Source: Deltaproteobacteria bacterium (lineage in GTDB: Bacteria; Desulfobacterota_D; UBA1144; Nemesobacterales; CSP1-2). Taken from it: 64,000 bases of DNA. Below the pieces are notes generated by a model. The model was not told where the DNA came from, did not search any database, and saw only the letters and a program-made list of their open reading frames with translations. The position numbers and the translations under genes were made by a program. Below, one piece after another: positions 1 through 64,000 of the stretch (position 1 is its first letter; every line of letters begins with the position of its first letter). The stretch spans positions 224,001 to 288,000 of the forward strand of contig JBQTHB010000003.1 in assembly GCA_052390235.1 (NCBI GenBank), written 5' to 3'.

Positions 1-262
1 CGCGGCTTCCCGACTGAACTATGGTGAATCCGGCGATGTCCCGCAGGAGTTCAAGCACGTCAGATGCCTGTCTGCGCTGGATGTCCTCTTGGGTGATTAT
101 CTCAACGGACGCGCCAAGCTCGCTGAGCGGGGTGAGGATTTTCGTCGCGCTGACGAACACCGGGTCTAACTCATCGGATTTGCCGCCGTCCGCGCCTTCC
201 TCGGCAGCAGATGGGGAAATCATGGAAACCAGCAACAGAAAAGCACAGAATATACGCTTCAT
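1..262 (-). CDS. TonB-dependent receptor, BtuB-like (N-terminal part; runs off window start)
   Basis: Manual translation from ATG at 262 (AGGAGG RBS upstream): MKRIFCAFLLLVSMISPSAAEE...DPVFVSATKILTPLSELGASVEIITQEDIQRRQASDVLELLRDIAGFTIVQSGSR = signal peptide, TonB-box-like segment and plug start; lies downstream of a cobalamin riboswitch. Confidence 0.85.
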   Translation of the reverse strand, partial: MKRIFCAFLLLVSMISPSAAEEGADGGKSDELDPVFVSATKILTPLSELGASVEIITQEDIQRRQASDVLELLRDIAGFTIVQSGSR

Positions 263-499
263 CGCTCTTTATGTCCTCCTATTGGATTTTCAAATCGAGA
301 AATCTTCGGAACAGAGCGCGGAAGCGTAGCCAAGCAAAACTCCCCTAAAACCGGAAATTGCAGATAAATAGCCGGCTTTAGAGTCTGAGACGGATAATTT
401 GTAGCATGAATCCCGCATCCGAAAATAGGCGCAGGACGGGTTTTGGACGGACGCATTTTTACGCTTTCTCTCCCTCGAAGAAAGTGATAATTAAGTTTC

Positions 500-672
500 A
501 AGGCAGGTCTTCTGGCTCGTAGCGCTCTCTGTCCGCGCCTTCCCGGAGCGTTGATGGCTCCAGTGGCGTTTTCATCGAAGAGAGAATCAAAAGCTACTCA
601 CAGCAGCGGGGCTGCGACGGTGTTTCACCGCACTTCCCTATTAAGCCCTTTGGGGGCGCCCGTGAAATTTTA
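500..672 (-). ncRNA. Cobalamin (B12) riboswitch
   Basis: Minus strand reads TTAATAGGGAAGTGCGGTGAAACACCGTCGCAGCCCCGCTGCTGT...GCCACTG...CCGGGAAGG...GAGCCAGAAGACCTGCC, the conserved B12-element blocks; upstream of a TonB-dependent receptor. Confidence 0.92.
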
Positions 673-919
673 ATTTGTAAAAGAACTGTCTAAATCGAAA
701 GTTAATATAACTCTACCCAGAGCGCCGTGTCAAGTAATAGCCGCAGCGAGGCTACTGCCAGAGGCGGCAGATTTGCCTTTTCATCGGCAACGGCGCGCCT
801 CGACTCCGCTCGGTATGAAGGGTTTGAAATGAGCGCGTTCGTTCTGAGCGATTCAGCAAGCTCAGGATAAACTACCTCGCGCAATGGCGGCTCATTACTC
901 ATCGCCGCATCCTGAGGGG

Positions 920-1639
920 TCAGCGTCCGAGATAGCAGTCCTTGACGCGCTCATCGCCGAGCAGGGTATTAGCGTCCCCTTCGAGAGCTATCTGTCCGCT
1001 CTCCAGCACATAGGCGTAGTCAGCCATCTGAAGGGCGGCTTTGGCGTTCTGCTCTATCATCAGAACAGTAGTGCCGCCCCTGTGAATCTCGAGAATTTTC
1101 TCAAAGAGCGCGAAAGTGATTTTAGGCGCAAGCCCAAGCGAAGGCTCGTCGAGCATAAGCAGTGTCGGTTTTCCCATCAGCGCGCGCCCGACGGCAAGCA
1201 TCTGCTGCTCGCCCCCCGAAAGCGTGCCTCCAAGCTGGCTGAGCCTCTCGCCAAGCCTCGGAAATAGCGAAAGCACATAGCCGAAACTCTCGGCGGCGTC
1301 GGGGCTAGAGCCTCTGGCGAAAGTTCCGATAATTAAATTTTCCCTCACCGTGAGATTCGGAAATATTTTTCTGCCCTCGGGAACCATGATAATCCCCATT
1401 CTCGCCACTTCGTGCGCCGGTTTGTTGGTTATATCCCGATTTTGAAACATAACACGCCCCTCCCGCGGGGGAATAAGCCCCGACACAGCTCGAAGGGAGG
1501 TGGTTTTACCAGCGCCGTTCGCCCCGACGAGGGTTACGATTTTGCCCTTCGGCACGGAAAATGACACCCCTCTTAGGGCGTGGATGCTTCCGTAGAAAAC
1601 ATGTAAATTCTCAACCGCCAGAAGTGGGGGATTTTCCAT
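920..1639 (-). CDS. livF: Branched-chain amino acid ABC transporter ATP-binding protein
   Basis: GANGAGKTT Walker A, VPEGRKIF, LSGGEQQM signature, LDEPSLGLAP. Confidence 0.93.
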   Translation of the reverse strand: MENPPLLAVENLHVFYGSIHALRGVSFSVPKGKIVTLVGANGAGKTTSLRAVSGLIPPREGRVMFQNRDITNKPAHEVARMGIIMVPEGRKIFPNLTVRENLIIGTFARGSSPDAAESFGYVLSLFPRLGERLSQLGGTLSGGEQQMLAVGRALMGKPTLLMLDEPSLGLAPKITFALFEKILEIHRGGTTVLMIEQNAKAALQMADYAYVLESGQIALEGDANTLLGDERVKDCYLGR

Positions 1640-1829
1640 AACTCGTTCCCAATTAATTTTTTACCGCAAACACTCTGGGGCGCGGCAGTGCAAGATGGAT
1701 AGGACTCCTCGACCCCAGATTGGAATGAGAAGCAGGCGCTTGGGCAGAGCGAGTACAGACTTGGCAGTATCTGTCATACTGCGAGAAATCCTATCACGAT
1801 ATTTCGTCTCAGGCGCTTCAAATCCCGCA

Positions 1830-2606
1830 TTACAAATCCTGACTCTCCTCGCCCAGGTACGCCTCAATCACAACGTCGTTGTTTTGAATCTCCGTGGGCG
1901 TCCCCTCGGCGATTTTCCGCCCGTACTCAAGCACCGTAATCTTATCGCAAATTCCCATGACCACGCGCATATCGTGTTCGATGAGCAGAATGGTCAAATC
2001 GAGGCTGTCGCGGATTTCGCGGATAAATCTCATGAGGTCTTCTTTTTCGCTCGGATTCATGCCCGCGGCGGGTTCGTCGAGGAGCAGGAGTTTCGGGCGC
2101 GCGGCGAGGGCGCGGGCGATTTCAAGCCTCCGCTGAAGCCCGTAGGGAAGGGAGGCGGCTTTTTTGTTTACGCACTCGGCAAGTCCGGTTTTTTCAAGTA
2201 GCGCTAGGGTTTTTTCATGTATCTGCCGCTCCTCGCGCCTGGTCGATGGGAGGCGGAATATCGCACTGAAAATCGAGGCTCTAAAGCTCGTGTGAAACCC
2301 TATCAGAACGTTTTCGACAACGCTGAGGTCGCCGAAGAGTTTTATGTTCTGAAACGTCCTCGCAACGCCGAGAGCTGTAATTTCGTGGGGATTGAGGCGA
2401 GCTATGGGTCTGCCAAGAAAATTAATATTGCCCTCCGATGGGCGAAGGAAACCGGAAACCGTGTTGAATACCGTGGTCTTGCCCGCGCCGTTTGGGCCTA
2501 TGAGACCCCTTATCGTCTCCCCCTCAATTGTCAAATTGAGCGCCGAAACCGCTTTGAGGGCATGAAAGCTCACGGTCAGATTTTCAATTGCCAAGATGTT
2601 TGCCAT
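1830..2606 (-). CDS. livG: Branched-chain amino acid ABC transporter ATP-binding protein
   Basis: GPNGAGKTT, RTFQNI, LPYGLQRRLEIARAL, LDEPAAGMN, C-terminal VIEAYLG. Confidence 0.93.
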   Translation of the reverse strand: MANILAIENLTVSFHALKAVSALNLTIEGETIRGLIGPNGAGKTTVFNTVSGFLRPSEGNINFLGRPIARLNPHEITALGVARTFQNIKLFGDLSVVENVLIGFHTSFRASIFSAIFRLPSTRREERQIHEKTLALLEKTGLAECVNKKAASLPYGLQRRLEIARALAARPKLLLLDEPAAGMNPSEKEDLMRFIREIRDSLDLTILLIEHDMRVVMGICDKITVLEYGRKIAEGTPTEIQNNDVVIEAYLGEESQDL

Positions 2607-2749
2607 AGTTACCCAGCTATGCCTTTTGCCGCGAATGGCGCGAAAAATGACGGTTTTTAGTTTCTAGTTTGAGATTAGAAGCCAATAATTTCTTCCATTC
2701 GCGTGAATTTGCGCTAATCCCGTGGTTGCCGCCGCATTTCACCCCTGCG

Positions 2750-3796
2750 TCATGCCCCCTGCCGCCGCCTGAATTTTGCGAAAAGCGCGTCCCAAGAGAA
2801 TTCCCATCTGCCCGTAATTCCTCTTCTGAAAAACAGCATCGTAATAATTAGGATGAGGGAAAATATCACCATGCGCATTCCGGGAATTGCCGGAACATCC
2901 AATCCCGCAATTTGATGCGGCTCTTCAAACCAGCGCAGAAGCTCCGACCCCCAGGCGAAAACCACAGCCCCGACTACTGCGCCTGTCATACTCCCAAGCC
3001 CGCCTGCCACAATCATTATGAGCAGGTTAAACGTGAGCAGAAACGTAAACAGCTTCGGGTCTATCGTCGTGAGCAGGTGAGCCAGAAGCCCCCCGCCTAT
3101 TCCCTGAAAAAACGCGCTTACAACAAACGCCGTCATTTTGCAGCGAAACACGTTGATTCCCATAGCCTGAGCCGCCGCCTCATCCTCCCTGACGGCTTTC
3201 ATAGCCCTACCGAAGCGGCTCTGGACAATCCCCACAAGGCAGAACACCGTAAGTGCCGCAAATCCCCAACTCCACCAAATGTCGGTATATTGGGCGATTC
3301 CCTTAAGCCCCAGCGAGCCATTTGTGATGGAAGTGGCGTTCGTGGCAAACACCCGGATTATCTCCCCGAATCCAAGCGTTACGATGGCGAGATAATCCCC
3401 CCTTACGCGAAACACCGGAAAGGCTATTAGAAAAGCAAAAATAGACGACACCGCTCCGGCGCACAGCAGTGAGGGGAGAAATGGCAGAGAGATTTTATCG
3501 AGCGGAGAGACGATGGGGTCAATAATGAACGTTATCTCTTTCTCGCCTGGCGTGAGGGTGAGAAGAGCCGCCGTGTAAGCCCCGATAGCCATAAACGCGT
3601 TGGGTCCGAGAGAGAACTGCCCCGTAACCCCGTTTACGAGATTGTAGCTCGTCGAGAGGATGACGTAGATAGCCGTGATGTTGAGAATCTGGATAAAATA
3701 GGGCGAGGCTGAGGAATCCGCCCACCCGAGAAACGCGGCAACGGCAAGGAGGCAGAGCAAGGTGGCAAGAGGTTTCGTCCAATTCTCTCGGTTCAT
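2750..3796 (-). CDS. livM: Branched-chain amino acid ABC transporter permease
   Basis: GQFSLG, RGDYLAIVTLGFGEII, GRAMKAVREDE motifs; multi-pass hydrophobic. Confidence 0.92.
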   Translation of the reverse strand: MNRENWTKPLATLLCLLAVAAFLGWADSSASPYFIQILNITAIYVILSTSYNLVNGVTGQFSLGPNAFMAIGAYTAALLTLTPGEKEITFIIDPIVSPLDKISLPFLPSLLCAGAVSSIFAFLIAFPVFRVRGDYLAIVTLGFGEIIRVFATNATSITNGSLGLKGIAQYTDIWWSWGFAALTVFCLVGIVQSRFGRAMKAVREDEAAAQAMGINVFRCKMTAFVVSAFFQGIGGGLLAHLLTTIDPKLFTFLLTFNLLIMIVAGGLGSMTGAVVGAVVFAWGSELLRWFEEPHQIAGLDVPAIPGMRMVIFSLILIITMLFFRRGITGRWEFSWDALFAKFRRRQGA

Positions 3797-3805
3797 CGTT
3801 CGCGC

Positions 3806-4711
3806 TCAGTCCGGCAGTTTTTCTCCCATAATGCCGCCGGGTCTGGCGAGCAGTATGAATATCAGGATGAAAAACGCTATTGCGTCCCTGTAGCCGGCGT
3901 AATCCGGCAGTAGGGCGACAAAAAATATCTCGATAAATCCTAGCAGAAGCCCGCCCAAAGCCGCTCCTGCCACGTTTCCGATTCCCCCCAGCACGGCCGC
4001 CGTGAAAGCCTTTATCCCCGGCATAATCCCCATTAGAGGGTTTATCTGCGGATACCTCATGGCGAGCATCACCCCTCCCACAGCGGCAAGAGCCGAGCCA
4101 ACGACGAAGGTGAGCGATATTACGCGGTTTACGTCAATTCCCATGAGTTTTGGGGTTTCCACGTCGCGCGAGATAGCCCTCATGGCTATACCCGACTTCG
4201 TGCGATAGACCAGATAAAAGAGGGCGGCAAGGGATAGCAGGGTTATAAGCGGTATCCACAGCCCGAGTATCGGCACTGACACATCGCCGAGATAATAAAT
4301 CCTCTCGAACGGCTCAGGCACGGGAAACCCCTTGGGTCTGCCCCCGAAGACGACGAGACCGAGATTCTCCAAAAAAAACGAGACCCCTATCGCCGTCATG
4401 AGAACCGATATTTTTGGGAAACTCCTAAGCGGCCTATACGCCAGCCGCTCGATGAGAAATCCAAGGAGCGCGGTGAGAAAAATTGCCACTGCGAATGCGG
4501 CGTACCACGGCATCGGCATAACCGACAATCCGACGAGCGAAAAGCCGGTTATTAGGAAAAACCCGAAGTACGCTCCCATCATCATAACGTCGCCGTGAGC
4601 GAAATTTATGAGCCTCAGCACACCATAGACCATTGTGTAGCCGATGGCGATAAGGGCGTAGAGACTCCCCAGGGATACGCCGTTTATAATCTGCTGGAGG
4701 AGCGCTTCCAT
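3806..4711 (-). CDS. livH: Branched-chain amino acid ABC transporter permease
   Basis: NGVSLGSLYALIAIGYTMVYGVLRLINFAHG, KAFTAAVLGGIG motifs. Confidence 0.94.
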   Translation of the reverse strand: MEALLQQIINGVSLGSLYALIAIGYTMVYGVLRLINFAHGDVMMMGAYFGFFLITGFSLVGLSVMPMPWYAAFAVAIFLTALLGFLIERLAYRPLRSFPKISVLMTAIGVSFFLENLGLVVFGGRPKGFPVPEPFERIYYLGDVSVPILGLWIPLITLLSLAALFYLVYRTKSGIAMRAISRDVETPKLMGIDVNRVISLTFVVGSALAAVGGVMLAMRYPQINPLMGIMPGIKAFTAAVLGGIGNVAGAALGGLLLGFIEIFFVALLPDYAGYRDAIAFFILIFILLARPGGIMGEKLPD

Positions 4712-4791
4712 GTTAGGAAAGTGAAATTAACTCAATACGCGCCAGAAATCAATTCATCCGAGGAGCTGGCTGAAAAATTGAGGGCAGGGTA

Positions 4792-5142
4792 TTACGAAAT
4801 ACCGCCGCCGAGCTGATTTACTCCGAGGGTTTTATGCCTGTAGAATCGCTCAAGTTGGCTCTGGGCGCGGCTTGTGAATTTAATTCCCATCGTCAGGAGC
4901 ATTCCGGGAAGATACGGCGAAGTCCACGCCACAACGCCTTCGAGATTAAGCGTGCCGTCTTCCATAAAAATATTCACCACAACCTCAGCGCCGGGAATTA
5001 AAGCCCTGTAAGATTTTATGCCGACGCCGCCTTCAGAGAGGTTAAAAGCATATCCGGGCAACATAATCCCTTGGGACGGGGCGCCGAACTTAACCCTCTT
5101 TCTAAAGGGAATTCGCTTTGACGCTCTGCGATTTTCAAGCAT
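4792..5142 (-). CDS. PilZ-domain (c-di-GMP-binding) protein
   Basis: RRASKR (RxxxR) and NLSEGG (D/NxSxxG) motifs; start taken at ATG 5142. Confidence 0.8.
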   Translation of the reverse strand: MLENRRASKRIPFRKRVKFGAPSQGIMLPGYAFNLSEGGVGIKSYRALIPGAEVVVNIFMEDGTLNLEGVVAWTSPYLPGMLLTMGIKFTSRAQSQLERFYRHKTLGVNQLGGGIS

Positions 5143-5460
5143 GATAGCCCCCACGCGCAGTCGGGATACATTTTCACCTAAGCCCGCCGGATACGCGCGG
5201 ACTTATGAAGCTAGGATAATATTTTTTTTCAGATGCCGCAAGGGTACAGTATTCAAGGCGGAGCGAAAAATCTCGGCGAGATTCCTCGCTTCACGTTCGA
5301 GGCGGCTCACCGGGAGATGCCATTTGTCATGCCAAGCCGCTTTCGAGAGGGTCAGCGCAAACTCCGGCAGCGGTGTTATCCTTGCATCTCGCGTCCTGAG
5401 TCTTGGAATCCCGCGTTTCTCGAATACAATACCTCAACCCAACTATATACGGAGCGGCGT

Positions 5461-6348
5461 ATGTTTAAATTCAGAAAACTGACCATTGTGGTATCGGATA
5501 ACATAAAATCCCTCGTCTCAGACCTCCTGCTCGGACTCGACGCAATTGGAGTGTCGGAGGATGTGATTGACGGCAGAGAGGGCGAAGAGACCCTAGTCGT
5601 CGGCTATTTCCCGAAGGAGATCCAAATCACGGGCGTAGTGGAGAGCCTGCGGGAATATATCAAATTTCTCGGCGAAAATTTCACCGCCGTCCACTCAGGG
5701 GATGTCGAAATCGAAGAGATTGACCGCTCAAGCTGGGAGACTTGGCGTCAGCGCCTTAAAACCGTAAGGGCAAGCCGAAGGGTTATAATAAGGCCCCCTT
5801 GGGAAGAATACTCCCCTCAGGAGGGCGAAATGGTAATCGAGATAAACCCTTCAATGGCTTTCGGCACGGGACACCACGAGACGACGCGGCTGTGCATCAG
5901 GGCGATTGAAGAACTGGGCGAATCGAGGAAAATTGGCAGAGCGCTGGATGTGGGATGCGGAAGCGGCATTCTCTCGATAGCGGCGCTAAAATTGGGAGCG
6001 GCCGAGGCGACAGGTGTGGATAACGACCCCATTGCGATAACCGAATCCGAGGAGAACGCGGCGAGAAACGGGGTGTCGCTGGGGCTCGTGTGCGGGTATC
6101 TTGAGGGCATAGAAGGGGAGTTTGATTTAATCGTCATGAATATCTCGGCGGAGGTGTCGTATCTCCTGAGATATGAGATAAAATCGAGGCTCGGCGCCGG
6201 AGGGGCGGTTATCGTATCGGGGGTGGGATTCGCCAGGCGGGATGAAGTGGTCTCGGCATATCTCAAAGCCAGCTACACGCTCGACAGAGAGATGCAGGAC
6301 GGCGAGTGGATGGCGTTCGTGATGAGCGTTGATAGCAGCGCCGGCTGA
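5461..6348 (+). CDS. prmA: Ribosomal protein L11 methyltransferase
   Basis: INPSMAFGTGHHETT, LDVGCGSGILSI; start moved to ATG 5461 (MFKFRKL). Confidence 0.9.
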   Translation: MFKFRKLTIVVSDNIKSLVSDLLLGLDAIGVSEDVIDGREGEETLVVGYFPKEIQITGVVESLREYIKFLGENFTAVHSGDVEIEEIDRSSWETWRQRLKTVRASRRVIIRPPWEEYSPQEGEMVIEINPSMAFGTGHHETTRLCIRAIEELGESRKIGRALDVGCGSGILSIAALKLGAAEATGVDNDPIAITESEENAARNGVSLGLVCGYLEGIEGEFDLIVMNISAEVSYLLRYEIKSRLGAGGAVIVSGVGFARRDEVVSAYLKASYTLDREMQDGEWMAFVMSVDSSAG

Positions 6349-6387
6349 AGTAGAATTTTATTCCAAGCGCGCACAGGAGGACTCCAG

Positions 6388-7425
6388 ATGGCGTCGTTTA
6401 AAACAATTGAGTGGAGGGGCGACAGGGTTTCGATGATAGACCAGAGAAAACTCCCGATGGAGGAGGTCTATTTCGAGTGTCGGGGGTTTGAGGAATTAGC
6501 GTGGGCGATAAAAAACATGGTGATTCGAGGCGCGCCTGCTATCGGGGTTGCCGCCGCCATGGGAATCGCGCTCGGAGCGGTCAGGAGCCATAGCCGGGAT
6601 AAAGTCCAGTTCTTCTCAGAAATCAAGGAAGCCTCGGATGCAATATCAAAAACGAGGCCTACGGCGGTGAATCTCTTCTGGGCGATAGAGCGCATGAACC
6701 GCGTCCTGAAGGAGAACCAGGCGCGGGACGTTGACTCTATTCGGGATAAATTAGTCGAAGAGGCGATAGGAATCTATGAAGAGGATATTGCAATTTGCAG
6801 GAGCATAGGCAGAGCCGGAGCCGAACTAATACGGGACGGAAGCGCCGTTCTCACCCACTGCAACGCTGGAGCCTTGGCCACTGCGGGCTACGGAACCGCG
6901 CTCGGGGTGGTAAGGGCGGCGTTCGAGCGCGGAGGCGGAATAACAGTCGTCGCCAGCGAAACGCGCCCGTTCCTTCAGGGGGCGAGGCTCACGGCTTGGG
7001 AACTGCAAAGAGACGGCATCCCGGTAACGCTCATCACTGATAGCATGGCTGGGTACGTCATGCGCAAAGGCATGGTTGATGCGGTCATCGTCGGAGCGGA
7101 CAGAATCGCCGCAAACGGGGACACGGCTAATAAAATCGGGACTTACACGCTCTCGGTTCTGGCAAAATTCCACGGGATTCCGTTTCTCGTCGCCGCCCCC
7201 ACGTCAACAATTGATATGAAATGCCCGTCGGGGGATTTAATCCCCATTGAGGAGCGGGACGCCGCCGAGGTAACTCACATTCAAGGCGCGAGAGTCGCGG
7301 CTGATACCCCTGTGATGAATCCCGCGTTCGACGTTACGCCAAGCGCGAATATTGACTACATAATTACCGAGAGGGGAGTGGTTGGCCCCCCATTTGCGGA
7401 GAATATTGAAACCCTATTCGATTAG
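6388..7425 (+). CDS. mtnA: S-methyl-5-thioribose-1-phosphate isomerase
   Basis: [60 protein letters not shown]. Confidence 0.95.
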
Positions 7426-7483
7426 ACACGGGGTTATCTAACCCCGCTGAGCGTGTAGCAATTCGATAGCCCCACCCCTAGAG

Positions 7484-8032
7484 CTAGAGGTCTCGCCCCT
7501 GTCTCTCAAGGTCAATCTGGCACGAGAGGCACAGCTTTGCAAACGGCATCGCCCGCAATCTGTCTTCGCCGACGTCGTCCCCGCAAATATCGCATACGCC
7601 GTATGAGCCGTCCTCGATTTTTCGGAGCGCCTCATCAATTTGGACGAGCTTGCCGCGGTCGCGGTCGGTTATCATGAGCGAGAGTTCTCTGTCGCGGTCG
7701 TTTGAGGCGTGGTCGTAGAAATCCCCCACATCAAACCTAAGATAGTCGGATTCATTTCTGATGGACTGCGATACCTCTTTAATAAGCTCTCTCCTCATCT
7801 GAAGGAGCATATCTTTAATCCCCAATCTCCAGGTGAGGTCAATGAACACGGGGGCGGGTTTTATCTCCCCCTGGCGATGCGCTGGCTCCGGCTCTGCGGC
7901 TGGGGGCGGCATGGCGGGGGTTTCCTTTTTTACTGCGCCCTCTTTGGTATTCGGAGAGATATGCTTGAGGGGTTTGGCGGACGGCTTTTTTTTGAGCTGT
8001 TCTTTGGGCTTGATTTCTTTTGTTTTTGTCAT
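7484..8032 (-). CDS. DksA/TraR family C4 zinc-finger protein
   Basis: DFYDHA (DxxDxA) coiled-coil tip, YGVCDICG...RLRAMPFAKLCLSC. Confidence 0.88.
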   Translation of the reverse strand: MTKTKEIKPKEQLKKKPSAKPLKHISPNTKEGAVKKETPAMPPPAAEPEPAHRQGEIKPAPVFIDLTWRLGIKDMLLQMRRELIKEVSQSIRNESDYLRFDVGDFYDHASNDRDRELSLMITDRDRGKLVQIDEALRKIEDGSYGVCDICGDDVGEDRLRAMPFAKLCLSCQIDLERQGRDL

Positions 8033-8266
8033 TTTCTCTCCTTCAACCTCTTTTAAGTAAGGCGACTATTTAAGATAAGAACACAAAGGGCTTTGTCAAT
8101 AGAAAGCAAAAATGCTTAACACAGAGACCACAACCCCGCGCCTCAGTTCATACGGACACAGTATAGAGCGGCGTAACGCATTTTATATGGATACGAACCC
8201 GGGGCTTATTTATGTTACAATATGCTCCGAAGTTAAACCGCCCGCAAACTGTGGAAGCGACCGAAT

Positions 8267-8587
8267 ATGAGCAAAAAGAAAAAGAGAAAAGCCAACCCGA
8301 CCCTTGCCCTCGCCCTGTCCGCAATCTTTCCCGGACTTGGGCAGGCGTACAATAATCAAGCCGCCAAAGGGGTGGCCATCGTTGCCGTCAATTTGATTAT
8401 CAACATCCTGCTCATGACGCCGCTTCAACAACTCATAGACTACGGGAGCGAAACCCCAGACACTCCAACGCTCATCATAGTCGGCGGCTACGCCATAGCC
8501 GGACTCACCCTCTGGATTTATTCAATGTTCGACGCGAAGAGAACCGCCGAGCTAATTAAAAAAGAAGAAACAGTATCGAATATCTAG
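8267..8587 (+). CDS. Small membrane protein (TM2-like hypothetical)
   Basis: LALALSAIFPGLGQAYN motif and further TM segments ending WIYSMFDA. Confidence 0.7.
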   Translation: MSKKKKRKANPTLALALSAIFPGLGQAYNNQAAKGVAIVAVNLIINILLMTPLQQLIDYGSETPDTPTLIIVGGYAIAGLTLWIYSMFDAKRTAELIKKEETVSNI

Positions 8588-8607
8588 CGCGCCCGGGCTT
8601 GATAATT

Positions 8608-9621
8608 TTATCCGCTCCCAGATTCTTCAAGCCACTTTGTCATCTCCCGAACGAGCTCCGCCACACCCTCCCCCGTAGCCGAGGAAACGGGAAACACCTC
8701 GATTTTGCGCCTGCGAAACTTGGTTTTGAGCTTTTTCAGCGCGTCTTTCGACTCCGTGATGTCAATCTTATTGAGCGCGATGATTTGAGGCTTGAGGGCA
8801 AGCTCGGCGCTATAGAGCTTGAGTTCGGCGTTTAGGGTTTTGTAGTCTTCCATCGGGTCTCTTTCGGTCTCAGGCGATAAATCAAGCAGGTGAACGATAA
8901 CCCTCGTGCGCTCGATGTGCTTTAGAAATCTCACCCCTAGCCCAGTTCCCTCGTGAGCGCCCTTTATCAGCCCCGGAATATCGGCTACGACGAAGGTCTT
9001 ATCCTCGTGATAGCGCACTACGCCCAAATTCGGGACGAGCGTCGTAAAGGGATAATCGGCAATTTTGGGTCTCGCCGCCGAGATTTTTGAAATCAGGGTG
9101 GATTTTCCAGCATTCGGAAACCCGATAATCCCCACGTCGGCTAGGAGTTTTAGCTCAAGCGCGAGCGTCCTCTCCTCGGCATCGCCCCCCGGCTCGTAGT
9201 ACCTCGGGGCTTGGTTGGTTGAGGATTTAAAGCGGGCGTTCCCCTTGCCGCCCCTGCCCCCCTTAGCCACAACGAATGAGCCGCAATCCTGCGTCATATC
9301 CGCTAGAATCTGCCCCGTGTCGAAATCCTTGACTATCGTGCCTACGGGAACGGGGATGATTAGATCCACGGCGTTTTTTCCGTGCTGGTCGCTCCCTCTG
9401 CCATTTTCACCCTTTTCCGCCTTGTAGCGCTGATGGTAGCGGTGGTCTAAGAGGGACGCCATATTGCGCTCGGCAATAATAATTACGTCCCCTCCCCTGC
9501 CGCCGTCGCCGCCGTCCGGGCCGCCCTTAGGGACGAATTTCTCCCTCCTGAAGCTCATAGAGCCTCGCCCGCCCGCGCCTGACTTCACGTATATTTTTGC
9601 CTCGTCAATAAATTTAACCAT
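8608..9621 (-). CDS. obgE: GTPase ObgE/CgtA
   Basis: FIDEAKI...FRREKFVPKGGPDGGDGG, GFPNAGKST, ADYPFTTLVPNLG, DIPG. Confidence 0.97.
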   Translation of the reverse strand: MVKFIDEAKIYVKSGAGGRGSMSFRREKFVPKGGPDGGDGGRGGDVIIIAERNMASLLDHRYHQRYKAEKGENGRGSDQHGKNAVDLIIPVPVGTIVKDFDTGQILADMTQDCGSFVVAKGGRGGKGNARFKSSTNQAPRYYEPGGDAEERTLALELKLLADVGIIGFPNAGKSTLISKISAARPKIADYPFTTLVPNLGVVRYHEDKTFVVADIPGLIKGAHEGTGLGVRFLKHIERTRVIVHLLDLSPETERDPMEDYKTLNAELKLYSAELALKPQIIALNKIDITESKDALKKLKTKFRRRKIEVFPVSSATGEGVAELVREMTKWLEESGSG

Positions 9622-9655
9622 TCAACGCTCCCGCCTCTCTGCGCTCAGTCCGGCA

Positions 9656-11722
9656 TCATGATGTGGACGCATCCGTCTCATGAGCGCGGCTGATAGTGTC
9701 TCCCGCCCCCGCGCCGTATAAAACGGGAACGAGCGAGATTTTCCTCCTCAGAGGGTCAACGCTCCGCACCACAAGAGCGATTTCATCCCCCTCGCGCATC
9801 TCGAACTGAACCGGTATCGGCGTCTCAAATAGATAATCCATCAGATACGCCGATGCCCCTCTGTCGGAGACATAGCTCACGACGCCGCGAATCTCTCGTC
9901 CCTCGAAATCCTTTAGATATTTAAGGAGCCAGTATCTATCTCTGGTTCGCTGAATCATCTTCTTCTCCCTAAGCCCAAGCTCTATCTGCATATACATCCG
10001 CTCAAGCTCCTCGGCCGAGTAAGCCGCGCCCTCGCCCGTGAGTTCGCCAATAATCTGCCTGTGCAAAACGAGGTCGAAATATCGCCTTATGGGGGAGGTA
10101 ACTTGCACATAAACGTCAAGCCCAAGGGACTGATGCGGCTCAGGGCACAAACCCACTCTCGCGGGTTTGAGAAACTTCACCGCCCGAAGCGCAAAGAGCG
10201 GGTCGTTCTCATCGAGAGACTTTGCGTCGTCCGAAATCGGTTCGGACTGGGAGCGAAACACCCCCGGAATTTCCTTGTCCCTGAGAAATCTTCCGGCAAG
10301 CCAGTTCATAAGTATCATGCACTCGGATACTACGGTGTTCGCCACGGTGTTCATATAAATTTTTCTAATCGTAATGCCGCCGTCTTGGCGAATACCGATT
10401 TTAATCTGCGGAAGCTCCACGAGAAACGCCCCCGCGTCAACCCTCTTTTTGCGGAGCGCTGAGGAGAGCGCAATTAATTTCCGCCCCCAAGAGCTTTGCC
10501 CGAAAAAATTCTCGCTCTCCGTGTAGGTCAGATTTCTCCTCACGGCGATTTTCGATTGTGTAAATCTGTAGCTCCTGAGGTTAAATGTCTCATCGAACGA
10601 GGCTAGAAGCGAGAGCGAGAGCTTGGACGCGCCTTGAAACAGGCTCAGTTTCTCCCTGATGAGTTCCTTGGGAAACATATGGATGTGTCCTTCGGGGATA
10701 TAGATAGTCTCTCCGCGCCTTGCCGCCTCTTCGTCAAGCGGACTCCATTTCGGGATAAAAGCGGCGACGTTGGCAATATGGACTCCGAGAGTGAATCCCT
10801 CCTGAGTTTCCGTGAGCGAGATGGCGTCGTCAATGTCCTCAGTGGTCTCGTCGTCAACCGAATAGGCTTCGAGGTGCGTGAGGTCTTCGACGCCCTCTTC
10901 CGGGGCGGAATCGTCAATTATGCGGCGCAACTCTTCGGTCGCCTTTTTGGGGAATCTGCCGTCAACGCCGAGGCGGCGGAGTATCGGGTCTTCGTCCTCT
11001 CGCCAGCATCCGGCTTTGATTAAAAATTCAAGCGCGCCTTCGACGTCTCGAATCCCGGATTCAGCCATGAAGGATTTGGCGTCCGTCGCCCTCTCGAATT
11101 TATCGAGATGAATCACATACCCCTTGAGAAGCTCCACAAATCCGGCGAAATCCCCCGCGTCGGCGGATGAGTCGTCGCGCTCTTCGGCGATGGCCCTTGC
11201 CCACTTCACAGCGGCGCGCCTCTCGGCGATTTTCTTGGATTCGAGCTCTCTTCGATGGACAATATCCTCGACATCTTTCACCGTGTGAGGGATGTAGCCG
11301 CACTCTCCTCTCTTAAAATAGACTTCGGTTTTCTCTATAGCCCAGAAGAGCAGAAGCGCCTCTTTTTGGCGGGTGGATGAGTCTTTGCCCAAGTACAGCT
11401 CGATGATTTCGTCCAGGGTTATCTCTGCGCCGAGGTCAAAAACGCACTCCCAGATGGTTTTGAGGTCAACCTTCGGGACGCTCTCGTCAAGCTCGCGCCT
11501 CAGCCCCCGCAAAGCGAGTTTCTTCTCGGATTGATTGAGTTCGTCGCTGAGCTTAATGCCAGCCGGGAGAACCACTTTTTCATAATCCACCTCGACCTCT
11601 TTGCCCTCTTCCGAGAACACAGAGAATTTCGCCCCCGCACCCTCGGTTATTACGCCAAGGGAAGGCTCTTTCCTCTTTCTGAATATAATAACTTCGCCGT
11701 GCTTCGGTATTCTTTTAATCAT
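9656..11722 (-). CDS. RNB-domain exoribonuclease (RNase II family)
   Basis: SVDDETTEDIDDAIS catalytic motif, VTSPIRRYFDL, C-terminal S1-like region. Confidence 0.88.
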   Translation of the reverse strand: MIKRIPKHGEVIIFRKRKEPSLGVITEGAGAKFSVFSEEGKEVEVDYEKVVLPAGIKLSDELNQSEKKLALRGLRRELDESVPKVDLKTIWECVFDLGAEITLDEIIELYLGKDSSTRQKEALLLFWAIEKTEVYFKRGECGYIPHTVKDVEDIVHRRELESKKIAERRAAVKWARAIAEERDDSSADAGDFAGFVELLKGYVIHLDKFERATDAKSFMAESGIRDVEGALEFLIKAGCWREDEDPILRRLGVDGRFPKKATEELRRIIDDSAPEEGVEDLTHLEAYSVDDETTEDIDDAISLTETQEGFTLGVHIANVAAFIPKWSPLDEEAARRGETIYIPEGHIHMFPKELIREKLSLFQGASKLSLSLLASFDETFNLRSYRFTQSKIAVRRNLTYTESENFFGQSSWGRKLIALSSALRKKRVDAGAFLVELPQIKIGIRQDGGITIRKIYMNTVANTVVSECMILMNWLAGRFLRDKEIPGVFRSQSEPISDDAKSLDENDPLFALRAVKFLKPARVGLCPEPHQSLGLDVYVQVTSPIRRYFDLVLHRQIIGELTGEGAAYSAEELERMYMQIELGLREKKMIQRTRDRYWLLKYLKDFEGREIRGVVSYVSDRGASAYLMDYLFETPIPVQFEMREGDEIALVVRSVDPLRRKISLVPVLYGAGAGDTISRAHETDASTS

Positions 11723-11835
11723 AGCTCGCCAATAGTGTATATAAGAGAGTTCCGTATTTGCAATAATAACGGCTCTTGGGGAGTTGCCGCGGGGGATTTA
11801 AGCGAGAATCCTTCGGGCGCCTCGGTAGTTTTATT

Positions 11836-11909
11836 TGGCTGGGGCGGGTGGACTCGAACCACCATAGCGGGCTTCAAAGGCCCGAGTCCTGCCGTTAGAC
11901 GACGCCCCA
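11836..11909 (-). tRNA. tRNA-Gln (TTG)
   Basis: TGGGGCGTCGTCTAACGGCAGGACTCGGGCCTTTGAAGCCCGCTATGGTGGTTCGAGTCCACCCGCCCCAGCCA: cloverleaf with anticodon loop CTTTGAA and encoded CCA; usual position downstream of ispE. Confidence 0.95.
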
Positions 11910-11970
11910 ACCGTGCGAAAACAGGATTAAAATCCTACCGAGCATTTATCCCGAAGGCAAATAAAGCGCT

Positions 11971-12837
11971 TTAAAACAGCCTGTGCCAGCCTGAAATTGC
12001 CTCTGCCAAAAAGACCGAGAGCGAATCGCCCCCCTGGAGATAATCGTAAATCTCGCGGGCTTCCCTCTCGTTGGCGAATACGGCATAGACGCTTGAGCCG
12101 CTTCCGGTCATGGAGACGGCTTTCGCGCCTAATCCGGTTAGGGTTTCCTTAATTTTCTGTATTTGAGGATAGAGAGCGGCGGCGGGTTTTTCCAGGTCGT
12201 TTCCGAGGGGATGCCCCCCGCTTTTAAAGAGCGCGGCAGCATCTTGCGGCGCGGGGGAATTCTCTGCGGTTTCGTCCCATTTTTCATAGACGGTTTTCGT
12301 AGAGGTTTCAAATCCCGGATGAACGATGACATAGTGATAAAGGGGGAAATCCCGAATCTGTGTGAGCCTCTCGCCTATCCCTTCGGCAATGGCGGCTCGG
12401 CAGTGGATGAAAAAAGGAACGTCCGCCCCTATCTGCGCCGAGAGTTTCACTAATTCGCCTTGGGTAAATTTTTTTGTGAGCCTATTCAACCCCACTAGGG
12501 TTGCCGCCGCATTCGAGCTTCCGCCGCCGAGTCCCGCGCCTAGCGGGATTTTTTTCTTTATCGAGATTTTTACTCCGAGCCTGCCCATACCGCCCTCGCG
12601 GACGAAGAGCGAAGCCGCCCGCCATGCCAAATTATCCTCTCCCCTGGGGGTTTTAATCCCCGAAGAGGCCACTTCAATCCCTAGCGGCGAGTTGGCGGCG
12701 ACCTCAAGGGATACTTCGTCAAATAGACTCACGGGCTGCATTATAGAGCGGATTTCATGATAGCCATCCGCCCTCCTGCTCAAGACCTCGAGGGTTAAAT
12801 TCACTTTTGCCGGCGAAAGCAGTGTAATTGAGCGCAT
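11971..12837 (-). CDS. ispE: 4-diphosphocytidyl-2-C-methyl-D-erythritol kinase
   Basis: SPAKVNLTLEV, KKIPLGAGLGGGSSNAA, GADVPFF, MTGSGS. Confidence 0.95.
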   Translation of the reverse strand: MRSITLLSPAKVNLTLEVLSRRADGYHEIRSIMQPVSLFDEVSLEVAANSPLGIEVASSGIKTPRGEDNLAWRAASLFVREGGMGRLGVKISIKKKIPLGAGLGGGSSNAAATLVGLNRLTKKFTQGELVKLSAQIGADVPFFIHCRAAIAEGIGERLTQIRDFPLYHYVIVHPGFETSTKTVYEKWDETAENSPAPQDAAALFKSGGHPLGNDLEKPAAALYPQIQKIKETLTGLGAKAVSMTGSGSSVYAVFANEREAREIYDYLQGGDSLSVFLAEAISGWHRLF

Positions 12838-12885
12838 CTGTAGAGGGGTTTGCGGGAATTTAGCTCACGCTCCCACAGGGTTGAG

Positions 12886-12913
12886 ATTGTATGTAAAGCT
12901 CAGCCCATGTCAA
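12886..12913 (-). promoter_or_regulatory. Putative sigma-70 promoter of ispE-tRNA-Gln
   Basis: Minus strand TTGACA-N16-TACAAT, about 50 bp upstream of the ispE ATG. Confidence 0.55.
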
Positions 12914-13029
12914 TTTATCGCGGATTCGGCGCGCGGGATAAAATTTACTCACAATGAAAATTAGCGATTGAATATGGGGGCGAAATATAATACTATGCCA
13001 ATAAAATTCCCTATATCAGGAGGAATCAG

Positions 13030-13335
13030 ATGAAACAATTTGCAAGCGCGTTTATTTGTCTCCTAGTGGTCGCATCGCTCATAAGTTGTGCTGGCACCCG
13101 GACCAGAGAAAGCACCGGAGAGTACATTGACGACACCGCCATAACCACCAAGGTAAAAGCCGCCCTTCTGGCAGACCCGGAGGTCAGCGGATTGGCTATT
13201 AGCGTGGAAACATTCAAGGGCGTGGTTCAGCTAAGCGGTTTTGTTGACAGCAAAGCCCACGGTCAGCGGGCGGTTGAAATTGCAAGGTCAATAAAAGGGG
13301 TCAAAGGGGTCAAAAACAACACGTCGCTAAAGTAG
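13030..13335 (+). CDS. BON-domain (OsmY-like) lipoprotein
   Basis: Lipobox LISC; GEYIDDTAITTKVKAALL...ISVETFKGVVQLSGFV. Confidence 0.9.
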   Translation: MKQFASAFICLLVVASLISCAGTRTRESTGEYIDDTAITTKVKAALLADPEVSGLAISVETFKGVVQLSGFVDSKAHGQRAVEIARSIKGVKGVKNNTSLK

Positions 13336-13552
13336 AGCAGGCGCTGCTTAATGATTTTTTTCTCTCCAACTGAGTTCGGCGCAGGAGTTTGGGCGAGATG
13401 CGAAAAAGAAAGTCCCCCTCAATGCTCGGCGCCGGGCAAGGTGGGCAGGATTAGAGCGTGAAAATAATTGTTTTAGAGAGGTCTTGATTTATTTTAATTT
13501 GTTCTTGTGGTAGTCTATAATGCCAAATCACTTAATTAGGAGGGTTTGGTAA

Positions 13553-13882
13553 ATGTCTATGTTTAAAAAGCTTCTAACGGTTGCGGGTATTGGCGTGTTT
13601 GCCATCGGGCTTGGCGCTTGTCCGGAGAAGAAGGAAGAGGCCCCGGCTGAGACAACCACAATCGAAGAGGGCGCGGAAAAGGCTGGGGAGATGATGGAAG
13701 AGGGCGCGGAAAAGGCTGGGGAGATGATGGAAGAGGGCGCTGAGAAAGCCGGCGAGATGATGGAAGAGGGCGCTGAGAAAGCCGGCGAGATGATGGAAGA
13801 GGGCGCTGAGAAAGCCGGCGAGATGATGGAAGAGGGCAAGGAGAAAGCCGGCGAGATGATGGAAGGGGAAACAAAGCCGTAG
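13553..13882 (+). CDS. Lipoprotein with 11-residue tandem repeats (LEA-like)
   Basis: Lipobox GLGAC; EEGAEKAGEMM x5 plus EEGKEKAGEMM; AGGAGG RBS. Confidence 0.8.
   Translation: MSMFKKLLTVAGIGVFAIGLGACPEKKEEAPAETTTIEEGAEKAGEMMEEGAEKAGEMMEEGAEKAGEMMEEGAEKAGEMMEEGAEKAGEMMEEGKEKAGEMMEGETKP
13664..13861 (+). repeat. 33-bp coding tandem repeat, 6 units
   Basis: GAAGAGGGCGC(G/T)GA(A/G)AA(G/A)GC(T/C)GG(G/C)GAGATGATG repeated head to tail with no spacers. Confidence 0.95.
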
Positions 13883-14025
13883 GTTTTATTTAATATAGAT
13901 GAAATTGTTAATCATTTAGGTCATACACATCCGACAATTTCTCATTCCAATATTCAGCCAGTAAATAACCGGTTCGGGGATTCCTTGGCTTGAAATTTAC
14001 GAACCCCTGCGAATCCGACAAAGCT

Positions 14026-14060
14026 ACCCCGCCGCCTCACAAAGCGACGGGGTTTTTTAT
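14026..14060 (+). terminator. Rho-independent terminator
   Basis: ACCCCGCCGC-loop-GCGACGGGGT followed by a T run. Confidence 0.75.
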
Positions 14061-14166
14061 TGCCTAATTTTGAGCGCTATGGCGTCTTCAATCCTAATTT
14101 CAATCCCTTGGGCGAGTCCGCAGATTTCGAGTTGAGGGGGCTAAATTCACAGTGAGGAGAAATTCT

Positions 14167-14487
14167 ATGGGCTGGGGTTATCTCATTATCGCGGGGATTC
14201 TCGAAGTTCTCTGGGCTGTGGGGCTTAAATACACATACGGGTTCACGAGGATTACGCCCTCAGTTTTTACCGTCGCGGTGATGATAGCGAGTTTTATTTT
14301 TCTCTCCCTCGCGCTCAAGACCATACCGCTCGGCACGGGATACGCGATTTGGACTGGGATTGGCGCAGTTGGCACGACAACGCTGGGAATAATTCTATTT
14401 GCCGAGCCTGCGACCGCCGTGAGACTCGGATGTATAGGGTTAATTGTCGCCGGAATCGCCGGGCTCAAAATTACTTCGGGTCATTAA
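14167..14487 (+). CDS. sugE: SMR family exporter, SugE/Gdx type
   Basis: WGYLIIAGILEVLWAVGLK, IPLGTGYAIWTGIG; 4 TM segments. Confidence 0.88.
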   Translation: MGWGYLIIAGILEVLWAVGLKYTYGFTRITPSVFTVAVMIASFIFLSLALKTIPLGTGYAIWTGIGAVGTTTLGIILFAEPATAVRLGCIGLIVAGIAGLKITSGH

Positions 14488-14533
14488 ACCTTGGGAATTT
14501 TAATTTCTCGTTTTTTTATAATATACTGCTTGG

Positions 14534-15349
14534 GTGAACACAGAATTTTTAAAAAATATCCCCCTGCTGTCCGAATTAACAAATCTAGAGCTAGCCACCT
14601 TAGTTGCCCTGCTTGAGCCTCGCGACTTCAAGCCCAATGAGACCATTTTCTGGATAGGCGATACAGGAGCGGATTTCTATATCGTGCAGTCGGGGCAAGT
14701 CCTCCTGACCTACCCTGACGAAGCAGGGGTCGAAAACACCCTTGCCCTTCTCAGCCCCGGAGACTTTTTCGGGGAGATTTCGCTGATTGACAACAGCGCC
14801 CGCACCGCCACCTCGCGCGCGGTTGGCGATACGAGGCTCCTGTGCCTCTCGCGGGAGAACTTTCTTGAGTTTATGAAAACGCACCCTTCTTTCACTATTC
14901 AGATTCTGCGGATGCTAGTACACCGCCAGCGGGAAACCCTTGAACAGCTAAGGGGAGCGCGTAACCTCAATAAAATCATCGAGGAGATGAACGAAAAAGG
15001 TCCCTCGTGGAATCGAATAGCCGATAAAATAGCGGCGTTCAGCGGTAGTAAAGTATTTCTGCTGATTCATGTGTTTTGGTTCAGCCTATGGACATTTGGC
15101 AATACAATTCTCGGCGGTAGAGCCTTTGACCCCTTCCCCTTCGGACTCCTCACGATGATAGTCTCGCTGGAAGCGATATTTCTCTCAATATTTGTGCTGG
15201 TGAGCGCCAACCGCCAGAGTGAAAAAGACCGTGTGCGCGCCGATTTAGATTATCAGGTAAACCTCAAAGCCGAAGCAGAAATCATGCGCCTTCACGGTAA
15301 AATAGACCTGATTCAAAGCCGAATCCAGAATTTCACCGGCGGACGATAA
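14534..15349 (+). CDS. Cyclic-nucleotide-binding domain plus DUF1003 membrane protein
   Basis: [11 protein letters not shown]...RTA cNMP motif; [28 protein letters not shown]1003-like motif. Confidence 0.85.
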
Positions 15350-15428
15350 TAGCGTTGCGCGCTGGGCTGAAACCGTACCGGCGCTTCTGCATCCTATAGT
15401 ATTAAAACCCTATAACGGAGGCGATTTA

Positions 15429-16514
15429 ATGTCGAGAAATTTTACTCTGGGCTTCTTCTCCCTCCTCGCGCTTGCATTCCTGGCGCTTGGACAGGTGAGC
15501 TTACACGCCAAGGAAGGCAAACTTGAGAAGGCGACCCTTGCGGGAGGGTGCTTCTGGTGCATGGAGCCGCCCTTTGAAAAATTGGACGGAGTAAAAGAGG
15601 TAATCTCAGGCTACACAGGGGGGCAGAAAGAAAACCCCACTTACGAACAGGTGTCGGCAGGCGGAACGGGACACATCGAGAGCGTTGAGGTCATTTACGA
15701 CCCGGCGAAAATCAGCTACTCGGACATCCTGAAGGTGTTTTGGATGCAAATTGACCCGACAGACCCAAGCGGCCAGTTCGTTGACAGAGGCCCTCAGTAC
15801 CGCTCGGCGATTTTCTATCACAGCGACGAGCAAAAGCGCGTAGCCGAGAAATCCAAACGCGAGCTTGAGAAATCCGGCAGATTCCCTAAACCCATTGTTA
15901 CCGAGCTTATAAAAGCCGAGACATTTTATAGAGCCGAGGAGTATCATCAGGATTTCTATAAAAAAAGCTCGATACGATACAAATACTACCGCTACAACTC
16001 AGGCAGAGACCAATTCATCAAAAAAACATGGGGAGATGAAAAAATGAGCGATACGTCCGCATCGGCGGAAGACAGGAAGTACGTGAAACCATCGGACGAG
16101 GTTCTCAAAAAGAAGCTGACTCCGATTCAATACCAAGTTACTCAGCACGAAGGCACGGAAAGGGCTTTTAGCAACGAATACTGGAATAATAAAAAAGCCG
16201 GAATCTACGTGGATGTCGTTTCAGGCGAGCCGCTCTTTAGCTCGCACGATAAATACGACTCCGGCACGGGCTGGCCCAGCTTCACAAAACCCATCGTCGC
16301 TGGGAATATCGTGGAGAGGGTTGATAAGAGCCTGTTCATGAGCAGAACCGAGGTCAGGAGCAAGCACGGCGACTCCCACCTTGGTCATGTATTTGATGAT
16401 GGCCCTGAGCCTACTGGACTGCGCTACTGCATGAATTCGGCGTCTATGCGCTTTATTCCCAAAGAGGATTTGGATAAAGAGGGCTACGGCGAATTCTCAA
16501 AGCTCTTTAAATAA
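15429..16514 (+). CDS. msrAB: Peptide-methionine sulfoxide reductase MsrA/MsrB fusion, exported
   Basis: Signal peptide; AGGCFWC (MsrA), DSGTGWPSF and GLRYCMNS (MsrB). Confidence 0.95.
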
Positions 16515-16605
16515 GACGAGTATCAGAGGGGGGGCGCCCCGTCCGGCAGGAAATTGAGGTGTCCCCCACTCTTGCGCTAATTTGGTTTACCGCTCGTCTC
16601 CTGTC

Positions 16606-17628
16606 CTAGCGCTTTACCTTGACGCTGTACTCGCCAGTCCCCCTGGATTGATTGAAATGCCGAATTTGAACGAAGTACTGCCCCACAGCGAGGTCCGCAA
16701 TTATTCTCGCGTTAAAGCCCACGCCGCTGTCGTCGTCTTCGGCAATTAGGGCGGTTTGGCTATTGGGCCCAAAGAGCTTCATAACTAAATCTGTAGGGCC
16801 AGAGGTTTCCACCGTATAGCGCCCATTTTTCGCCGCGTTAAAGAAAAACAGGTCTTCATCCCCAGGAGCGCCGATGGAAGCCGATTTTGATACCCCGTTG
16901 ACACTGAGCTTAACCGCCTGAGCATTCGCCTGCTTGGGATAGGCGTCCGCGCCCGCGATAAAAGCTTTGTCCATGTCCGATAAGATTTCATTAGCCTCGG
17001 TGGCGATGCCGTTTTTAGTCCAGCGCGCGGGGAAGAAGTAGAGCATTATCGATTCGGGGTCGAATTTTGTTCCCTTAACCTGGTCGGCGGAGTATTTCTC
17101 CAAGACGTTATGCCTCACCTGGCTGGGAGTCCAGTTGTTCGGCGGGCCTCCCAAGTCCCGAATTACGACCTCCTCGTTCCACTCTATACCGCCGGAGGGG
17201 TTTTGATGCTCGTGTCCCAGGGCGAGGGCATGGCCAAATTCGTGCGCCGCAGTGCCGCCGTCGAGGAATCCGAGGTTCATCGTGGCTTGGCTCTGTGGGA
17301 TTCTCTTGCAGTCCGTGCCAACCCATGACCATGCCCCGTCGTTAGAGTCAAACGAGATGCGAATGTCGGCATCTAAATCGTTGCCGAATTGAAATTTAAT
17401 GTTGGCGTGCTGAGACCACCAGCCGGCTTGCTCCTTTGCGACGGATCTTTGGGATTCAGCGCCTCCCATGAACCGCACGCGCAGAGTCGAGCCATTTACC
17501 CACAGCTTACGAAATTCCAGCACTGCCCTCAGAGCGCCGCCGCCGCGGAGGGCGAGGGTTCTCTGCGGGCGCGATATATCCTGTGGCAGCACTCTATCAA
17601 CACAGACTTTAAGGGTTGAATCTGGCAT
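16606..17628 (-). CDS. Astacin/M12-like zinc metalloprotease with C-terminal PPC-like domain
   Basis: HEFGHALALGHEH zinc motif, SIMLY Met-turn, EDDDSG in C-terminal beta domain; start moved to ATG 17628 (AGGAGG RBS). Confidence 0.85.
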   Translation of the reverse strand: MPDSTLKVCVDRVLPQDISRPQRTLALRGGGALRAVLEFRKLWVNGSTLRVRFMGGAESQRSVAKEQAGWWSQHANIKFQFGNDLDADIRISFDSNDGAWSWVGTDCKRIPQSQATMNLGFLDGGTAAHEFGHALALGHEHQNPSGGIEWNEEVVIRDLGGPPNNWTPSQVRHNVLEKYSADQVKGTKFDPESIMLYFFPARWTKNGIATEANEILSDMDKAFIAGADAYPKQANAQAVKLSVNGVSKSASIGAPGDEDLFFFNAAKNGRYTVETSGPTDLVMKLFGPNSQTALIAEDDDSGVGFNARIIADLAVGQYFVQIRHFNQSRGTGEYSVKVKR

Positions 17629-17830
17629 AGGTATTACCTCCTTTTTACTATAGATTTTCATACGCCCCAGAGTGTGATTCCACTGCGCCGAGACGGTTTT
17701 CAGCATATTAGACCTCTTGAGCCGGCAAAATGTTCCCAAGATTCCGCCCACGCAACTCATCAGCGCGCATCTCGCACCTCCGCGCGAGAGCTTGATTAAA
17801 TCGGGCGGGGGATTAACCTTCATAGGCGAA

Positions 17831-19066
17831 ATGGATACTTTATTAATCCTCACCGCCGACAAAATTCTCCCGATTTCATCCCACCCAATAACTCGCGGGG
17901 GGGTTCTCATCAAAAACGGCAAAATTGTTGAGGTTGCCGACGCGCGCTCCCTTCGGAGCACATACCCAAACGCCGAACGGATGGAACTTGGAGCCGGAAT
18001 CCTACTGCCCGGATTTGTCAACGCCCACACTCATCTCGAACTCGGATGGATAACGCGGCGAATCGGAAAATTCGGCGGATTTACGGACTGGCTCAAGCAA
18101 ATCATAAGCGGCAAAACCGAGGGCATCGAGAGGGGGGAGATTGAATCCTCCGTCGAGAGCGGCTTAGCGTCCCTCATCCGAAGCGGCGTAACGAGCGTTG
18201 GGGAGGTCTCATCCTACGGGGGGATTGATAAACCCATCCTCCGCGAATCGGGGGTGCGCGCTGTGTTATTCACAGAGATTTTCGACCGCAACGCCGATTT
18301 ACTCGAATCCATACCATCCGAGAAATCCGAGAAATTTGAGGAGAGGCCCTTTCCCCACGCGCCCTATTCCTGCTCGCCGGAACTCCTCCAAAAGGTCATG
18401 GAATTCTCTGAGGCGAGGGATATTCCGTTCGGGATTCACCTTGCCGAAAGCCGGGAAGAGGTGAAATTCCTACGCAACGAGGCAAACGACTTCGACCGCA
18501 CAATATTTCCACAGGCGGGGAGGAAACCCTTTGACCGCGCAGGAGCGCAGACCCCGCTTGAACACCTAATCCATCTCGGTCTTTCAAAAAACGCCAGAGC
18601 CACGGCAGTTCACATGGTTCAGGTTCAGCCCCAAGAGGTCCCGGCAATTGCAAATCTCGGCTTAGGACTCGCGCTCTGCCCAAGGAGCAATCTATTTCTC
18701 CACTGCGGACTGCCTCCGCTGGGGAGTTACTTGAAACTCCCGAGGGTCGGTATAGGCACAGACGGGCTATCGAGTAATTTCAACCTCGATTTCCTCGAAG
18801 AACTCAGGTTTTTCTACCTGACATTTGCCAGAACCCTCGGCAGGGAAGCCGCCCAGTTCACGGTCTATCTGGCGACCCTAGGCGGGGCGAAGTGCCTATT
18901 TCTGGAGGATAGAATCGGGAGCGTGGAGGCAGGCAAAGAGGCGGATTTAATCTTCGTCAATCCAAGCGGCGGTTATCTAGACCCATACCTGTCAGTCATT
19001 TCATGCTCGGCGGCGGACGTTAAAATGGCTATGGTCGGGGGGGAAATTATACGGCAGATAAGTTGA
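17831..19066 (+). CDS. Metal-dependent amidohydrolase (deaminase family)
   Basis: PGFVNAHTHLE, PHAPYS, IHLAES, LCPRSN, GTDG; start moved to ATG 17831. Confidence 0.85.
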   Translation: MDTLLILTADKILPISSHPITRGGVLIKNGKIVEVADARSLRSTYPNAERMELGAGILLPGFVNAHTHLELGWITRRIGKFGGFTDWLKQIISGKTEGIERGEIESSVESGLASLIRSGVTSVGEVSSYGGIDKPILRESGVRAVLFTEIFDRNADLLESIPSEKSEKFEERPFPHAPYSCSPELLQKVMEFSEARDIPFGIHLAESREEVKFLRNEANDFDRTIFPQAGRKPFDRAGAQTPLEHLIHLGLSKNARATAVHMVQVQPQEVPAIANLGLGLALCPRSNLFLHCGLPPLGSYLKLPRVGIGTDGLSSNFNLDFLEELRFFYLTFARTLGREAAQFTVYLATLGGAKCLFLEDRIGSVEAGKEADLIFVNPSGGYLDPYLSVISCSAADVKMAMVGGEIIRQIS

Positions 19067-19113
19067 CAGCGCCCAGGAGACGCTTCGGTAATCGGCGGCG
19101 GTGCCTCCCGCCC

Positions 19114-19364
19114 TGTCATTCCCACGAAAGTAGAGAATCCATGATTCCACCTCCGCTCATGGGGAATGTGAAATGGATTCCCGCTCTAAAAACTGCGGGA
19201 ATGACAAACGAGCTTCTGCCATTCCGAGCGTAGCCCATATATGTCATTCTCACGAAAGTGGGAATCCATAGTTCGCCTCCGCTCCCTTCGCCTCCGCTCA
19301 GGGTGAAGATGAAATGGATTCCCGCTCTAAAGACTGCGGGAATGACAAACAAGCTTCTGCCATT
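19114..19364. repeat. Two tandem copies of a TGTCATT...AATGACA palindromic (REP-like) element
   Basis: TGTCATTC(C/T)CACGAAAGT...GAATCCAT...ATGGATTCCCGCTCTAAA(A/G)ACTGCGGGAATGACA at ~19114-19206 and ~19242-19347, both followed by a shared AGCTTCTGCCATT tail. Confidence 0.85.
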
Positions 19365-19402
19365 GCAACCCCCGCCCAGCAATGGAATAATTACCCCCCG
19401 AA

Positions 19403-20455
19403 ATGAGCATTGCAAAGCTATTTGTCTATGGCACGCTCCTTCGCGGCGAGGTGCGAAGCCCACATCTAGCCGAGTGCGCCCTAATTAAAGCCGCGTCGGT
19501 TTCGGGCAGTCTCTACGACACCAAAAGAGGGTATCCTGCCGCCTTGTTCGATGCGCGCGGAGAACCCCAAATTCTGGGAGAACTCTACGACTTATCAACT
19601 GCTCCCAATTTGCAGGAGAAACTGGGGGAGCTTGACGAAGCGGAAGGGGTCGAGGGCGGCCTCTATAAAAGGGTGGAATTGAACCTCGGCGGCGTGCGGG
19701 CATTTGCCTACGAGGCGGGGGAGGCGCTCAGGGCGGCTCTTGCGGATGAAACCCGAATTGAGTCAGGGGACTGGAGGCTTTACGGCTCATCGGCGCTTGA
19801 AGACCCCATAGGCTTTGTCAACAGATTTGAAGCCGCCCAGAGGAGGGGTTACAGAAAATTCCCATCAGATGGATTTCATGAGCCGATATTTCTTCGGGGC
19901 AGAATCCCGATACTCATCGCCGCCCCCCACGCTACGGCTCATATGAGAATGGGCGAGCTAAAATCCGAGGAGAGGCACACAGCCGCCCTCGCCGCCCTGC
20001 TCCACATCACCGAGGGATGCCACGCCCTCTATACGAACTCCGCCTCAGAAATTGACCCGAATTACAGCGACGACTCACCGTTTAAACGCGCTCTCGCCGA
20101 GGTAGCGCGAGAATTCGGGATTGTAGCGGTTTTTGACCTGCACGGCACGACTCAAGAGCGAGCCGAGGGGATTTACCCCGGCGTTGGGCAGGGAGGGGAA
20201 TTTCTCAGGGGCAGAGGGTTCATTCTCAACGCCCTTTACGAGGCGGCTTCGCAGATGGGGATTTCCGTCGGCGGGCTTCACGTATTCCCCGCTTCGCGCC
20301 AGATGACGGTTACGAAATTCGCCTCAAGAGGGCTACATACATCCGCCATGCAGATTGAAATCAATAAGCGTCTGCGCGAGCCTGCCAGAGACCCCGCTCA
20401 ATTTGAAACTCTAGTCGCACTCCTGCGGCGATTCGTCTCATCGCTTGGATTTTAG
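19403..20455 (+). CDS. Gamma-glutamylcyclotransferase domain fused to a zinc hydrolase-like (N-formylglutamate amidohydrolase-like) domain
   Basis: N-terminal LFVYGTL and LDEAEG...YKR GGCT motifs; C-terminal AAPHA, FDLHG, MQIEI. Confidence 0.7.
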   Translation: MSIAKLFVYGTLLRGEVRSPHLAECALIKAASVSGSLYDTKRGYPAALFDARGEPQILGELYDLSTAPNLQEKLGELDEAEGVEGGLYKRVELNLGGVRAFAYEAGEALRAALADETRIESGDWRLYGSSALEDPIGFVNRFEAAQRRGYRKFPSDGFHEPIFLRGRIPILIAAPHATAHMRMGELKSEERHTAALAALLHITEGCHALYTNSASEIDPNYSDDSPFKRALAEVAREFGIVAVFDLHGTTQERAEGIYPGVGQGGEFLRGRGFILNALYEAASQMGISVGGLHVFPASRQMTVTKFASRGLHTSAMQIEINKRLREPARDPAQFETLVALLRRFVSSLGF

Positions 20456-20471
20456 GGTATATTTTCCCCCT

Positions 20472-21596
20472 ATGACCCCGAACGCGGCGACTCTCATAAT
20501 TGACTCCACGGAAAACAGCGCAGACCTCCTCTACAGATGCCAGTTTCACGCTCCCGACCCCGTCATCTTCATCGAATACGCGGGGAAGCGGATTATAGTC
20601 CTAAGCGACCTTGAGATTGACCGCGGGAGAGCCGAGGCTGATGTTGACGTGGTTCTATCGCTCTCGGAATACAGGAAAAAATCAGCGGGCGGCGCGCCGG
20701 CATCCTACTCCGGCGTTGTGGATGCCGTGTTCGCAGAGTTTCAAATTAAAGAGGCGCTTGTTCCCGGCGGATTTCCCATCAAATACGCGGACGAGCTTAG
20801 GGCGATGGGATATAAAATCTCATATAAACCGACTGAGCCTTATTTCGAGGGCAGGCTCAGGAAAACCCCAGAACAGGTCAATCACATAAGGCGCGCGCTG
20901 AGGAAAACAGCCGAGGCAATGAACCTCGCCACAGGGATGGTTGCCGCATCCGAAATCCGAGGGAAGAAGCTCTATTTGGAGGGAGCGATTCTCACCTCCG
21001 AGCGCGTAAAAGGGGAAATCAACGCCTACCTGTCCAAGCAGGGCTACACGGCGTCGCACACCATCGTCGCCTGCGGAGCGCACTCGGCAATGCCTCACCA
21101 CAGGGGCGAAGGGGCGATTTTTGCCGGGAAATCCGTCGTAATTGACATCTTCCCCCGCTCTCAGGAGTCGGGATACTTCGGCGATATGACCAGAACCGTC
21201 GTCAAGGGCGAGCCGCCTGCCAGACTCGAAGCGATGTACGAGGCGGCGCTGGAGGGGCAGAAGCTCGGCATTAGCCTCATCAGGCACGGCGCGAGGGCAA
21301 GAGAAGTGCATGAGGCGATAGTCGAGAGTTTCAGCCGGGCGGGGTTTAAAACCGGCTTGCAGAGCGGCAGGATGCAGGGGTTTATTCACTCGACGGGACA
21401 CGGGCTTGGGCTAGAAATCCACGAGCCGCCGAGGATCGGCATGGGCGATGAGACGCTAGAAGAGGGCAACGTCGTAACCGTTGAGCCGGGTCTATATTAT
21501 GCAAAGCTCGGTGGAATCAGAATCGAGGACGTCGTGCTTGTAACGAGAGACGGGTGCGTGAATCTCACAAAATGCCCGAAGAGGTTTAGGGTTTGA
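20472..21596 (+). CDS. Xaa-Pro aminopeptidase (M24B)
   Basis: [34 protein letters not shown]. Confidence 0.9.
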
Positions 21597-21682
21597 ATTA
21601 GCCCCAGCCAAACGCTGATTTTTTTAGAGATTTCTAAATCGTCCCTCCGCGCCCCGATTCTACAGCAAAGGATGCACTTAAC

Positions 21683-22630
21683 TTGGACACCATCACTCAC
21701 GGACTCATCGGGGCTTTATCGTCAAATACGGGCTTTGGGCAAAGAGCGGGTCGCATCGCCACAATAGCCTTTACGGCGGGCGCGGTTTTCCCCGACCTCG
21801 ACGTTATAGTTTCCCTCTTTGGAGCGGATTTATCCCTCAGACACCACAGAGGGGTTACCCACTCGGTCATTGCCGCCCCGATTTTCGCCGTCCTCATCGG
21901 CTGGATTATCACAAAACTCTCGTCTTATAAAAACTTCAAGGCGGCGGCGGGAATGGTCGCCCTTGGCATATACTCGCACATTTTCTTCGACCTCATCACC
22001 TCCTACGGCACGGTGGCACTCGACCCCGTGAGCGACGCGCGCTACGGCTGGAATCTAGTTTTCATCCTCGATGCGTTCATCTCGCTTCCCGTAATTGCGG
22101 GGCTTTTAATCTCGCGGAGAAAGCCCGAAGCCGCCCGAAAAGCCTCAGTCGCGGCGCTGGTGTTTCTAGGGTTTTATCTGCTTTTCTGCCTCTACGCGAG
22201 GGAGCTAAATTCGAGGGAAGTCATGGATTTCGCGCGCGGGAGGTCGCTCAGCGTCGTCAAATCCGAGGTATATCCGCGCCCGCTTGCGCCATATTTTTGG
22301 ATGGGGATTGTCGAGACCGACGGGGCGTTCTACAGGGTGCGACTCGCGGGAGGCAACATCGAGAGCATAGAGGAAATCCCAAAGCCCGAAGCAAACCGCT
22401 TCATAGAGCTTGCCAAGGGGCTTGATGCGGCAGCGCTCTATTTCTGGTTTGCCGATTTTCCCATCGCCTCGCACAGGGTAGAGGGCGAAAGGCACGTGGT
22501 TGAGTTCCGGGATTTGCGATTCGGCGTTGTGAGCGGCAGAACGCACCTGCCCTTTCGAGCCGAGTTTGACGCCGCCGGGGAATTAGAAGGGATTTATCTA
22601 AACGGCAGGAAAGTTCCAAATAGAAACTAA
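21683..22630 (+). CDS. Membrane-bound metal-dependent hydrolase (YdjM-like)
   Basis: DTITHGL, PDLD, HRGVTHS, SHIFFDLITSYGT; TTG start. Confidence 0.85.
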   Translation: MDTITHGLIGALSSNTGFGQRAGRIATIAFTAGAVFPDLDVIVSLFGADLSLRHHRGVTHSVIAAPIFAVLIGWIITKLSSYKNFKAAAGMVALGIYSHIFFDLITSYGTVALDPVSDARYGWNLVFILDAFISLPVIAGLLISRRKPEAARKASVAALVFLGFYLLFCLYARELNSREVMDFARGRSLSVVKSEVYPRPLAPYFWMGIVETDGAFYRVRLAGGNIESIEEIPKPEANRFIELAKGLDAAALYFWFADFPIASHRVEGERHVVEFRDLRFGVVSGRTHLPFRAEFDAAGELEGIYLNGRKVPNRN

Positions 22631-22651
22631 ACAGCGCGGGACGTAAAAGAA

Positions 22652-23425
22652 ATGGCGAAACAAAAATTTGAAGACTTAACCGAACTCTGCCGGTATCTGA
22701 GAAGCCCTGAGGGATGCCCGTGGGATAAAAAACAGACGCTCTCAACTCTCAAGGCTCATATCCTTGAGGAGGCTTACGAGGTCATACAGGCAATTGACGA
22801 AGCCGATGCCCAGGAGCTTCGAGAGGAGCTTGGCGACCTGCTCTTTCAAGTGATTTTCGCATCGCAAATCGCATCGGAAGAGGGAAAATTCAGCGTCGAG
22901 GACGTTATCGGCGAGCTTCACGCAAAACTCGTAAGGCGTCATCCCCATGTGTTCGGCGAGCAGAGGGCTAAAGACGCCGAAGAGGCGGTGCAAAGGTGGC
23001 AGGGGGAGAAACTCAAAGAGGGAGGGCGCAAGAGGGGGATTCTCGAAATCCCGCGCTCAGCCCCGGCGTTACTCCGCGCTCAGAGGATGGGCGAGAAGGC
23101 GTCTGAGCGGGGCTTTGATTGGCAGGCGGCGGCAGGGGTGATGGAAAAAGTGAGGGAAGAGCTACGAGAGCTGGAACAGGCAATCGAGGCGGGCGAGATA
23201 AAATCTATGGAGATGGAATTCGGTGATTTGATTTTCTCGATGGCTAACCTCGCCAGACACCTCAGGATTGACGCCGAAACCTCTGCCCAGAGCGCGGCGG
23301 ACAAATTCGCCGCGAGGTTTACCCGTGTGGAGAAACTGGCAAAGGACGCGGGCAGGAATTTAGTCGAGCTTACCCCTGCCGAGATAGACGCGCTGTGGCG
23401 GGAGGCGAAAAAAGCGGGGGAGTGA
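22652..23425 (+). CDS. mazG: Nucleoside triphosphate pyrophosphohydrolase MazG
   Basis: LRSPEGCPWD, EEAYEV, EELGDLL, RRHPHVF; two MazG domains. Confidence 0.95.
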   Translation: MAKQKFEDLTELCRYLRSPEGCPWDKKQTLSTLKAHILEEAYEVIQAIDEADAQELREELGDLLFQVIFASQIASEEGKFSVEDVIGELHAKLVRRHPHVFGEQRAKDAEEAVQRWQGEKLKEGGRKRGILEIPRSAPALLRAQRMGEKASERGFDWQAAAGVMEKVREELRELEQAIEAGEIKSMEMEFGDLIFSMANLARHLRIDAETSAQSAADKFAARFTRVEKLAKDAGRNLVELTPAEIDALWREAKKAGE

Positions 23426-23503
23426 TTAGCGAAATTACCCCGAAATCATAAGTCTGTCATATCGAGCGAATCGAAATACTAGATGGCGGCAGGCATATAT
23501 GAC

Positions 23504-24712
23504 CTAATATTTCCCCAGCGTCATCCCTACCAATTTCCACCCCTCATCAACGAAAACTCCGGTGCGGGCGGCTTCCTTCTCGGTGTAGGAGAGGGTCGCA
23601 TTTTTTATGCCGGTGTCCTTAGAGTCGAATATAGCAAATGGCACAGGCTCGCTTATATGAGTCCTGATGTCAAGCGGCGTCGGATGGTCTGAGAGGAGTA
23701 GCACTTTATAATCGCTGAATTTGCGCTTCAGCCCCTCTAGCACGGGCCCTACCACTTTACCGTCGAAATCCTCTACGGCTCGCACCTTCAGGTCGGGCTT
23801 TCCCTCATGTCCCGTTTCGTCAGTCGCCTCGATGTGTATCATCACCATATCAACCTCATCGAGCGCGCGCAGGGCGTATTCGACCTTCCCGGCGTAATTC
23901 GTATCGAGGTAGCCCGTAGCCCCCGGCACTTCAATTACCCGAAGTCCCGCATAGATGCCGATGCCCTTGACCAAATCCACAGCCGATATGACGGCTCCAT
24001 CAATTCCGTATAGCTCGCTGAAGGGCGGCATTTTGGGCGCTCTGCCCTGTCCCCAAAGCCAGATGCTAGTTGCGGGGCTTTTCCCATCAGAAATCCTCCT
24101 CAGATTTATCGGATGATTGCGAAGTAGCCCCTGGGATTTTTCAATGAGCCGTCTTAATCTGTCCGAGCCTTCGCCGCTTGGCAGATACGGCGCCGCTTCC
24201 CTGCCTGAGATGTCGTGAGGGGGCGTGGTTTTGAGCCCGTCTAGCCCGTTTTGCCAGATTAATAAATGCCTGTAGCTCACTCCGGGATAGAATTTCATAT
24301 CCTCGGATTCGAGTTCGCCCCTTATATCGAGGATAATTTCGCGCGCTTCTTCGGTTGAAATATGTCCCGCGCTGTAGTCCTCCATCAGGGTTTTACCCCC
24401 CTCATCGGCGAGGGTTACGAGATTGCACCGGAGAGCAACGTCCGAGGTTTTCACCTCGACCCCAATGCTCGCCGCCTCAAGCGGAGACCTCCCCGTATAG
24501 TAGAGATTAGGATTGTAGCCCAGCACCGTGAGGTTGCCCACGTCGCTTCCGGGGGGAAGCCCGTCGGGGATTGTCTTTACGAGACCGAATACGCTTCTGC
24601 GCGCAAGCTCGTCCATGTTGGGAGTCGCCGCATATTCCAGAGGGGTCTTCCCGCCTAACTGCTCAACCGGATGATCCGGCATTCCATCGCCTTGAAGTAT
24701 CACGAGTTTCAT
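23504..24712 (-). CDS. apgM: Cofactor-independent phosphoglycerate mutase (ApgM type)
   Basis: GDGMPD, GKTPLE, PGSDVGN, HIEATDETGH, DHPTP. Confidence 0.9.
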   Translation of the reverse strand: MKLVILQGDGMPDHPVEQLGGKTPLEYAATPNMDELARRSVFGLVKTIPDGLPPGSDVGNLTVLGYNPNLYYTGRSPLEAASIGVEVKTSDVALRCNLVTLADEGGKTLMEDYSAGHISTEEAREIILDIRGELESEDMKFYPGVSYRHLLIWQNGLDGLKTTPPHDISGREAAPYLPSGEGSDRLRRLIEKSQGLLRNHPINLRRISDGKSPATSIWLWGQGRAPKMPPFSELYGIDGAVISAVDLVKGIGIYAGLRVIEVPGATGYLDTNYAGKVEYALRALDEVDMVMIHIEATDETGHEGKPDLKVRAVEDFDGKVVGPVLEGLKRKFSDYKVLLLSDHPTPLDIRTHISEPVPFAIFDSKDTGIKNATLSYTEKEAARTGVFVDEGWKLVGMTLGKY

Positions 24713-24785
24713 AGCCAAAGAGAGTAAACAGATTTCCCGGTTCTATCAAGTGGGCGGCAGTTCAAAATACCGACCCGCTCCCCAT

Positions 24786-24848
24786 TGTCATTTCGAGGCA
24801 AAGCCGAGAAATCCTAAACAAGATTCCTCTCTGCCGTTCGGAATGACA
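24786..24848. repeat. TGTCATT...AATGACA palindromic element
   Basis: TGTCATTTCGAGGCAAAGCCGAGAAATCC...AGATTCCTCTCTGCCGTTCGGAATGACA. Confidence 0.75.
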
Positions 24849-24976
24849 CATCGCTAGCCGTAATTAGGGGGAGGGCGGCAGGCGGCTCATCAGCAGAGCG
24901 ACTACAACTCCGTATGCCAAAATCCTGCATCGTGTATAATGAATCATCCGAGACCTGTGAGGTGAGGAGCGTTAAG

Positions 24977-26113
24977 ATGAGCAGAAGAATCCTAGGCGGC
25001 AGAGACAGCGTCAAAGTAGCCGTAGCCCAGGCGTCCCCCGTGTTCATGGACAAACAAAAAACCGTCGAGAAGGCTTGCAAATTTATCCTTGAAGCCGGAC
25101 GGAACGGAGCGGAACTCATTGCCTTCTCCGAGGCTTTCATCGCCGGCTACCCTGCCTATTACACCGTCGGATACGAAACCCATCCCCAAGAATGGACGGA
25201 TTACATGATAGGGCTTCAGGACAATTCCCTCGTAATTCCCGGCGAGGACACCGAAATTTTATGCGAAGCCGCCCGCAGAGCCGGATGCTACGCCGTTATC
25301 GGATGCAACGAATGCTCAAGCCGCCCCGGGAGCCGAACCATCTATAACACGCTCCTGTTCATCGGTCGGGATGGGAACATCCTGGGCAGACACAGAAAAC
25401 TCATGCCCACCTACACCGAGCGCGTTTACTGGGGGCAGGGCGACGGGAGCGACATCAAAGTGTTTGACACCGACATCGGCAGAATCGGCGGGCTAATCTG
25501 CTGGGAGAACCACATGACCCTCGTCAGGGCGGCGATGATTCACCGGGGGGAGGAATTTCACATAGCTGTGTGGCCCGGAAACTGGAAGCGGGGGGAAACC
25601 GCTCTTCTTGCCGCCGACACCAGCCCTCAGGGCGGGCTCTGCAATTTGCAGTCCCTCATCCGAGTCCACGCCTTCGAGGCGGGGGCGTTCGTGCTTAGCG
25701 CGTGCGGCATATTAACATCGCAGGATTTCCCGCAAAAATGGGAGGGAGTGCGAGACGGCAATCACATTAACTACTCGTGGGCGGCGGGTGGAAGCTCGGT
25801 CGTGAATCCCGCCGGGCGGTACTTGGCAGAGCCGAATTTTGAAAAAGACGCTATACTCTACGCCGAGTGCCATGCGAATCAAATCAAAGCCGTCAAAGCC
25901 GTGTTCGACGCTCTGGGGCATTACTCGCGCTGGGACGTCGCCCGGCTTGAGGTGAGGCAGGAGGGATGGACGCCGGAGATGCCATTTACGGATTCGCCGC
26001 CGCGGGCGGGACTCCCTCAGAGCGAGATTCGCAGGATTTCGGATAAATACGAAATCGGCGCTGAAAAGCTGGAATCGCTGATTGAGGAAATCGCAAAGTC
26101 GCTGAAAAGCTAA
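24977..26113 (+). CDS. Nitrilase (carbon-nitrogen hydrolase)
   Basis: E-K-C triad in FSEAF, HRKLMPT, LICWENH; GHYSR; start moved to ATG 24977. Confidence 0.9.
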   Translation: MSRRILGGRDSVKVAVAQASPVFMDKQKTVEKACKFILEAGRNGAELIAFSEAFIAGYPAYYTVGYETHPQEWTDYMIGLQDNSLVIPGEDTEILCEAARRAGCYAVIGCNECSSRPGSRTIYNTLLFIGRDGNILGRHRKLMPTYTERVYWGQGDGSDIKVFDTDIGRIGGLICWENHMTLVRAAMIHRGEEFHIAVWPGNWKRGETALLAADTSPQGGLCNLQSLIRVHAFEAGAFVLSACGILTSQDFPQKWEGVRDGNHINYSWAAGGSSVVNPAGRYLAEPNFEKDAILYAECHANQIKAVKAVFDALGHYSRWDVARLEVRQEGWTPEMPFTDSPPRAGLPQSEIRRISDKYEIGAEKLESLIEEIAKSLKS

Positions 26114-26187
26114 TGCGCGGGAATCAATCTCTCGTCCTTGCGGCGCTCGGCAACCTCGCAAAATATAAATGACACAGACAGCACGCC

Positions 26188-26709
26188 ATGATGAAAACAC
26201 TCGCCGCCGCCTTATTTATATTGATTGCCGCCTCGCGCTCCATTGCCGCGGATGTGGAAACCCTAGAGGTCGCCCCCTCGGTTGATTTATCCAGATACTG
26301 CGGGAAGTGGTATGAAATTGCGCGGCTTCCCAACCGGTTCGAGAAGAATTGCGCCGCAGACGTTACGGCTGAATACTATCCGGCTAAGCGCGGGGAGTTG
26401 AAAGTCGTAAACCAGTGTCGAAACGCCGAGGGAGCCGCCCGAAGAGCCGACGGAGACTCGAGGCTTGAGGTGAGATTCGCTCCCTCGTGGCTCTCGTGGC
26501 TTCCCTTTATGTGGGGGGATTACTGGATATTGGAGCTAGATGAGGATTACCGATACTCGCTCGTCGGCACACCGGACAGGAAATACCTCTGGATACTCGC
26601 AAGAGCGCCCGAAATTGAGCAACATCTCTACCTGAAACTTACGGACAGAGCGAGAGCCGAGGGATTTGATACGACTCGCCTTATAAAAACCCCTCACGCG
26701 CCGAAATAG
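26188..26709 (+). CDS. Bacterial lipocalin (Blc-like)
   Basis: RYCGKWYEIARLP, GDYWILELD, YLWILAR. Confidence 0.88.
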   Translation: MMKTLAAALFILIAASRSIAADVETLEVAPSVDLSRYCGKWYEIARLPNRFEKNCAADVTAEYYPAKRGELKVVNQCRNAEGAARRADGDSRLEVRFAPSWLSWLPFMWGDYWILELDEDYRYSLVGTPDRKYLWILARAPEIEQHLYLKLTDRARAEGFDTTRLIKTPHAPK

Positions 26710-26721
26710 CCCGCGGCAGAA

Positions 26722-27684
26722 TCACCTAGCGGCGTTTGCCTTGGTTCTGGTGATGGAGCCGATTTTCCCCCGAGCGTAGCCCGATTTGCGGGGGGCAACC
26801 ATCTGGAGATTATTGTAATTGGCTATTGCCATATCCCAGTTGCGCATGAATTCATAGCACTCGGCAAGGGAGAGATAGATTTTCTCCCTAAGCGCGTCAG
26901 CGACGGACACAAGCAAAAGCTCTTGGCTTATTTTGACGGATTTCTCGCAGTTGCCCTCTTTCTGCAGTCGGAGCGCGAGGGCGAATCTGGATTCAGCGTT
27001 TTGCGCCTGCGGCGGAGGCGCGCCTTGAGGGGGGGAATATAAACTGCTCGCCCCGGCTATTTCGAGGGATTTTGTACTCTGCGGCTCGGCATCCGCCGGA
27101 GGCTCGGATTCATTAAGGGCGGGGGCTTGGACTACAGGCTGAGGCTCAATTTGAACTGGCGCAGGGGAGGCGACGGCTTGAATCTGGGGCCCGGCATCCG
27201 GCAGAGGGGCTTGGGCAGGGGGGGGGTTCTCCGCCGCTGGGTTTAATTCAGATTTATCTTCGAGCCTAGACGAGTCCTGCTCAGCGGGAGGGGAAACTTT
27301 CCTAGCTATCACGCTAGTAGATGAAATATCGCCGCGCAGCCCTAATGACTTGAACGCTTCTTCGCCGTAGGAGAACCAGAAAAACAGGGCAATAGTAAAA
27401 CTCAGCGCTGGCACTAAAGCGGAGGAATAGAACCGCCTCCTCCAAAACGGCTTCTCGCCGCCAGTCTGCTTTTTTGCCCGCTCGGCTAACTTTGCCAGCA
27501 GTTCCGGGGAGAGTTGAGGAGAGGATTCTTCCTTGAGAATTCTCTTTATCTGCTTATAATCCTCTACCTCTCTAGCGCAGTCTGGGCAAACGACGAGATG
27601 TTTTTTTATCGCCTTCATCTGCGACTGGCTCAGATTGTTGCCGATAAAATCAATTAAAAGCTCTTCAAATTTATCGCAGTCCAT
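26722..27684 (-). CDS. zf-HC2 anti-sigma factor with TM helix, Pro-rich linker and C-terminal TPR-like region
   Basis: MDCDKF...HLVVCPDC (HxxxCxxC); one TM segment; overlaps the ECF sigma stop. Confidence 0.8.
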   Translation of the reverse strand: MDCDKFEELLIDFIGNNLSQSQMKAIKKHLVVCPDCAREVEDYKQIKRILKEESSPQLSPELLAKLAERAKKQTGGEKPFWRRRFYSSALVPALSFTIALFFWFSYGEEAFKSLGLRGDISSTSVIARKVSPPAEQDSSRLEDKSELNPAAENPPPAQAPLPDAGPQIQAVASPAPVQIEPQPVVQAPALNESEPPADAEPQSTKSLEIAGASSLYSPPQGAPPPQAQNAESRFALALRLQKEGNCEKSVKISQELLLVSVADALREKIYLSLAECYEFMRNWDMAIANYNNLQMVAPRKSGYARGKIGSITRTKANAAR

Positions 27685-28345
27685 ATTGCCGATCCTCTCT
27701 TTTCTCTCGCTCAAAGTAGCCCGCCTTAATAAAAACCTCGCGCAAATTCTGGAAAGCGTACCTAAGGCGGCTCTTCACCGTGCCAAGCGGGGACTGCGTA
27801 ATCTCGGCAATTTCCTGCAGGGACAGCCCCTCGACCTCCCGCAGCACAAAAACCTCTCTGAATTCCTCCCTCAAATCCCCGACGGCTCGCCGTAGCAGAG
27901 CCTGAGTTTCGCCGTCAATCGCGCTCTGTTCCTGGTCGGCGGCTTGAGCGCCCAAGATGTCCCGCAGGGAAAAATCTCCCTCCTCCGAGACAGCGCCGTC
28001 AAGCGATGAGTAGCATCTTAGGCGCTCCGTCCGTAAATAATCTATGCAGCGATTTCTCGCAAGCGTATATAGCCAAGTGGTGAATTTCTGCGCCGCGTTA
28101 AACTGACCTCTCTTCTCTATTACTTTTATGAACACCTCTTGGAGCAAATCCTCAGCGCGCGGCGCGTCAACCTTAGCCATTTTCATTATGAACCGCATCA
28201 CCGGGCGCCCGTGGCGGCGCAGGAGGAGGTCGAAAGCCCCTGAATCGCCGTTTTGGAATCTGGCCATAGCGTCCTCGTCCTTTGGCTCTTTTACAACGGC
28301 TGATTTTAATGATCCAAGCACGGAAGCGCCCACCGGCTGTCGCAT
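27671..28345 (-). CDS. ECF RNA polymerase sigma factor
   Basis: AEDLLQEVF, FTTWLYTLARNRCID, SLQEIA...GTVKSRL. Confidence 0.92.
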   Translation of the reverse strand: MRQPVGASVLGSLKSAVVKEPKDEDAMARFQNGDSGAFDLLLRRHGRPVMRFIMKMAKVDAPRAEDLLQEVFIKVIEKRGQFNAAQKFTTWLYTLARNRCIDYLRTERLRCYSSLDGAVSEEGDFSLRDILGAQAADQEQSAIDGETQALLRRAVGDLREEFREVFVLREVEGLSLQEIAEITQSPLGTVKSRLRYAFQNLREVFIKAGYFEREKREDRQYGLR

Positions 28346-28472
28346 ATTAATTACATTATACGATAAAAATCGAGAGCGGTTTTATTAATTTTTCATATTT
28401 ACAACAATTGCCCCACAGCCGCGCCGAGGGTGAACCTAGCGCGCGGTTTAAATCCTGTATAATATATCGCTT

Positions 28473-28715
28473 ATGAAACCCGAAGAGATAAAAGCAATGA
28501 TTGAGAGCGGACTTGCCGGCTCAGCGGTAAATGTGGATGGCGATGGAACTCACTTCGAGGCAGAAGTGATCTCAGCGGAGTTCAAGGGGAGGACGCTTCT
28601 CGAGAGGCATAAAATGGTCTATTCCGCCCTGGGAGAGGCGATGAAAGAGCGCATCCACGCCCTGTCGCTCAAGACCTATACGCCTGAAGAGGCAGATAAG
28701 CGGGGACGCAGATGA
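28473..28715 (+). CDS. BolA/IbaG family protein
   Basis: GDGTHF, RHKMVY, IHALSL; adjacent to a CGFS glutaredoxin. Confidence 0.9.
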   Translation: MKPEEIKAMIESGLAGSAVNVDGDGTHFEAEVISAEFKGRTLLERHKMVYSALGEAMKERIHALSLKTYTPEEADKRGRR

Positions 28716-28790
28716 ACCGCATCCACTGAATCCGCCCGGCGAGGAATTGGGCGGGCAACTAAATAAAATAAAAAAGGAGGTATTCTCAAA

Positions 28791-29108
28791 ATGGCTGAAG
28801 AGATAATACAGAAAATCCAGTCCGAGATAGACCGCAACAGGATTTTAATCTTCATGAAGGGGACGAAGGATTTTCCACAGTGCGGCTTTTCGGCGAGAGT
28901 GGTTGAGATATTCAAATCCTACGGCGTGCCGTTTGAAACTGTGAACGTGCTGTCGAGCCCGGAGCTCAGGCAGGCTATCAAGGAATTCTCCAACTGGCCC
29001 ACGTTTCCACAGGTCTATATCGGGGGCAAACTCGTTGGCGGATGCGATATTTGCGTTGAGATGAACCAATCCGGCGAGCTAAGGGAACTGGCAACGGCAA
29101 CAGAGTAG
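28791..29108 (+). CDS. grxD: Monothiol glutaredoxin (CGFS type)
   Basis: PQCGFS, WPTFPQ, GGCD. Confidence 0.95.
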   Translation: MAEEIIQKIQSEIDRNRILIFMKGTKDFPQCGFSARVVEIFKSYGVPFETVNVLSSPELRQAIKEFSNWPTFPQVYIGGKLVGGCDICVEMNQSGELRELATATE

Positions 29109-29277
29109 CGAGCGGGTTTCAGGACAAGATTCCTCGCTGGAGTATACGGCGATACCCTCGAAGCGGCAAATAACCGCCCGTTCTCCGATTGGCGGGAGGC
29201 GAGATATTTTCACCGCATACAACAACTTAAGATGAGTGCCCGATTCGAAAACATCAGCGGCTAAAGCGGCAATTTAA

Positions 29278-30219
29278 ATGGGAAAGAGAATTCTAATCAC
29301 CGGAGGCGCGGGGTTCATCGGCTCGCACCTGTGCGAGAGACTCCTCGGCGAGGGCAACGAGGTCGTCTGCGTTGATAACTTCTTCACGGGCGCAAAGGAG
29401 AACATAAAGCCTCTCATGGGGAATCCCTATTTTGAGGTGATGAGGCACGATATTTGTTTCCCCCTCTACGTCGAGGTTGACGAGATTTACAACCTCGCCT
29501 GCCCTGCCTCGCCCGTGCATTACCAATTTGACCCCGTGCAGACGACAAAGGTCAACGTCTCCGGCTCGATAAATATGCTGGGGCTTGCAAAGCGGCTCAA
29601 AGTCCGAATTTTCCAAGCCTCCACAAGCGAGGTCTATGGCAATCCAAGCGTTCACCCCCAGCCGGAGAGCTATTGGGGAAACGTCAACCCAATAGGCACT
29701 AGAGCCTGCTACGACGAAGCCAAGAGGTGCGCTGAAACCCTCTTTTTCGACTACCACAGACAGCACGGGTTAGACATCAAAGTCGTGAGGATTTTCAACA
29801 CCTACGGGCCCAGAATGCACCCAAATGACGGGCGCGTAGTGAGCAATTTTATTATTCAGGCGCTTCGCGGAGAAGATATTACTGTCTATGGCAACGGCTC
29901 TCAGACGCGGTCTTTCTGCTACGTTGACGACCTTATCGAAGGATTTGTGCGCATGATGGACACCGAAAGGGGATTTACGGGACCTGTGAACCTGGGCAAT
30001 CCCAGAGAGGTAACCATTCTAGAGCTGGCGACGATGATTATCGAGCTTACCGGCTCTCGCTCGAAGGTGGTTTTCAAAGCGCTCCCTCAGGACGACCCAG
30101 AGAGGAGAAAGCCCGATATTTCCCTCGCCAACGGGAAACTCGGCTGGCAACCCACGGTGCATCTCGAAGATGGACTCAGAACGAGCATAGAGTATTTTAA
30201 GGGAAAGCTCGGGATTTAG
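29278..30219 (+). CDS. UDP-glucuronate decarboxylase-like SDR
   Basis: [42 protein letters not shown]. Confidence 0.9.
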
Positions 30220-30263
30220 AGCCGGCTCTGGCCCCGACTGCCGAGAAGCACAGAAACGGGCGC

Positions 30264-31322
30264 TCAGCAGATTCTAGGCAGTTGTTCCCCCGTGAGCATA
30301 TCCACAACCCTCGTGCCGCCGATTCTCGTCTTCATGAACACTATACCCGGATGCTCAGCCGTAATCTCTCCGATGACGACGGCGTCTGTGGCTAATGGGT
30401 TTTCCCTCATTTTTTTGACTATCGAGTCGGCGGCGTCTCTTGCGACTATTGCGATGAGTTTCCCCTCGTTCGCCACATATAGCGGGTCTAGCCCCAGGGT
30501 CTCGCAAGCCCCTTTGACCTCTCTGGTTATCGGGATTTTGCTCTCTTCGATGCGAATCCCCACGCGGGAGCTTGCGGCAAGTTCATTCAGCGCGCTGGCA
30601 ACGCCCCCGCGAGTAGGGTCGCGCATACAGCGGATTTCCAAGCTCACCGAGAGCATATCCGAGACTAGAGCGGCAAGAGAAGCCGTATCGCTCAGTATCT
30701 TGGTCTCGAATTCAAGCCCCTCCCTTACGGACATAATAGCTATCCCGTGAATCCCTATAGCGCCGCTTAGGATGACTCTATCTCCGGGCTTTGCCGCATC
30801 TGCCGAGATTCTCAGCTCTCTTTCAATAACGCCTAGCCCCGAGGTGTTGATGAAAATTTTATCAGCCTTGCCCCTGTCCACGACTTTAGTGTCACCCGTA
30901 ACGAGTTGAACCCCAGCAATATCTGCCGCAGTCTTCATCGAGACGACAATGCGCCATAAATCCTCCATCGGGAATCCCTCCTCCAGAATAAACCCCGCGC
31001 TGATGTAAAGGGGCTTCGCGCCGCTTACGGCAAGGTCGTTTACAGTGCCGTTCACGGCAAGCTCGCCTATGTCCCCTCCGGGGAAGAATATCGGGCTTAC
31101 AACGTAGGAGTCGGTAGTAAAGGCAAGGCGCGCGCCGTTTATCTCCAATGAGGCGGCGTCGTTAAGGGGAGAGAGAAGCGGGTTGCCGAATTGCGGGAGA
31201 AATATCTTTTTCATGAGGTCGGCTGAGAGCTTTCCGCCGCTTCCGTGCCCGAGCAGGACTTTTTTGTAGTTGGTCATCGGCATGGGACAACTCAGGGTGA
31301 ATAATTCGGCTTTCTCGGACAT
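30264..31322 (-). CDS. hypE: Hydrogenase maturation carbamoyl dehydratase
   Basis: GHGSGG, TTDSYVV, GTVNDL, MRDPTRGG, C-terminal PRIC. Confidence 0.96.
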   Translation of the reverse strand: MSEKAELFTLSCPMPMTNYKKVLLGHGSGGKLSADLMKKIFLPQFGNPLLSPLNDAASLEINGARLAFTTDSYVVSPIFFPGGDIGELAVNGTVNDLAVSGAKPLYISAGFILEEGFPMEDLWRIVVSMKTAADIAGVQLVTGDTKVVDRGKADKIFINTSGLGVIERELRISADAAKPGDRVILSGAIGIHGIAIMSVREGLEFETKILSDTASLAALVSDMLSVSLEIRCMRDPTRGGVASALNELAASSRVGIRIEESKIPITREVKGACETLGLDPLYVANEGKLIAIVARDAADSIVKKMRENPLATDAVVIGEITAEHPGIVFMKTRIGGTRVVDMLTGEQLPRIC

Positions 31323-31452
31323 CGCGAGGCCTCCTGGAAATGTAGTTTGGTTTAAGACTCCGTATGAGAGTGAACCCGGCTAAACGCCGCTCCCGAGGGG
31401 ATTTCGTCAATTTCTGGATTCTCGCCCAAGAAGCCACATTCGGCGTGGACGG

Positions 31453-32043
31453 CTAAATAACGTCTTCTTCGCCCAATATGACGTGAATCATATCCCACAT
31501 TATGTGAAGCAGAGTCTCCTGAGTTTCCTGAATGCGGTGGATGCTATAAGTGGGAACAACGAAGCAGTGATCCGAAAGCTGAGGCATCTGGCCCCCGTCC
31601 TTTCCGGCAAAAGCGATAGTTATCATGCCCATCTCGCGCGCCGCCTTGAGTCCGCGTATTACGTTTGCAGATTTGCCGCTCGTGCTGATGCCCAGAGCCA
31701 TATCCCCCGCCCTCCCAAGGAGCTTTATCTGGTCGTGGAATATCATGGAGAAATCCTTATCGTTGCCGATGGCGGTCATGGTAGCCACGTCGTTCGTAAG
31801 GGCGATGGCGGGGAAAGAGCGGCGCTTTTCTATTATAGGATGCAGGAACTCTACGGCTACGTGCTGGGCATCGCAGGCACTCCCGCCGTTGCCCATGACT
31901 AGGAGTTTCCCCCCCTTCGTGAACGCCTCAGCCATCGCCTCGGCGAGACGGAGAATATTATCGGCGTTGTCCTCGAAGAATTTCTCCTTCTGCTCCATGC
32001 TGTCGCGGCACTTGCGGATAATGGTCTCTCTTAGCGGATTCAT
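31453..32043 (-). CDS. GmhA-like SIS-domain protein within the hydrogenase maturation cluster
   Basis: GNGGSACDAQH, TAIGND, ISTSGKS, HRIQE; start moved to ATG 32043. Confidence 0.85.
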   Translation of the reverse strand: MNPLRETIIRKCRDSMEQKEKFFEDNADNILRLAEAMAEAFTKGGKLLVMGNGGSACDAQHVAVEFLHPIIEKRRSFPAIALTNDVATMTAIGNDKDFSMIFHDQIKLLGRAGDMALGISTSGKSANVIRGLKAAREMGMITIAFAGKDGGQMPQLSDHCFVVPTYSIHRIQETQETLLHIMWDMIHVILGEEDVI

Positions 32044-32185
32044 TTTCAGTGGGCTACCTCTTAGATTGATATTGTAGCAGTCAAACGCCGGGTTCGATAG
32101 AGCGCGCGTCGAAGAACCCACTCCCCTCTGGCAGGCTGAGGATGCGCCCCCCCTCATCACGCATCCCGCGCATCTGGCTATTCTA

Positions 32186-33292
32186 TTACCCCGCCGCCGC
32201 CGATTTCAAATATCTGCCGTAGTTATAATACGCGGCACAGGCCCCCTCAGACGAGACCATTGTCGCGCCAAGCGGACGCTCCGGCGTGCATTCTTTGCCG
32301 AAAGCCGGGCATTCGTGCGGTTTTTTCAGTCCCCTCAGCACCTGCCCGCTTATGCAAGCCGAAGACTCCTCAGCCTCGATGTAGTCAACGCCAAAAATCC
32401 TCTCGGCGTCGTGTTCGCGGTATTCATATTTGAGCTTATAACCACTCTTGGGAATTATGCCTATGCCGCGCCATTTTCTGTCGGCAATATCGAAAACATC
32501 GAGAATAATTTTTTGAGCCGGCAGGTTTCCCTCCCTCTTCACTGCCCTTGCGTACTGGTTTTGGACGTCGTGCCTGCCCTCTTCGAGCTGCTTTACCGTG
32601 AGATAAACCCCCTCAAGGAGATCTAGCGGCTCAAACCCCGTAACGACTATCGGCACTCTGTAGCGCGCAGAGATTGGCTCGTATTCCCACCACCCCATGA
32701 CGGCGCACACATGGCCCGCTCCAAGGAATCCCTGCACTTGGTTATGCGGGGACTGCAAGATAGAAGCCATCGAAGGGGGAACGAGAACGTGCGAGACGAG
32801 TATGGAGAAATTATTTATTCCGAGCCGCTTTGCCTGCCATACGGACATAGCGTTTGCAGGGGCGGTTGTCTCGAAGCCGACGGCGAAAAATACGACTTTT
32901 TTCTGAGGGTTGTTCTGGGCGATTTTCAGCGCGTCAAGCGGCGAATAGACGATTCTCACGTCGCCCCCCTCGGATTTAACGGCAAAGAGGTCTCTTTTCG
33001 AGCCGGGCACTCGGAGCATATCCCCGAAGGAGGTAAAAATCACATCCGGGCTTGCGGCAATCTCAAGCGCCTTGTCAATCATCTCAAGCGGGGTTACGCA
33101 CACAGGACACCCCGGCCCATGCACGAGCGTAACGTCTTTTGGCAGAAGCTCGTCAATTCCATATTTCACTATCGTGTGAGTCTGTCCGCCGCAGACCTCC
33201 ATTATGACCCATGGATGCTTCGTCGCTCCGTGAATCCTGTCCACCATGCGCGCCGCCGCATCAGGGTCCCTGTATTCATCCAAATATTTCAT
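32186..33292 (-). CDS. hypD: Hydrogenase maturation protein HypD
   Basis: [38 protein letters not shown]. Confidence 0.96.
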
Positions 33293-33399
33293 AAGCCGCC
33301 ACCTCCTTTTTTTGACAGTTAAACCCAGCCCTCAGCGCGGAGACTCGAAAACGCCGAGGACGAGAATTCTCTAAGCCCTAGCATCTCGCATCTCGATTT

Positions 33400-33663
33400 C
33401 TAGTTGCCCTCGTCCTCATCATCTCCGGCAAGCTCTCCAAGCTCGTTCATTGCATCGAGAAACTCAAAAACCTTTCGAGCCTCCTCCTCGTCAACTTTGC
33501 TAAGCGCGAACCCCACGTGAACTAGGGCGTAATCCCCAAGCTCGAGCTCCGGCACGTACTCAAAGCACGCCTTTCTCGACACGCCGTCAAAGTCAACCTT
33601 CCCCATTTTGATGCCATTTTCATAGAAAATCTCAACTACTCTTCCGGGTATCGCCAAGCACAT
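33400..33663 (-). CDS. hypC: Hydrogenase chaperone HypC
   Basis: MCLAIPG, LVHVGFAL. Confidence 0.96.
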   Translation of the reverse strand: MCLAIPGRVVEIFYENGIKMGKVDFDGVSRKACFEYVPELELGDYALVHVGFALSKVDEEEARKVFEFLDAMNELGELAGDDEDEGN

Positions 33664-33763
33664 CTCGCATCACCTCCTCAAATTTTTCTCGCGCGCGGCA
33701 GGGAGAGCGCATCATCCCATACCCCCCTCCCGCCGCTTTACGCGCCACTGCGCAATCCCTCTG

Positions 33764-34438
33764 TTAGAACCTAAATCCCGTCCTGCCGGTAAACGTATAG
33801 AAACTCCCGTTCGGACCGCTAATGAAGTTATACCGCGCCTCAGCTCCCACGAACACCTTTGGAGTGATATTCATATCCACGCCGATTCCCGTGTGAAGCC
33901 CAAGATTCACGTCTCCCTGTCCTGCGGGAAACCCCCTGCGGTCAAGCTCAGCGGGCAGGGGTGAAATTCCGCCTGCGAAATCATCTCCCAAAGCCGCGCC
34001 GTCCGTAGAGCTAAGCAGCACGTTGAACCCCGGCGCAACAACTATGTAGGGCTGAAAGAAATTCGAGAAGAGAAACTTATACTTCAGCCCCGCTATCACC
34101 GAGAGATTCGTCAAATCAACCTCGGTCGAGGTAACCGCCCCCGCAGGCGCGCCAACGACAACCAGCGGAGAGACCGCCGAAACCTCGTCGTCCGTCCTAG
34201 CAAGCCCGATGTGGACAATTCCCATCAGGATGCCGGGGCCTATTGGCACAAGGGGCAGCCCCACCTCGCCTGCAATGTAGAATCCCGCGCCCGTGTCAAA
34301 GGGCCCAATCTGAGCGCCAAGGGCGAATGCAAACTCTCCGCCAATCCCCTGAGCCTTCGATGTGTCAGCCGTATAAAGCAAACCCGCCGCTACAAAGATT
34401 AAAATCGCTAAAACCCTCCACAAATTAACTTTAGTCAT
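33764..34438 (-). CDS. Small outer-membrane beta-barrel protein (OmpW/OmpA-TM-like)
   Basis: Signal peptide, amphipathic strands (AGLKYKF, FQPYI, GIGVDMNI, FVGAEARY), C-terminal GFRF with terminal Phe. Confidence 0.7.
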   Translation of the reverse strand: MTKVNLWRVLAILIFVAAGLLYTADTSKAQGIGGEFAFALGAQIGPFDTGAGFYIAGEVGLPLVPIGPGILMGIVHIGLARTDDEVSAVSPLVVVGAPAGAVTSTEVDLTNLSVIAGLKYKFLFSNFFQPYIVVAPGFNVLLSSTDGAALGDDFAGGISPLPAELDRRGFPAGQGDVNLGLHTGIGVDMNITPKVFVGAEARYNFISGPNGSFYTFTGRTGFRF

Positions 34439-34510
34439 CTTAGTTCCCCTCCGGTTAGAGTTTTGTTTAGATACAAACTAAAGCTAGTTCCACCACAATT
34501 AATTTTTAAG

Positions 34511-36901
34511 CTAAGTAGCGGCTACTTCTCGGGAATTTTTATATTCATCTCCCTTCACCTCCCCCGGAACGCCGGTTTTTATCTGTTTCCCTCCTCTCAC
34601 TTCTCCGCGCGCCAAAACGGCCGACGCCACGGCAACCTGCCCAAGAGCAATGCCGCCGTCGTTGGCAGGCACTCTCTGATGGATATAAGGTCTAAAACCT
34701 CCCTCGCACAGAATTCGGCAAACCCTCTCCGTGAGATAGCGGTTCTGAAATACGCCTCCCGACAAAACCACTCTCTCCAGATTAAATAATCGAGCCGCAT
34801 CAACGACAATCCGGGCGAGGGTGTTGTGAAACTTCGCCGACACCTGCGAGGCAGCCGCCCCCCTGCGCGCATCGTCCAAAATGGCGAGAACCGTGGGCAT
34901 CCAATCCACAATTGCGGGACTTGCCGCTTTGCGCGCAATCTCAAATGGATACGAGCGCTCAACGCCATCTGCCGCCGCGTATTCAAGCTCCGCCGCCGCC
35001 TGCCCCTCGAATCCTGCCCGAAGCCTCAATCCGGCTAAAGCTGAAACTGCGTCGAAAATCCTCCCCGCGCTCGATGTAACTGGAGAATTCACTCCCCGCT
35101 CAAGCATCCTCATAAACACTGCAAGCTCCTCGCGGCTGAAAGAGCGAATAAGCGCAATGTCTGACATCCCCAGAACACCCTCGCCGAAAATCTCGAAAAG
35201 CATCCCCAAAGCGGCGCGCCTCGGCTCTCGCACTGCCATCTCGCCCCCCGGAAGCCTAAAAGTCCTGAAATGCGCCAGACGCTCAAAGGACTCGTAATCC
35301 GCCCTGAGAAACTCCCCTCCCCACACCGTGCCGTCCCCTCCGTATCCCGTGCCATCCCAGCAGATTCCCAGAACCTCCCCCTCCAGTTCATTCTCAGCCA
35401 TGCAGGCGGCAACGTGGGCGTGATGGTGCTGAACATGGACGAGGGGAATATCCAGAGTCTTGGCGTATTTCGTCGAGAGGTAATCCGGGTGCATATCGCA
35501 GGCTACGGCTTCAGGCTCGAAATCATATAATCTCCTGAAATCCTCAATTACCCGCAGGAAAGCCGTATAAGCATCTTCGGTTTCAAGGTCTCCTATGTGC
35601 TGGCTAATGAAAACATCCCCGCCCGCAGAGATTGCAACCGTGTTTTTCAGATGCGCCCCAACGGCTAGGATTTTAGCCATGGATTCACCGGCGGGACGGC
35701 GAATAGAAACTGGAAGCGGCGCATAACCTCTGGAGCGGCGCATAACCTGCCCAACTCCAGCGACCACCCTGACAATGGAGTCATCGGCGCGTCTCACAAT
35801 GGCGCGGTCGTGAACCAAGAGCAGGTCAGGGATGCCCTGAAGCCTGATAGGGGCCTCGCGCTCGTCCGAAACTATAGGCTCGTCCGAGAGGTTCGCGCTT
35901 GTAGCCACGACGGGAAAGCCAAGCTCCCGCATCAATATTATGTGAAGGGGCGAATAGGGGAGCATCACTCCTAAGTAGGGATTCCGAGGGGCGACATTTG
36001 GAGCGATGCTGGCGGCGGCGCAGGCGCGCCTGCTGAGAATAACTATCGGGCTTTCGGCAGAGAGCAGCATCATCTGCTCTGCCGCCGACACCTCGCAGGC
36101 ATCCCTAACGGATTCCATCGAGGGGAACATCAGGGCAAACGGCTTTTCCTCTCGGCGTTTTCTCTCCCGAAGCCTAGAGACAGCCCTCTCATCCCCTGCG
36201 TTCACCATGAGATGAAATCCGCCGATTCCCTTAACGGCTATAATTTTCCCTCGCCTCAGGGCGTGTGATGCTTGGATAACAGCGTCCCTCTGTTCGGCAA
36301 TGACCTCGCCTTCGGCAGTCCAAAGCTCAACCCTAGGGCCACAGGCCGGACAGGCCACAGGCTCGGCGTGAAAGCGTCTTTCGAGAGGGTTTTCATATTC
36401 GCGGCGGCAGTCCGCGCACATCGGAAATGATTTCATCGAGGTATTTTGTCTATCGTAGGGAATCTCCTCAATGATTGTAAAGCGGGGGCCGCAGTTCGTG
36501 CAGTTCGTAAAGGGGTAATCAAACCTCCTGTCGGCGGGGTCTAATATCTCAGCCCTGCATTCGGCGCACGTCGCTATATCGGGCAGGATGAGGGCGGTTT
36601 TAGCCCCCGAATCCGCGCTCAGGCGTATCTCGAAACCGTTGTATCCGGCGGCGTCAAGAAACGAAGACTCAAGGCTCTGGATTATCGCGCGCGGAGGCTT
36701 CTGGGAGTTTAGGGCAATCAAAAAGGAATCGAGCATGGGCTTTGCCCCCTCGACCTCGATAAAAACCCCCTGAGAGGAGTTTACCACCCAGCCCGAAAGC
36801 TCCATGCGCGTTGCCAAACGATAGACAAAGGGTCTGAATCCGACCCCCTGCACCGCGCCCCTTACGACGACTTTAAGACGCATGACCGTGGCATCTGGCA
36901 T
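34511..36901 (-). CDS. hypF: Carbamoyltransferase HypF
   Basis: GAVQGVGFRPFVY, two CxxC-x18-CxxC zinc fingers, KGIGGFHL, QHHHAH, NDGGIALGQ. Confidence 0.96.
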   Translation of the reverse strand: MPDATVMRLKVVVRGAVQGVGFRPFVYRLATRMELSGWVVNSSQGVFIEVEGAKPMLDSFLIALNSQKPPRAIIQSLESSFLDAAGYNGFEIRLSADSGAKTALILPDIATCAECRAEILDPADRRFDYPFTNCTNCGPRFTIIEEIPYDRQNTSMKSFPMCADCRREYENPLERRFHAEPVACPACGPRVELWTAEGEVIAEQRDAVIQASHALRRGKIIAVKGIGGFHLMVNAGDERAVSRLRERKRREEKPFALMFPSMESVRDACEVSAAEQMMLLSAESPIVILSRRACAAASIAPNVAPRNPYLGVMLPYSPLHIILMRELGFPVVATSANLSDEPIVSDEREAPIRLQGIPDLLLVHDRAIVRRADDSIVRVVAGVGQVMRRSRGYAPLPVSIRRPAGESMAKILAVGAHLKNTVAISAGGDVFISQHIGDLETEDAYTAFLRVIEDFRRLYDFEPEAVACDMHPDYLSTKYAKTLDIPLVHVQHHHAHVAACMAENELEGEVLGICWDGTGYGGDGTVWGGEFLRADYESFERLAHFRTFRLPGGEMAVREPRRAALGMLFEIFGEGVLGMSDIALIRSFSREELAVFMRMLERGVNSPVTSSAGRIFDAVSALAGLRLRAGFEGQAAAELEYAAADGVERSYPFEIARKAASPAIVDWMPTVLAILDDARRGAAASQVSAKFHNTLARIVVDAARLFNLERVVLSGGVFQNRYLTERVCRILCEGGFRPYIHQRVPANDGGIALGQVAVASAVLARGEVRGGKQIKTGVPGEVKGDEYKNSREVAAT

Positions 36902-36952
36902 GGGGATTCTCCTATCGCCGGCGCACAAATTAACTGGACAAGGCAGCGCGCC

Positions 36953-37507
36953 TCAGCCGCCCTCTGCTGCGCCGAAAATATCGAATGTGAATTTTAGCTC
37001 GTCTTTAACCTTGACCGCCCCCATTGCGGCGGAGAAGGGTTTAATCCGATAATTACTCTGTTTGAGCATAAACTCTCCGCTTGTGCGAAAGCCCTCAGGC
37101 AGAACTCTCATCTGTGTATCAACGCGCTCTTTATTCGTAACGCCGTGCAGAGATAGCTCCCCGTCAATAATCACCCGATACCAGCCATTGGCAATTTTTG
37201 TGGCGGTTACGCCGACGCTCTGGAAAACGACCTCAGGGTATCTCGACGTTTCAATCACCTGAGTGCGCATACTAGATTCAATGTCCTTGCGGTCTTTCTC
37301 GCTCATGTTGTCGGCAAGCGAGAGAGAATCGGTCATTATCACGATGCGTATGGAGGACGCTTCGGGCGCGTCGGCAGAGAAACCAGCCTCGCCCGTGAAT
37401 TCCGCTATTTTGAATATCGGATTATGGCCGAACGCAGAGAGCATCCCCCCTGCGAAAGCCTGCACTGTGAAGCGGCTCCGTTTAGCGTCCAATTTATATT
37501 GCGGCAT
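36953..37507 (-). CDS. YceI-like protein
   Basis: Beta-barrel pattern, IDGELSLHGVT, KVKDELKFTF; no signal peptide. Confidence 0.75.
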   Translation of the reverse strand: MPQYKLDAKRSRFTVQAFAGGMLSAFGHNPIFKIAEFTGEAGFSADAPEASSIRIVIMTDSLSLADNMSEKDRKDIESSMRTQVIETSRYPEVVFQSVGVTATKIANGWYRVIIDGELSLHGVTNKERVDTQMRVLPEGFRTSGEFMLKQSNYRIKPFSAAMGAVKVKDELKFTFDIFGAAEGG

Positions 37508-37663
37508 AAGGTTCTCCTAAGTTTCGGCATCACAGGCGGTCTCGAACGGCTATACGGAAACGGCGCTCAATATTTCTCTGGAGAGGCTCTATCCCAGATA
37601 ATTTCCCAAATCGCATAAAACGCCCGCGCTGAACTACTGCCCAATCCCCAATCCAGCGGCGGT

Positions 37664-38119
37664 TCAATCATCGTGGTCGTGTGGGTGGGGATGATGGCGG
37701 TGGTGCGGGTCATCGGCGTGATGCTCCCGAATATGCTCTTCTAATATCCCCTCGGCGTCAACGGCAAGCCGCCTCAGCACAACGCCGCTTGCAAGCTCCA
37801 CCTCATCCACCGATACTTCATCGCCCGAAATCAGCTCTAAGTCAGCCGACCCGCATTCGGCGCACACAAACGGAGGACTCGCTATCTCGGACTTTGACGA
37901 GCAAGACCGGCACGCGAAAACCGCCGGTAGTTCTTCAATTTCAATTGCCGCCTCCGCCGCCGGCGTATCAGCCGAGACGAGCTCGAAAGAAAACTTAAGG
38001 CTATCCGGCACGACCATCTGCATTCTGCCTATATGAAGCCGGATTTTAGCCACTTTCTGCTCGCCGGCAGCGTCCAAAACCACGTCCAATATACCTTCGG
38101 CTAGTCCCATCTCGTGCAT
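37664..38119 (-). CDS. hypA: Nickel metallochaperone HypA with His-rich C-terminal tail
   Basis: MHE N-terminus, CRSC and CAEC motifs, tail EEHIREHHADDPHHRHHPHPHDHDD. Confidence 0.92.
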   Translation of the reverse strand: MHEMGLAEGILDVVLDAAGEQKVAKIRLHIGRMQMVVPDSLKFSFELVSADTPAAEAAIEIEELPAVFACRSCSSKSEIASPPFVCAECGSADLELISGDEVSVDEVELASGVVLRRLAVDAEGILEEHIREHHADDPHHRHHPHPHDHDD

Positions 38120-38212
38120 ATCTCATCTCCTCTTTTGAAGGGAAAGGCGTTACGCGCCGCCGTCCTTTTTACCGGAACTTCCACCTTCCGTTTGACGCAT
38201 AACGCCCTGAAA

Positions 38213-38488
38213 TTACATGGATTTTGCTTTCACATAGCGCTCTATATCGGGGAGCAGCCCCGCAAGCCCCGCGCCCATAGGGTCGTTGAGGAAACTCGCA
38301 ATATTCATCCCCGGCGGAAGCATATCGCCGAGCTTTTCCATGAGCGATTGGCGCATCTCAGGATTCGCTATCATGCGCCGCACGTCAGGGTGTCCCATTA
38401 AAAGCCCGAACCCCAGAGCCACTAACGCAAGCCCCCCAGCCACAAAGAGCATATCCTTCATATCGCTGGGAATATCGTAATTCTGCAT
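38213..38488 (-). CDS. Small membrane protein of the hhy cluster
   Basis: One TM helix; C-terminal PDIERY...M resembles small proteins of group 1h clusters; AGGAGG RBS. Confidence 0.65.
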   Translation of the reverse strand: MQNYDIPSDMKDMLFVAGGLALVALGFGLLMGHPDVRRMIANPEMRQSLMEKLGDMLPPGMNIASFLNDPMGAGLAGLLPDIERYVKAKSM

Positions 38489-38503
38489 AACCCACCTCCT
38501 TGC

Positions 38504-39043
38504 CTAATTGGATTTTAACTCCTCTGCTTCCCTGTTATTATTGAGGATTTCTCCGACCAGCGACTCGACCAATTTCACGGCTTCGTCAACGGCAGAGCGA
38601 ACCGGCTCGCTAAGCCCGATATATCCCTCATCATCGTCCGAGCCAAAAGTAAAAGGCTCGCATCCGACAACTAAAATCCTCTTACACCCCGCCCCGCCCA
38701 TCGTCTTTACAAGCTGAAGCACCCTCGCCGGATTCATTCCATGGGTCTCAAGGCTCACCCCGCCTCCTTCGCCCCCGCCTTCTAGCTGAATCTCATCCAT
38801 ATCCGGCTCGACGACATAGAGTGTGCCGGGGACATCCCCGCGCGGCATCGCATCAACCAATATCGCGGCATCGTAAGGGTCCATAAGCGCGTACGCCAAA
38901 TCAAAACCCCTTATGCCGTAATCCGCCACTCGAACCCCTTCGGGCATAGCGCGCCCGGCGAGCCTTCCCGCCACCTCGACTCCGAACCCATCGTCGCCAA
39001 GGAAAATATTTCCTATTCCGGCAATTAGTATTCGCTCGGACAT
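38504..39043 (-). CDS. Hydrogenase maturation protease (HupD/HyaD family)
   Basis: AGIGNIFLGDDGFG, LVDA, THGM, VGCEP. Confidence 0.9.
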   Translation of the reverse strand: MSERILIAGIGNIFLGDDGFGVEVAGRLAGRAMPEGVRVADYGIRGFDLAYALMDPYDAAILVDAMPRGDVPGTLYVVEPDMDEIQLEGGGEGGGVSLETHGMNPARVLQLVKTMGGAGCKRILVVGCEPFTFGSDDDEGYIGLSEPVRSAVDEAVKLVESLVGEILNNNREAEELKSN

Positions 39044-40500
39044 TAGCCCTCCCTCCCCGACGCCGCGCCCAGCGTCTCACGCGCAGTATCCTCGTATGGG
39101 ACACCCTCCCCGACGAGAGGACACACCTCTTCAGGAGAGAAAAAGAACCGATGCCCCGGCATTTTCTTCATATCGAAATCCCGTCCGGGGTCGTCCTCAA
39201 CCGTAACCACCAAGTAGAGCCTGTCCTCGTAGTCCTGCTCAATAGATTCTATTATCGCCGTCTTCCCAACGAGCGCGACATCGAACACGTCCCCCCTGCC
39301 TGCGGGCTTTAGGACGACTCTCGCCCCCGGCTTAAGCTCGACGCCCGCAACCACAACCGAAGACGGTTTTTCTTCGAGCGGATTCCACCCCGTGATACCG
39401 TCCGAATTGTCCCACCCGTCTTGGGGCTCGGGCGCGGAATCCTCGGCGGCGAGCGGGCGAATGTCTCTCATCGTGCCGTGGAGTTTCATCATCTCCTCCC
39501 TTGTTATGGACTCAGCCCTCTCAAGCAGGAGGCGCGCTTTATCGTCGAAAGAGCGTATCTCGTTCTTCTCCTCTTCCGAGAGGGTCAGGATTCTAAGGGT
39601 CAGAATTTCGTCAATTTCGGTTGCATCAAAGAGGTCTCCCGCGCTTTCCGGGGCGATTTGAGGGTAATCGTAGAGGATAATGGGCGATGCGAGAAGGGCG
39701 TCGTTTTCCCCCTCGCCGCTCACCAAAACAGGGAAATTGCCTATATTCCCGCATTCCGAGGCGAATTTCTGAAACTCCGTTGGCGGGTCAATTAGAGAGA
39801 TGAAACGCCCGCCTTCAATGCCGAAGACCGCGTGAGTAGAGACGAATGAGCGCCCAAGAGCGTCATTGCGGGACTGAGAGCCGCCGCCAGTGGACGTGAG
39901 ATTCAGTATCCGCGCCCTGATTTTATACACCTCTGGCGCAAGCCGCTCCGAAGAGATTTCAATCATCCCCTCTATCGCCTCGCTTTCCCGAACGATGATG
40001 CCGGCTATTGAGCCTGCGGGGGATTTTATCGGCTCAAGCGACCTGCTGGATGCAAAGGAAAAGGGGAAATTCTGGGGGGCATTAGCCAATTGGGCGAGGT
40101 CTAAATTCTCGACTATAACCTCGCGCTCCGCCGCTTCCTGCCAGCCGAGGTAGTTTTTGTCTCCAACCCGAAGCGAGCCGACAATCTTGAAGGCAGGTTC
40201 AGGGTCAAGCGCTGAGGCAGGATTTTCCATCTCCCCTATTTTTCTCTCCACAACGTGCAGGAAACGGACCCTGAGTTCAAAGCGCGGGGCAACGGGTGAA
40301 TTCTCATCCGCTACGGCTAGGCATTCGGTCTGCATAGTCCACGCGTCAAAACCGCCCCCCGACTCGCTGTAGGAGCGAGGATATATCCCGCCGAACGTCC
40401 ATCTCTGCCTGTTTTTCACGGAGGACGGGGTGTATGGATAGAGAATATACCCCTCGTACAGCACGGCGGAGGCGATTTTCTCGACAAAGGCGAGATTCAT
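39043..40500 (-). CDS. Conserved group 1h hydrogenase accessory protein
   Basis: AVLYEGYILYPY...KNRQRWTFG, SPIILYDYPQIAPESAGDLFDATEIDEILTLR; translationally coupled to neighbours. Confidence 0.8.
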   Translation of the reverse strand: MNLAFVEKIASAVLYEGYILYPYTPSSVKNRQRWTFGGIYPRSYSESGGGFDAWTMQTECLAVADENSPVAPRFELRVRFLHVVERKIGEMENPASALDPEPAFKIVGSLRVGDKNYLGWQEAAEREVIVENLDLAQLANAPQNFPFSFASSRSLEPIKSPAGSIAGIIVRESEAIEGMIEISSERLAPEVYKIRARILNLTSTGGGSQSRNDALGRSFVSTHAVFGIEGGRFISLIDPPTEFQKFASECGNIGNFPVLVSGEGENDALLASPIILYDYPQIAPESAGDLFDATEIDEILTLRILTLSEEEKNEIRSFDDKARLLLERAESITREEMMKLHGTMRDIRPLAAEDSAPEPQDGWDNSDGITGWNPLEEKPSSVVVAGVELKPGARVVLKPAGRGDVFDVALVGKTAIIESIEQDYEDRLYLVVTVEDDPGRDFDMKKMPGHRFFFSPEEVCPLVGEGVPYEDTARETLGAASGREG

Positions 40501-41216
40501 GAAGCGCCTCCCGAAAACCTCTTTTTAAGAGCATCCGAAGTGGGCAGCGTGTCAAGCGGGCTGGACAGCGAACCCGCGCCATCTTCGGGAACTAGCGTCT
40601 CTATAACCCTCTCCCAAGTGGGCAAGCCCCTGCGCATTTTATAGCGGTAGAGGCGGTCGAAGGCGTCCCTTTGAACCGTAAGCCAAGCCGAGTTGGGATA
40701 GTAAATATCCATCATCTCCTTCCACACCCGAACCGGAAGCCGGAATTTCGCCTCTTTTGACCAAGAAATCTGAGCCACTTGAAGAGAGCCGTCCTCAGCC
40801 ATATAGAAAGCCGTGCCGCTGAAAAGAAAACACAGCGGGACTTCGCCGCCTTCGAGGGCGTAGAAATACTTCGCCGCCGCGACGTTAAAATCAAAAGTGC
40901 AGGGGACCGGCAGGTCAAGCTCGGCGCTCCCAGAAAACGGGGGAACTGTCGCTATGGCGTGAGTCCATAGCATTGAGCGAAGGGTGCGCGCCCACATATC
41001 GGAGGCGCCAAAAATATCTAGCAGGCGCGCCTGCTCCTCTGGGGCGTAGCGGCGCCGTGTCGCCTCGATTTGAATCTGACACCGCAGGACGACGGTGTGA
41101 ATCCGCTCATCCGGGGGAGAATTCACAGCTCTGAGCCGGAAGATAAGCGTCGGGGAGAGGGAAAACGGCTCGGCATGGGCATCCAGAACGCTGAAATCGA
41201 GGTCAGGCATTGGCAT
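40497..41216 (-). CDS. Conserved group 1h accessory protein (DUF6084-like)
   Basis: LRCQIQIE, PCTFDFNVAAAKYFYAL, FLFSGT. Confidence 0.78.
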   Translation of the reverse strand: MPMPDLDFSVLDAHAEPFSLSPTLIFRLRAVNSPPDERIHTVVLRCQIQIEATRRRYAPEEQARLLDIFGASDMWARTLRSMLWTHAIATVPPFSGSAELDLPVPCTFDFNVAAAKYFYALEGGEVPLCFLFSGTAFYMAEDGSLQVAQISWSKEAKFRLPVRVWKEMMDIYYPNSAWLTVQRDAFDRLYRYKMRRGLPTWERVIETLVPEDGAGSLSSPLDTLPTSDALKKRFSGGAS

Positions 41217-41853
41217 CTCCTTTGAGACCGGCGCGGGGAGTGGATTTATCTCTCAGCTCATCGAAAAACCGCTTTATCTCAGACCAGACCTCAGACCCGC
41301 CGGAAAGCCCTTTCCAGCGGGAGCGTATTATGCCGACGAGCTTGTAGCACTCGTCTATCGGGGCAATAAAGTAGTCCCTCGCGCTTCCGACGCGATTGAC
41401 AAGGAGGGCTTCAACATCTGCCTCCATTGCCTCGAGCGCGGGATTCGCGGCGACTATCTCCTCCCAAGACTCAAGAGTCAGAAGGGATTCCGTCGCTCCA
41501 GCGGGACTCGGGTACATGGCGTGAACCTTGCCCGTTTGAGAGTTATTAAAGAGAAACGCCATACTTATCGGAATTAAGAGGGTGTCCCAATCGGCATCGG
41601 ACATTTGGAAATCCGTGAGAATCAGGGGGAAGGCTGGCACTCGCTTAAATTTCACGTCTCCGCTATAGGAAAACAGCAGAGCGCAGGCGTCGCAGGCGCA
41701 CACAATCCTCCTGTTGGACAGGTCAATCAGATGCGGGTGCTGCGGGCGAATCCCCAAGCCGCACATATCGCAACGCTCCTCAGGGGACTTCTCGCGTATA
41801 AATCTCTTGAGAGTCGAAAATGGGTTTCCCTCGGATGAGCGCTTTAGAGTCAT
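41203..41853 (-). CDS. Conserved group 1h accessory protein (DUF5947-like)
   Basis: ERCDMC...HPH...CACDAC, YPSPAGATES, PIDECYKLVG, WKGLSGG. Confidence 0.78.
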   Translation of the reverse strand: MTLKRSSEGNPFSTLKRFIREKSPEERCDMCGLGIRPQHPHLIDLSNRRIVCACDACALLFSYSGDVKFKRVPAFPLILTDFQMSDADWDTLLIPISMAFLFNNSQTGKVHAMYPSPAGATESLLTLESWEEIVAANPALEAMEADVEALLVNRVGSARDYFIAPIDECYKLVGIIRSRWKGLSGGSEVWSEIKRFFDELRDKSTPRAGLKGDANA

Positions 41854-41878
41854 TTGCGGATATTCCCCCTTGGAAGAT

Positions 41879-42781
41879 TCACATTGCGGGCAACGCGATT
41901 TTCGCCTGATTTCCCTCTACTAATAGGGGAAACGGCTCGAGATGAATACCGGGCTGATCCAATCCCCGTCCGGCGCGTATAATATCAAATTGCGTGGAGC
42001 AAGCCTTACAGGTAAGCGAAGTCGTATCGAGTCTGCCCCCGGCAAGAGCCTCGCCGCATCCGGGACAGCGGCTCTCATAGGCGTAATAGGTCTCTCCCAA
42101 ACGGCAGAAAAGCACCAATCTTCCGGCGACTTCAATCACCTTGGCAGACCCGTGAGCTAGAGAATCAATCCCTCTAACCTCTTCCCACTCGCCTAACTCC
42201 TTACCCTTTGGCGCGCTCTGCTCGGACACCCGATTATTACTAATCTTCCCTTTAAATGACACGACGCCGGACGGAGACGGTCGTTCCACCACTCCTTCGG
42301 CTTCTATCGCCGTAACGTCGGGACAGTAGCCGTATATAGCTTCTTCTATTGCGAGTTTCAGCGTCATCGCCGACGACGGACAGCTCTTGCAACTCCCCTG
42401 AAGCCGAAGCCTCACCGCTCCCCTGCCCTCGTCAACGGATATGATTTCGACATTCCCGCCGTGGGATTTTAAATACGGGCGGACCTTATCGAGCGACTTC
42501 AGTACCCTCTCCTCGAGGCTCAGCGGATGAAGCCCGTAGAGGAGCAGCAAATTGTTGACTAAATCGTCCCCAGCCATGGCGTCGGCAATCCCATCGCCCC
42601 CGCCGTCCATTATAATTTCCATCATCCGCCCTATTCCCGCCCCGTGCAGATCCATTACCGACTGCACAAGCTCCTTTGCTTTCGCCCTGACGTTGGGGTC
42701 GGGAAACCGCTCGATTTCCTCCACTAAGTTCTCGATTTTTTGGATACCGCTTTGAAACCCGCTCTCGGCTGAAATCGGCAT
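41879..42781 (-). CDS. NifU-like plus Rieske-like Fe-S protein (HhyE-like)
   Basis: VRPYLKSHGGNVE...GSCKSCPSS NifU domain; C-terminal CPGC...CKAC Rieske-like fold; directly follows the large subunit. Confidence 0.85.
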   Translation of the reverse strand: MPISAESGFQSGIQKIENLVEEIERFPDPNVRAKAKELVQSVMDLHGAGIGRMMEIIMDGGGDGIADAMAGDDLVNNLLLLYGLHPLSLEERVLKSLDKVRPYLKSHGGNVEIISVDEGRGAVRLRLQGSCKSCPSSAMTLKLAIEEAIYGYCPDVTAIEAEGVVERPSPSGVVSFKGKISNNRVSEQSAPKGKELGEWEEVRGIDSLAHGSAKVIEVAGRLVLFCRLGETYYAYESRCPGCGEALAGGRLDTTSLTCKACSTQFDIIRAGRGLDQPGIHLEPFPLLVEGNQAKIALPAM

Positions 42782-42880
42782 GGGGGCTACCTCTCTTAAT
42801 TTATCGGGACAATGGGGTAAAGCTACATCGGGGAGAGGCGTAGAGATGAGTCCGCGCCCCTCTGCCCGACATAATGAGAC

Positions 42881-44635
42881 CTATTTTATATTGCCAAACG
42901 TCGGCGAATGGCGAACCTGGAGGGTTTTACCGTTGCCGAGGTACATATGGACTCCGCACGGGAGGCAGGGGTCGAAACTGCGAACCGCGCGCATGATGTC
43001 TATGCCCTTGAACTTATCGGGACCGTTTTCTTCAAATATCGGGGTGTTTTGAACCGCGTCCTCGTAAGGGCCGGGCGTGCCGTAAATGTCGCGGATGCTC
43101 CCGTTCCAAGGCGTAGGCGGATACGGATGATAATTGGCGATTTTGCCGTTTCTGATAACGACGTGATGAGAAAGCACGCCGCGGACGGCTTCGTGGAAAC
43201 CGCATCCGATGGCCTCTTCGGGAACTTTAAACTCGTTCCAAGTCTTGGTTCTTCCGGCGTGGAGTTCCTTAAAGGCTTGCTCCATAAAGTAGTAGGCGCA
43301 GGAGCAGGCATACACCTGGAAATACGTCCTTGCCCTGTCGCGCTCGATGGCGTTGCTCCATTTCGGTATATGCCATTCAAACTCGGTCTCGCCCATTGTC
43401 GCGGTTTTCGGGAGGTACATCTTCACGCTGTGTCCCGTGGCTTTTACGTAGCCGATGTCAACAAGCCCGGCAAGAGCCGTAGCCCAGAACCTGGCAATAG
43501 GGCCTCCGCCAGTGTCGAGAGCTAGGTAGTCTTTGCCGTCGAACCAGCGCGGCGACATGGTCCAGCTGTATTTATCTTTGAAATCCCTCTTCTGCGGCTT
43601 AGGAAGCGTGGTTTGATTCCACGGATGGCGTTTGTCAACGGGATTTCCAAGCGGGTCGTGCGTTACGAATGTCTCGGAGTTCTGCCAATCGTCGTAGAAT
43701 GAATGACCGAGCAGAATGCGGATACCGAGGTTAATGTCAACTAAGTTGTGCGTTACGAGCTTGCCGTCAACTACGACGCCGGGGGTAACGTACATCGCGT
43801 CTCCCCACTTAGCCATGTTTTTATAGTTGTAGTCGCAGACCTCAGGGTCTTGGAACGAACCCCAGCACCCAAGGAGCGTACGGCGGTAGCCCACTTTCTC
43901 GTAGCCCGGAAGAGCCTCATAGAAGAAATTAAACAGGTCGTCGTGGAGTGGCACGCATTTTTTCATAAATTCGGCGTATCTAGCCAAGCGCACCATATAG
44001 TCCGTAAACAGTTGCACCGTGGGTACTGTTCCCACCCCGCCCGGGTAGAGCGTCGAGGGATGAACGTGGCGTCCTTCCATCAGACAGAACATCTCGCGCG
44101 TGTAGCGGCTCACCATAAGCGTCTCGCGGTAGAAAGCGCCACTGAACGGATTGAGCGCGGTCATAATATCGCTTATTTTGCGGTAGCCGTGAATTGCGGC
44201 GTGGGGGGCATCGGTTCTCGTAGCCTTCTCCCACACGCTCGGATTGGTTTCCTTGACCATCTGCTCGCAGAAATCCACCCCCACGAGGTTGTCCTGGAAA
44301 ATGTTGTGGTCAAACATATATTCTGCCGCCTCGCCGAGGTTCACTATGCACTCAGCTATTGCGGGCGGTCTCACGCCGAACGCCATATTCTGGGCGTATG
44401 TGGCGCAAGTGGCGTGGTTATCCCCGCAGATTCCGCATATACGGCTCGTGATGAAGTGCGAGTCGCGAGGGTCTTTGCCTTTCATAAAGATGCTGTAGCC
44501 CCGGAAGATTGACGATGTGCTGTGGCACTCGGTAACCTGCCGGTTGGCAAAATCAATTTTCGTGTAAATCCCGAGACTCCCGACGATTCTAGTTATCGGG
44601 TCCCAGTTCATTTCAACAATATTGGGTGTAGCCAT
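42881..44635 (-). CDS. hhyL: Group 1h [NiFe]-hydrogenase large subunit
   Basis: L1 TSRICGICGDNH and L2 SFDPCLPCGVH match group 1h signatures; ATG 44635 has a GGAGG RBS (alternative in-frame ATG at 44689). Confidence 0.95.
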   Translation of the reverse strand: MATPNIVEMNWDPITRIVGSLGIYTKIDFANRQVTECHSTSSIFRGYSIFMKGKDPRDSHFITSRICGICGDNHATCATYAQNMAFGVRPPAIAECIVNLGEAAEYMFDHNIFQDNLVGVDFCEQMVKETNPSVWEKATRTDAPHAAIHGYRKISDIMTALNPFSGAFYRETLMVSRYTREMFCLMEGRHVHPSTLYPGGVGTVPTVQLFTDYMVRLARYAEFMKKCVPLHDDLFNFFYEALPGYEKVGYRRTLLGCWGSFQDPEVCDYNYKNMAKWGDAMYVTPGVVVDGKLVTHNLVDINLGIRILLGHSFYDDWQNSETFVTHDPLGNPVDKRHPWNQTTLPKPQKRDFKDKYSWTMSPRWFDGKDYLALDTGGGPIARFWATALAGLVDIGYVKATGHSVKMYLPKTATMGETEFEWHIPKWSNAIERDRARTYFQVYACSCAYYFMEQAFKELHAGRTKTWNEFKVPEEAIGCGFHEAVRGVLSHHVVIRNGKIANYHPYPPTPWNGSIRDIYGTPGPYEDAVQNTPIFEENGPDKFKGIDIMRAVRSFDPCLPCGVHMYLGNGKTLQVRHSPTFGNIK

Positions 44636-44730
44636 TTTCGTTTCACCTCCGAAAAATTTTACTACTTTGTCGAACATATCCGCCGCCATAGTTCCCTCCC
44701 CGCCGCAAAGTAATTTTCATAACCCCTCCG

Positions 44731-45786
44731 TTACTTGAACGTCGGACGATAGCCCGTCGTAATCTCAGGGCGCGGATGCCTCCATTTAGGTTCTTTGTTC
44801 AGGGTGTCATTGGTGAATTTGCGCAGCGCCCTCATCGCTCCGCCGTAGATTCCGCTCACGGAGGTGGACATCTTGCTTCCCGGAGGAGCGTCCATAAACG
44901 GCATGAATTTGTCGGGGAATCCGGGCATCGTGCATCCAATGCAGATTCCGCCCACGTTCGGACAGCCGCCTATGCCAGCCATCCATCCCCTCTTCGGGAC
45001 GTTGCAGTTGACCACGGGCCCCCAGCATCCGAGCTTCACTATGCACTTGGGCGAGCCATATTCCGTGGCAAAATCCCCTTCTTCGTAGTAACCGGCTCTA
45101 TCGCACCCGTCGTGAACGGTTTTGCCAAATAGCCACTCCGGCCTAAGAGCCTCGTCAAGTGGAATCATCGGAGCAAGCCCCGCCACCATGTAGAGCAGAT
45201 ACAGCACGGTTTCCATAAAATTATCGGGCTGCACCGGGCATCCGGGGACATTTACTATCGGGACTCCAGCTTTCGATTTCCAGTCCCACCCCAAGTAGTC
45301 GGCAACGCCCATCGCTCCCGTTGGGTTTCCCGCCATTGCGTGGATGCCGCCGTAAGTGGCGCATGTGCCGCAGCAGACCACGGCTAGAGCCTTCGGGGCA
45401 AGCCGGTCTATCCACTCATTCGTGGTTATGGGCTGTCCGGTTTCTTTATTCGTTCCCATAGCCGCCCAATAACCCTCGCTTTTTATCTTCTCGTTGGGTA
45501 TTGAGCCTTCCAAGACCAATACGAAGGGGTCAAGCTCCCCGCGTTCAGCCATATACCAATATTTCATAAAATCGTCCCCGACCTCGTACGCGAGAACCGG
45601 ATTATGTATATGCACCCTCGGAAGCCCCGGAATAGCCCCCAAGACAATGTCCTCGAGGCTGGGCTGAGTGGCGGCGGTTATCGAAACCGAATCGCCGTCG
45701 CATCCGAGACCGGTCGTCATCCAAACTATGTGAATATCCGGTACCGGGGACGGTCTCTGCGTTTTCTGTCCATAGTACTCTGCCAT
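44731..45786 (-). CDS. hhyS: Group 1h [NiFe]-hydrogenase small subunit
   Basis: GLGCDGDSV (Asp in place of a proximal-cluster Cys), GTCATYGGIHAM, PGCP, HDGCDR, GGCPNVGGICIGC; no Tat leader. Confidence 0.95.
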   Translation of the reverse strand: MAEYYGQKTQRPSPVPDIHIVWMTTGLGCDGDSVSITAATQPSLEDIVLGAIPGLPRVHIHNPVLAYEVGDDFMKYWYMAERGELDPFVLVLEGSIPNEKIKSEGYWAAMGTNKETGQPITTNEWIDRLAPKALAVVCCGTCATYGGIHAMAGNPTGAMGVADYLGWDWKSKAGVPIVNVPGCPVQPDNFMETVLYLLYMVAGLAPMIPLDEALRPEWLFGKTVHDGCDRAGYYEEGDFATEYGSPKCIVKLGCWGPVVNCNVPKRGWMAGIGGCPNVGGICIGCTMPGFPDKFMPFMDAPPGSKMSTSVSGIYGGAMRALRKFTNDTLNKEPKWRHPRPEITTGYRPTFK

Positions 45787-46097
45787 TGTAGTTCCCTCCC
45801 TTCAAAATAGATTTAAGAAACGGTTGCCTGAGCTTTAGGGGAATGAACTGCGCGTAGGAGGCGGCAGCGAAGAGAAACCTATGGCGGATTAGCCTGGCTA
45901 CGAAAAAACGGGCGGCGCGGCGTGTGAGTATGAGATTAAGAACACAATTCCAAGGCGTGAATAGCGTCGGACGCGATACAACCCGCCCACTTCACTCTCA
46001 CCTAATTTACTGCTTTCCTTCCCCGATTTTTCCTTTTTCTCTCATTTGGCTTAAGTCGAATATTTTGTAGAGATAATACCAACTGAAAGTTATTACC

Positions 46098-46127
46098 ATC
46101 TTATCAAAAACGATAATTATTTGTCAA
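46098..46127 (-). promoter_or_regulatory. Putative sigma-70 promoter of the hhy operon
   Basis: Minus strand TTGACA-N18-TAAGAT with extended -10 TG, in an AT-rich intergenic region. Confidence 0.5.
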
Positions 46128-46306
46128 GGGGTTTTTTAAAGTTAATACGAAATATCATACCAATGGAGTTCTCACCAATAATTAAAAATGATTTCAGCGC
46201 CGTGCCCGCACTGCAGTTCATCCCAAAGAGGGTCTGTCATGCTGAGGACATTCACTAGGTTTGTGCTAGAGAAGAAAATTTATTAAGGGGGGGGAAATCA
46301 GCGCTT

Positions 46307-47308
46307 TCAGTCAAGCGGCGTTGAGAGCTTTTTAAAAAATCGGAGTGTCTTAAGTAGCCTCATGCCTACTAGAGTGGGAGAGTATTCGACTCTAGGGGGA
46401 ATCTCGGCGTACATTTGCCGCTCTATCAGACCCCCCTCTTCGAGTTCGTCGAGCCGCTGGGACAGAGTAGAAGGGCTTATTTTAGGGAATTTATCTCTGA
46501 TTTCGCCGAATCTGAGGGTTTTATTGCTCTCAAGGAGGTTCAGTATGAATACGGCGTGTTTTTTCCCTATGATGTGGACTATGTCCCCGTTTGGGGAATC
46601 CCCGTCTTGCTCCATGTAGGGGAATTCCACCGAGGCGTGAGGGAGTTCGTAGTCGTCGAGGCGAAATTCCTTGAGACGGGCGAGCCGCCATTCAATTTCC
46701 GAGACATCGTCGGTAACGGAGGGGTGTATATAATAGGGATTCCCGCAAAAGCAGTCCCCGACTACGGCAAGGGGGTGAGTCCTAAACGCCTGATTGACAA
46801 AGGACGAGGGGAGCTTGCGGCGGTTGTACTGGCATACGATTTTCGCTGGCACGTCGGGGGTGAAAATAGAATTTATCTCGGCTTCCCAGCGCTCCAATTT
46901 TTCCGCGTCAATATCGTCTGAGCCTAGAGTCCAGGTCATCTCAACGGCGAATCGGACACCGCTAAAACCGGCGGCGAGAGAGTCATCTATGAGCCGCTTA
47001 AGCCGCGCCGCCCTTTGCGCATCCCCTACAGCGCCAAGGGCAATCCACTCGTGCTTTGTCCAAATCTCCAGCGCGCCGCGCCGGGTTTCAGCATCGGGGT
47101 CTATGCCATTCATCTTGAGAACTAAGTGAAGCTGGGCGGGAGACAGGTCGTCGGCTATATAGAAAAATCGCTCGCCTTGCTTAAGCCCCTGCTTAATAAA
47201 CGGGATGAGAGCCGGCATCTGCTCAAGCGGGTCTCTGTCGTAAATTAGACAGATATGGTCGCCCTTAGGCTCGGACATTCGATTCTCAAGCGAAGTATGG
47301 ATTTTCAT
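46307..47308 (-). CDS. MEDS sensory domain plus HxlR-type winged-helix regulator
   Basis: GDHICLIY...FIKQGL...RFAVEMTW...CQYNR...THP (MEDS); RFGEI...LSQRLDELEEGGLIER...PPRVEYS (HxlR). Confidence 0.85.
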   Translation of the reverse strand: MKIHTSLENRMSEPKGDHICLIYDRDPLEQMPALIPFIKQGLKQGERFFYIADDLSPAQLHLVLKMNGIDPDAETRRGALEIWTKHEWIALGAVGDAQRAARLKRLIDDSLAAGFSGVRFAVEMTWTLGSDDIDAEKLERWEAEINSIFTPDVPAKIVCQYNRRKLPSSFVNQAFRTHPLAVVGDCFCGNPYYIHPSVTDDVSEIEWRLARLKEFRLDDYELPHASVEFPYMEQDGDSPNGDIVHIIGKKHAVFILNLLESNKTLRFGEIRDKFPKISPSTLSQRLDELEEGGLIERQMYAEIPPRVEYSPTLVGMRLLKTLRFFKKLSTPLD

Positions 47309-47582
47309 CGCTCATCGCTCTTAGAACTATTATTTAATTCGGGGAAAGTATAATACAAAAAATGAAAATGGGAAGGGCAAGCGCAAAGAATGAAACGGGC
47401 AATAGAAAACCGCAGGGATAAAAACCACTCAGGGCATCATCCCAAAATTACCTCCAGCCATCTCTAAAGGCTATGAGACATCTCATAATGTCATTGGGAG
47501 AGGAGGAACAGAGGGAATCTCAGTAAATATTTCTCTGTGGAGTTTCCACGATACCTCAACATAAACCCTCCTTTGAGATGGC

Positions 47583-49589
47583 TCACAGTTGCAGTCTAAG
47601 AATGCGTTTTATCTCATTTGCAATCCCTCCCGCCGAGATGCCGTAGAGGTTCAGCAGTTCTTCGGGCTTTCCCGACCTCGGCATCCCGCGCACGGCGAGC
47701 TTGAAAACCCGCACACCCTCCGCCCCAACCGCATCCAGCACGGCATCGCCCACGCCTCCCTCGGCGTAGTGGTCCTCAACTGTGAGAATCAAATTATCAG
47801 TCTCCGAAGCCGCCTTGAGGAGCGTATCGCGGTCAACGGGCTTGACCGAGTAGAGGTCTATTACGCGAACCGAGATGTTTTCTCTGCGTAGCTCCTCGTG
47901 AGCCCCAAGCGCTTCGTGAACGGTTACGCCGGCGGCGACGACGGTCAATTTGTCATAATCTCCCGCCCGTAGCGTCTTACACCCGCCTATGGCAAACACC
48001 TCGTCTGCGGGATAAATTACGGGGGTTTTCGGTCTGCTCGCGCGTATATAGACAATTCCCTTATGTGCCGCCGCAAGAGCGGTAACGCGCTCGGCTGACA
48101 CGGCGTCCGATGGATACAGCACAACCGACCCGGCTACGGCGCGCATCATCGCAATATCCTCAAGCCCCATTTGAGATGGGCCATCCTCGCCAATGGAAAC
48201 CCCGACGTGCGAGCCGCAGAGTTTTATATTTGCCCGCGACACCCCAGCCATTCGGATCTGGTCAAAGGCGCGCGTGAGGAAACAGGCAAAGCTCGAGGCA
48301 AAGGGAATTTTCCCGCGCGTCTGAAGCCCCACGGCGACTCCTATCATGTTCTGCTCGGCGATATAGCACTCGATGAAGCGCTCGGGGAACTCAAAGAGGA
48401 ATTTCTCGGAAAAAGTCGAATTCTTAACGTCGGCGTCCAGCGCAACCACGTTTTCGTTAGCGCGCCCTAATTTCGCCAAAGCGACTCCGTAAGCCTCGCG
48501 CGTTGCCGCCATGAACCCCATTTCGTAATCCGGCGGCTCTACAGATACTATTGGCGGCGGATTCGGAGTGAATGAGCGCGGCGCCCTGCCAGATGCTTCG
48601 TGCCAATAGTCCATGAGCCTGTCGTCTATGTCGCCCGCGCCGGGGATTTGCTCAAATTCTCCCTCCGAGGGCGGCGCGATTCGCAGAGTCGGCTCTTCGC
48701 CCTCAATCGCCAGTTCTCCCATCGCCTGCTCCAGCATACTCCCCTTGGGAACGGCTTTTCCGTGCCAGCCGTCCTTATCCTCGAGAAACGACACCCCTCT
48801 GCCCTTAAACGTTTTAGCGAGTATCACCGAGGGACGAGCGGGGCTGTGCTTTGCCCATTCAAAAGCCGAGACAACCTGCTCCATATCGTGTCCGTCAATT
48901 ACGGCGGCGCGCCAGCCGAACGCCTCAAATCGCCTTTTATACGATTCCACATCATGCCCGCAGGCGGTGCGCCCGCTCTGTCCGAGACCGTTTATATCCA
49001 CGAGAGCGGTCAAATTATGTAGCCTATGGTGCGAGGCGAGCGCCGCCGCTTCCCACACGCTCCCCTCCGCCGTCTCGCCGTCGCCCATAAGCACATATAC
49101 GTTATAACCCAGCGCGTCGAGCCTGCCGGCAAGCGCCATGCCGACCCCTATGGAAAGTCCCTGCCCAAGAGAGCCTGTAGCGACTTCCGACCAAGCAAGG
49201 CGTGGCGTGGGGTGTCCCTCCAGTTCGCTGTCAATTCGCCTCAGCGTCATGAGGCGTTCAAAGGGAAACGCCCCCGCCTCAGCCCACGCGGCGTAGAGTA
49301 TCGGGGCGGCGTGTCCCTTTGATAACACCACGCGGTCGTTTCGAGGGTTTAAGGGATTCGCAGTTTCATAGCGCAGGGCGTAGAAAAAGAGCGCCGCAAT
49401 TAAATCGGCAGAGGACATACAAGTTGTGGGATGCCCTGAGCCGGCTTCGCTCGTCATCCTGAGCGAATGTTGCCGCAGCCTTGCCGCCACGCCCTTGAGA
49501 CGCAGGATGAGACCCTGACGGTCGCCCCCATCGAGAGTCGCCGCCGGTTCTCCACCCCCGCCGGATTCGATTAGTATAGGCTGTCTCAT
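47583..49589 (-). CDS. tkt: Transketolase
   Basis: SGHP, LSKGHAAP, EGHP, TGSLGQG, GDGETAEG, IAEQNM, GEDGPSQ; start moved to ATG 49589. Confidence 0.92.
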   Translation of the reverse strand: MRQPILIESGGGGEPAATLDGGDRQGLILRLKGVAARLRQHSLRMTSEAGSGHPTTCMSSADLIAALFFYALRYETANPLNPRNDRVVLSKGHAAPILYAAWAEAGAFPFERLMTLRRIDSELEGHPTPRLAWSEVATGSLGQGLSIGVGMALAGRLDALGYNVYVLMGDGETAEGSVWEAAALASHHRLHNLTALVDINGLGQSGRTACGHDVESYKRRFEAFGWRAAVIDGHDMEQVVSAFEWAKHSPARPSVILAKTFKGRGVSFLEDKDGWHGKAVPKGSMLEQAMGELAIEGEEPTLRIAPPSEGEFEQIPGAGDIDDRLMDYWHEASGRAPRSFTPNPPPIVSVEPPDYEMGFMAATREAYGVALAKLGRANENVVALDADVKNSTFSEKFLFEFPERFIECYIAEQNMIGVAVGLQTRGKIPFASSFACFLTRAFDQIRMAGVSRANIKLCGSHVGVSIGEDGPSQMGLEDIAMMRAVAGSVVLYPSDAVSAERVTALAAAHKGIVYIRASRPKTPVIYPADEVFAIGGCKTLRAGDYDKLTVVAAGVTVHEALGAHEELRRENISVRVIDLYSVKPVDRDTLLKAASETDNLILTVEDHYAEGGVGDAVLDAVGAEGVRVFKLAVRGMPRSGKPEELLNLYGISAGGIANEIKRILRLQL

Positions 49590-49648
49590 CGCTACTCCCT
49601 CCCTGAATTTTGTATTTTCTGAGCTAGACTCATTCCCGAATCGCGCAT

Positions 49649-49957
49649 TCAGCGCCGGCGCTGTCGGTGTGCGTCGCGCGGGCTGTCTATAGCAAGGGGA
49701 TACCTCTGCGCGCCGAAGCCCTTCTCGACCAGCTCGCATAGCTCTTTCATCCCCCCCGCGGACTCGTCGCCGTGTTTGGCGGAGCGCTCAGCCCCAGTCC
49801 ACAAACCGCAGGTATCTGAGCCGCAGGTTGCGCACGTCCAGACGCCGTAGAGTATCTTATAGCCGTTCTTACTCGTATTTGAGTCCAGCACTTCAAATGC
49901 GAGAAAGTCTCCGCATTCTTCACACCTGTCGTTCGTGCGTATTATCCTCTCGTTCAT
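49649..49957 (-). CDS. Small Cys-rich hypothetical protein (possible zinc ribbon)
   Basis: CEEC and CATC pairs; fills the prk-tkt gap on the operon strand. Confidence 0.45.
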   Translation of the reverse strand: MNERIIRTNDRCEECGDFLAFEVLDSNTSKNGYKILYGVWTCATCGSDTCGLWTGAERSAKHGDESAGGMKELCELVEKGFGAQRYPLAIDSPRDAHRQRRR

Positions 49958-50046
49958 TTCTGCGCCTCGTTGCAACGCGGTTTTTCGAGCGCGTATATAT
50001 AATAAAACTCCCCGCCCCAGAATTAGCCCAGCGCGCACCCGCCAAG

Positions 50047-51054
50047 TTACGCATAGACAGGTTCGTCTTGTGCCGCCTCCTTCTGCGAGCGCACCCGGCT
50101 GAGGGCGGCAACCGGTGTGGCAAACGGCACGGACGTCCCGTTGTAGGCGCGAATCACATGGTAAGTGAGTAGGAGCTGCGCTAGGGCAAGCGGGTGGCTG
50201 TGGCGCGCCTCGACGCCGTCCTGATAAGAGCCAAGCTGCCGACCGGACAACGGACGCGGCTCGGGGAAATGAGCCAAAACGGCCTCTTCGAGTATCGTCG
50301 CACTCTCAGGGGTTACGCTTCCGTCAATCTCAAGAAAATCCGCCGGACGACCGCCGTCGCGCCCAAGCCTAAGGCGCATCCCAGGGGCGCGGGAATCATC
50401 AAACAAGTAACTCAGGTCAGGATGGGGTATCGTGGGGCGTAGCACAAAGCCGACGTTAAGGTCTCCATTCGCCCGCTCGGCGCTGATGCCTTCTGGGGGA
50501 TAGAACTTCATCACAATATCGGACGATTCCCTCTGGGGGCGGATGAAATCCTGCGAGTCGCCCTCGCGCTTGTCGAGTTCCGCCAGCACCTGCTCGACCG
50601 TGTAGCCGCGCTTTGTGGTGTCGCGCTTGACCTTCCATAGCCGCCGCAGGTCTTCAGGGGGGTCTAAATACACTTTTACGTCGTAGAATCGGCGCATCAC
50701 CGGGGAGTGGAAGCCAAGCAGTCCCTCGACGATGACAAACTCCTTGGGCTGAACGTACTCAGGGCGGATAATAGAGCCTGTGGAGTGGTCATAGACGGGT
50801 TTGAGAATCGGTTGCCCGTAGTGCAGTCGCTCCAGATGAAGCTCCAGAATGTCGAGGTAGTTGCAGTCCGGGTGGAGGGCCGTGATGCCGAGTTTCGCCC
50901 GCTCACGCCGGTCATATTTATGGTAGTCGTCGGTGCAGACGTGGGTAACGCGCTCCTCGCCAAGGAGGTTAACCAGCCCCCTCGTAATTGTGGTTTTGCC
51001 GGACGCGCTGTCGCCTACAATGCCAAGTATTATCGGTCGCTGCGGTGTGGTCAT
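50047..51054 (-). CDS. prk: Phosphoribulokinase
   Basis: GDSASGKTT, DDYH, KPVYDH, EGL, KVKRD...RGY; within the cbb operon. Confidence 0.92.
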   Translation of the reverse strand: MTTPQRPIILGIVGDSASGKTTITRGLVNLLGEERVTHVCTDDYHKYDRRERAKLGITALHPDCNYLDILELHLERLHYGQPILKPVYDHSTGSIIRPEYVQPKEFVIVEGLLGFHSPVMRRFYDVKVYLDPPEDLRRLWKVKRDTTKRGYTVEQVLAELDKREGDSQDFIRPQRESSDIVMKFYPPEGISAERANGDLNVGFVLRPTIPHPDLSYLFDDSRAPGMRLRLGRDGGRPADFLEIDGSVTPESATILEEAVLAHFPEPRPLSGRQLGSYQDGVEARHSHPLALAQLLLTYHVIRAYNGTSVPFATPVAALSRVRSQKEAAQDEPVYA

Positions 51055-51084
51055 GTTGCGTCTCCTCGCTTCTCGGCGGGATTA

Positions 51085-52032
51085 TTAATTATCCTCCGCC
51101 GACGCGTCAATTCCCCCTCGAAAAACACGGCTTTGTCGTATGTCGGCGGCGTCAATCCGCGCGAGTTCTCCTTTAGTAATCCGCCCCCCTCGGCTCACGA
51201 GGCGGCTCGCGTGCCGGAGCCTGAAGCGGTCAATTGCGTTGCGCACGCTTCGCCCGTTGGCAAAGTGGGGCTGACTAATCCTCAGCTGCAGATACTCCCG
51301 AAACGCCTCCCTCGCCTCGGCGTCGAAGCAGTACATCTGGCGCGCGAGGAGTAGCTCTCCAATGGCAGTCAGCTCGTCCATCGAGTAATCGGGAAAATCA
51401 ATGTGATGGGCGATGCGGGAGCGAAATCCTGGGTTATATTGAAAAAACGTGTCCATTCTATCTCTGTATCCGGCGAGGATTACAACTAAATCGTCGCGGC
51501 GGTTTTCCATCACCTGAAGGAGCATCTCAATGGCCTCCTGCCCGTAGTCGCGCTCGTTTTCAGGGCGGTACAGATAATACGCCTCGTCAATAAACAACAG
51601 CCCTCCGGCGGCTTTTTTGAGCGCCTCTTTGGTCTTCGGCGCAGTGTGTCCCACGTACTGCCCCACGAGGTCGTCGCGCGTTGCCACAACCAAGCGGTCG
51701 TGGCGCAGATACCCAAGGCTATGGAGAATTTTCGCCATCCTGAAGGCAACCGAGGTCTTTCCCGTGCCGGGGCGCCCTGTGAAGCTCATGTGGAGCGTCG
51801 GCGGGTCGGCGGCAAGCCCCGCCCTCTTGCGCAGGCTATCCACCAAGAGCAGAGCCGCAATCTCCCGAATGCGGGATTTCACAGGGGCAAGCCCGACTAG
51901 CTCGCGGTCTAGGTCGCCGAGAATATCGCCGATATTGGACGCGCGCCTAGTCTCGTCTATATCCAGATACAGCGTCTCGTTTTCTTCGGGCATTTCCAGC
52001 TCCGATACCGATTCCGCGTTTGTGCTTTTCAT
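51085..52032 (-). CDS. cbbX: Red-type Rubisco activase CbbX
   Basis: LVGLAPVKSRIREIAALL, GRPGTGKT, LVGQYVGHTAPKT, FIDEAYYLYRPENERDYGQE. Confidence 0.96.
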   Translation of the reverse strand: MKSTNAESVSELEMPEENETLYLDIDETRRASNIGDILGDLDRELVGLAPVKSRIREIAALLLVDSLRKRAGLAADPPTLHMSFTGRPGTGKTSVAFRMAKILHSLGYLRHDRLVVATRDDLVGQYVGHTAPKTKEALKKAAGGLLFIDEAYYLYRPENERDYGQEAIEMLLQVMENRRDDLVVILAGYRDRMDTFFQYNPGFRSRIAHHIDFPDYSMDELTAIGELLLARQMYCFDAEAREAFREYLQLRISQPHFANGRSVRNAIDRFRLRHASRLVSRGGRITKGELARIDAADIRQSRVFRGGIDASAEDN

Positions 52033-52070
52033 AAGGCCACTCCTCAGCTATTCATTCCGTCCCTCGTGAG

Positions 52071-52122
52071 CCGTCGGGCGCATCCCCCTGCCCCGAATTC
52101 CCCTCGCCAGATGCGCCGACGG
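52071..52122 (-). terminator. Stem-loop between cbbS and cbbX
   Basis: CCGTCGGGCGCATC ... GATGCGCCGACGG, 13-bp stem with one bulge, no U-tail. Confidence 0.5.
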
Positions 52123-52129
52123 TATTGCA

Positions 52130-52552
52130 TTAATCCCCATAACGCCGCCCCGAGGGATTCACCGCAGCGTAGGAGCGTATCGTGTATCTGATTTGACGGT
52201 CTGCAAACTCCGTCCTCTCAACGTGAAATCCCGGCTCATCCTTCGGGCGGTTTACGATGAAACTCATCGCTGTCGTCTGCCTGCCGAGAGAGCGGTCGTA
52301 GCCGCTTACCTTTATATAGCGATTCGGGAAAGCCTCTCGACACTCGGCGATGGCGCGCATTACGGCGGCGTGGTCATTCATATCGAACATGGGCAGTCCC
52401 CACATCTCCCAGTAGGTGTTGCGCGGGTGAGGGTCGTCTGTATGCTCAATTGAAACTGGCCAGCCGTTTTTGAGGCAGTAGCGCACTTGATAGGCTATCT
52501 CCTCGTCGGAGAAATCGGGCAGATATGAAAATGTGCCTTGAGTGATTCTCAT
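52130..52552 (-). CDS. cbbS: Rubisco small subunit (red type)
   Basis: [32 protein letters not shown], red-type C-terminal extension. Confidence 0.96.
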
Positions 52553-52633
52553 CGAAAGCCTCCTTAATCTATATGATTTACGCCGCAAGATTCCGAGCAG
52601 GCATCGTCTACACGCTCATCTGCGCATCCCGAA

Positions 52634-54109
<1,476 letters not shown>

Positions 54110-54307
54110 CTAGATTGGGAATGCGCATTTATGGCACTGCCCATCCTTTTTTACTAATGGCGAGCAGAGCCAAGCCATCAGACGCCTCATGATAAATTTT
54201 CATCCCCCCTTCTGCCCTTGCAAAATCCCCGGCAGCCGCGCTCCAAGCGGATTCCCCTATCCACAGAGGCGCGGCCTGCGCGGAGAGATGGAGCATAAGG
54301 AGATAAT

Positions 54308-55690
54308 TTATTCATTGTCTAAGCCTCGCGCGAATAAATGCCGGATGGGGGCTTTAATCGCCTCGTCCATCCCATCCTGAAAGTTGATAAAATCCCCGAC
54401 AGCGAGCAGGCTATAGAGGGTGTCGAGGGGGAGTTTTTGCGTCAATGGGGAGTCTAAATCCGGCAGTTTCCCCTTGCGCAACTCCCGCCACTCGGATTCG
54501 GTCGGGGCGTAGAAAAAATCCCCGAACCCTGCCTCGTCGAAACGCTTGAAGAGATTGTCGCCGTCGGTAACCTCGGCGGACTGTCGAAGTTCCGTGAGAA
54601 ACTCCACAAATTCTGGCTCGACTCTGTACAGACGCTCGATTTTCTCCATTGCCAATTTCTCCCCTCCCAATTTTTCCAGGACTCTATCGGAAACCCCAAG
54701 CCTGTCTGAATAATCCGCATCGAGGCGATTTTTTATATCCCCCGGACCCATATCGCTCTGAGCGAAAAATTCCTTCAGCGCCGGGTAAGGCACGGTATAA
54801 ACGTCGCACCCAGCGGTCAGGGGTATCGTCTGCCATCTCCTCACGCTCGCCGCCATATTCAGGGTTTTCACGCCTAGGGTATTTCTAATACGCCTGATGT
54901 GCCTCTGAGTTTTGAGAGTCGTGTGTTCGCCGAGGAGTTCAGAGTCCATGCCCTGATTTAGCCTGCCGAGAAATATATTCGCGCGGTGAACATCAGCCAG
55001 CAGGGCGGCGGCAACGACTTGCCGCGCCGAGAAAGTGGCGGTGAAATTCACTGCAATTCCCTGCCTCTCAAGGCCGCGCGCAATGAGTAGCGAGTGCGGA
55101 TAATCGGGCGTGAAAGCCACTTTGACAAAGCAGTTCGGCACGGCTTGGGCGAGACACCAGCCGGCGCGCCTCGATGCCTCCGGGTCTTTGGCAAGAGCCG
55201 TGTGAAGCTCAAGGCTTATACGCCAAGTCCTATGGGCGGCGTAGGCGTTTAGCGCTTCGAGTCCGAGCCGTCCATTGATGATGCTATAAATCAGCGCCGC
55301 CGCCTCGTCAACGGTTAAATCCGGCTTCTCCTCTAGGAGCGCGCGTGTCCATGAGACGATATTATCCCCATCGCCGCCTCCAAAAAATCTGCCGAGTACT
55401 TTCATGATTAGGGGCTGATTCGTGGTATTGCCGTCTATCTCGGTATAGAGCTTCACGCCGTCGTCATCTTCAGTGTGGACTGCGAGGTCGTGGAGTTCCT
55501 CTCGGTCGGCGGTGTCGGCGTAAATGTGAGCCGTGCCGCAGTCCCTGAGGGCGGAGAGGAGCGGATGGGAGACAAACCCTACGGGCTTTGCGGGCGGCAA
55601 TTTTGCCTGAGCCGCTTTTATCAGCTTCACTAATCGTCTGTCCAATGCCATCGCATGGGTTTTGGGTTTCAGCGTCGCTATCGCACTCAT
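54308..55690 (-). CDS. Transaldolase-family protein
   Basis: YADTA, NTTNQPL, FVKV (Schiff-base Lys), VNFTATFSARQ, IFLGRL, AASVR; start taken at ATG 55690 (GGGAG RBS). Confidence 0.8.
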   Translation of the reverse strand: MSAIATLKPKTHAMALDRRLVKLIKAAQAKLPPAKPVGFVSHPLLSALRDCGTAHIYADTADREELHDLAVHTEDDDGVKLYTEIDGNTTNQPLIMKVLGRFFGGGDGDNIVSWTRALLEEKPDLTVDEAAALIYSIINGRLGLEALNAYAAHRTWRISLELHTALAKDPEASRRAGWCLAQAVPNCFVKVAFTPDYPHSLLIARGLERQGIAVNFTATFSARQVVAAALLADVHRANIFLGRLNQGMDSELLGEHTTLKTQRHIRRIRNTLGVKTLNMAASVRRWQTIPLTAGCDVYTVPYPALKEFFAQSDMGPGDIKNRLDADYSDRLGVSDRVLEKLGGEKLAMEKIERLYRVEPEFVEFLTELRQSAEVTDGDNLFKRFDEAGFGDFFYAPTESEWRELRKGKLPDLDSPLTQKLPLDTLYSLLAVGDFINFQDGMDEAIKAPIRHLFARGLDNE

Positions 55691-55733
55691 AAGTCTATCT
55701 CCCGATTCAGATGCCGTTTCAATTATATTAGGG

Positions 55734-55748
55734 GCAACTGCCGTGCCA
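55734..55748 (-). promoter_or_regulatory. Sigma-54 (-24/-12) promoter of the tal-cbb operon
   Basis: Minus strand TGGCACGGCAGTTGC matches TGGCACG-N4-TTGC; about 44 bp upstream of ATG 55690. Confidence 0.8.
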
Positions 55749-55778
55749 AGCGTCGTGGGCAACGCTAAATTCGCAGTA

Positions 55779-55801
55779 AATCAAACAATTTCAATAGCTT
55801 G
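55779..55801. promoter_or_regulatory. IHF-like binding site(s)
   Basis: AATCAAACAATTT and TTTCAATAGCTTG, each one mismatch from WATCAANNNNTTR, between promoter and candidate UAS. Confidence 0.45.
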
Positions 55802-55844
55802 CGATTGAGACAGAATTCTCTGCCAGATGGAGTTGCCGCACCGC

Positions 55845-55885
55845 TGAGACACCGCTGGCACAGCTAGTGAGACGGCGATGTCTCA
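55845..55885. promoter_or_regulatory. Candidate upstream activator sequences
   Basis: Perfect TGAGAC-N6-GTCTCA at 55868-55885, imperfect TGAGAC-N6-GGCACA at 55845-55862, extra TGAGAC half-site at 55806. Confidence 0.6.
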
Positions 55886-55958
55886 ATTTGACCCCTTCCA
55901 GTGGAGAGGCAAGAGAGGTGAGGAATACTGCCTCTGTTGGACTTCATCCTGCGGCTTT

Positions 55959-56137
55959 CGACAAAGCTTGGAATAAACTACGTCGAAGGGAGGCGAGTGA
56001 AAACAAGGGGCAAGATTCCTCTCTGCGTTCGGAATGACAGAGGGGAGAGGCTTGGATTGGAAATGACCCTTCATACCTAGACTCCGCTCAGGGCGCGGAT
56101 GAAATGGATTCCCGCTCAGGAGACTGCGGGAATGACA
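55959..56137. repeat. Composite palindromic repeat cluster
   Basis: GTCGAAGG...AGATTCCTCTCTGCGTTCGGAATGACAGAGG (also near 60600) and CTCCGCTCAGGG...GATGAAATGGATTCCCGCTC...GACTGCGGGAATGACA (also near 19300). Confidence 0.75.
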
Positions 56138-56236
56138 CCGTGGCAATATCACGGAGGGGCAGAGAAATACCGTTGACATTTCGGTATTGTCCATGCGACA
56201 ATTGAGAATAATCTATATGTCAAGGAGGGAGTCCCC

Positions 56237-57289
56237 ATGTTAAACAACCCATATTACTCGCAGGATGTCCACGGGCCCTTTGAGCTTTACGACATCGGCA
56301 ACCACACGCTCGAAGAAGGCGGCACAATACGGGGCTGCAAGCTCGCCCACGCGACCTTCGGCGCTCTGAACGCCGCAAAAGATAACGCCATCGTCGTTCC
56401 AACGTGGTACTCAGGCACGAGCAAAATCATGGAGCAGGTCTATATCGGAGCGAATCACGCCCTAAACCCAGAGAAGTATTTCATCATCGTCATAAACCAA
56501 ATCGGCAACGGGCTATCGAGTTCGCCGCATAACACGCCTTTTCCGGGCGGCATGGGCAATTTCCCCCATGTTAGAGTCGGCGACGACGTGCGCGCGCAAC
56601 ACAAGCTGGTTACGGAGAAATACGGCATCTCTAGCCTTGCCCTCGTCGTAGGAGGCTCGATGGGCGCTCAGCAGACTTATGAATGGGCAGTGAGATTCCC
56701 CGATATGGTAAAACGCGCCGCCCCGATAGCCGGAACTGCGCAGAACACAGAACACGATTTTCTCTATACGCAGACGCTGATGGACGCAATCACATCAGAC
56801 CCCGGATACAGGAACGGGTTTTATTCATGCAACACCGAGGTTCACGACGGATTAAGACGGCACGCCAAGATGTGGGCAGTGCTGGGTTGGAGCACCGAAT
56901 TTTTCCAGCAGAGGCGATATGCGGATTTAGGCTTCTCCTCGATGGACGATTTTCTCAACAGCTTTATGTTCTACTACTTCGGCTCGATGGATCCGAATAA
57001 TCTGCTGAGAATGGCGTGGAAGTGGCAGAGGGGGGACGTCGCCCGCAACACCGGAGGCGACCTCAAGGCGGCGCTCGGACGCATCAAGGCGAAGGTCTTT
57101 ACGATGCCGATTGACGAGGATATGTTCTTCCCGCCGAGGGACTGCGAAGCGGAGCAGAAGATGATTCCGAACAGCGAATTTCACGTGATAAAGAGCATTG
57201 ACGGGCATTTGGCGCTATTCGGCACTGACCCGAATTATATAGGGCAGGTTGACGCGTGCCTCAATAAACTGCTGGCGACTGCGGTTTAA
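56237..57289 (+). CDS. MekB-like acetyl-ester hydrolase (homoserine acetyltransferase-like alpha/beta hydrolase)
   Basis: HGPFEL, PTWYSGTSK, NQIGNGLSSS, GGSMGAQQ nucleophile, AWKWQRGDV, SIDGH; resembles Pseudomonas veronii MekB as recalled. Confidence 0.8.
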   Translation: MLNNPYYSQDVHGPFELYDIGNHTLEEGGTIRGCKLAHATFGALNAAKDNAIVVPTWYSGTSKIMEQVYIGANHALNPEKYFIIVINQIGNGLSSSPHNTPFPGGMGNFPHVRVGDDVRAQHKLVTEKYGISSLALVVGGSMGAQQTYEWAVRFPDMVKRAAPIAGTAQNTEHDFLYTQTLMDAITSDPGYRNGFYSCNTEVHDGLRRHAKMWAVLGWSTEFFQQRRYADLGFSSMDDFLNSFMFYYFGSMDPNNLLRMAWKWQRGDVARNTGGDLKAALGRIKAKVFTMPIDEDMFFPPRDCEAEQKMIPNSEFHVIKSIDGHLALFGTDPNYIGQVDACLNKLLATAV

Positions 57290-57305
57290 ATTTGGCAATT
57301 ACAAG

Positions 57306-57344
57306 CGGGCGCGGAAGGGCAGGGTCGGCGCTCTTCCGCGCCCG
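57306..57344. terminator. GC-rich hairpin between convergent genes
   Basis: CGGGCGCGGAAG ... CTTCCGCGCCCG 12-bp inverted repeat. Confidence 0.65.
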
Positions 57345-57385
57345 ATACGCCCAATGGCACATACACGATTTGGGACACCCCACAA

Positions 57386-58732
57386 TTAACTCCCGGACTT
57401 ATAATCGCGGGCTGAGAACTTGTGCTTAGCCATCAAGCGGTGAAACGTGCGGCGCGGCACTTTGGCAATTGCCGCCGCCTTGGTGATATTCCCCCTCGAT
57501 TCAATGAGATAATTTAGAATCTCCTGCCTCTCGTGGCGGTCAATGAAGCGGCCCTTATCCTCCAGAAATCCCCGTCCCGTCTCGCCGGCATCTATCGCCT
57601 GTACGTGGAACGGCAGATGCTCCGGCTCGATGGCGGAGGACACCGTCAGCACAACGGCCCTTTCTAGCACGTTTTCAAGCTCTCTGAGATTTCCGGGCCA
57701 TGAGTAGCCACGGAGATGATACATAGCCGCCGGGGATATTGCCTCGACCATCTTATTGACCTTAGCCCTAGCTTTGTCGAGAAAATGCACGGCGAGCCGG
57801 GGGACGTCCTCGATTCTCTCCCGTAGCGGGGGGAGAGCGATGGTAAAGGTATTGATGCGGTAAAAGAGGTCTTCGCGGAATTTCCCCTCGCGGATGGCGT
57901 ATTCCAAGTCCCGATTGGTGGCGGCGATGACCCTTACTGATATTCTCTTTGTGCGAACCTCGCCCACAGGGCGTATTTCGCCGGTCTGAAGGGTTCTGAG
58001 GAGTTTCGCCTGAGTGTCGGGGGACATATCGCCGATTTCATCGAGGAAAACAGTTCCGCCGTCGGCTTTTTCAAATAGCCCGATTCTATCCGAAGATGCG
58101 CCTGTGAACGCGCCGCGCTTGTAGCCGAAAAGCTCGCTCTCCAGCAGTCCGGCGGATAGGGCCGTGCAGTTGATTGTTACAAGAGGGAAGTTGCTAAGCG
58201 CGCTTCGGCGGTGAATGGCTCTTGCGGCGAGTTCCTTGCCCGTGCCGCTTTCGCCGCGAATCAGCACCGTGGTCGGAGTCGGGGCTACTTTGGCTATAAG
58301 CTCGGCGACCTGCCTCATTTTTGGATTATCGCCGATGACAAATTCCGAATCCGAGTTTTGCTCAAGCTCTCTGAGGGCGAGGCGGTAGCGCTCTTTTAGG
58401 GTTTTCGCCTGAGCCTGAGCCTCGATGAATTCCCAGAAAAGGCGCGCCCCCACGGGACCTATAAGCTCGGTTCGCTCGGATTTGAGGGAGTAAATCTCCC
58501 TGCAGGCTTCGGGGTTTCCAGTGGCATCAATTATGAGGTCGGCGGGTACGGAGGGAATGAGTTGCCTGTAGTCGGTCGTAACGGGAATCCCGAGTCCCTT
58601 TGCGATGACAAAGCCCACTGCCCGCTCGTCAATATCGGCGACCCCGACGACCTTAACCGCCGGGGCTTGGAAAAATAGATTGAGAAGCGCCTGCCCGCCC
58701 CTGCCCGCTCCAACTATTATGACTCGCTTCAT
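57386..58732 (-). CDS. Sigma-54-dependent activator (bEBP) with N-terminal Rossmann-fold domain
   Basis: N-terminal VIIVGAGRGG...VGVADID; GESGTGKE, ELFGYKRGAFTGA, FLDEIG, FREDLFYR, WPGNLREL; C-terminal Fis-type HTH. Confidence 0.92.
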   Translation of the reverse strand: MKRVIIVGAGRGGQALLNLFFQAPAVKVVGVADIDERAVGFVIAKGLGIPVTTDYRQLIPSVPADLIIDATGNPEACREIYSLKSERTELIGPVGARLFWEFIEAQAQAKTLKERYRLALRELEQNSDSEFVIGDNPKMRQVAELIAKVAPTPTTVLIRGESGTGKELAARAIHRRSALSNFPLVTINCTALSAGLLESELFGYKRGAFTGASSDRIGLFEKADGGTVFLDEIGDMSPDTQAKLLRTLQTGEIRPVGEVRTKRISVRVIAATNRDLEYAIREGKFREDLFYRINTFTIALPPLRERIEDVPRLAVHFLDKARAKVNKMVEAISPAAMYHLRGYSWPGNLRELENVLERAVVLTVSSAIEPEHLPFHVQAIDAGETGRGFLEDKGRFIDRHERQEILNYLIESRGNITKAAAIAKVPRRTFHRLMAKHKFSARDYKSGS

Positions 58733-58797
58733 CCGCTCTCCAAGAGAATTTATCTCGCTCTGAAATTTTCGCAGAGTAATTCCATCGAATATCAGGT

Positions 58798-59118
58798 CTA
58801 ATGCCCGCGTTGGGGCCAGGGGGCATCAAGGGGCCACCTGCAACGGTCAACCCCGCCCGACATTGACTCCATCTCGGCGAGGAGGTCGTCATAAAAGGCG
58901 CGCCACGCCGCAACCCCGGCATTCGGCGCCGGGAAATTTCCCGAAAAAAATAGCCACGCCTCTGGCATAGAATCGGTAGAAGAGGGACTAAACGGAAGCG
59001 ATTCGTCCGCCACTGCGGCGCGCCGCCAAGCGTATTCCTCGCCGCGCCGCTCGATATAGACCATCTCGCCGTCCAGATTTGAAGCCATAAGCTCGGAAAA
59101 CAGCTCTTCTCGGCTCAT
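58798..59118 (-). CDS. Hypothetical protein
   Basis: 106-aa ORF with GAGGAGGGGG RBS, co-oriented between the nuclease-like gene and the bEBP. Confidence 0.6.
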   Translation of the reverse strand: MSREELFSELMASNLDGEMVYIERRGEEYAWRRAAVADESLPFSPSSTDSMPEAWLFFSGNFPAPNAGVAAWRAFYDDLLAEMESMSGGVDRCRWPLDAPWPQRGH

Positions 59119-59147
59119 ACTCGCTCCCCCTCCTCAATATATTTGAT

Positions 59148-60446
59148 TTAGCGTCTGGCTTTGTCCGGCGGCATCCCCCCTCGGTCTAGGGAGAACGTAG
59201 AGCCGCCGAGGCGCCCCGGCTCGAATTCCGAATCCCCCATGCTCTTGCGGTAAAATTCCGAGAGTTGAGGGGAGGCGTCCTGCCCCTCGTTCATCGCAAT
59301 GCAGGGCTTCACAAAAGCGCAGGTGGAGCAGTTCTCCCTAGATGGGCTTGGATAAATCCGAACCTCAGGATTTGCCATCTCCATAGCCTCCATCACGATT
59401 TGCCGCCCGAAATTCTCAATTGCCGCCCGGCTCCTCGGAACGTGCGTGCGGCGAAAGGAATCCCCGCAGAACGTCTGTTTCATCGTGAAATCGGGTTCTC
59501 GTATAGCTTGCAGATAAATACGGCGCGAGGGGCTAGCTTTGGGGGCGGGGTTTGGTTTATTTGGAAAATTCGAGGGATTAGAGGGGATTTGCCCGCCCGA
59601 TGGGGATGAGTCCTTGCGAAGCTCGTTATAGACGACGCCCGCGATTTTCATTCCGGGGAAATAGCTCTCAAGCGCCCAGCAGTGAGAGAGTTCCCGCTCG
59701 TCGAGCAGGAGATTTTCCGCATACTCCCACGCGCCTTCCACGACCCTGTGTTTAATTATCCAGTAGGCGTTATATTCGTCCACCGCGAGCAGATTCACAC
59801 GCCCCCTGTAGCGTATGGGCAGAACGGGAATGGCGCCGGGAACAACCAAATCCTGCCCCGGGCGGGCGGGGTCTGGGATATTCACCTCGAAATCCGGCTC
59901 AACCTGAATCGGCGAGAAATCGTCAACCGAAGCCGCCCACTCGAAATAGCGATTCAGCATCAGCTCGCCGAAGGCTAGTTGCGCCTCATGGTCAGGGGAC
60001 TCCATCCCGCCGCCGCCGAATTTATCCCTCTGATTGCGCATAGATTTATAGAACCCCTCAATTACGAGCGGCAGGACAATTCGGCGATTCCACTCCCACA
60101 TACCGGGGAAATAATATACGGCAAGGGCGTCGCTTATAGCCCGCTGAAAGTCAAGCGCCCGTGATGTTCCGACCGGCTCGAAATTCCCCCGCTCGCCGCT
60201 TTGAAAATTCCAAGCGCGCCGACACCTCTTAAATAGCTCTCTTTCCTGAGTGCGGATGATATAAGCCCACGCCACCGAGGTTTTCCCCTTTTTTGGGTGT
60301 GATGATTCGGCAGGGAGCGGCTCGATTTGCGCCGCCGGGCGGCTACTGTTGGGAGCGCGTGGAGGGGTCGAAATCAGCAGAGGGGGAGATTGAGCGTCCG
60401 GCGCGTCGGATGAAAAAAAGCCGCCATCGCCATAGTTCAATTTCAA
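59148..60446 (-). CDS. Cas4/AddB-like PD-(D/E)XK-fold protein with 4-Cys motif, degenerate active site (start uncertain)
   Basis: FKRCRRAW near N-terminus plus PSPSRENCSTCAFVKPC; YRGRVNLL...YWIIKHR at the catalytic motif positions. Confidence 0.7.
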   Translation of the reverse strand: MKLNYGDGGFFSSDAPDAQSPPLLISTPPRAPNSSRPAAQIEPLPAESSHPKKGKTSVAWAYIIRTQERELFKRCRRAWNFQSGERGNFEPVGTSRALDFQRAISDALAVYYFPGMWEWNRRIVLPLVIEGFYKSMRNQRDKFGGGGMESPDHEAQLAFGELMLNRYFEWAASVDDFSPIQVEPDFEVNIPDPARPGQDLVVPGAIPVLPIRYRGRVNLLAVDEYNAYWIIKHRVVEGAWEYAENLLLDERELSHCWALESYFPGMKIAGVVYNELRKDSSPSGGQIPSNPSNFPNKPNPAPKASPSRRIYLQAIREPDFTMKQTFCGDSFRRTHVPRSRAAIENFGRQIVMEAMEMANPEVRIYPSPSRENCSTCAFVKPCIAMNEGQDASPQLSEFYRKSMGDSEFEPGRLGGSTFSLDRGGMPPDKARR

Positions 60447-60536
60447 CCTAAGGGCGCGGGTTTGTCAAGGATTTAAGCGAAAAATTCACGATGCAGAGGG
60501 TGTAGAATAAATAATCCTGCCCACGTCCCGTACTTT

Positions 60537-60905
60537 GCTTTGGCAGGCTCAGGATACACTGCGTCGAAGGGCGCAAATGAAAATAAAAGGCAATCAGATT
60601 CCTCTGTGCGTTCGGAATGACAGAGGTGAGAGTCTCTGAGAGATAGGGGCGAGGCGTTCGCAGTGGTAGTCTTTTGATCATTTCGCCCTTTCGCTACTTG
60701 TCATTTCGAGTGAAACGAGAAATCCCGAAAAAGATACCGGTTTGAGCTAACACGCCCCGTCTCCTTGAGATACCCCCTCCTTGAGAAGTGGAGAAAAGCT
60801 ATCCTCATAGGCGATTTCTTCTCCCATGAGAACAGAAATCCTGAGCCCTTCGGCAGAGCCTGTACTGAGGGATGGATTCCCGCACAACAGACGCCGTAAG
60901 AACAA
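60537..60905. repeat. Composite palindromic repeat cluster
   Basis: GCTCAGG...GTCGAAGG...AGATTCCTCTGTGCGTTCGGAATGACA, TGTCATTTCGAGTGAAACGAGAAATCC, ATGGATTCCCGC. Confidence 0.7.
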
Positions 60906-60947
60906 CATCTCACATCCTGTTCGCCCGCGCCCGCGCAGTTCGGAGCG

Positions 60948-61808
60948 TTAGAGCAGCAGAACCCCTTTGAGCCGGTAATAAAATAGGATTAGATAGTAGA
61001 ATACGGGGAAAACCAGTATGAGGCTGTCGAAGCGGTCAAGCGCGCCGCCGTGTCCGGGCAGTAGCGCGCCCGAATCCTTCGCCCCGACGCTCCGCTTGAT
61101 TAGGGATTCGATGAGGTCTCCGACGACGGCGACTCCCCCGACGGCGACCCCGAGAAATAGCGCCCAGGCGTAGGGCAGAGGGGATGCGAAAATGAGATTG
61201 ACGACCGCTCCTGTTAGAGCCGAAGCCGCCAGCCCTCCGACAGCGCCTTCGAGCGTTTTTCCGGGGCTAATGGCGGGGATGAGTTTCCGCCTCCCCTTCC
61301 ATTTCCCGGCGAAATACGCTCCGGCGTCGTTTAGAAACGTGCAGGCGACGGCAAAAACTATATAAAAAAATCCGGCGTCCCTCATGCCCCCGAGCGCATC
61401 CGACTGAGCCTGCGCAGCGCCGATATTTCTAATGAGAACGGCGTGGCTCAGGAATAATCCTATATAGACCACTCCGAGTAGAGCCGCAGCAGGCTCTGCG
61501 ACTGCGCTGGAGAAATCCCGCCGCCGAAGCTGTAGGGAGAGTATTGCCGCCGCCGCTAACGTAAATCCGGCAAGGAGCGGAATGTATCCGAAGTACGCCG
61601 CTACCGGAAGGACGAGACTCGCCACAAGCCCCGCCCGCGCCTCTGCCGATACTCGAGCGGATTTAAATAAATTCGATAATTCGAGATGGCACGCGAGGGC
61701 AACAATGAGTATGAACGCGAGAAACCACGCCCCGCCCCGATGGAATAGGAACAGCAATACGGGAACTCCAAAGGCGGCGGTAAGCACTCGCTGAAGTAGG
61801 TTGCTCAT
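60948..61808 (-). CDS. cdsA: Phosphatidate cytidylyltransferase
   Basis: ISPGKTLEG, GDLIESLIKRSVGAKDSG...PGHGGALDRFDS; start moved to ATG 61808. Confidence 0.93.
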   Translation of the reverse strand: MSNLLQRVLTAAFGVPVLLFLFHRGGAWFLAFILIVALACHLELSNLFKSARVSAEARAGLVASLVLPVAAYFGYIPLLAGFTLAAAAILSLQLRRRDFSSAVAEPAAALLGVVYIGLFLSHAVLIRNIGAAQAQSDALGGMRDAGFFYIVFAVACTFLNDAGAYFAGKWKGRRKLIPAISPGKTLEGAVGGLAASALTGAVVNLIFASPLPYAWALFLGVAVGGVAVVGDLIESLIKRSVGAKDSGALLPGHGGALDRFDSLILVFPVFYYLILFYYRLKGVLLL

Positions 61809-61872
61809 GAGAGTTATCGGGATATAATTTCCATGAAATGGGCATTTATGCAAATCCGAGGACGGAGGGGAA

Positions 61873-62643
61873 ATGACAGCGATAGAGCCGATATACCGCC
61901 CCAAGCCGGGGGGCGAGCCAATGAGCATAGCGGTTTTCCTCTCAGGCGAGGGGAGCAATCTCATCGCCCTGTATGAAGAGCAGAGGAGATTCGAGCGGGC
62001 GGGCAGGAGATTAGCCGGAATTGACGCCGTCTTTACAAACGCCCCCGACTGCCGCGGAGCGGCTAGGGCAAGGGAGCTTGGGATTCCCGTCGCAAGCCTC
62101 TCATCAAAATCCTATTTCGATATTCTGGGAATCAGCCCCGACGACGATGCCGCAAGGGATTATTTCGACGCCGCTTCCATTGCCATGGTTCAGAGCCTCT
62201 GCCGCCCGGATTTAATTGTTCTCGCCGGATACAGGAGGAAGGTCGGCAGGCTCTTTTGCAGGCGATACGAGAATAGAATTGTCAATCTCTACCCCGGGGA
62301 CATCACAAAGCCGTATCTCGTCAGAGGCGTTGACGCGGGGATTCAAGCCCTCAGAGCGGGGGAGGACTCAATTAAATGCACGGTCTATCTCCAAGGCGAG
62401 GCGGAGCGTTTCGGGAGGGCAATAGCGCAGTCCCCTCCGGTATCGCTCCGAGGGTTCTTGGAGCAGGATGCGGCGCGGATTCAGGAGAAAATCAGAGCCG
62501 AGGGGGAGTGGAAGGTGTTTGCTTTCGCCGTTTTCGAGCTTATCGCGGCAGGCAGAGCGGGCGCGGACACAGAGGGGAATATCTACATTGACGGCGAGAG
62601 GGTAGAGGGCGGGGGATGGCAATTTAATAAAAGCGGCGTTTAA
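61873..62643 (+). CDS. PurN-like formyltransferase, atypical active site
   Basis: AVFLSGEGSNL, PDLIVLAGY; NLYPG where NIHP is expected. Confidence 0.7.
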   Translation: MTAIEPIYRPKPGGEPMSIAVFLSGEGSNLIALYEEQRRFERAGRRLAGIDAVFTNAPDCRGAARARELGIPVASLSSKSYFDILGISPDDDAARDYFDAASIAMVQSLCRPDLIVLAGYRRKVGRLFCRRYENRIVNLYPGDITKPYLVRGVDAGIQALRAGEDSIKCTVYLQGEAERFGRAIAQSPPVSLRGFLEQDAARIQEKIRAEGEWKVFAFAVFELIAAGRAGADTEGNIYIDGERVEGGGWQFNKSGV

Positions 62644-62730
62644 TGGCTGGCGGCTAGTTTTTTTTTGGTCTCGAAACTAAAAACTCGAAACTCTATTTCC
62701 ATTCCAGAGAATTGACCCCGCCCCCCATAA

Positions 62731-63729
62731 TCACTTAAGCGCCGTTATCACGCTAGAGGGAATGGCTTCTATCTCGTAGAATCTGATATTTCTAAAGCCG
62801 AGCTTCTGAAGCCATTTTATTATATCGCTTCTCTTATAAGCGTCTCCCTCAGGGGTTACCGACATAACGCTGAGGGCGAAAACGGCGGACGGCAGAGGGC
62901 GATACTCTTTCTCATCCATAGCGAAGCCGTGAATGACGACCATGCCTCCGACCTCGAGCGCGTCGTGGACTTTTTTAAGGAGTTTCATGTTTTCATCCGG
63001 GCTGAACATCTGGAGGATATTGGCGAGGAGAATTAAATCGTAGTTGAGTTTATCGAAATCGAGCGCTGCGAAATCCCCGGCTATGCAGGATACGCGGTCT
63101 TCAAGGTCGTATTTTTTGATATACTCCCTTGCCACGTCAAGCGCCTTGGGCAGGTCAAAGACCATTGCGCGCAGGAGGGGGTATCTCTTAGCCCACTCAA
63201 GCGAATACGTGCCTGCGCCGCCGCCTACGTCGAGCATCCTCCTGCGGGAGGAAATATCCACGGATTTGAGTATCGCCCGGCTTGCCTCTCTGGCTATCTC
63301 GTGCATCCCCCGCGCGAAGGTTTTAAATTCGGCCTCGTCGTGGGAGTATAGCTCCTTCATGGTTACGACGGGCTTGCCGCTTCTGACGACTTTTGAGGCG
63401 TCCGACCATACATACCAGAAATAGTGCAGAAGCTCCATGTAGTTGCGAAGGGAGGAGTCGCCCCCCGAAAGCAGAGCGCCCCTGAGATTGTCGGGAAGCT
63501 CGTATTTGTCCCCCTCTTTCACAAGCGCGCCCATAGCGGCAAGGGCGTTTGCGAGCGCTCTTACCCCCCTTTCACTCGCCCTCAGCTCCCAGGCAAGCTC
63601 CGTAACCGTCTTAGCGCCCTTCTCCAGAGCGTCGAAAAGCCCCATCTCGTGGGCGGTAAAGAGGGTTTTCGATTCCATAAATCCGCGCATGATTTTAATC
63701 AAATCCCTAGGGTCGGTAGCGGTGTTCAT
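62731..63729 (-). CDS. SAM-dependent O-methyltransferase with dimerisation domain
   Basis: N-terminal winged helix, LDVGGGAG, FDLP, AGDF. Confidence 0.88.
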   Translation of the reverse strand: MNTATDPRDLIKIMRGFMESKTLFTAHEMGLFDALEKGAKTVTELAWELRASERGVRALANALAAMGALVKEGDKYELPDNLRGALLSGGDSSLRNYMELLHYFWYVWSDASKVVRSGKPVVTMKELYSHDEAEFKTFARGMHEIAREASRAILKSVDISSRRRMLDVGGGAGTYSLEWAKRYPLLRAMVFDLPKALDVAREYIKKYDLEDRVSCIAGDFAALDFDKLNYDLILLANILQMFSPDENMKLLKKVHDALEVGGMVVIHGFAMDEKEYRPLPSAVFALSVMSVTPEGDAYKRSDIIKWLQKLGFRNIRFYEIEAIPSSVITALK

Positions 63730-63749
63730 TAAATTTGGAACTCCATAGG

Positions 63750-64000
63750 TTAAGTTTCGATTTTTACGTCCGCGCCTTCAATCACGATTCTATAAGTCTT
63801 GAGCGGATAAGAAGCGTCTCTGAGGCATACGCCGGTTTTTACCTCGAACATCCAGCCGTGATTGGGGCAGAGGATTCTGCCCTGATAGACCGGGGCGTAG
63901 GTAAGCGGGAATCCCTCATGGGGGCAGGCATTGCGCACCGCGCACAGCTCGCCGCCGAGGTTGATTACGGCGACTTCCCTGCCGTTGATGATGACAATTT
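63750..64000 (-). CDS. Rieske-type ferredoxin (5' end beyond window)
   Basis: NACPHEG...ILCPNHGWMF (CxH...CxxH); frame stays open to the window end. Confidence 0.85.
   Translation of the reverse strand, partial: IVIINGREVAVINLGGELCAVRNACPHEGFPLTYAPVYQGRILCPNHGWMFEVKTGVCLRDASYPLKTYRIVIEGADVKIET

Follow-up and report, generated by a model that had tools for sequence, protein, structure and literature searches.

A genomic island with a group 1h [NiFe]-hydrogenase and a Calvin-cycle module in a candidate Dadabacterium

Introduction

The [NiFe]-hydrogenases of group 1h are known for their role in persistence, and the solved enzyme of this group from Ralstonia eutropha (5AA5), which is by far the nearest structure to both subunits described here, is reportedly not a high-affinity one. 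A coupling of form IE cbb genes with a hydrogenase cluster, there of another type, occurs on a Mycobacterium plasmid. Ca. Dadabacteria, a little-known candidate phylum supposed to feed on organic matter, have in a phylum-wide review been assigned no potential for carbon fixation except in one 3HP/4HB claim (PMC8115339).

Here, we describe an island that couples an oxygen-tolerant hydrogenase with a complete RuBisCO set in a member of this phylum, which suggests that a Dadabacterium may be able to live on H2 and CO2. It lies in the window, i.e., the whole analysed stretch of 64,000 nucleotides, for which the original prediction had described about 25 kb of co-oriented genes in a block from 30264 to 58732 and suggested an unexpected host lineage. 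We place high confidence in the structure of the island, in the identity of its genes and in the assignment of the host. The host is a member of Ca. Dadabacteria in the family of 'CSP1-2'; NCBI lists under Ca. Dadabacteria, CSP1-2 included, proteins with 100% identity to the ObgE of three genomes of this family. The lineage is indeed unexpected: among the phylum's 120 species genomes, RuBisCO occurs in this one only (CbbL 1/120, tal-like protein 1/120), and HhyL in two, this genome (G000) and its family relative G001.

The Hydrogenase Module

The co-oriented genes have been borne out as a minus-strand run that is unbroken from 30264 to 55690 (25.4 kb), in which all the predicted genes are found at the coordinates listed below, the hydrogenase genes (hhySL, accessory, hypACDEF) coming first by position and tkt-prk-cbbX-cbbS-cbbL-tal after them. 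Module A (30264-47308) carries the genes for HhySL, a NifU-Rieske relay, three conserved accessory proteins, a protease, HypA/C/D/E/F and a MEDS-HxlR regulator (fractions of 83 refer to the hhyL loci scanned):

30264..31322, minus: hypE (TIGR02124, 473 bits; 75% identity to the G001 copy)
31453..32160, minus: SIS-domain (GmhA-like) protein, typical of such hydrogenase clusters (PF13580; 50/83 loci)
32186..33292, minus: hypD (TIGR00075, 508 bits)
33400..33663, minus: hypC (PF01455, E 4.5e-25)
33764..34438, minus: outer-membrane beta-barrel (OMP) gene of the host's family, inserted between hypC and hypF (PF13505)
34511..36928, minus: hypF (TIGR00143, 834 bits)
36953..37507, minus: YceI-family protein, frequent in 1h clusters (PF04264; 49/83 loci)
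37664..38119, minus: hypA, encoding a long protein of 151 aa that ends in a His-rich tail (PF01155; tail sequence and tail comparison)
38213..38488, minus: small conserved ORF of 91 aa (37% identity to its positional counterpart in G001; DUF6893 matched weakly, under the cut-off)
38504..39043, minus: hydrogenase maturation endopeptidase (TIGR00072, 107.6 bits)
39043..40500, minus: conserved 485-aa accessory protein (70/83 loci)
40497..41216, minus: DUF6084 accessory protein (PF19562, E 1.8e-87; 73/83 loci)
41203..41853, minus: DUF5947 accessory protein (PF19372, E 2.4e-69; 77/83 loci)
41879..42781, minus: NifU-plus-Rieske iron-sulfur protein (PF01106 and PF00355; 65/83 loci)
42881..44689, minus: HhyL, group 1h [NiFe]-hydrogenase large subunit (5AA5_C, 1129 bits)
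44731..45786, minus: HhyS, small subunit (5AA5_A, 645 bits, residues 4-347)
46307..47308, minus: MEDS-HxlR regulator upstream of hhyS (PF14417 and PF01638; same place in G001)

The predicted assignment of HhyL to group 1h agrees with its score of 1129 bits against 5AA5, compared with 143 for the next structure, and HhyS matches over its full length with 645 bits vs 152. Both Ni-binding motifs of HhyL are intact (RICGICGDNH, L1, at 83; DPCLPCGVH, L2, at 573, followed by a tail of 21 residues), the sequence of HhyS contains no twin-arginine motif or Tat signal, and the accessory gene set matches that found at 65-77 of 81 related hhyL loci. By its sequence, HhySL would be a cytosolic, oxygen-tolerant group 1h [NiFe]-hydrogenase, its affinity for H2 being a property that is not readable from sequence. 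The NifU-Rieske protein, which we take to be what has been called 'HhyE-like', is a probable electron relay; the 485-aa protein has given no match in Pfam and NCBIfam searches. The MEDS-HxlR regulator is peculiar to the island as it occurs in Dadabacteria, none of the other hhyL loci scanned having it. Neither the cluster nor the genome, which is 99.8% complete, contains hypB (best match 19.5 bits, cut-off 121.2), so that maturation of the hydrogenase might be impaired unless the long His-rich HypA compensates.

The Calvin-Cycle Module

Module B (47583-58732) carries a tal-like gene, cbbL, cbbS, cbbX, prk and tkt, which lie behind a sigma-54 promoter, together with a dedicated activator:

47583..49739, minus: fused transketolase, tkt, 718 aa (NF004559, 887 bits)
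50047..51054, minus: phosphoribulokinase, prk (NF005655, 407 bits; 67-70% identity to prk of the nearest cbb loci)
51085..52032, minus: cbbX, red-type RuBisCO activase (TIGR02880, 472 bits; equivalog cut-off 459)
52130..52588, minus: cbbS, RuBisCO small subunit (PF00101, E 5e-40)
52634..54085, minus: cbbL, form I RuBisCO of the red type, placed by the tree on the side of IE (active-site motifs intact)
54308..55690, minus: long transaldolase-family protein, 460 aa, start revised (PF00923)
55733..55748, minus: sigma-54 (-24/-12) promoter TGGCAC-N5-TTGC upstream of tal-cbbLSX-prk-tkt (motif scan)
56237..57289, plus: alpha/beta hydrolase, MetX-like, PRK07581 family (NF005757, 499 bits)
57386..58732, minus: sigma-54 enhancer-binding protein (PF00158); its N-terminal sensor domain is of the Rossmann type (GxGxxG)

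Prk and Tkt score above the curated NCBIfam cut-offs, and the fused tkt is present in this genome alone of the 120, its relatives carrying only split halves of 40-45% identity. For the tal-like protein, whose homologues reach 68-70% identity in Acidobacteria and 55% in Methylacidiphilum, the previously assumed TTG start at 55762 has been abandoned; the ATG at 55690 is most likely, because the homologues are 444-459 aa long and the sigma-54 promoter lies at 55748-55733.

CbbL had been predicted to be form IE-like and to lie outside form IC, and both statements have stood in a tree with one IE anchor (Mycobacterium), four IC anchors and no form ID sequence, beside which a quick tree was built: CbbL shares a branch with the Mycobacterium anchor (96/95), and the IC anchors form a clade without it (100/99). 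The exclusion of form ID comes from PDB scores only, since the tree held no such sequence. CbbL's own clade of 18 rows is well defined (100/96); the grouping of the G000 sequence as sister to the activator-bearing clade has weak support (72/82). CbbL is 78.8% identical to the Mycobacterium plasmid copy and shares at most 74.3% with IC plasmid copies. Combined with Pgk, Gap, class I aldolase, FBPases, Rpe and RpiB, which have all been found in the host genome, module B would complete a Calvin-Benson-Bassham cycle. The host carries rpe, class I aldolase, an FBPase, rpiB and a tkt in a pentose-phosphate/gluconeogenesis cluster; its pgk and gap lie outside this cluster.

The strict sigma-54 motif occurs once in the window and 30 times in the 2.29-Mb genome, which contains rpoN, and a related motif upstream of cbbL is kept in 5/6 related loci. 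The activator, originally read as a marker of the host, has proved not to be one, having arrived with the CBB module: its N-domain occurs in 1/120 genomes of the phylum, and it is 61-65% identical to activators adjoining cbbL on the upstream side in unrelated metagenome contigs. The genes from tal and cbbL to tkt would form one operon; the activator's sensor, modelled at pLDDT 88.1, looks like a dinucleotide- or NAD(H)-binding domain, its fold matches being NAD-dependent dehydrogenase domains, which may indicate what the regulator senses.

Borders and Integrity of the Island

The predicted extent has held on the left side, and the comparison with G001 moves the right edge from 58732 to the end of orf432 at 60446, where further features have been located:

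56012..56139: two of the host's dispersed short repeats, lying within the island (the rest of the genome has 12 and 20 copies)
58798..59118, minus: orf106, which travels with the island (G001 has a 43% homologue in the corresponding position)
59148..60446, minus: orf432, PD-(D/E)XK-like protein, the island's right end (2/14 family genomes)
60592..60632: one of the host's dispersed repeats, at the right border (a further 12 copies in the rest of the genome)

On these comparisons, the region 30264-60446 (~30 kb) is a genomic island that a Ca. Dadabacteria chromosome has acquired by lateral transfer. In G001, the contigs C42 and C11 have 55 nt of the MEDS gene in common and, joined there, read Der-orf432-orf106-AraC-GFA-MEDS-hhySL...hypE...YbeY-ScpBA, with a hydrogenase cluster colinear with that of G000. 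The G001 copy of orf432 matches PF12705. In a further relative (G009), all that lies between Der and YbeY is a truncated orf432; in G000 itself these two genes are neighbours on contig C2.

Fusion of foreign hydrogenase and RuBisCO contigs to a Dadabacterial contig by assembly or binning would also explain why RuBisCO is so rare in the phylum, and module B, known from one metagenome-type assembly only, is slightly higher in GC (0.576) than the genome (0.53). In tetranucleotide profile module B is only mildly atypical, just 4.7% of random chunks reaching its distance, and module A is typical of the genome. Four runs contain the stretch, all from one study, and may be its source; in two of them (X3 and X4) the contigs are fragmented at a depth of only 5-9, and one X3 contig breaks at 30110, near the left junction. 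Against such an artefact, Dadabacterial genes flank both sides (an epimerase 78-83% identical to family members; cdsA in 14/14 family genomes), and the hydrogenase island recurs in an independent genome of the family, G001, which has orf432 and orf106 on the same side. The block also contains host repeats and the OMP gene, which is absent from the G001 cluster and from all 83 other loci scanned, with homologues of 50-51% identity in 2/14 family genomes lacking the hydrogenase. A contig of 36,720 bases from another assembler spans 19.3-56.0 kb of the window without differences in two runs, crosses the left and the hydrogenase/CBB junctions at flat depth and ends on dispersed repeats. No sign of a chimera has been found, the read-based check covering the left and the hydrogenase/CBB junctions, and we consider an artefact highly improbable.

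Origin of the Two Modules

The notion of one block has been retained for the contiguity of the genes in one island and given up for their descent, as the two modules have different nearest relatives. HhyL of G000 and G001 are sisters (93) within a clade (100*) that includes three Gemmatimonadota, and the closest relatives of the CBB module look like acidobacterial-type metagenome loci, the donor phyla in both cases being taken from the submitters' labels on MAGs. The nearest cbb loci have the same activator-cbbLSX-prk order at 61-87% identity, with flanks unlike those in G000. Most likely, the hydrogenase island would have entered the Dadabacterial family first, and the CBB module would have been inserted later, in this lineage only, between orf106 and the MEDS regulator; the composition of the island would since have drifted largely toward that of the host.

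A single transfer from a donor with both modules linked, followed by loss of the CBB genes in G001, has precedents in the Mycobacterium plasmid and in metagenome contigs, one of which (L130) carries activator-cbbLSX-prk and then hhyS-hhyL in the same orientation, and in two of which (L164, L178) cbbL is preceded by hydrogenase maturation genes. However, the HhyL of L130 falls within Terriglobia (99*), a long way from the clade shared by Dadabacteria and Gemmatimonadota, CbbL occurs in none of the five genomes with the nearest HhyL, and no cbb genes lie within 10 kb of any of the best 80 hhyL loci. The slot in G001 is filled by AraC and GFA genes, with no CBB genes or remnants in the joined island, and module B is less host-adapted in composition than module A. 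We therefore regard a single transfer as unlikely.

Physiological Role

In the two-step reading, the hydrogenase would oxidise H2 and pass the electrons through the quinone pool to a heme-copper oxidase, COX1 being present in the genome, and NAD(P)H for CO2 fixation is assumed to come from reverse electron flow. The outcome would be an aerobe with facultative, H2-driven fixation of CO2, its phylum being otherwise regarded as heterotrophic. This explanation as a whole, from the acquired two-module island through its two-step history to the physiology, we favour with moderate confidence; that CO2 fixation is driven by H2 in vivo has, on genomic evidence, a slightly better than even chance.

To a host that carries a real island and is not an autotroph we assign an appreciable, though less than even, probability. 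The hydrogenase would then supply maintenance energy during starvation, and RuBisCO would re-assimilate CO2 mixotrophically or act as a reductant sink. A full heterotrophic core is kept (branched-chain amino acid ABC transporter, glucokinase, zwf, gnd), and the NAD(H)-like sensor of the activator would suit redox balancing. In the small genome of 2.29 Mb, form I CO dehydrogenase was looked for and not found, so that H2 is the only lithotrophic donor identified. As G001 has the hydrogenase without CBB genes, the enzyme would be useful on its own in this family. Autotrophy is favoured, on the other side, by the retention of a complete set (cbbLS, the activase gene cbbX, prk, an extra tkt and the tal-like gene) with its own regulator beside the hydrogenase, by the intact active-site motifs of RuBisCO, and by the presence of all remaining cycle enzymes.

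Host and Gene Content

The island between 30264 and 60446 combines a hydrogenase cluster (module A, 30264-47308) with a CBB cassette and its activator (module B, 47583-58732). The original prediction had described this region as a trace-gas autotrophy supercluster, i.e., a group 1h hydrogenase linked to a form IE-like Calvin cycle; the observation has been confirmed and its interpretation supported, with the functions being predicted from sequence. The expected set of hhySL, accessory and hyp genes and the co-oriented tal-cbbLSX-prk-tkt have been recovered in the ORF listing and the Pfam and NCBIfam scans, which place all genes from 30264 to 55690 on the minus strand.

Features of the window (Pfam and NCBIfam assignments)
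Left 30 kb: housekeeping genes prmA, mtnA, dksA, obgE, RNase II family, ispE, msrAB, mazG, apgM
11836-11909: tRNA, the sole one found in the window
From 30264, minus strand, in order: hypE, SIS-domain protein, hypD, hypC, outer-membrane beta-barrel protein (OMP), hypF, YceI, hypA, small ORF, maturation protease
Next in order, minus strand: 485-aa protein without family, DUF6084, DUF5947, NifU-Rieske protein
Then, minus strand: HhyL, HhyS, MEDS-HxlR regulator
Then, minus strand: transketolase, phosphoribulokinase, CbbX, CbbS, CbbL, transaldolase-family protein
Between the transaldolase-family gene and the activator gene, plus strand: alpha/beta hydrolase
57386-58732, minus strand: sigma-54 enhancer-binding protein (PF00158, E 3e-68)

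In the left part of the window, an aminofutalosine-deaminase-family hydrolase at 17717-19066 suggests a futalosine route to menaquinone.

Dadabacteria, which used to be called SBR1093, occur widely in soil, subsurface, sponge, and ocean habitats and are regarded as degraders of microbial organic matter. The genome carrying the island (G000; 2.29 Mb, 9 contigs, 99.8% complete, GC 0.53, 16S gene present) is assigned to this candidate phylum from the ObgE of named relatives. The window ObgE shares 75% identity with its counterpart in 'Candidatus Dadabacteria bacterium CSP1-2', and the ObgE proteins of three genomes of the same family (G004, G013, and G009) match proteins named Ca. Dadabacteria at NCBI (CSP1-2 and others) with 100% identity; those of other relatives are labeled Thermodesulfobacteriota, Deltaproteobacteria, and in one case Ignavibacteriales. 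The latter label belongs to an NCBI 'Ignavibacteriales bacterium' protein identical to the ObgE of a further family member, G012, the sister genomes of which are labeled Dadabacteria, and probably reflects a labeling or binning inconsistency in the public record. The order also includes genomes of 1.2-1.6 Mb, which fits the ∼1.22 Mb given for marine Dadabacteria in the available text of Graham and Tully (PMC8115339). According to the same text, public Dadabacteria genomes have shown no carbon-fixation potential except for the SBR1093 genome, for which a 3HP/4HB pathway has been claimed. In the accessible portions of the literature on Dadabacteria with RuBisCO, hydrogenase or Calvin cycle, neither a RuBisCO nor a group 1h hydrogenase assigned to the phylum has been found, and Dadabacteria are not among the eight form IE phyla in the available text of Ray et al. 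2022 (PMC9561532). The suspicion of an unexpected host lineage has thus been substantiated.

Among the 120 species genomes of the phylum, CbbL has been detected in G000 only and HhyL in two, G000 and G001, which belongs to another genus of the same family and shares 88% HhyL identity. The transaldolase-family gene and the N-terminal domain of the activator each occur in a single genome of the 120, and the 718-aa fused transketolase is matched in 21 other genomes only by split half-genes (40-45% identity). If the functional reading is true, Dadabacteria would join the lineages with genes for hydrogen-fuelled CO2 fixation.

A Group 1h Hydrogenase with an Unusual Maturation Set

Group 1h has also been known as the former group 5, the 'actinobacterial-type' or Hhy/AH hydrogenases. 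HhyL aligns with chain C of the structure 5AA5, the 'actinobacterial-type' group 1h enzyme HofK/HofG of Ralstonia eutropha, with 1129 bits (next-best structure 143), and HhyS residues 4-347 align with chain A with 645 bits (next-best 152). Shared with this enzyme are the full-length alignment of both subunits, the adjacency of the genes (41 bases between hhyS and hhyL), and the lack of a twin-arginine (Tat) signal, none of which has been found in the HhyS sequence. Both Ni-binding motifs of HhyL are intact (L1, RICGICGDNH at residue 83; L2, DPCLPCGVH at residue 573) with respect to the CxxC patterns of NiFe binding, and the L2 motif is followed by a 21-residue C-terminal tail, the extension for the protease. 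The features given for groups 1l and 1m in the available text of Ray et al. 2022, i.e., non-adjacent subunit genes for 1l and CooC, TPR, BirA, and DUF1059 genes for 1m (PMC9561532), are missing from the cluster, in which Pfam and NCBIfam scans have returned none of the 1m genes.

The accessory set has been compared over 83 loci, comprising the 80 best hhyL loci of named genomes, G001, and two plasmid loci. Therein, DUF5947 recurs in 77, DUF6084 in 73, the protease in 72, the 485-aa protein in 70, NifU in 65, and YceI in 49. The window shares with group 1h loci the NifU-type iron-sulfur partner, the conserved hypotheticals, the protease, and the hyp genes, a set that recurs in 65-77 of 81 related loci. 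Based on the structure scores, the motifs, the missing Tat signal, the adjacent subunits, and this matching set, the window hydrogenase, which is the sole [NiFe]-hydrogenase of the genome, is classified from its sequence as group 1h, as had been proposed.

It differs from other group 1h loci in its host phylum, in the OMP host gene inserted among the hyp genes, in the missing hypB combined with a long HypA carrying a His-rich tail, and in the upstream regulator. A gene for this MEDS-HxlR fusion lies 5' of hhyS in both Dadabacteria (window 46307-47308; L216:1-555 with L202:2-478, on scanned contigs) and in none of the 80 other hhyL loci, and is predicted to be a lineage-specific regulator of the hydrogenase. 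No hypB has been found anywhere in the near-complete genome. HypA (37664-38119) has 151 aa and ends in a tail rich in His and Asp; long HypA proteins with no hypB nearby also occur in G001 (140 aa) and at one Blastocatellia locus (L017, 142 aa), while at other loci HypA of 109-140 aa is usually accompanied by hypB. The HypB-less maturation set with its long His-rich HypA is a small oddity in nickel delivery, which may follow a HypB-independent route via this protein.

RuBisCO Form and Completeness of the Calvin Cycle

Among structures, CbbL scores highest with 1BWV, the form ID enzyme of Galdieria (794.6 bits), followed by 1BXN (761.6 bits; form IC), green-type form IB entries (∼670 bits), and 1SVD (616 bits). 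Its best plasmid match is that of Mycobacterium intracellulare with 78.8% identity, and form IC plasmid copies of Afipia, Nitrobacter, Sinorhizobium, and Cupriavidus reach 68-74%. A careful tree with 53 rows puts the four form IC anchors in a clade of their own (100/99) and CbbL on a 96/95 branch with the Mycobacterium plasmid anchor, where it resides in a subclade of 18 rows (support 100/96); a quick tree of 96 rows agrees. The named members of this clade, with 84-86% identity, are Anaerolineae, Ca. Roseilinea, Gemmatimonadales, Longimicrobiales, and Acidobacteria. By sequence, CbbL is therefore best described as red-type, outside IC and on the IE side of a tree that contained the Mycobacterium sequence as its sole IE anchor and no form ID sequence. 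Of the form IE-like assignment made originally, the separation from IC and the grouping with IE have held, within the reach of that single anchor. The active-site motifs are intact, cbbS and cbbX are encoded downstream of cbbL, cbbS belongs to PF00101, and CbbX exceeds the equivalog cut-off of TIGR02880 (472 vs. 459 bits).

The completeness of the cycle has been judged on Prk, RuBisCO, Pgk, Gap, aldolase, FBPase/SBPase, Tkt, Rpe, and Rpi. Prk and RuBisCO are encoded inside the island; rpe, class I fba, fbp, rpiB, and tkt are found on contig C5 and pgk and gap on contig C6, so that together with these host genes the Calvin cycle is complete on paper. The host genes include a pentose-phosphate/gluconeogenesis cluster (rpe, class I aldolase, FBPase, rpiB, tkt, and tal-pgi), and a second FBPase and rpe are present in the genome. 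A heme-copper oxidase is encoded as well, and no form I CO dehydrogenase has been found in the genome.

The long transaldolase-family protein encoded directly upstream of cbbL (54308-55690) is closest to Acidobacteria proteins (68-70%), with 55% identity to that of Methylacidiphilum, a Calvin-cycle user, and might mark a transaldolase variant of the Calvin cycle. Homologues of this long protein (∼450 aa) have also been seen in Ca. Methylacidithermus, Methylomirabilota, Nitrospirales, and Armatimonadota.

A Predicted Sigma-54 Activator in Place of CbbR

Like LysR-type CbbR control, the cassette has a dedicated transcription activator gene directly upstream of cbbL; it differs in the regulator, a sigma-54 enhancer-binding protein having a Rossmann domain as sensor, and in the promoter, which is predicted to be of the -24/-12 type. 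The genome encodes rpoN (385 bits), and the strict pattern TGG[CT]A[CT]-N5-TTGC, which occurs 30 times in the genome, has its only match in the window at 55748-55733 (minus strand). This predicted sigma-54 promoter, TGGCACGGCAGTTGC, precedes an RBS and the ATG at 55690, from which a 460-aa transaldolase-family protein is read (homologues 444-459 aa). The elements of a sigma-54 operon, i.e., rpoN, a nearby enhancer-binding protein, and an upstream GG-N10-GC promoter, can thus all be recognized at the sequence level. The strict pattern is absent upstream of cbbL from 20 related loci, for which a looser GG-N10-GC search has been used; therein, a TGG-N9-TGC match, in which TGGAAC or a near variant is followed by TTGC, has been located 198-274 nt upstream of cbbL in five of six related loci, with TGG and ATTGC being invariant in all five aligned motifs. 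When up to 2 mismatches are allowed, the window shows no enrichment of the pattern (12 found vs. 21.7 expected).

The first ∼92 residues of the activator contain a GxGxxG motif and a conserved acidic residue after strand 2. Their confident structural model (pLDDT 88.1) finds its matches in acetaldehyde dehydrogenases, Gfo/Idh/MocA enzymes, and PYCR1, in each case in the NAD-binding domain (E ∼1e-4, TM ∼0.6 on the query), from which we infer that the activator may sense NAD(H). Upstream of cbbL in 59 metagenome loci whose upstream sequence measures 1.5 kb or more, a LysR gene has been counted in 29, this activator type in 5, and neither in 25, by the criteria of this analysis. A literature search has returned no paper on sigma-54 control of cbb genes. 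The apparent replacement of CbbR by a sigma-54/Rossmann activator is one of the new points of the locus and offers a testable lead on how some soil bacteria might turn on RuBisCO without CbbR.

Probable Stepwise Assembly of the Island

The hydrogenase module has a close counterpart in G001, the contig C11 of which carries hhyS through hypE in the same order (37-88% identity), with the OMP gene missing, and ends in YbeY-ScpB-ScpA. An overlap of exactly 55 nt, located within the MEDS-HxlR gene, links the starts of C11 and C42, and the joined order reads Der, orf432, orf106, AraC, GFA, MEDS-HxlR, hhySL through hypE, and then YbeY, ScpB, and ScpA, with zero CBB genes. In G009, which belongs to the genus of G001, a truncated orf432 is left alone between Der and YbeY and no hydrogenase is present. 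In G000, Der lies next to YbeY on contig C2; the island, which has orf432 and orf106 at its end, is located on C3, where cdsA and an epimerase gene flank it. From this comparison, the island occupies different chromosomal sites with its internal order kept, and the slot of AraC and GFA in G001 is taken by the CBB module in G000. The synteny check in relatives has hence yielded a colinear hydrogenase island in G001 and an orf432 remnant in G009, neither of them with CBB genes.

The patchy distribution, the different sites, the comparators, and the foreign nearest relatives are those of a genomic island. Window scans have revealed neither an integrase nor a flanking tRNA beside it. No empty site joining the left and right flank genes of the window has been found in the family genomes examined, since in these the flank genes lie on different contigs. 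The flanking genes themselves are those of the family, with the epimerase being 78-83% identical to its family homologues and cdsA being present in 14 of 14 family genomes (48-58% identity). The OMP gene within the hyp genes has homologues of 50-51% identity in two family genomes devoid of the hydrogenase. In tetranucleotide profile, module A does not stand out from the genome (an equal distance is found for 37% of random chunks), and module B is mildly atypical (4.7%; GC 0.576 vs. 0.53 for the genome); GC3 values match those of housekeeping genes. Dispersed repeats of the host occur inside the island at 56012-56139 (12 and 20 copies elsewhere), with another at 60592-60632. More generally, short dispersed repeats of 30-75 bases with up to 34 copies elsewhere have been observed in intergenic positions, at 19147-19364 and 24805-24849 as well as at these two.

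A chimeric contig would offer a trivial explanation of the linkage, and no sign of it has been found. In Logan contigs of two runs, one piece of 36,720 bases each covers 28000-47900 with no differences, which corroborates the contig across the ∼30.2-kb junction; as both runs stem from a single study and the window DNA may derive from them, this is a test of the assembly and not of the sample. By arithmetic, the piece spans ∼19.3 to 56.0 kb, with dispersed repeats at both ends. Contig breaks in the sequencing runs X3 and X4 had been considered as a chimera sign and were set aside as low-depth fragmentation.

The nearest relatives of the two modules point in different directions. In a HhyL tree of 80 rows, G000 and G001 are sisters (93) in a clade of full support (100) with three Gemmatimonadota. 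The Mycobacterium plasmid hydrogenase, excluded by the length and E-value filter, is not among the rows as an outgroup. A search of the five genomes closest in HhyL has found no CbbL, and no cbb gene lies within 10 kb of hhyL at any of the 80 best hhyL loci. Among the best 80 metagenome cbbL loci, those most similar (86-88%) have in common the order activator (61-65%), cbbL, cbbS (66-73%), cbbX (69-72%), and prk (67-70%), and their remaining genes are unlike those of G000. Beyond these genes, one contig of this closest type, L130, has a second HhyS-like gene, then genes for a PAS kinase and a LuxR regulator, and finally hhyS-hhyL, its HhyL being placed within Terriglobia (99) in the same tree; at L164 and L178, hydrogenase maturation genes lie upstream of cbbL. 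The proposal that both modules are carried as one block has therefore stood for their adjacency in one island and probably not for a common origin, as HhyL is nearest to Gemmatimonadota and the cbb order is shared with metagenome loci. Two acquisitions that were joined in this lineage would be the simplest reading of these relationships. One family displays three states (no island, hydrogenase only, and hydrogenase plus CBB) and would provide a clean case of stepwise trait assembly by gene transfer.

On L130, the lone HhyS-like gene, the PAS histidine kinase, and the LuxR-type response regulator are located at 6535-10309, just upstream of the true hhyS-hhyL, and could form a unit that senses hydrogen or redox state, with a small-subunit paralogue as its basis.

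Relation to Known H2- and CO2-Fixing Systems

None of the enzymes falls outside known families, and the lifestyle is one that many phyla have already been proposed to follow; new would be the host phylum and, judged from the gene arrangements, a very clean stepwise history of an island with natural comparators inside one family. In the available texts, 'atmospheric chemosynthesis' or aerotrophy based on a group 1h hydrogenase and form IE RuBisCO has been described for Actinobacteriota, Ca. Eremiobacterota as well as Ca. Dormibacterota, and later for other phyla (PMC9561532; PMC13755416). The Aridivitia paper reports the co-occurrence of 1h and type IE in another lineage and, in its accessible text, cites Dadabacteria only for genome streamlining (PMC13755416). 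The island host shares with these systems a 1h hydrogenase, a red-type non-IC RuBisCO, CbbX, Prk, and an aerobic respiratory chain in one genome. It differs in that both gene sets are physically adjacent in one island, that a sigma-54 activator, and not a LysR-type CbbR, appears to control the cbb genes, that no CO dehydrogenase has been found, and that its activity is predicted from genes. The most far-reaching interpretation, an 'aerotrophy kit' of a hydrogenase island and a self-regulated Calvin cassette by which one member of a heterotroph phylum would fix CO2 on H2, with a previously undescribed sigma-54 activator replacing CbbR through a truncated NAD(H)-reading Rossmann domain, is put forward tentatively, and we consider it rather doubtful in its entirety.

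Similar hydrogenase-cbb linkages have arisen elsewhere, as on the Mycobacterium intracellulare plasmid NZ_CP012886.2, where cbbL-cbbS-cbbX, prk, and tkt directly adjoin hyp genes and a [NiFe]-hydrogenase as they do in the island. There, however, the hydrogenase is of another type, LysR, AraC, and two-component regulators are annotated, and the host is a monoderm actinobacterium. With 541 aa and 24.6% identity to HhyL, the plasmid large subunit belongs to a different group, which is probably 2a, the group name being our own assignment. The plasmid is a mobilizable 438-kb element of M. intracellulare subsp. chimaera and carries, at 313.6-362 kb (L116 and L118 among the scanned loci), cbbLSX, two prk, tkt, rpe, fba, fbp, pgk, and gap around the [NiFe]-hydrogenase, hypABCDEF, and a nickel transporter, i.e., by annotation a full hydrogen-plus-CO2-fixation gene set on a transferable element.

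Follow-up and report, generated by a model that had tools for sequence, protein, structure and literature searches.

The repressor Rex carries an N-terminal winged helix and dimerizes via its dinucleotide-binding domain, with the C-terminal helix swapped. Bacterial cbb operons are, according to the accessible part of PMC6458275, generally controlled by CbbR, with redox input by RegAB and with metabolite effectors, and the effectors reported for CbbR include ATP and NADPH; in Ktedonobacteria a cbbR gene upstream of rbcLS has been reported (accessible part of the preprint 10.64898/2025.12.07.692797). BkdR (YqiR), the sigma-54 activator of the bkd operon in Bacillales, is described with PAS/PAC domains only, a Rossmann domain going unmentioned in the accessible part of PMC4428206. 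The 64-kb stretch of DNA analysed here, referred to as the window, contains the Calvin-cycle operon tal-cbbL-cbbS-cbbX-prk-tkt and the gene of a sigma-54 activator, P0001, whose input domain is of the Rossmann type. A search of the literature, most subscription journals lying outside it, found neither sigma-54 control of a cbb operon nor this sensor, and the P0001 family is apparently an undescribed, conserved one-component sigma-54 activator for Calvin-cycle genes.

The activator P0001 and the cbb operon of the window

P0001 is composed of a Rossmann sensor (residues about 1-92), a long helix (93-129), an AAA+ domain with GAFTGA (132-382) and a Fis-type helix-turn-helix (HTH, 401-436); the corresponding features of the window are compiled in Table 1. 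Pfam Sigma54_activat (PF00158) covers residues 132-298 (E 3e-68) and the AAA lid residues 304-382, and HTH_8 on 401-436 scores slightly below its cut-off (21.6 bits against 22, E 1.9e-4); in close relatives HTH_8 is above the cut-off or listed. The translation contains VIIVGAGRGG and VGVADID as well as the Walker A motif GESGTGKE, GAFTGA and the Walker B motif FLDEIG, so that P0001 has what marks a sigma-54 enhancer-binding protein, an AAA+ domain with Walker A, Walker B and GAFTGA and a C-terminal Fis-type HTH. An earlier note on this DNA had claimed that GAFTGA, AAA+ and Fis-HTH are intact, which Pfam and the motifs in the 448-residue translation confirm, and that the input domain is a dinucleotide-binding fold in place of REC, GAF or PAS. 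The latter claim is likewise borne out: three Rossmann models of Pfam, DapB_N, GFO_IDH_MocA and CoA_binding, match residues 2-83, all slightly above cut-off and mutually overlapping, and REC, GAF and PAS have no Pfam match in P0001. A LysR domain is absent by Pfam and NCBIfam, the Rex family is without a match in Pfam or among the NCBIfam matches listed, and none of the named NCBIfam activators reaches its cut-off among the 25 matches listed. The genome contains rpoN and ten sigma-54 activators, and P0001 alone among these carries the Rossmann sensor. On the activator's strand, two open reading frames further upstream (58798-59118 and 59148-60446) have no Pfam or NCBIfam match and are unmatched in the 43 related loci described below.

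Table 1. Coordinates of the activator gene, the cbb operon and their control elements, in positions of the window.
Feature	Position	Strand	Remarks
MEDS-HxlR regulator gene	46307..47308		between tkt and the hydrogenase small subunit
Transketolase (tkt)	47583..49739	-	Pfam/NCBIfam
Phosphoribulokinase (prk)	50047..51054	-	Pfam/NCBIfam
RuBisCO activase (cbbX)	51085..52032	-	TIGR02880, above cut-off
cbbS	52130..52588	-	Pfam
Red-type form I RuBisCO large subunit (cbbL)	52634..54085	-	profile and PDB matches
Transaldolase-family gene	54308..55690	-	first of the operon; ATG at 55690 probable start
Sigma-54 -24/-12 promoter TTGGCACGGCAGTTGC	55734..55749	-	predicted, sequence match
Possible IHF site AATCAAACAATTT	55779..55791	+	between enhancer and promoter; one mismatch
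Weak third site	55806..55823	.	single good half; score 5.5
Second candidate enhancer TGAGACA-CCGC-TGGCACA	55845..55862	.	23 bp from first; score 15.2, second in genome
Candidate enhancer palindrome TGAGACG-GCGA-TGTCTCA	55868..55885	.	about -135 from promoter; score 18.6, best in genome
MetX-like alpha/beta hydrolase	56237..57289	+	opposite strand; separates activator from enhancer
Sigma-54 activator P0001	57386..58732	-	448 aa; intact frame
Rossmann sensor domain	58457..58732	-	G8-x-G10-x-x-G13, Asp33 ending strand 2, D69-x-T71-G72

The promoter is the sole strict TGGCA[CT]-N5-TTGC site within the window and faces the operon. The distance of 1.5 kb once given between gene and promoter holds for the enhancer sites, the promoter itself being 1.64 kb from the end of the activator gene. 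Four TGAGAC words are found at 55806-55885, and each of the other 24 strict sigma-54 sites of the genome has at most one TGAGAC or GTCTCA within 220 nt upstream. The MetX-like gene has no match across the 43 related loci and is therefore probably a later insertion; the spacing of the window sites (-135, -112 and -73) differs from that usual in the family. Orthologues have their enhancer at the stop codon of the activator; for a remnant there in the window the matrix score is -4.9, and this candidate was rejected. The possible IHF site differs from the IHF consensus at one position. For the transaldolase-family gene the ATG was preferred to a TTG further upstream, with which the frame would run into the promoter. 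The best PDB matches of the window cbbL are red-type, with CbbX encoded alongside, and the enzyme is presumably of form IE. Short TGAG-N4-CTCA inverted repeats lie right after tkt (47485-47470 and 47583-47570) and are not family sites by the matrix. Class I FBPase has two matches in the genome (C2:119977 and C5:62757), aldolase and GlpX queries from locus L186 have none, and the host may run a transaldolase variant of the Calvin cycle, with an operon that starts with a transaldolase-family gene.

Fold and relatives of the sensor domain

In the AlphaFold2 model (pLDDT 93, 65 sequences), residues 1-130 form five strands and four short helices, followed by the single long helix 93-129 that leads toward the AAA+ domain. 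With this model, Foldseek returned acylating acetaldehyde dehydrogenases first and Gfo/Idh/MocA enzymes next, and in a wide fold search inositol dehydrogenases, 4jn6 and others were tied at Z 11-12 (top 11.8), the DmpF-type and Gfo/Idh/MocA matches having an rmsd of 1.7-2.0 A across about 90 residues at Z 11.4-11.8. A single-sequence search of the PDB with P0001 gave nothing significant, a profile being required; the profile reached 7z3s at E 4.8e-9 and Rex 5zz5 at E 2.6e-4, and Rex is not among the fold-search matches listed. The Rossmann fold is backed by the AlphaFold2 model and the fold searches alike, and the assignment of the input domain to an NAD-binding-type Rossmann fold is supported by the prediction. 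The glycines are well kept in alignment A3 (G8 in 64/65 rows, G10 in 63/65, G13 in 59/65), and position 33 is Asp in all 30 rows of alignment A2 and Asp or Glu in 64 of the 65 rows of A3. In the model, strand E26-32 is followed by D33, which places this Asp at the tip of strand 2; it aligns with the Asp of Rex 5zz5 and of the Gfo/Idh/MocA protein 6z3c, but with Gly in DmpF-type enzymes. A strand-2 Asp or Glu binds to the hydroxyls of the adenosine ribose and is unfavourable to NADP, and the Asp is also compatible with ATP, ADP, AMP, SAM and FAD (accessible part of PMC4777477). Since GxGxxG and the beta-2 Asp are kept, the ligand of the sensor may be NAD(H) or another adenosine compound; because Asp33 is tied to an unmodified adenosine ribose, against NADP, NAD(H) would be the best guess and the adenylates its main rival. 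On the strength of motifs and model, NAD(H) is the ligand toward which we lean.

Beyond P0001, a search with the sensor domain gave 958 matching clusters at 50% identity, among which the weaker matches may include enzymes. The 96 matches scanned, the best of 102 long matches among the top 150, have as domain partners HisKA (46), GGDEF (17), the sigma-54 domain (10) and MCPsignal (3). A protein that is, by reading of its C-terminus, a soluble chemoreceptor also begins with the domain. The same domain stands at the N-terminus of a Brevibacillus protein encoded upstream of leucine dehydrogenase-lpdA-E1-E2 genes, which we take to be BkdR from this gene context. As far as sequences tell, a Rossmann domain on a sigma-54 activator has its precedent in BkdR, and judging from the partners the domain serves as a mobile input module, shared by kinases, cyclases, chemoreceptors and activators.

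Target sites and distribution of the family

Species-representative genomes were scanned with the N-terminal alignment, which gave 43 loci. Full-length orthologues of 58-69% identity are present at 24 of these, mostly in Acidobacteriota, with one in Verrucomicrobiia, one in Cytophagia and one in another bacterium; cbbL follows downstream on the same strand in 22 of them, the remaining two stop at a contig edge, and cbbL is absent from all 19 partial-match loci. Among 401 genomes of Terriglobales (the order of G123), form I cbbL was found in 12 and the activator in 9, all nine adjoining cbbL; six of the nine are loci additional to the representative-genome set, and the carriers are kin, hence not independent. 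The activator is missing at the other three cbbL loci. Neither a promoter-plus-enhancer upstream nor a clear regulator was found in G353 and G392, which have a cbb operon without the activator. In the class of G141 the activator occurs in 10 of 125 genomes, and the nine of these that are new to the set are placed before RuBisCO (four; RuBisCO types at 88%, 60% and 53%, the last with no cbbS match, and one truncated), before acetate genes (three) or without a visible target (two). Over the 40 homologues with context, which are not 40 independent cases because the genomes are related and mostly incomplete, 32 lie upstream of RuBisCO, two are linked via sites, and five are without a cbb link (the three acetate members and the two with no visible target); the remaining one stands at a contig break in a genome bearing cbbL. 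The RuBisCO large subunits encoded after the activator at L184 and L111 are divergent (53-55% identity), and at L184 prk comes next after the RuBisCO gene, with no cbbS match.

The activator was not found in the kin of the host, where 60 relatives and 119 other genomes of the phylum gave only weak matches, and this genome is the only one of 101 in its order in which cbbL was found, which suggests a horizontal arrival of the cbb block. LysR has no match in 33 scanned loci. A search of this genome for a CbbR-like gene was negative: the LysR part of the CbbR-like query is unmatched, and the one LysR_substrate match, on another contig, is not matched by that query. A metagenome scan with the whole of P0001 gave generic activators; L012, the single full-length match that was looked at, has a receiver domain. 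A search of the ESM Atlas with the activator gave no usable match.

A -24/-12-like site (9-12 of 12 positions matching) is located 206-259 nt past the activator stop codon in 21 of 22 orthologue loci; at L111 an insertion intervenes and a promoter-like site is 1.5 kb away. These loci share palindromes of the form TGWGACA-N4-TGTCWCA at about -243, -221 and -137, and 53 with at most three mismatches compare with a mean of 0.77 and a maximum of 4 in 200 shuffles, for a consensus derived from the same orthologue regions. An independent matrix, for which 48 sites were taken from other genomes only and none from the window, was applied to the entire 2.29-Mb genome and ranks the window sites at 55868 and 55845 first and second, as the best cluster. 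The HTH helix [IL]PRRTFHRL is nearly invariant among full-length orthologues, as a site common to the family requires. Activator and cbb locus are on separate contigs in G139 and G542, and the palindromes and the -24/-12-like site precede prk at the cbb locus; G139 also has a CbbR-like LysR gene divergent from cbbL, in addition to the activator-family sites before prk-tal. Because the homologues mostly adjoin cbb genes and the TGAGAC sites are the conserved palindrome of the family, P0001 is very likely an activator of the cbb operon, as the earlier note had supposed, and from these comparisons its target is in all likelihood the cbb promoter.

Several loci show further features. At L192 (3327-4523) a CbbR-like LysR protein of 398 aa carries an extra C-terminal HTH-like extension, its best NCBIfam match being CbbR, below cut-off, and cbbLSX and prk-tal are apparently divided between two regulators there. 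In G651, genes for a receiver-like protein, a multiheme cytochrome c and a Rieske protein are preceded by a -24/-12-like site and two palindromes of the family type (L195:1813-1911); the palindromes could mark a redox-related target or belong to another activator, which they directly follow. A conserved hairpin, GCCGGGC-CAACCA-GCCCGGC with some variants, lies between promoter and cbbL in 16 of 36 scanned loci (L090, L093-L096, L098, L099, L101, L102, L104, L105, L110, L113, L148, L153 and L155), is not found in the window, and may act as an RNA element in the leader of the cbb transcript. Nine loci have, between promoter and cbbL, a CBS-domain gene and a gene of the thioredoxin-reductase family that is FNR-like by reading of its sequence (L091, L092, L095, L098, L099, L102, L103, L153 and L155), often together with a secreted protein without NCBIfam match. 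A second palindrome, GACCGACCGGTCGGTC, in the enhancer-to-promoter interval of L106 (about 11460-11480), with similar ones in L108, L098, L092 and L095, resembles a TetR-type operator and suggests a second regulator at such loci.

Proteins in which the Rossmann domain is fused directly to AAA+ group as a single clade (100/100) that excludes BkdR, and the terminal branch of P0001 is somewhat long. The trees left out L103 (apparently frameshifted), L108 (cut), P0045, P0049 and P0054 (careful tree: 23 of 50 rows). The acetate members L189-L191, which precede a porin-like gene, a sodium/solute symporter gene and an acetate-CoA ligase gene and have the altered glycine motif GAGS[IT]S, nest with a long branch within a cbb-linked subclade. 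A clade of all non-acetate members was rejected at p-AU 0.0017, this group having been defined after the first tree was viewed and the outgroups being long. From the nested, long-branched position of the acetate members, cbb control would be the older state and acetate control the derived one.

Signal, rival readings and known systems

The proposed mechanism has P0001 activate the tal-cbbL-cbbS-cbbX-prk-tkt operon in place of CbbR, gated by NAD(H) at the Rossmann domain; drawn from sequence and a predicted model, it has in our judgement an even chance of being right. From the class of the protein it can be rationalized that HTH dimers would bind the two sites at 55845-55885, that the DNA between enhancer and promoter would loop, possibly bent by IHF, and that the AAA+ ring would open the sigma-54 promoter at 55749-55734 through GAFTGA. 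As less supported steps, GxGxxG and Asp33 might form the docking site of a dinucleotide, and the signal of a high NADH/NAD+ ratio might pass along helix 93-129 and free the AAA+ domain. Such a release would mean that the costly Calvin cycle is expressed when reductant is in surplus, whatever the donor.

That the same cbb activator reads instead the adenylate energy charge (ATP, ADP, AMP), in the manner of KTN/RCK domains, seems unlikely. The KTN, TrkA and Kef domains (TrkA 4g65 at Z 10.6, the Kef C-terminal domain with AMP 5nc8 at 10.5, KTN 1lss at 10.2) come within about one unit of the top Z, the strand-2 Asp specifies the adenosine ribose and nothing further (accessible part of PMC4777477), the CBS-domain gene of the nine loci would suit an adenylate signal, and the sensor is without the catalytic partner that would hold a nicotinamide ring; however, the sequence-profile and Foldseek matches favour NAD dehydrogenases over KTN domains, and the D-x-T-G of strand 4 matches the DAT of DmpF-type domains. 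An improbable variant is that a shortage of organic carbon is signalled to the sensor by CoA or acyl-CoA, which would fit the acetate members and BkdR. The best PDB relatives by profile or fold are the acylating dehydrogenases 7z3s, 8ih7, 1nvm and 4lrs, and for acylating acetaldehyde dehydrogenases a common site for NAD+ and CoA has been reported (in a study cited in the accessible part of PMC4762007); furthermore, Pfam CoA_binding is above cut-off on P0001, the acetate members precede symporter and ligase genes, and acyl-CoA-forming genes are under BkdR. Against this, the Gly of DmpF-type enzymes is replaced by the invariant Asp33, which would presumably clash with the 3'-phosphate of CoA, and the acetate members are nested and long-branched, with their glycine motif altered. 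Binding of NADP(H), the reductant of the Calvin cycle in many autotrophs, is decidedly improbable. Position 34 is Lys or Arg in 20 of the 30 rows of A2 and position 11 often so, which could permit NADP(H) in the family; the FNR-like gene before cbbL in nine loci and the report of NADPH as a CbbR effector (accessible part of PMC6458275) point the same way, but Asp33 is invariant and the window protein has Ile34.

Very little likelihood attaches to P0001 being a passenger that came with the cbb block and was split off from it by insertion, another activator or promoter driving the operon. The intervening MetX-like gene, the changed site spacing, the nine other activators of the genome and the somewhat long terminal branch would agree with this; on the other hand, P0001 has kept all its catalytic motifs and its HTH helix intact, the promoter retains the genome's two best sites of the family type, and G139 and G542 retain the sites despite an unlinked activator. 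Finally, an actinobacterial-type hydrogenase (best PDB match 5aa5) is encoded 1.8 kb past tkt on the same strand, and hydrogenase (2 of 101 genomes) and cbbL are both rare in the order. A sigma-70-like TTGACA-N18-TAAGAT precedes it at 46127-46098, and the interval 45786-46307 contains neither a sigma-54 site nor a matrix site scoring at least 5; the hydrogenase is unmatched in the 43 activator loci, the same type (at least 76% identity) occurs in 8 of the 24 carrier genomes, which are incomplete MAGs, and G001 has the hydrogenase without cbbL. Dedicated coupling of H2 oxidation to CO2 fixation, with the neighbouring hydrogenase co-controlled or specifically read, is thus barely credible, since the hydrogenase promoter is without sigma-54 site or enhancer; co-control was rejected, the specific H2 link proposed in the earlier note is not supported, and any H2 link would be indirect, via the cofactor pool.

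Returning to the NAD(H)-gated activator, the wider reading, to which we give slightly less than an even chance, is an undescribed sigma-54 branch of Calvin-cycle control in which NADH is read directly by a widespread, unannotated Rossmann sensor, and in which the cassette moves between phyla and replaces CbbR. A self-contained activator-enhancer-promoter cassette would then travel with RuBisCO genes of several types, and the lineages in which CbbR is replaced would be soil Acidobacteria together with other uncultured ones. Soil and subsurface bacteria would time CO2 fixation by a different logic, through an ATP-driven sigma-54 switch whose cofactor sensor is one-component. If this is true, the sensor would be a general input module for pyridine nucleotides that BkdR, kinases, cyclases and chemoreceptors have in common, and its ligand, once named, would give the signal for the domain in 958 clusters, including the overlooked N-terminus of BkdR. 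With a defined promoter, binding sites and a 92-residue sensor, the system is therefore testable in E. coli without culturing the host.

Among known systems, BkdR has an N-terminal domain like that of P0001 (34% identity over 140 aa, E 4e-18, pairwise with the Brevibacillus protein) and the same AAA+ and HTH. It differs by PAS domains between Rossmann and AAA+ domains (692 aa, against 448 aa without PAS in P0001), by its bkd target as opposed to cbb, and by its position outside the clade in trees. The closest solved relatives by profile and fold are the NAD+/CoA domains of DmpF 1nvm, 4jn6, 4lrs and PheF 7z3s, and Gfo/Idh/MocA enzymes; unlike the DmpF-type enzymes, the sensor lacks a catalytic second domain and has Asp, not Gly, at the end of strand 2. 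Rex has in common with the sensor a GxGxxG Rossmann domain and the aligned Asp ending strand 2, and the signal is possibly alike, but in Rex the winged helix comes first, whereas in P0001 the Rossmann domain is followed by AAA+ and Fis HTH. P0001 as a Rex protein was rejected, there being no N-terminal winged helix and DmpF-type and Gfo/Idh/MocA domains being closer; the analogy to Rex drawn earlier is weakened because these domains outscore Rex 5zz5 in the profile search and because the domain is also found on BkdR and many kinases. CbbR, the LysR-type master regulator of cbb operons, belongs to a protein class unrelated to P0001, and yet, like P0001, it adjoins the genes of RuBisCO and the Calvin cycle, which it controls.
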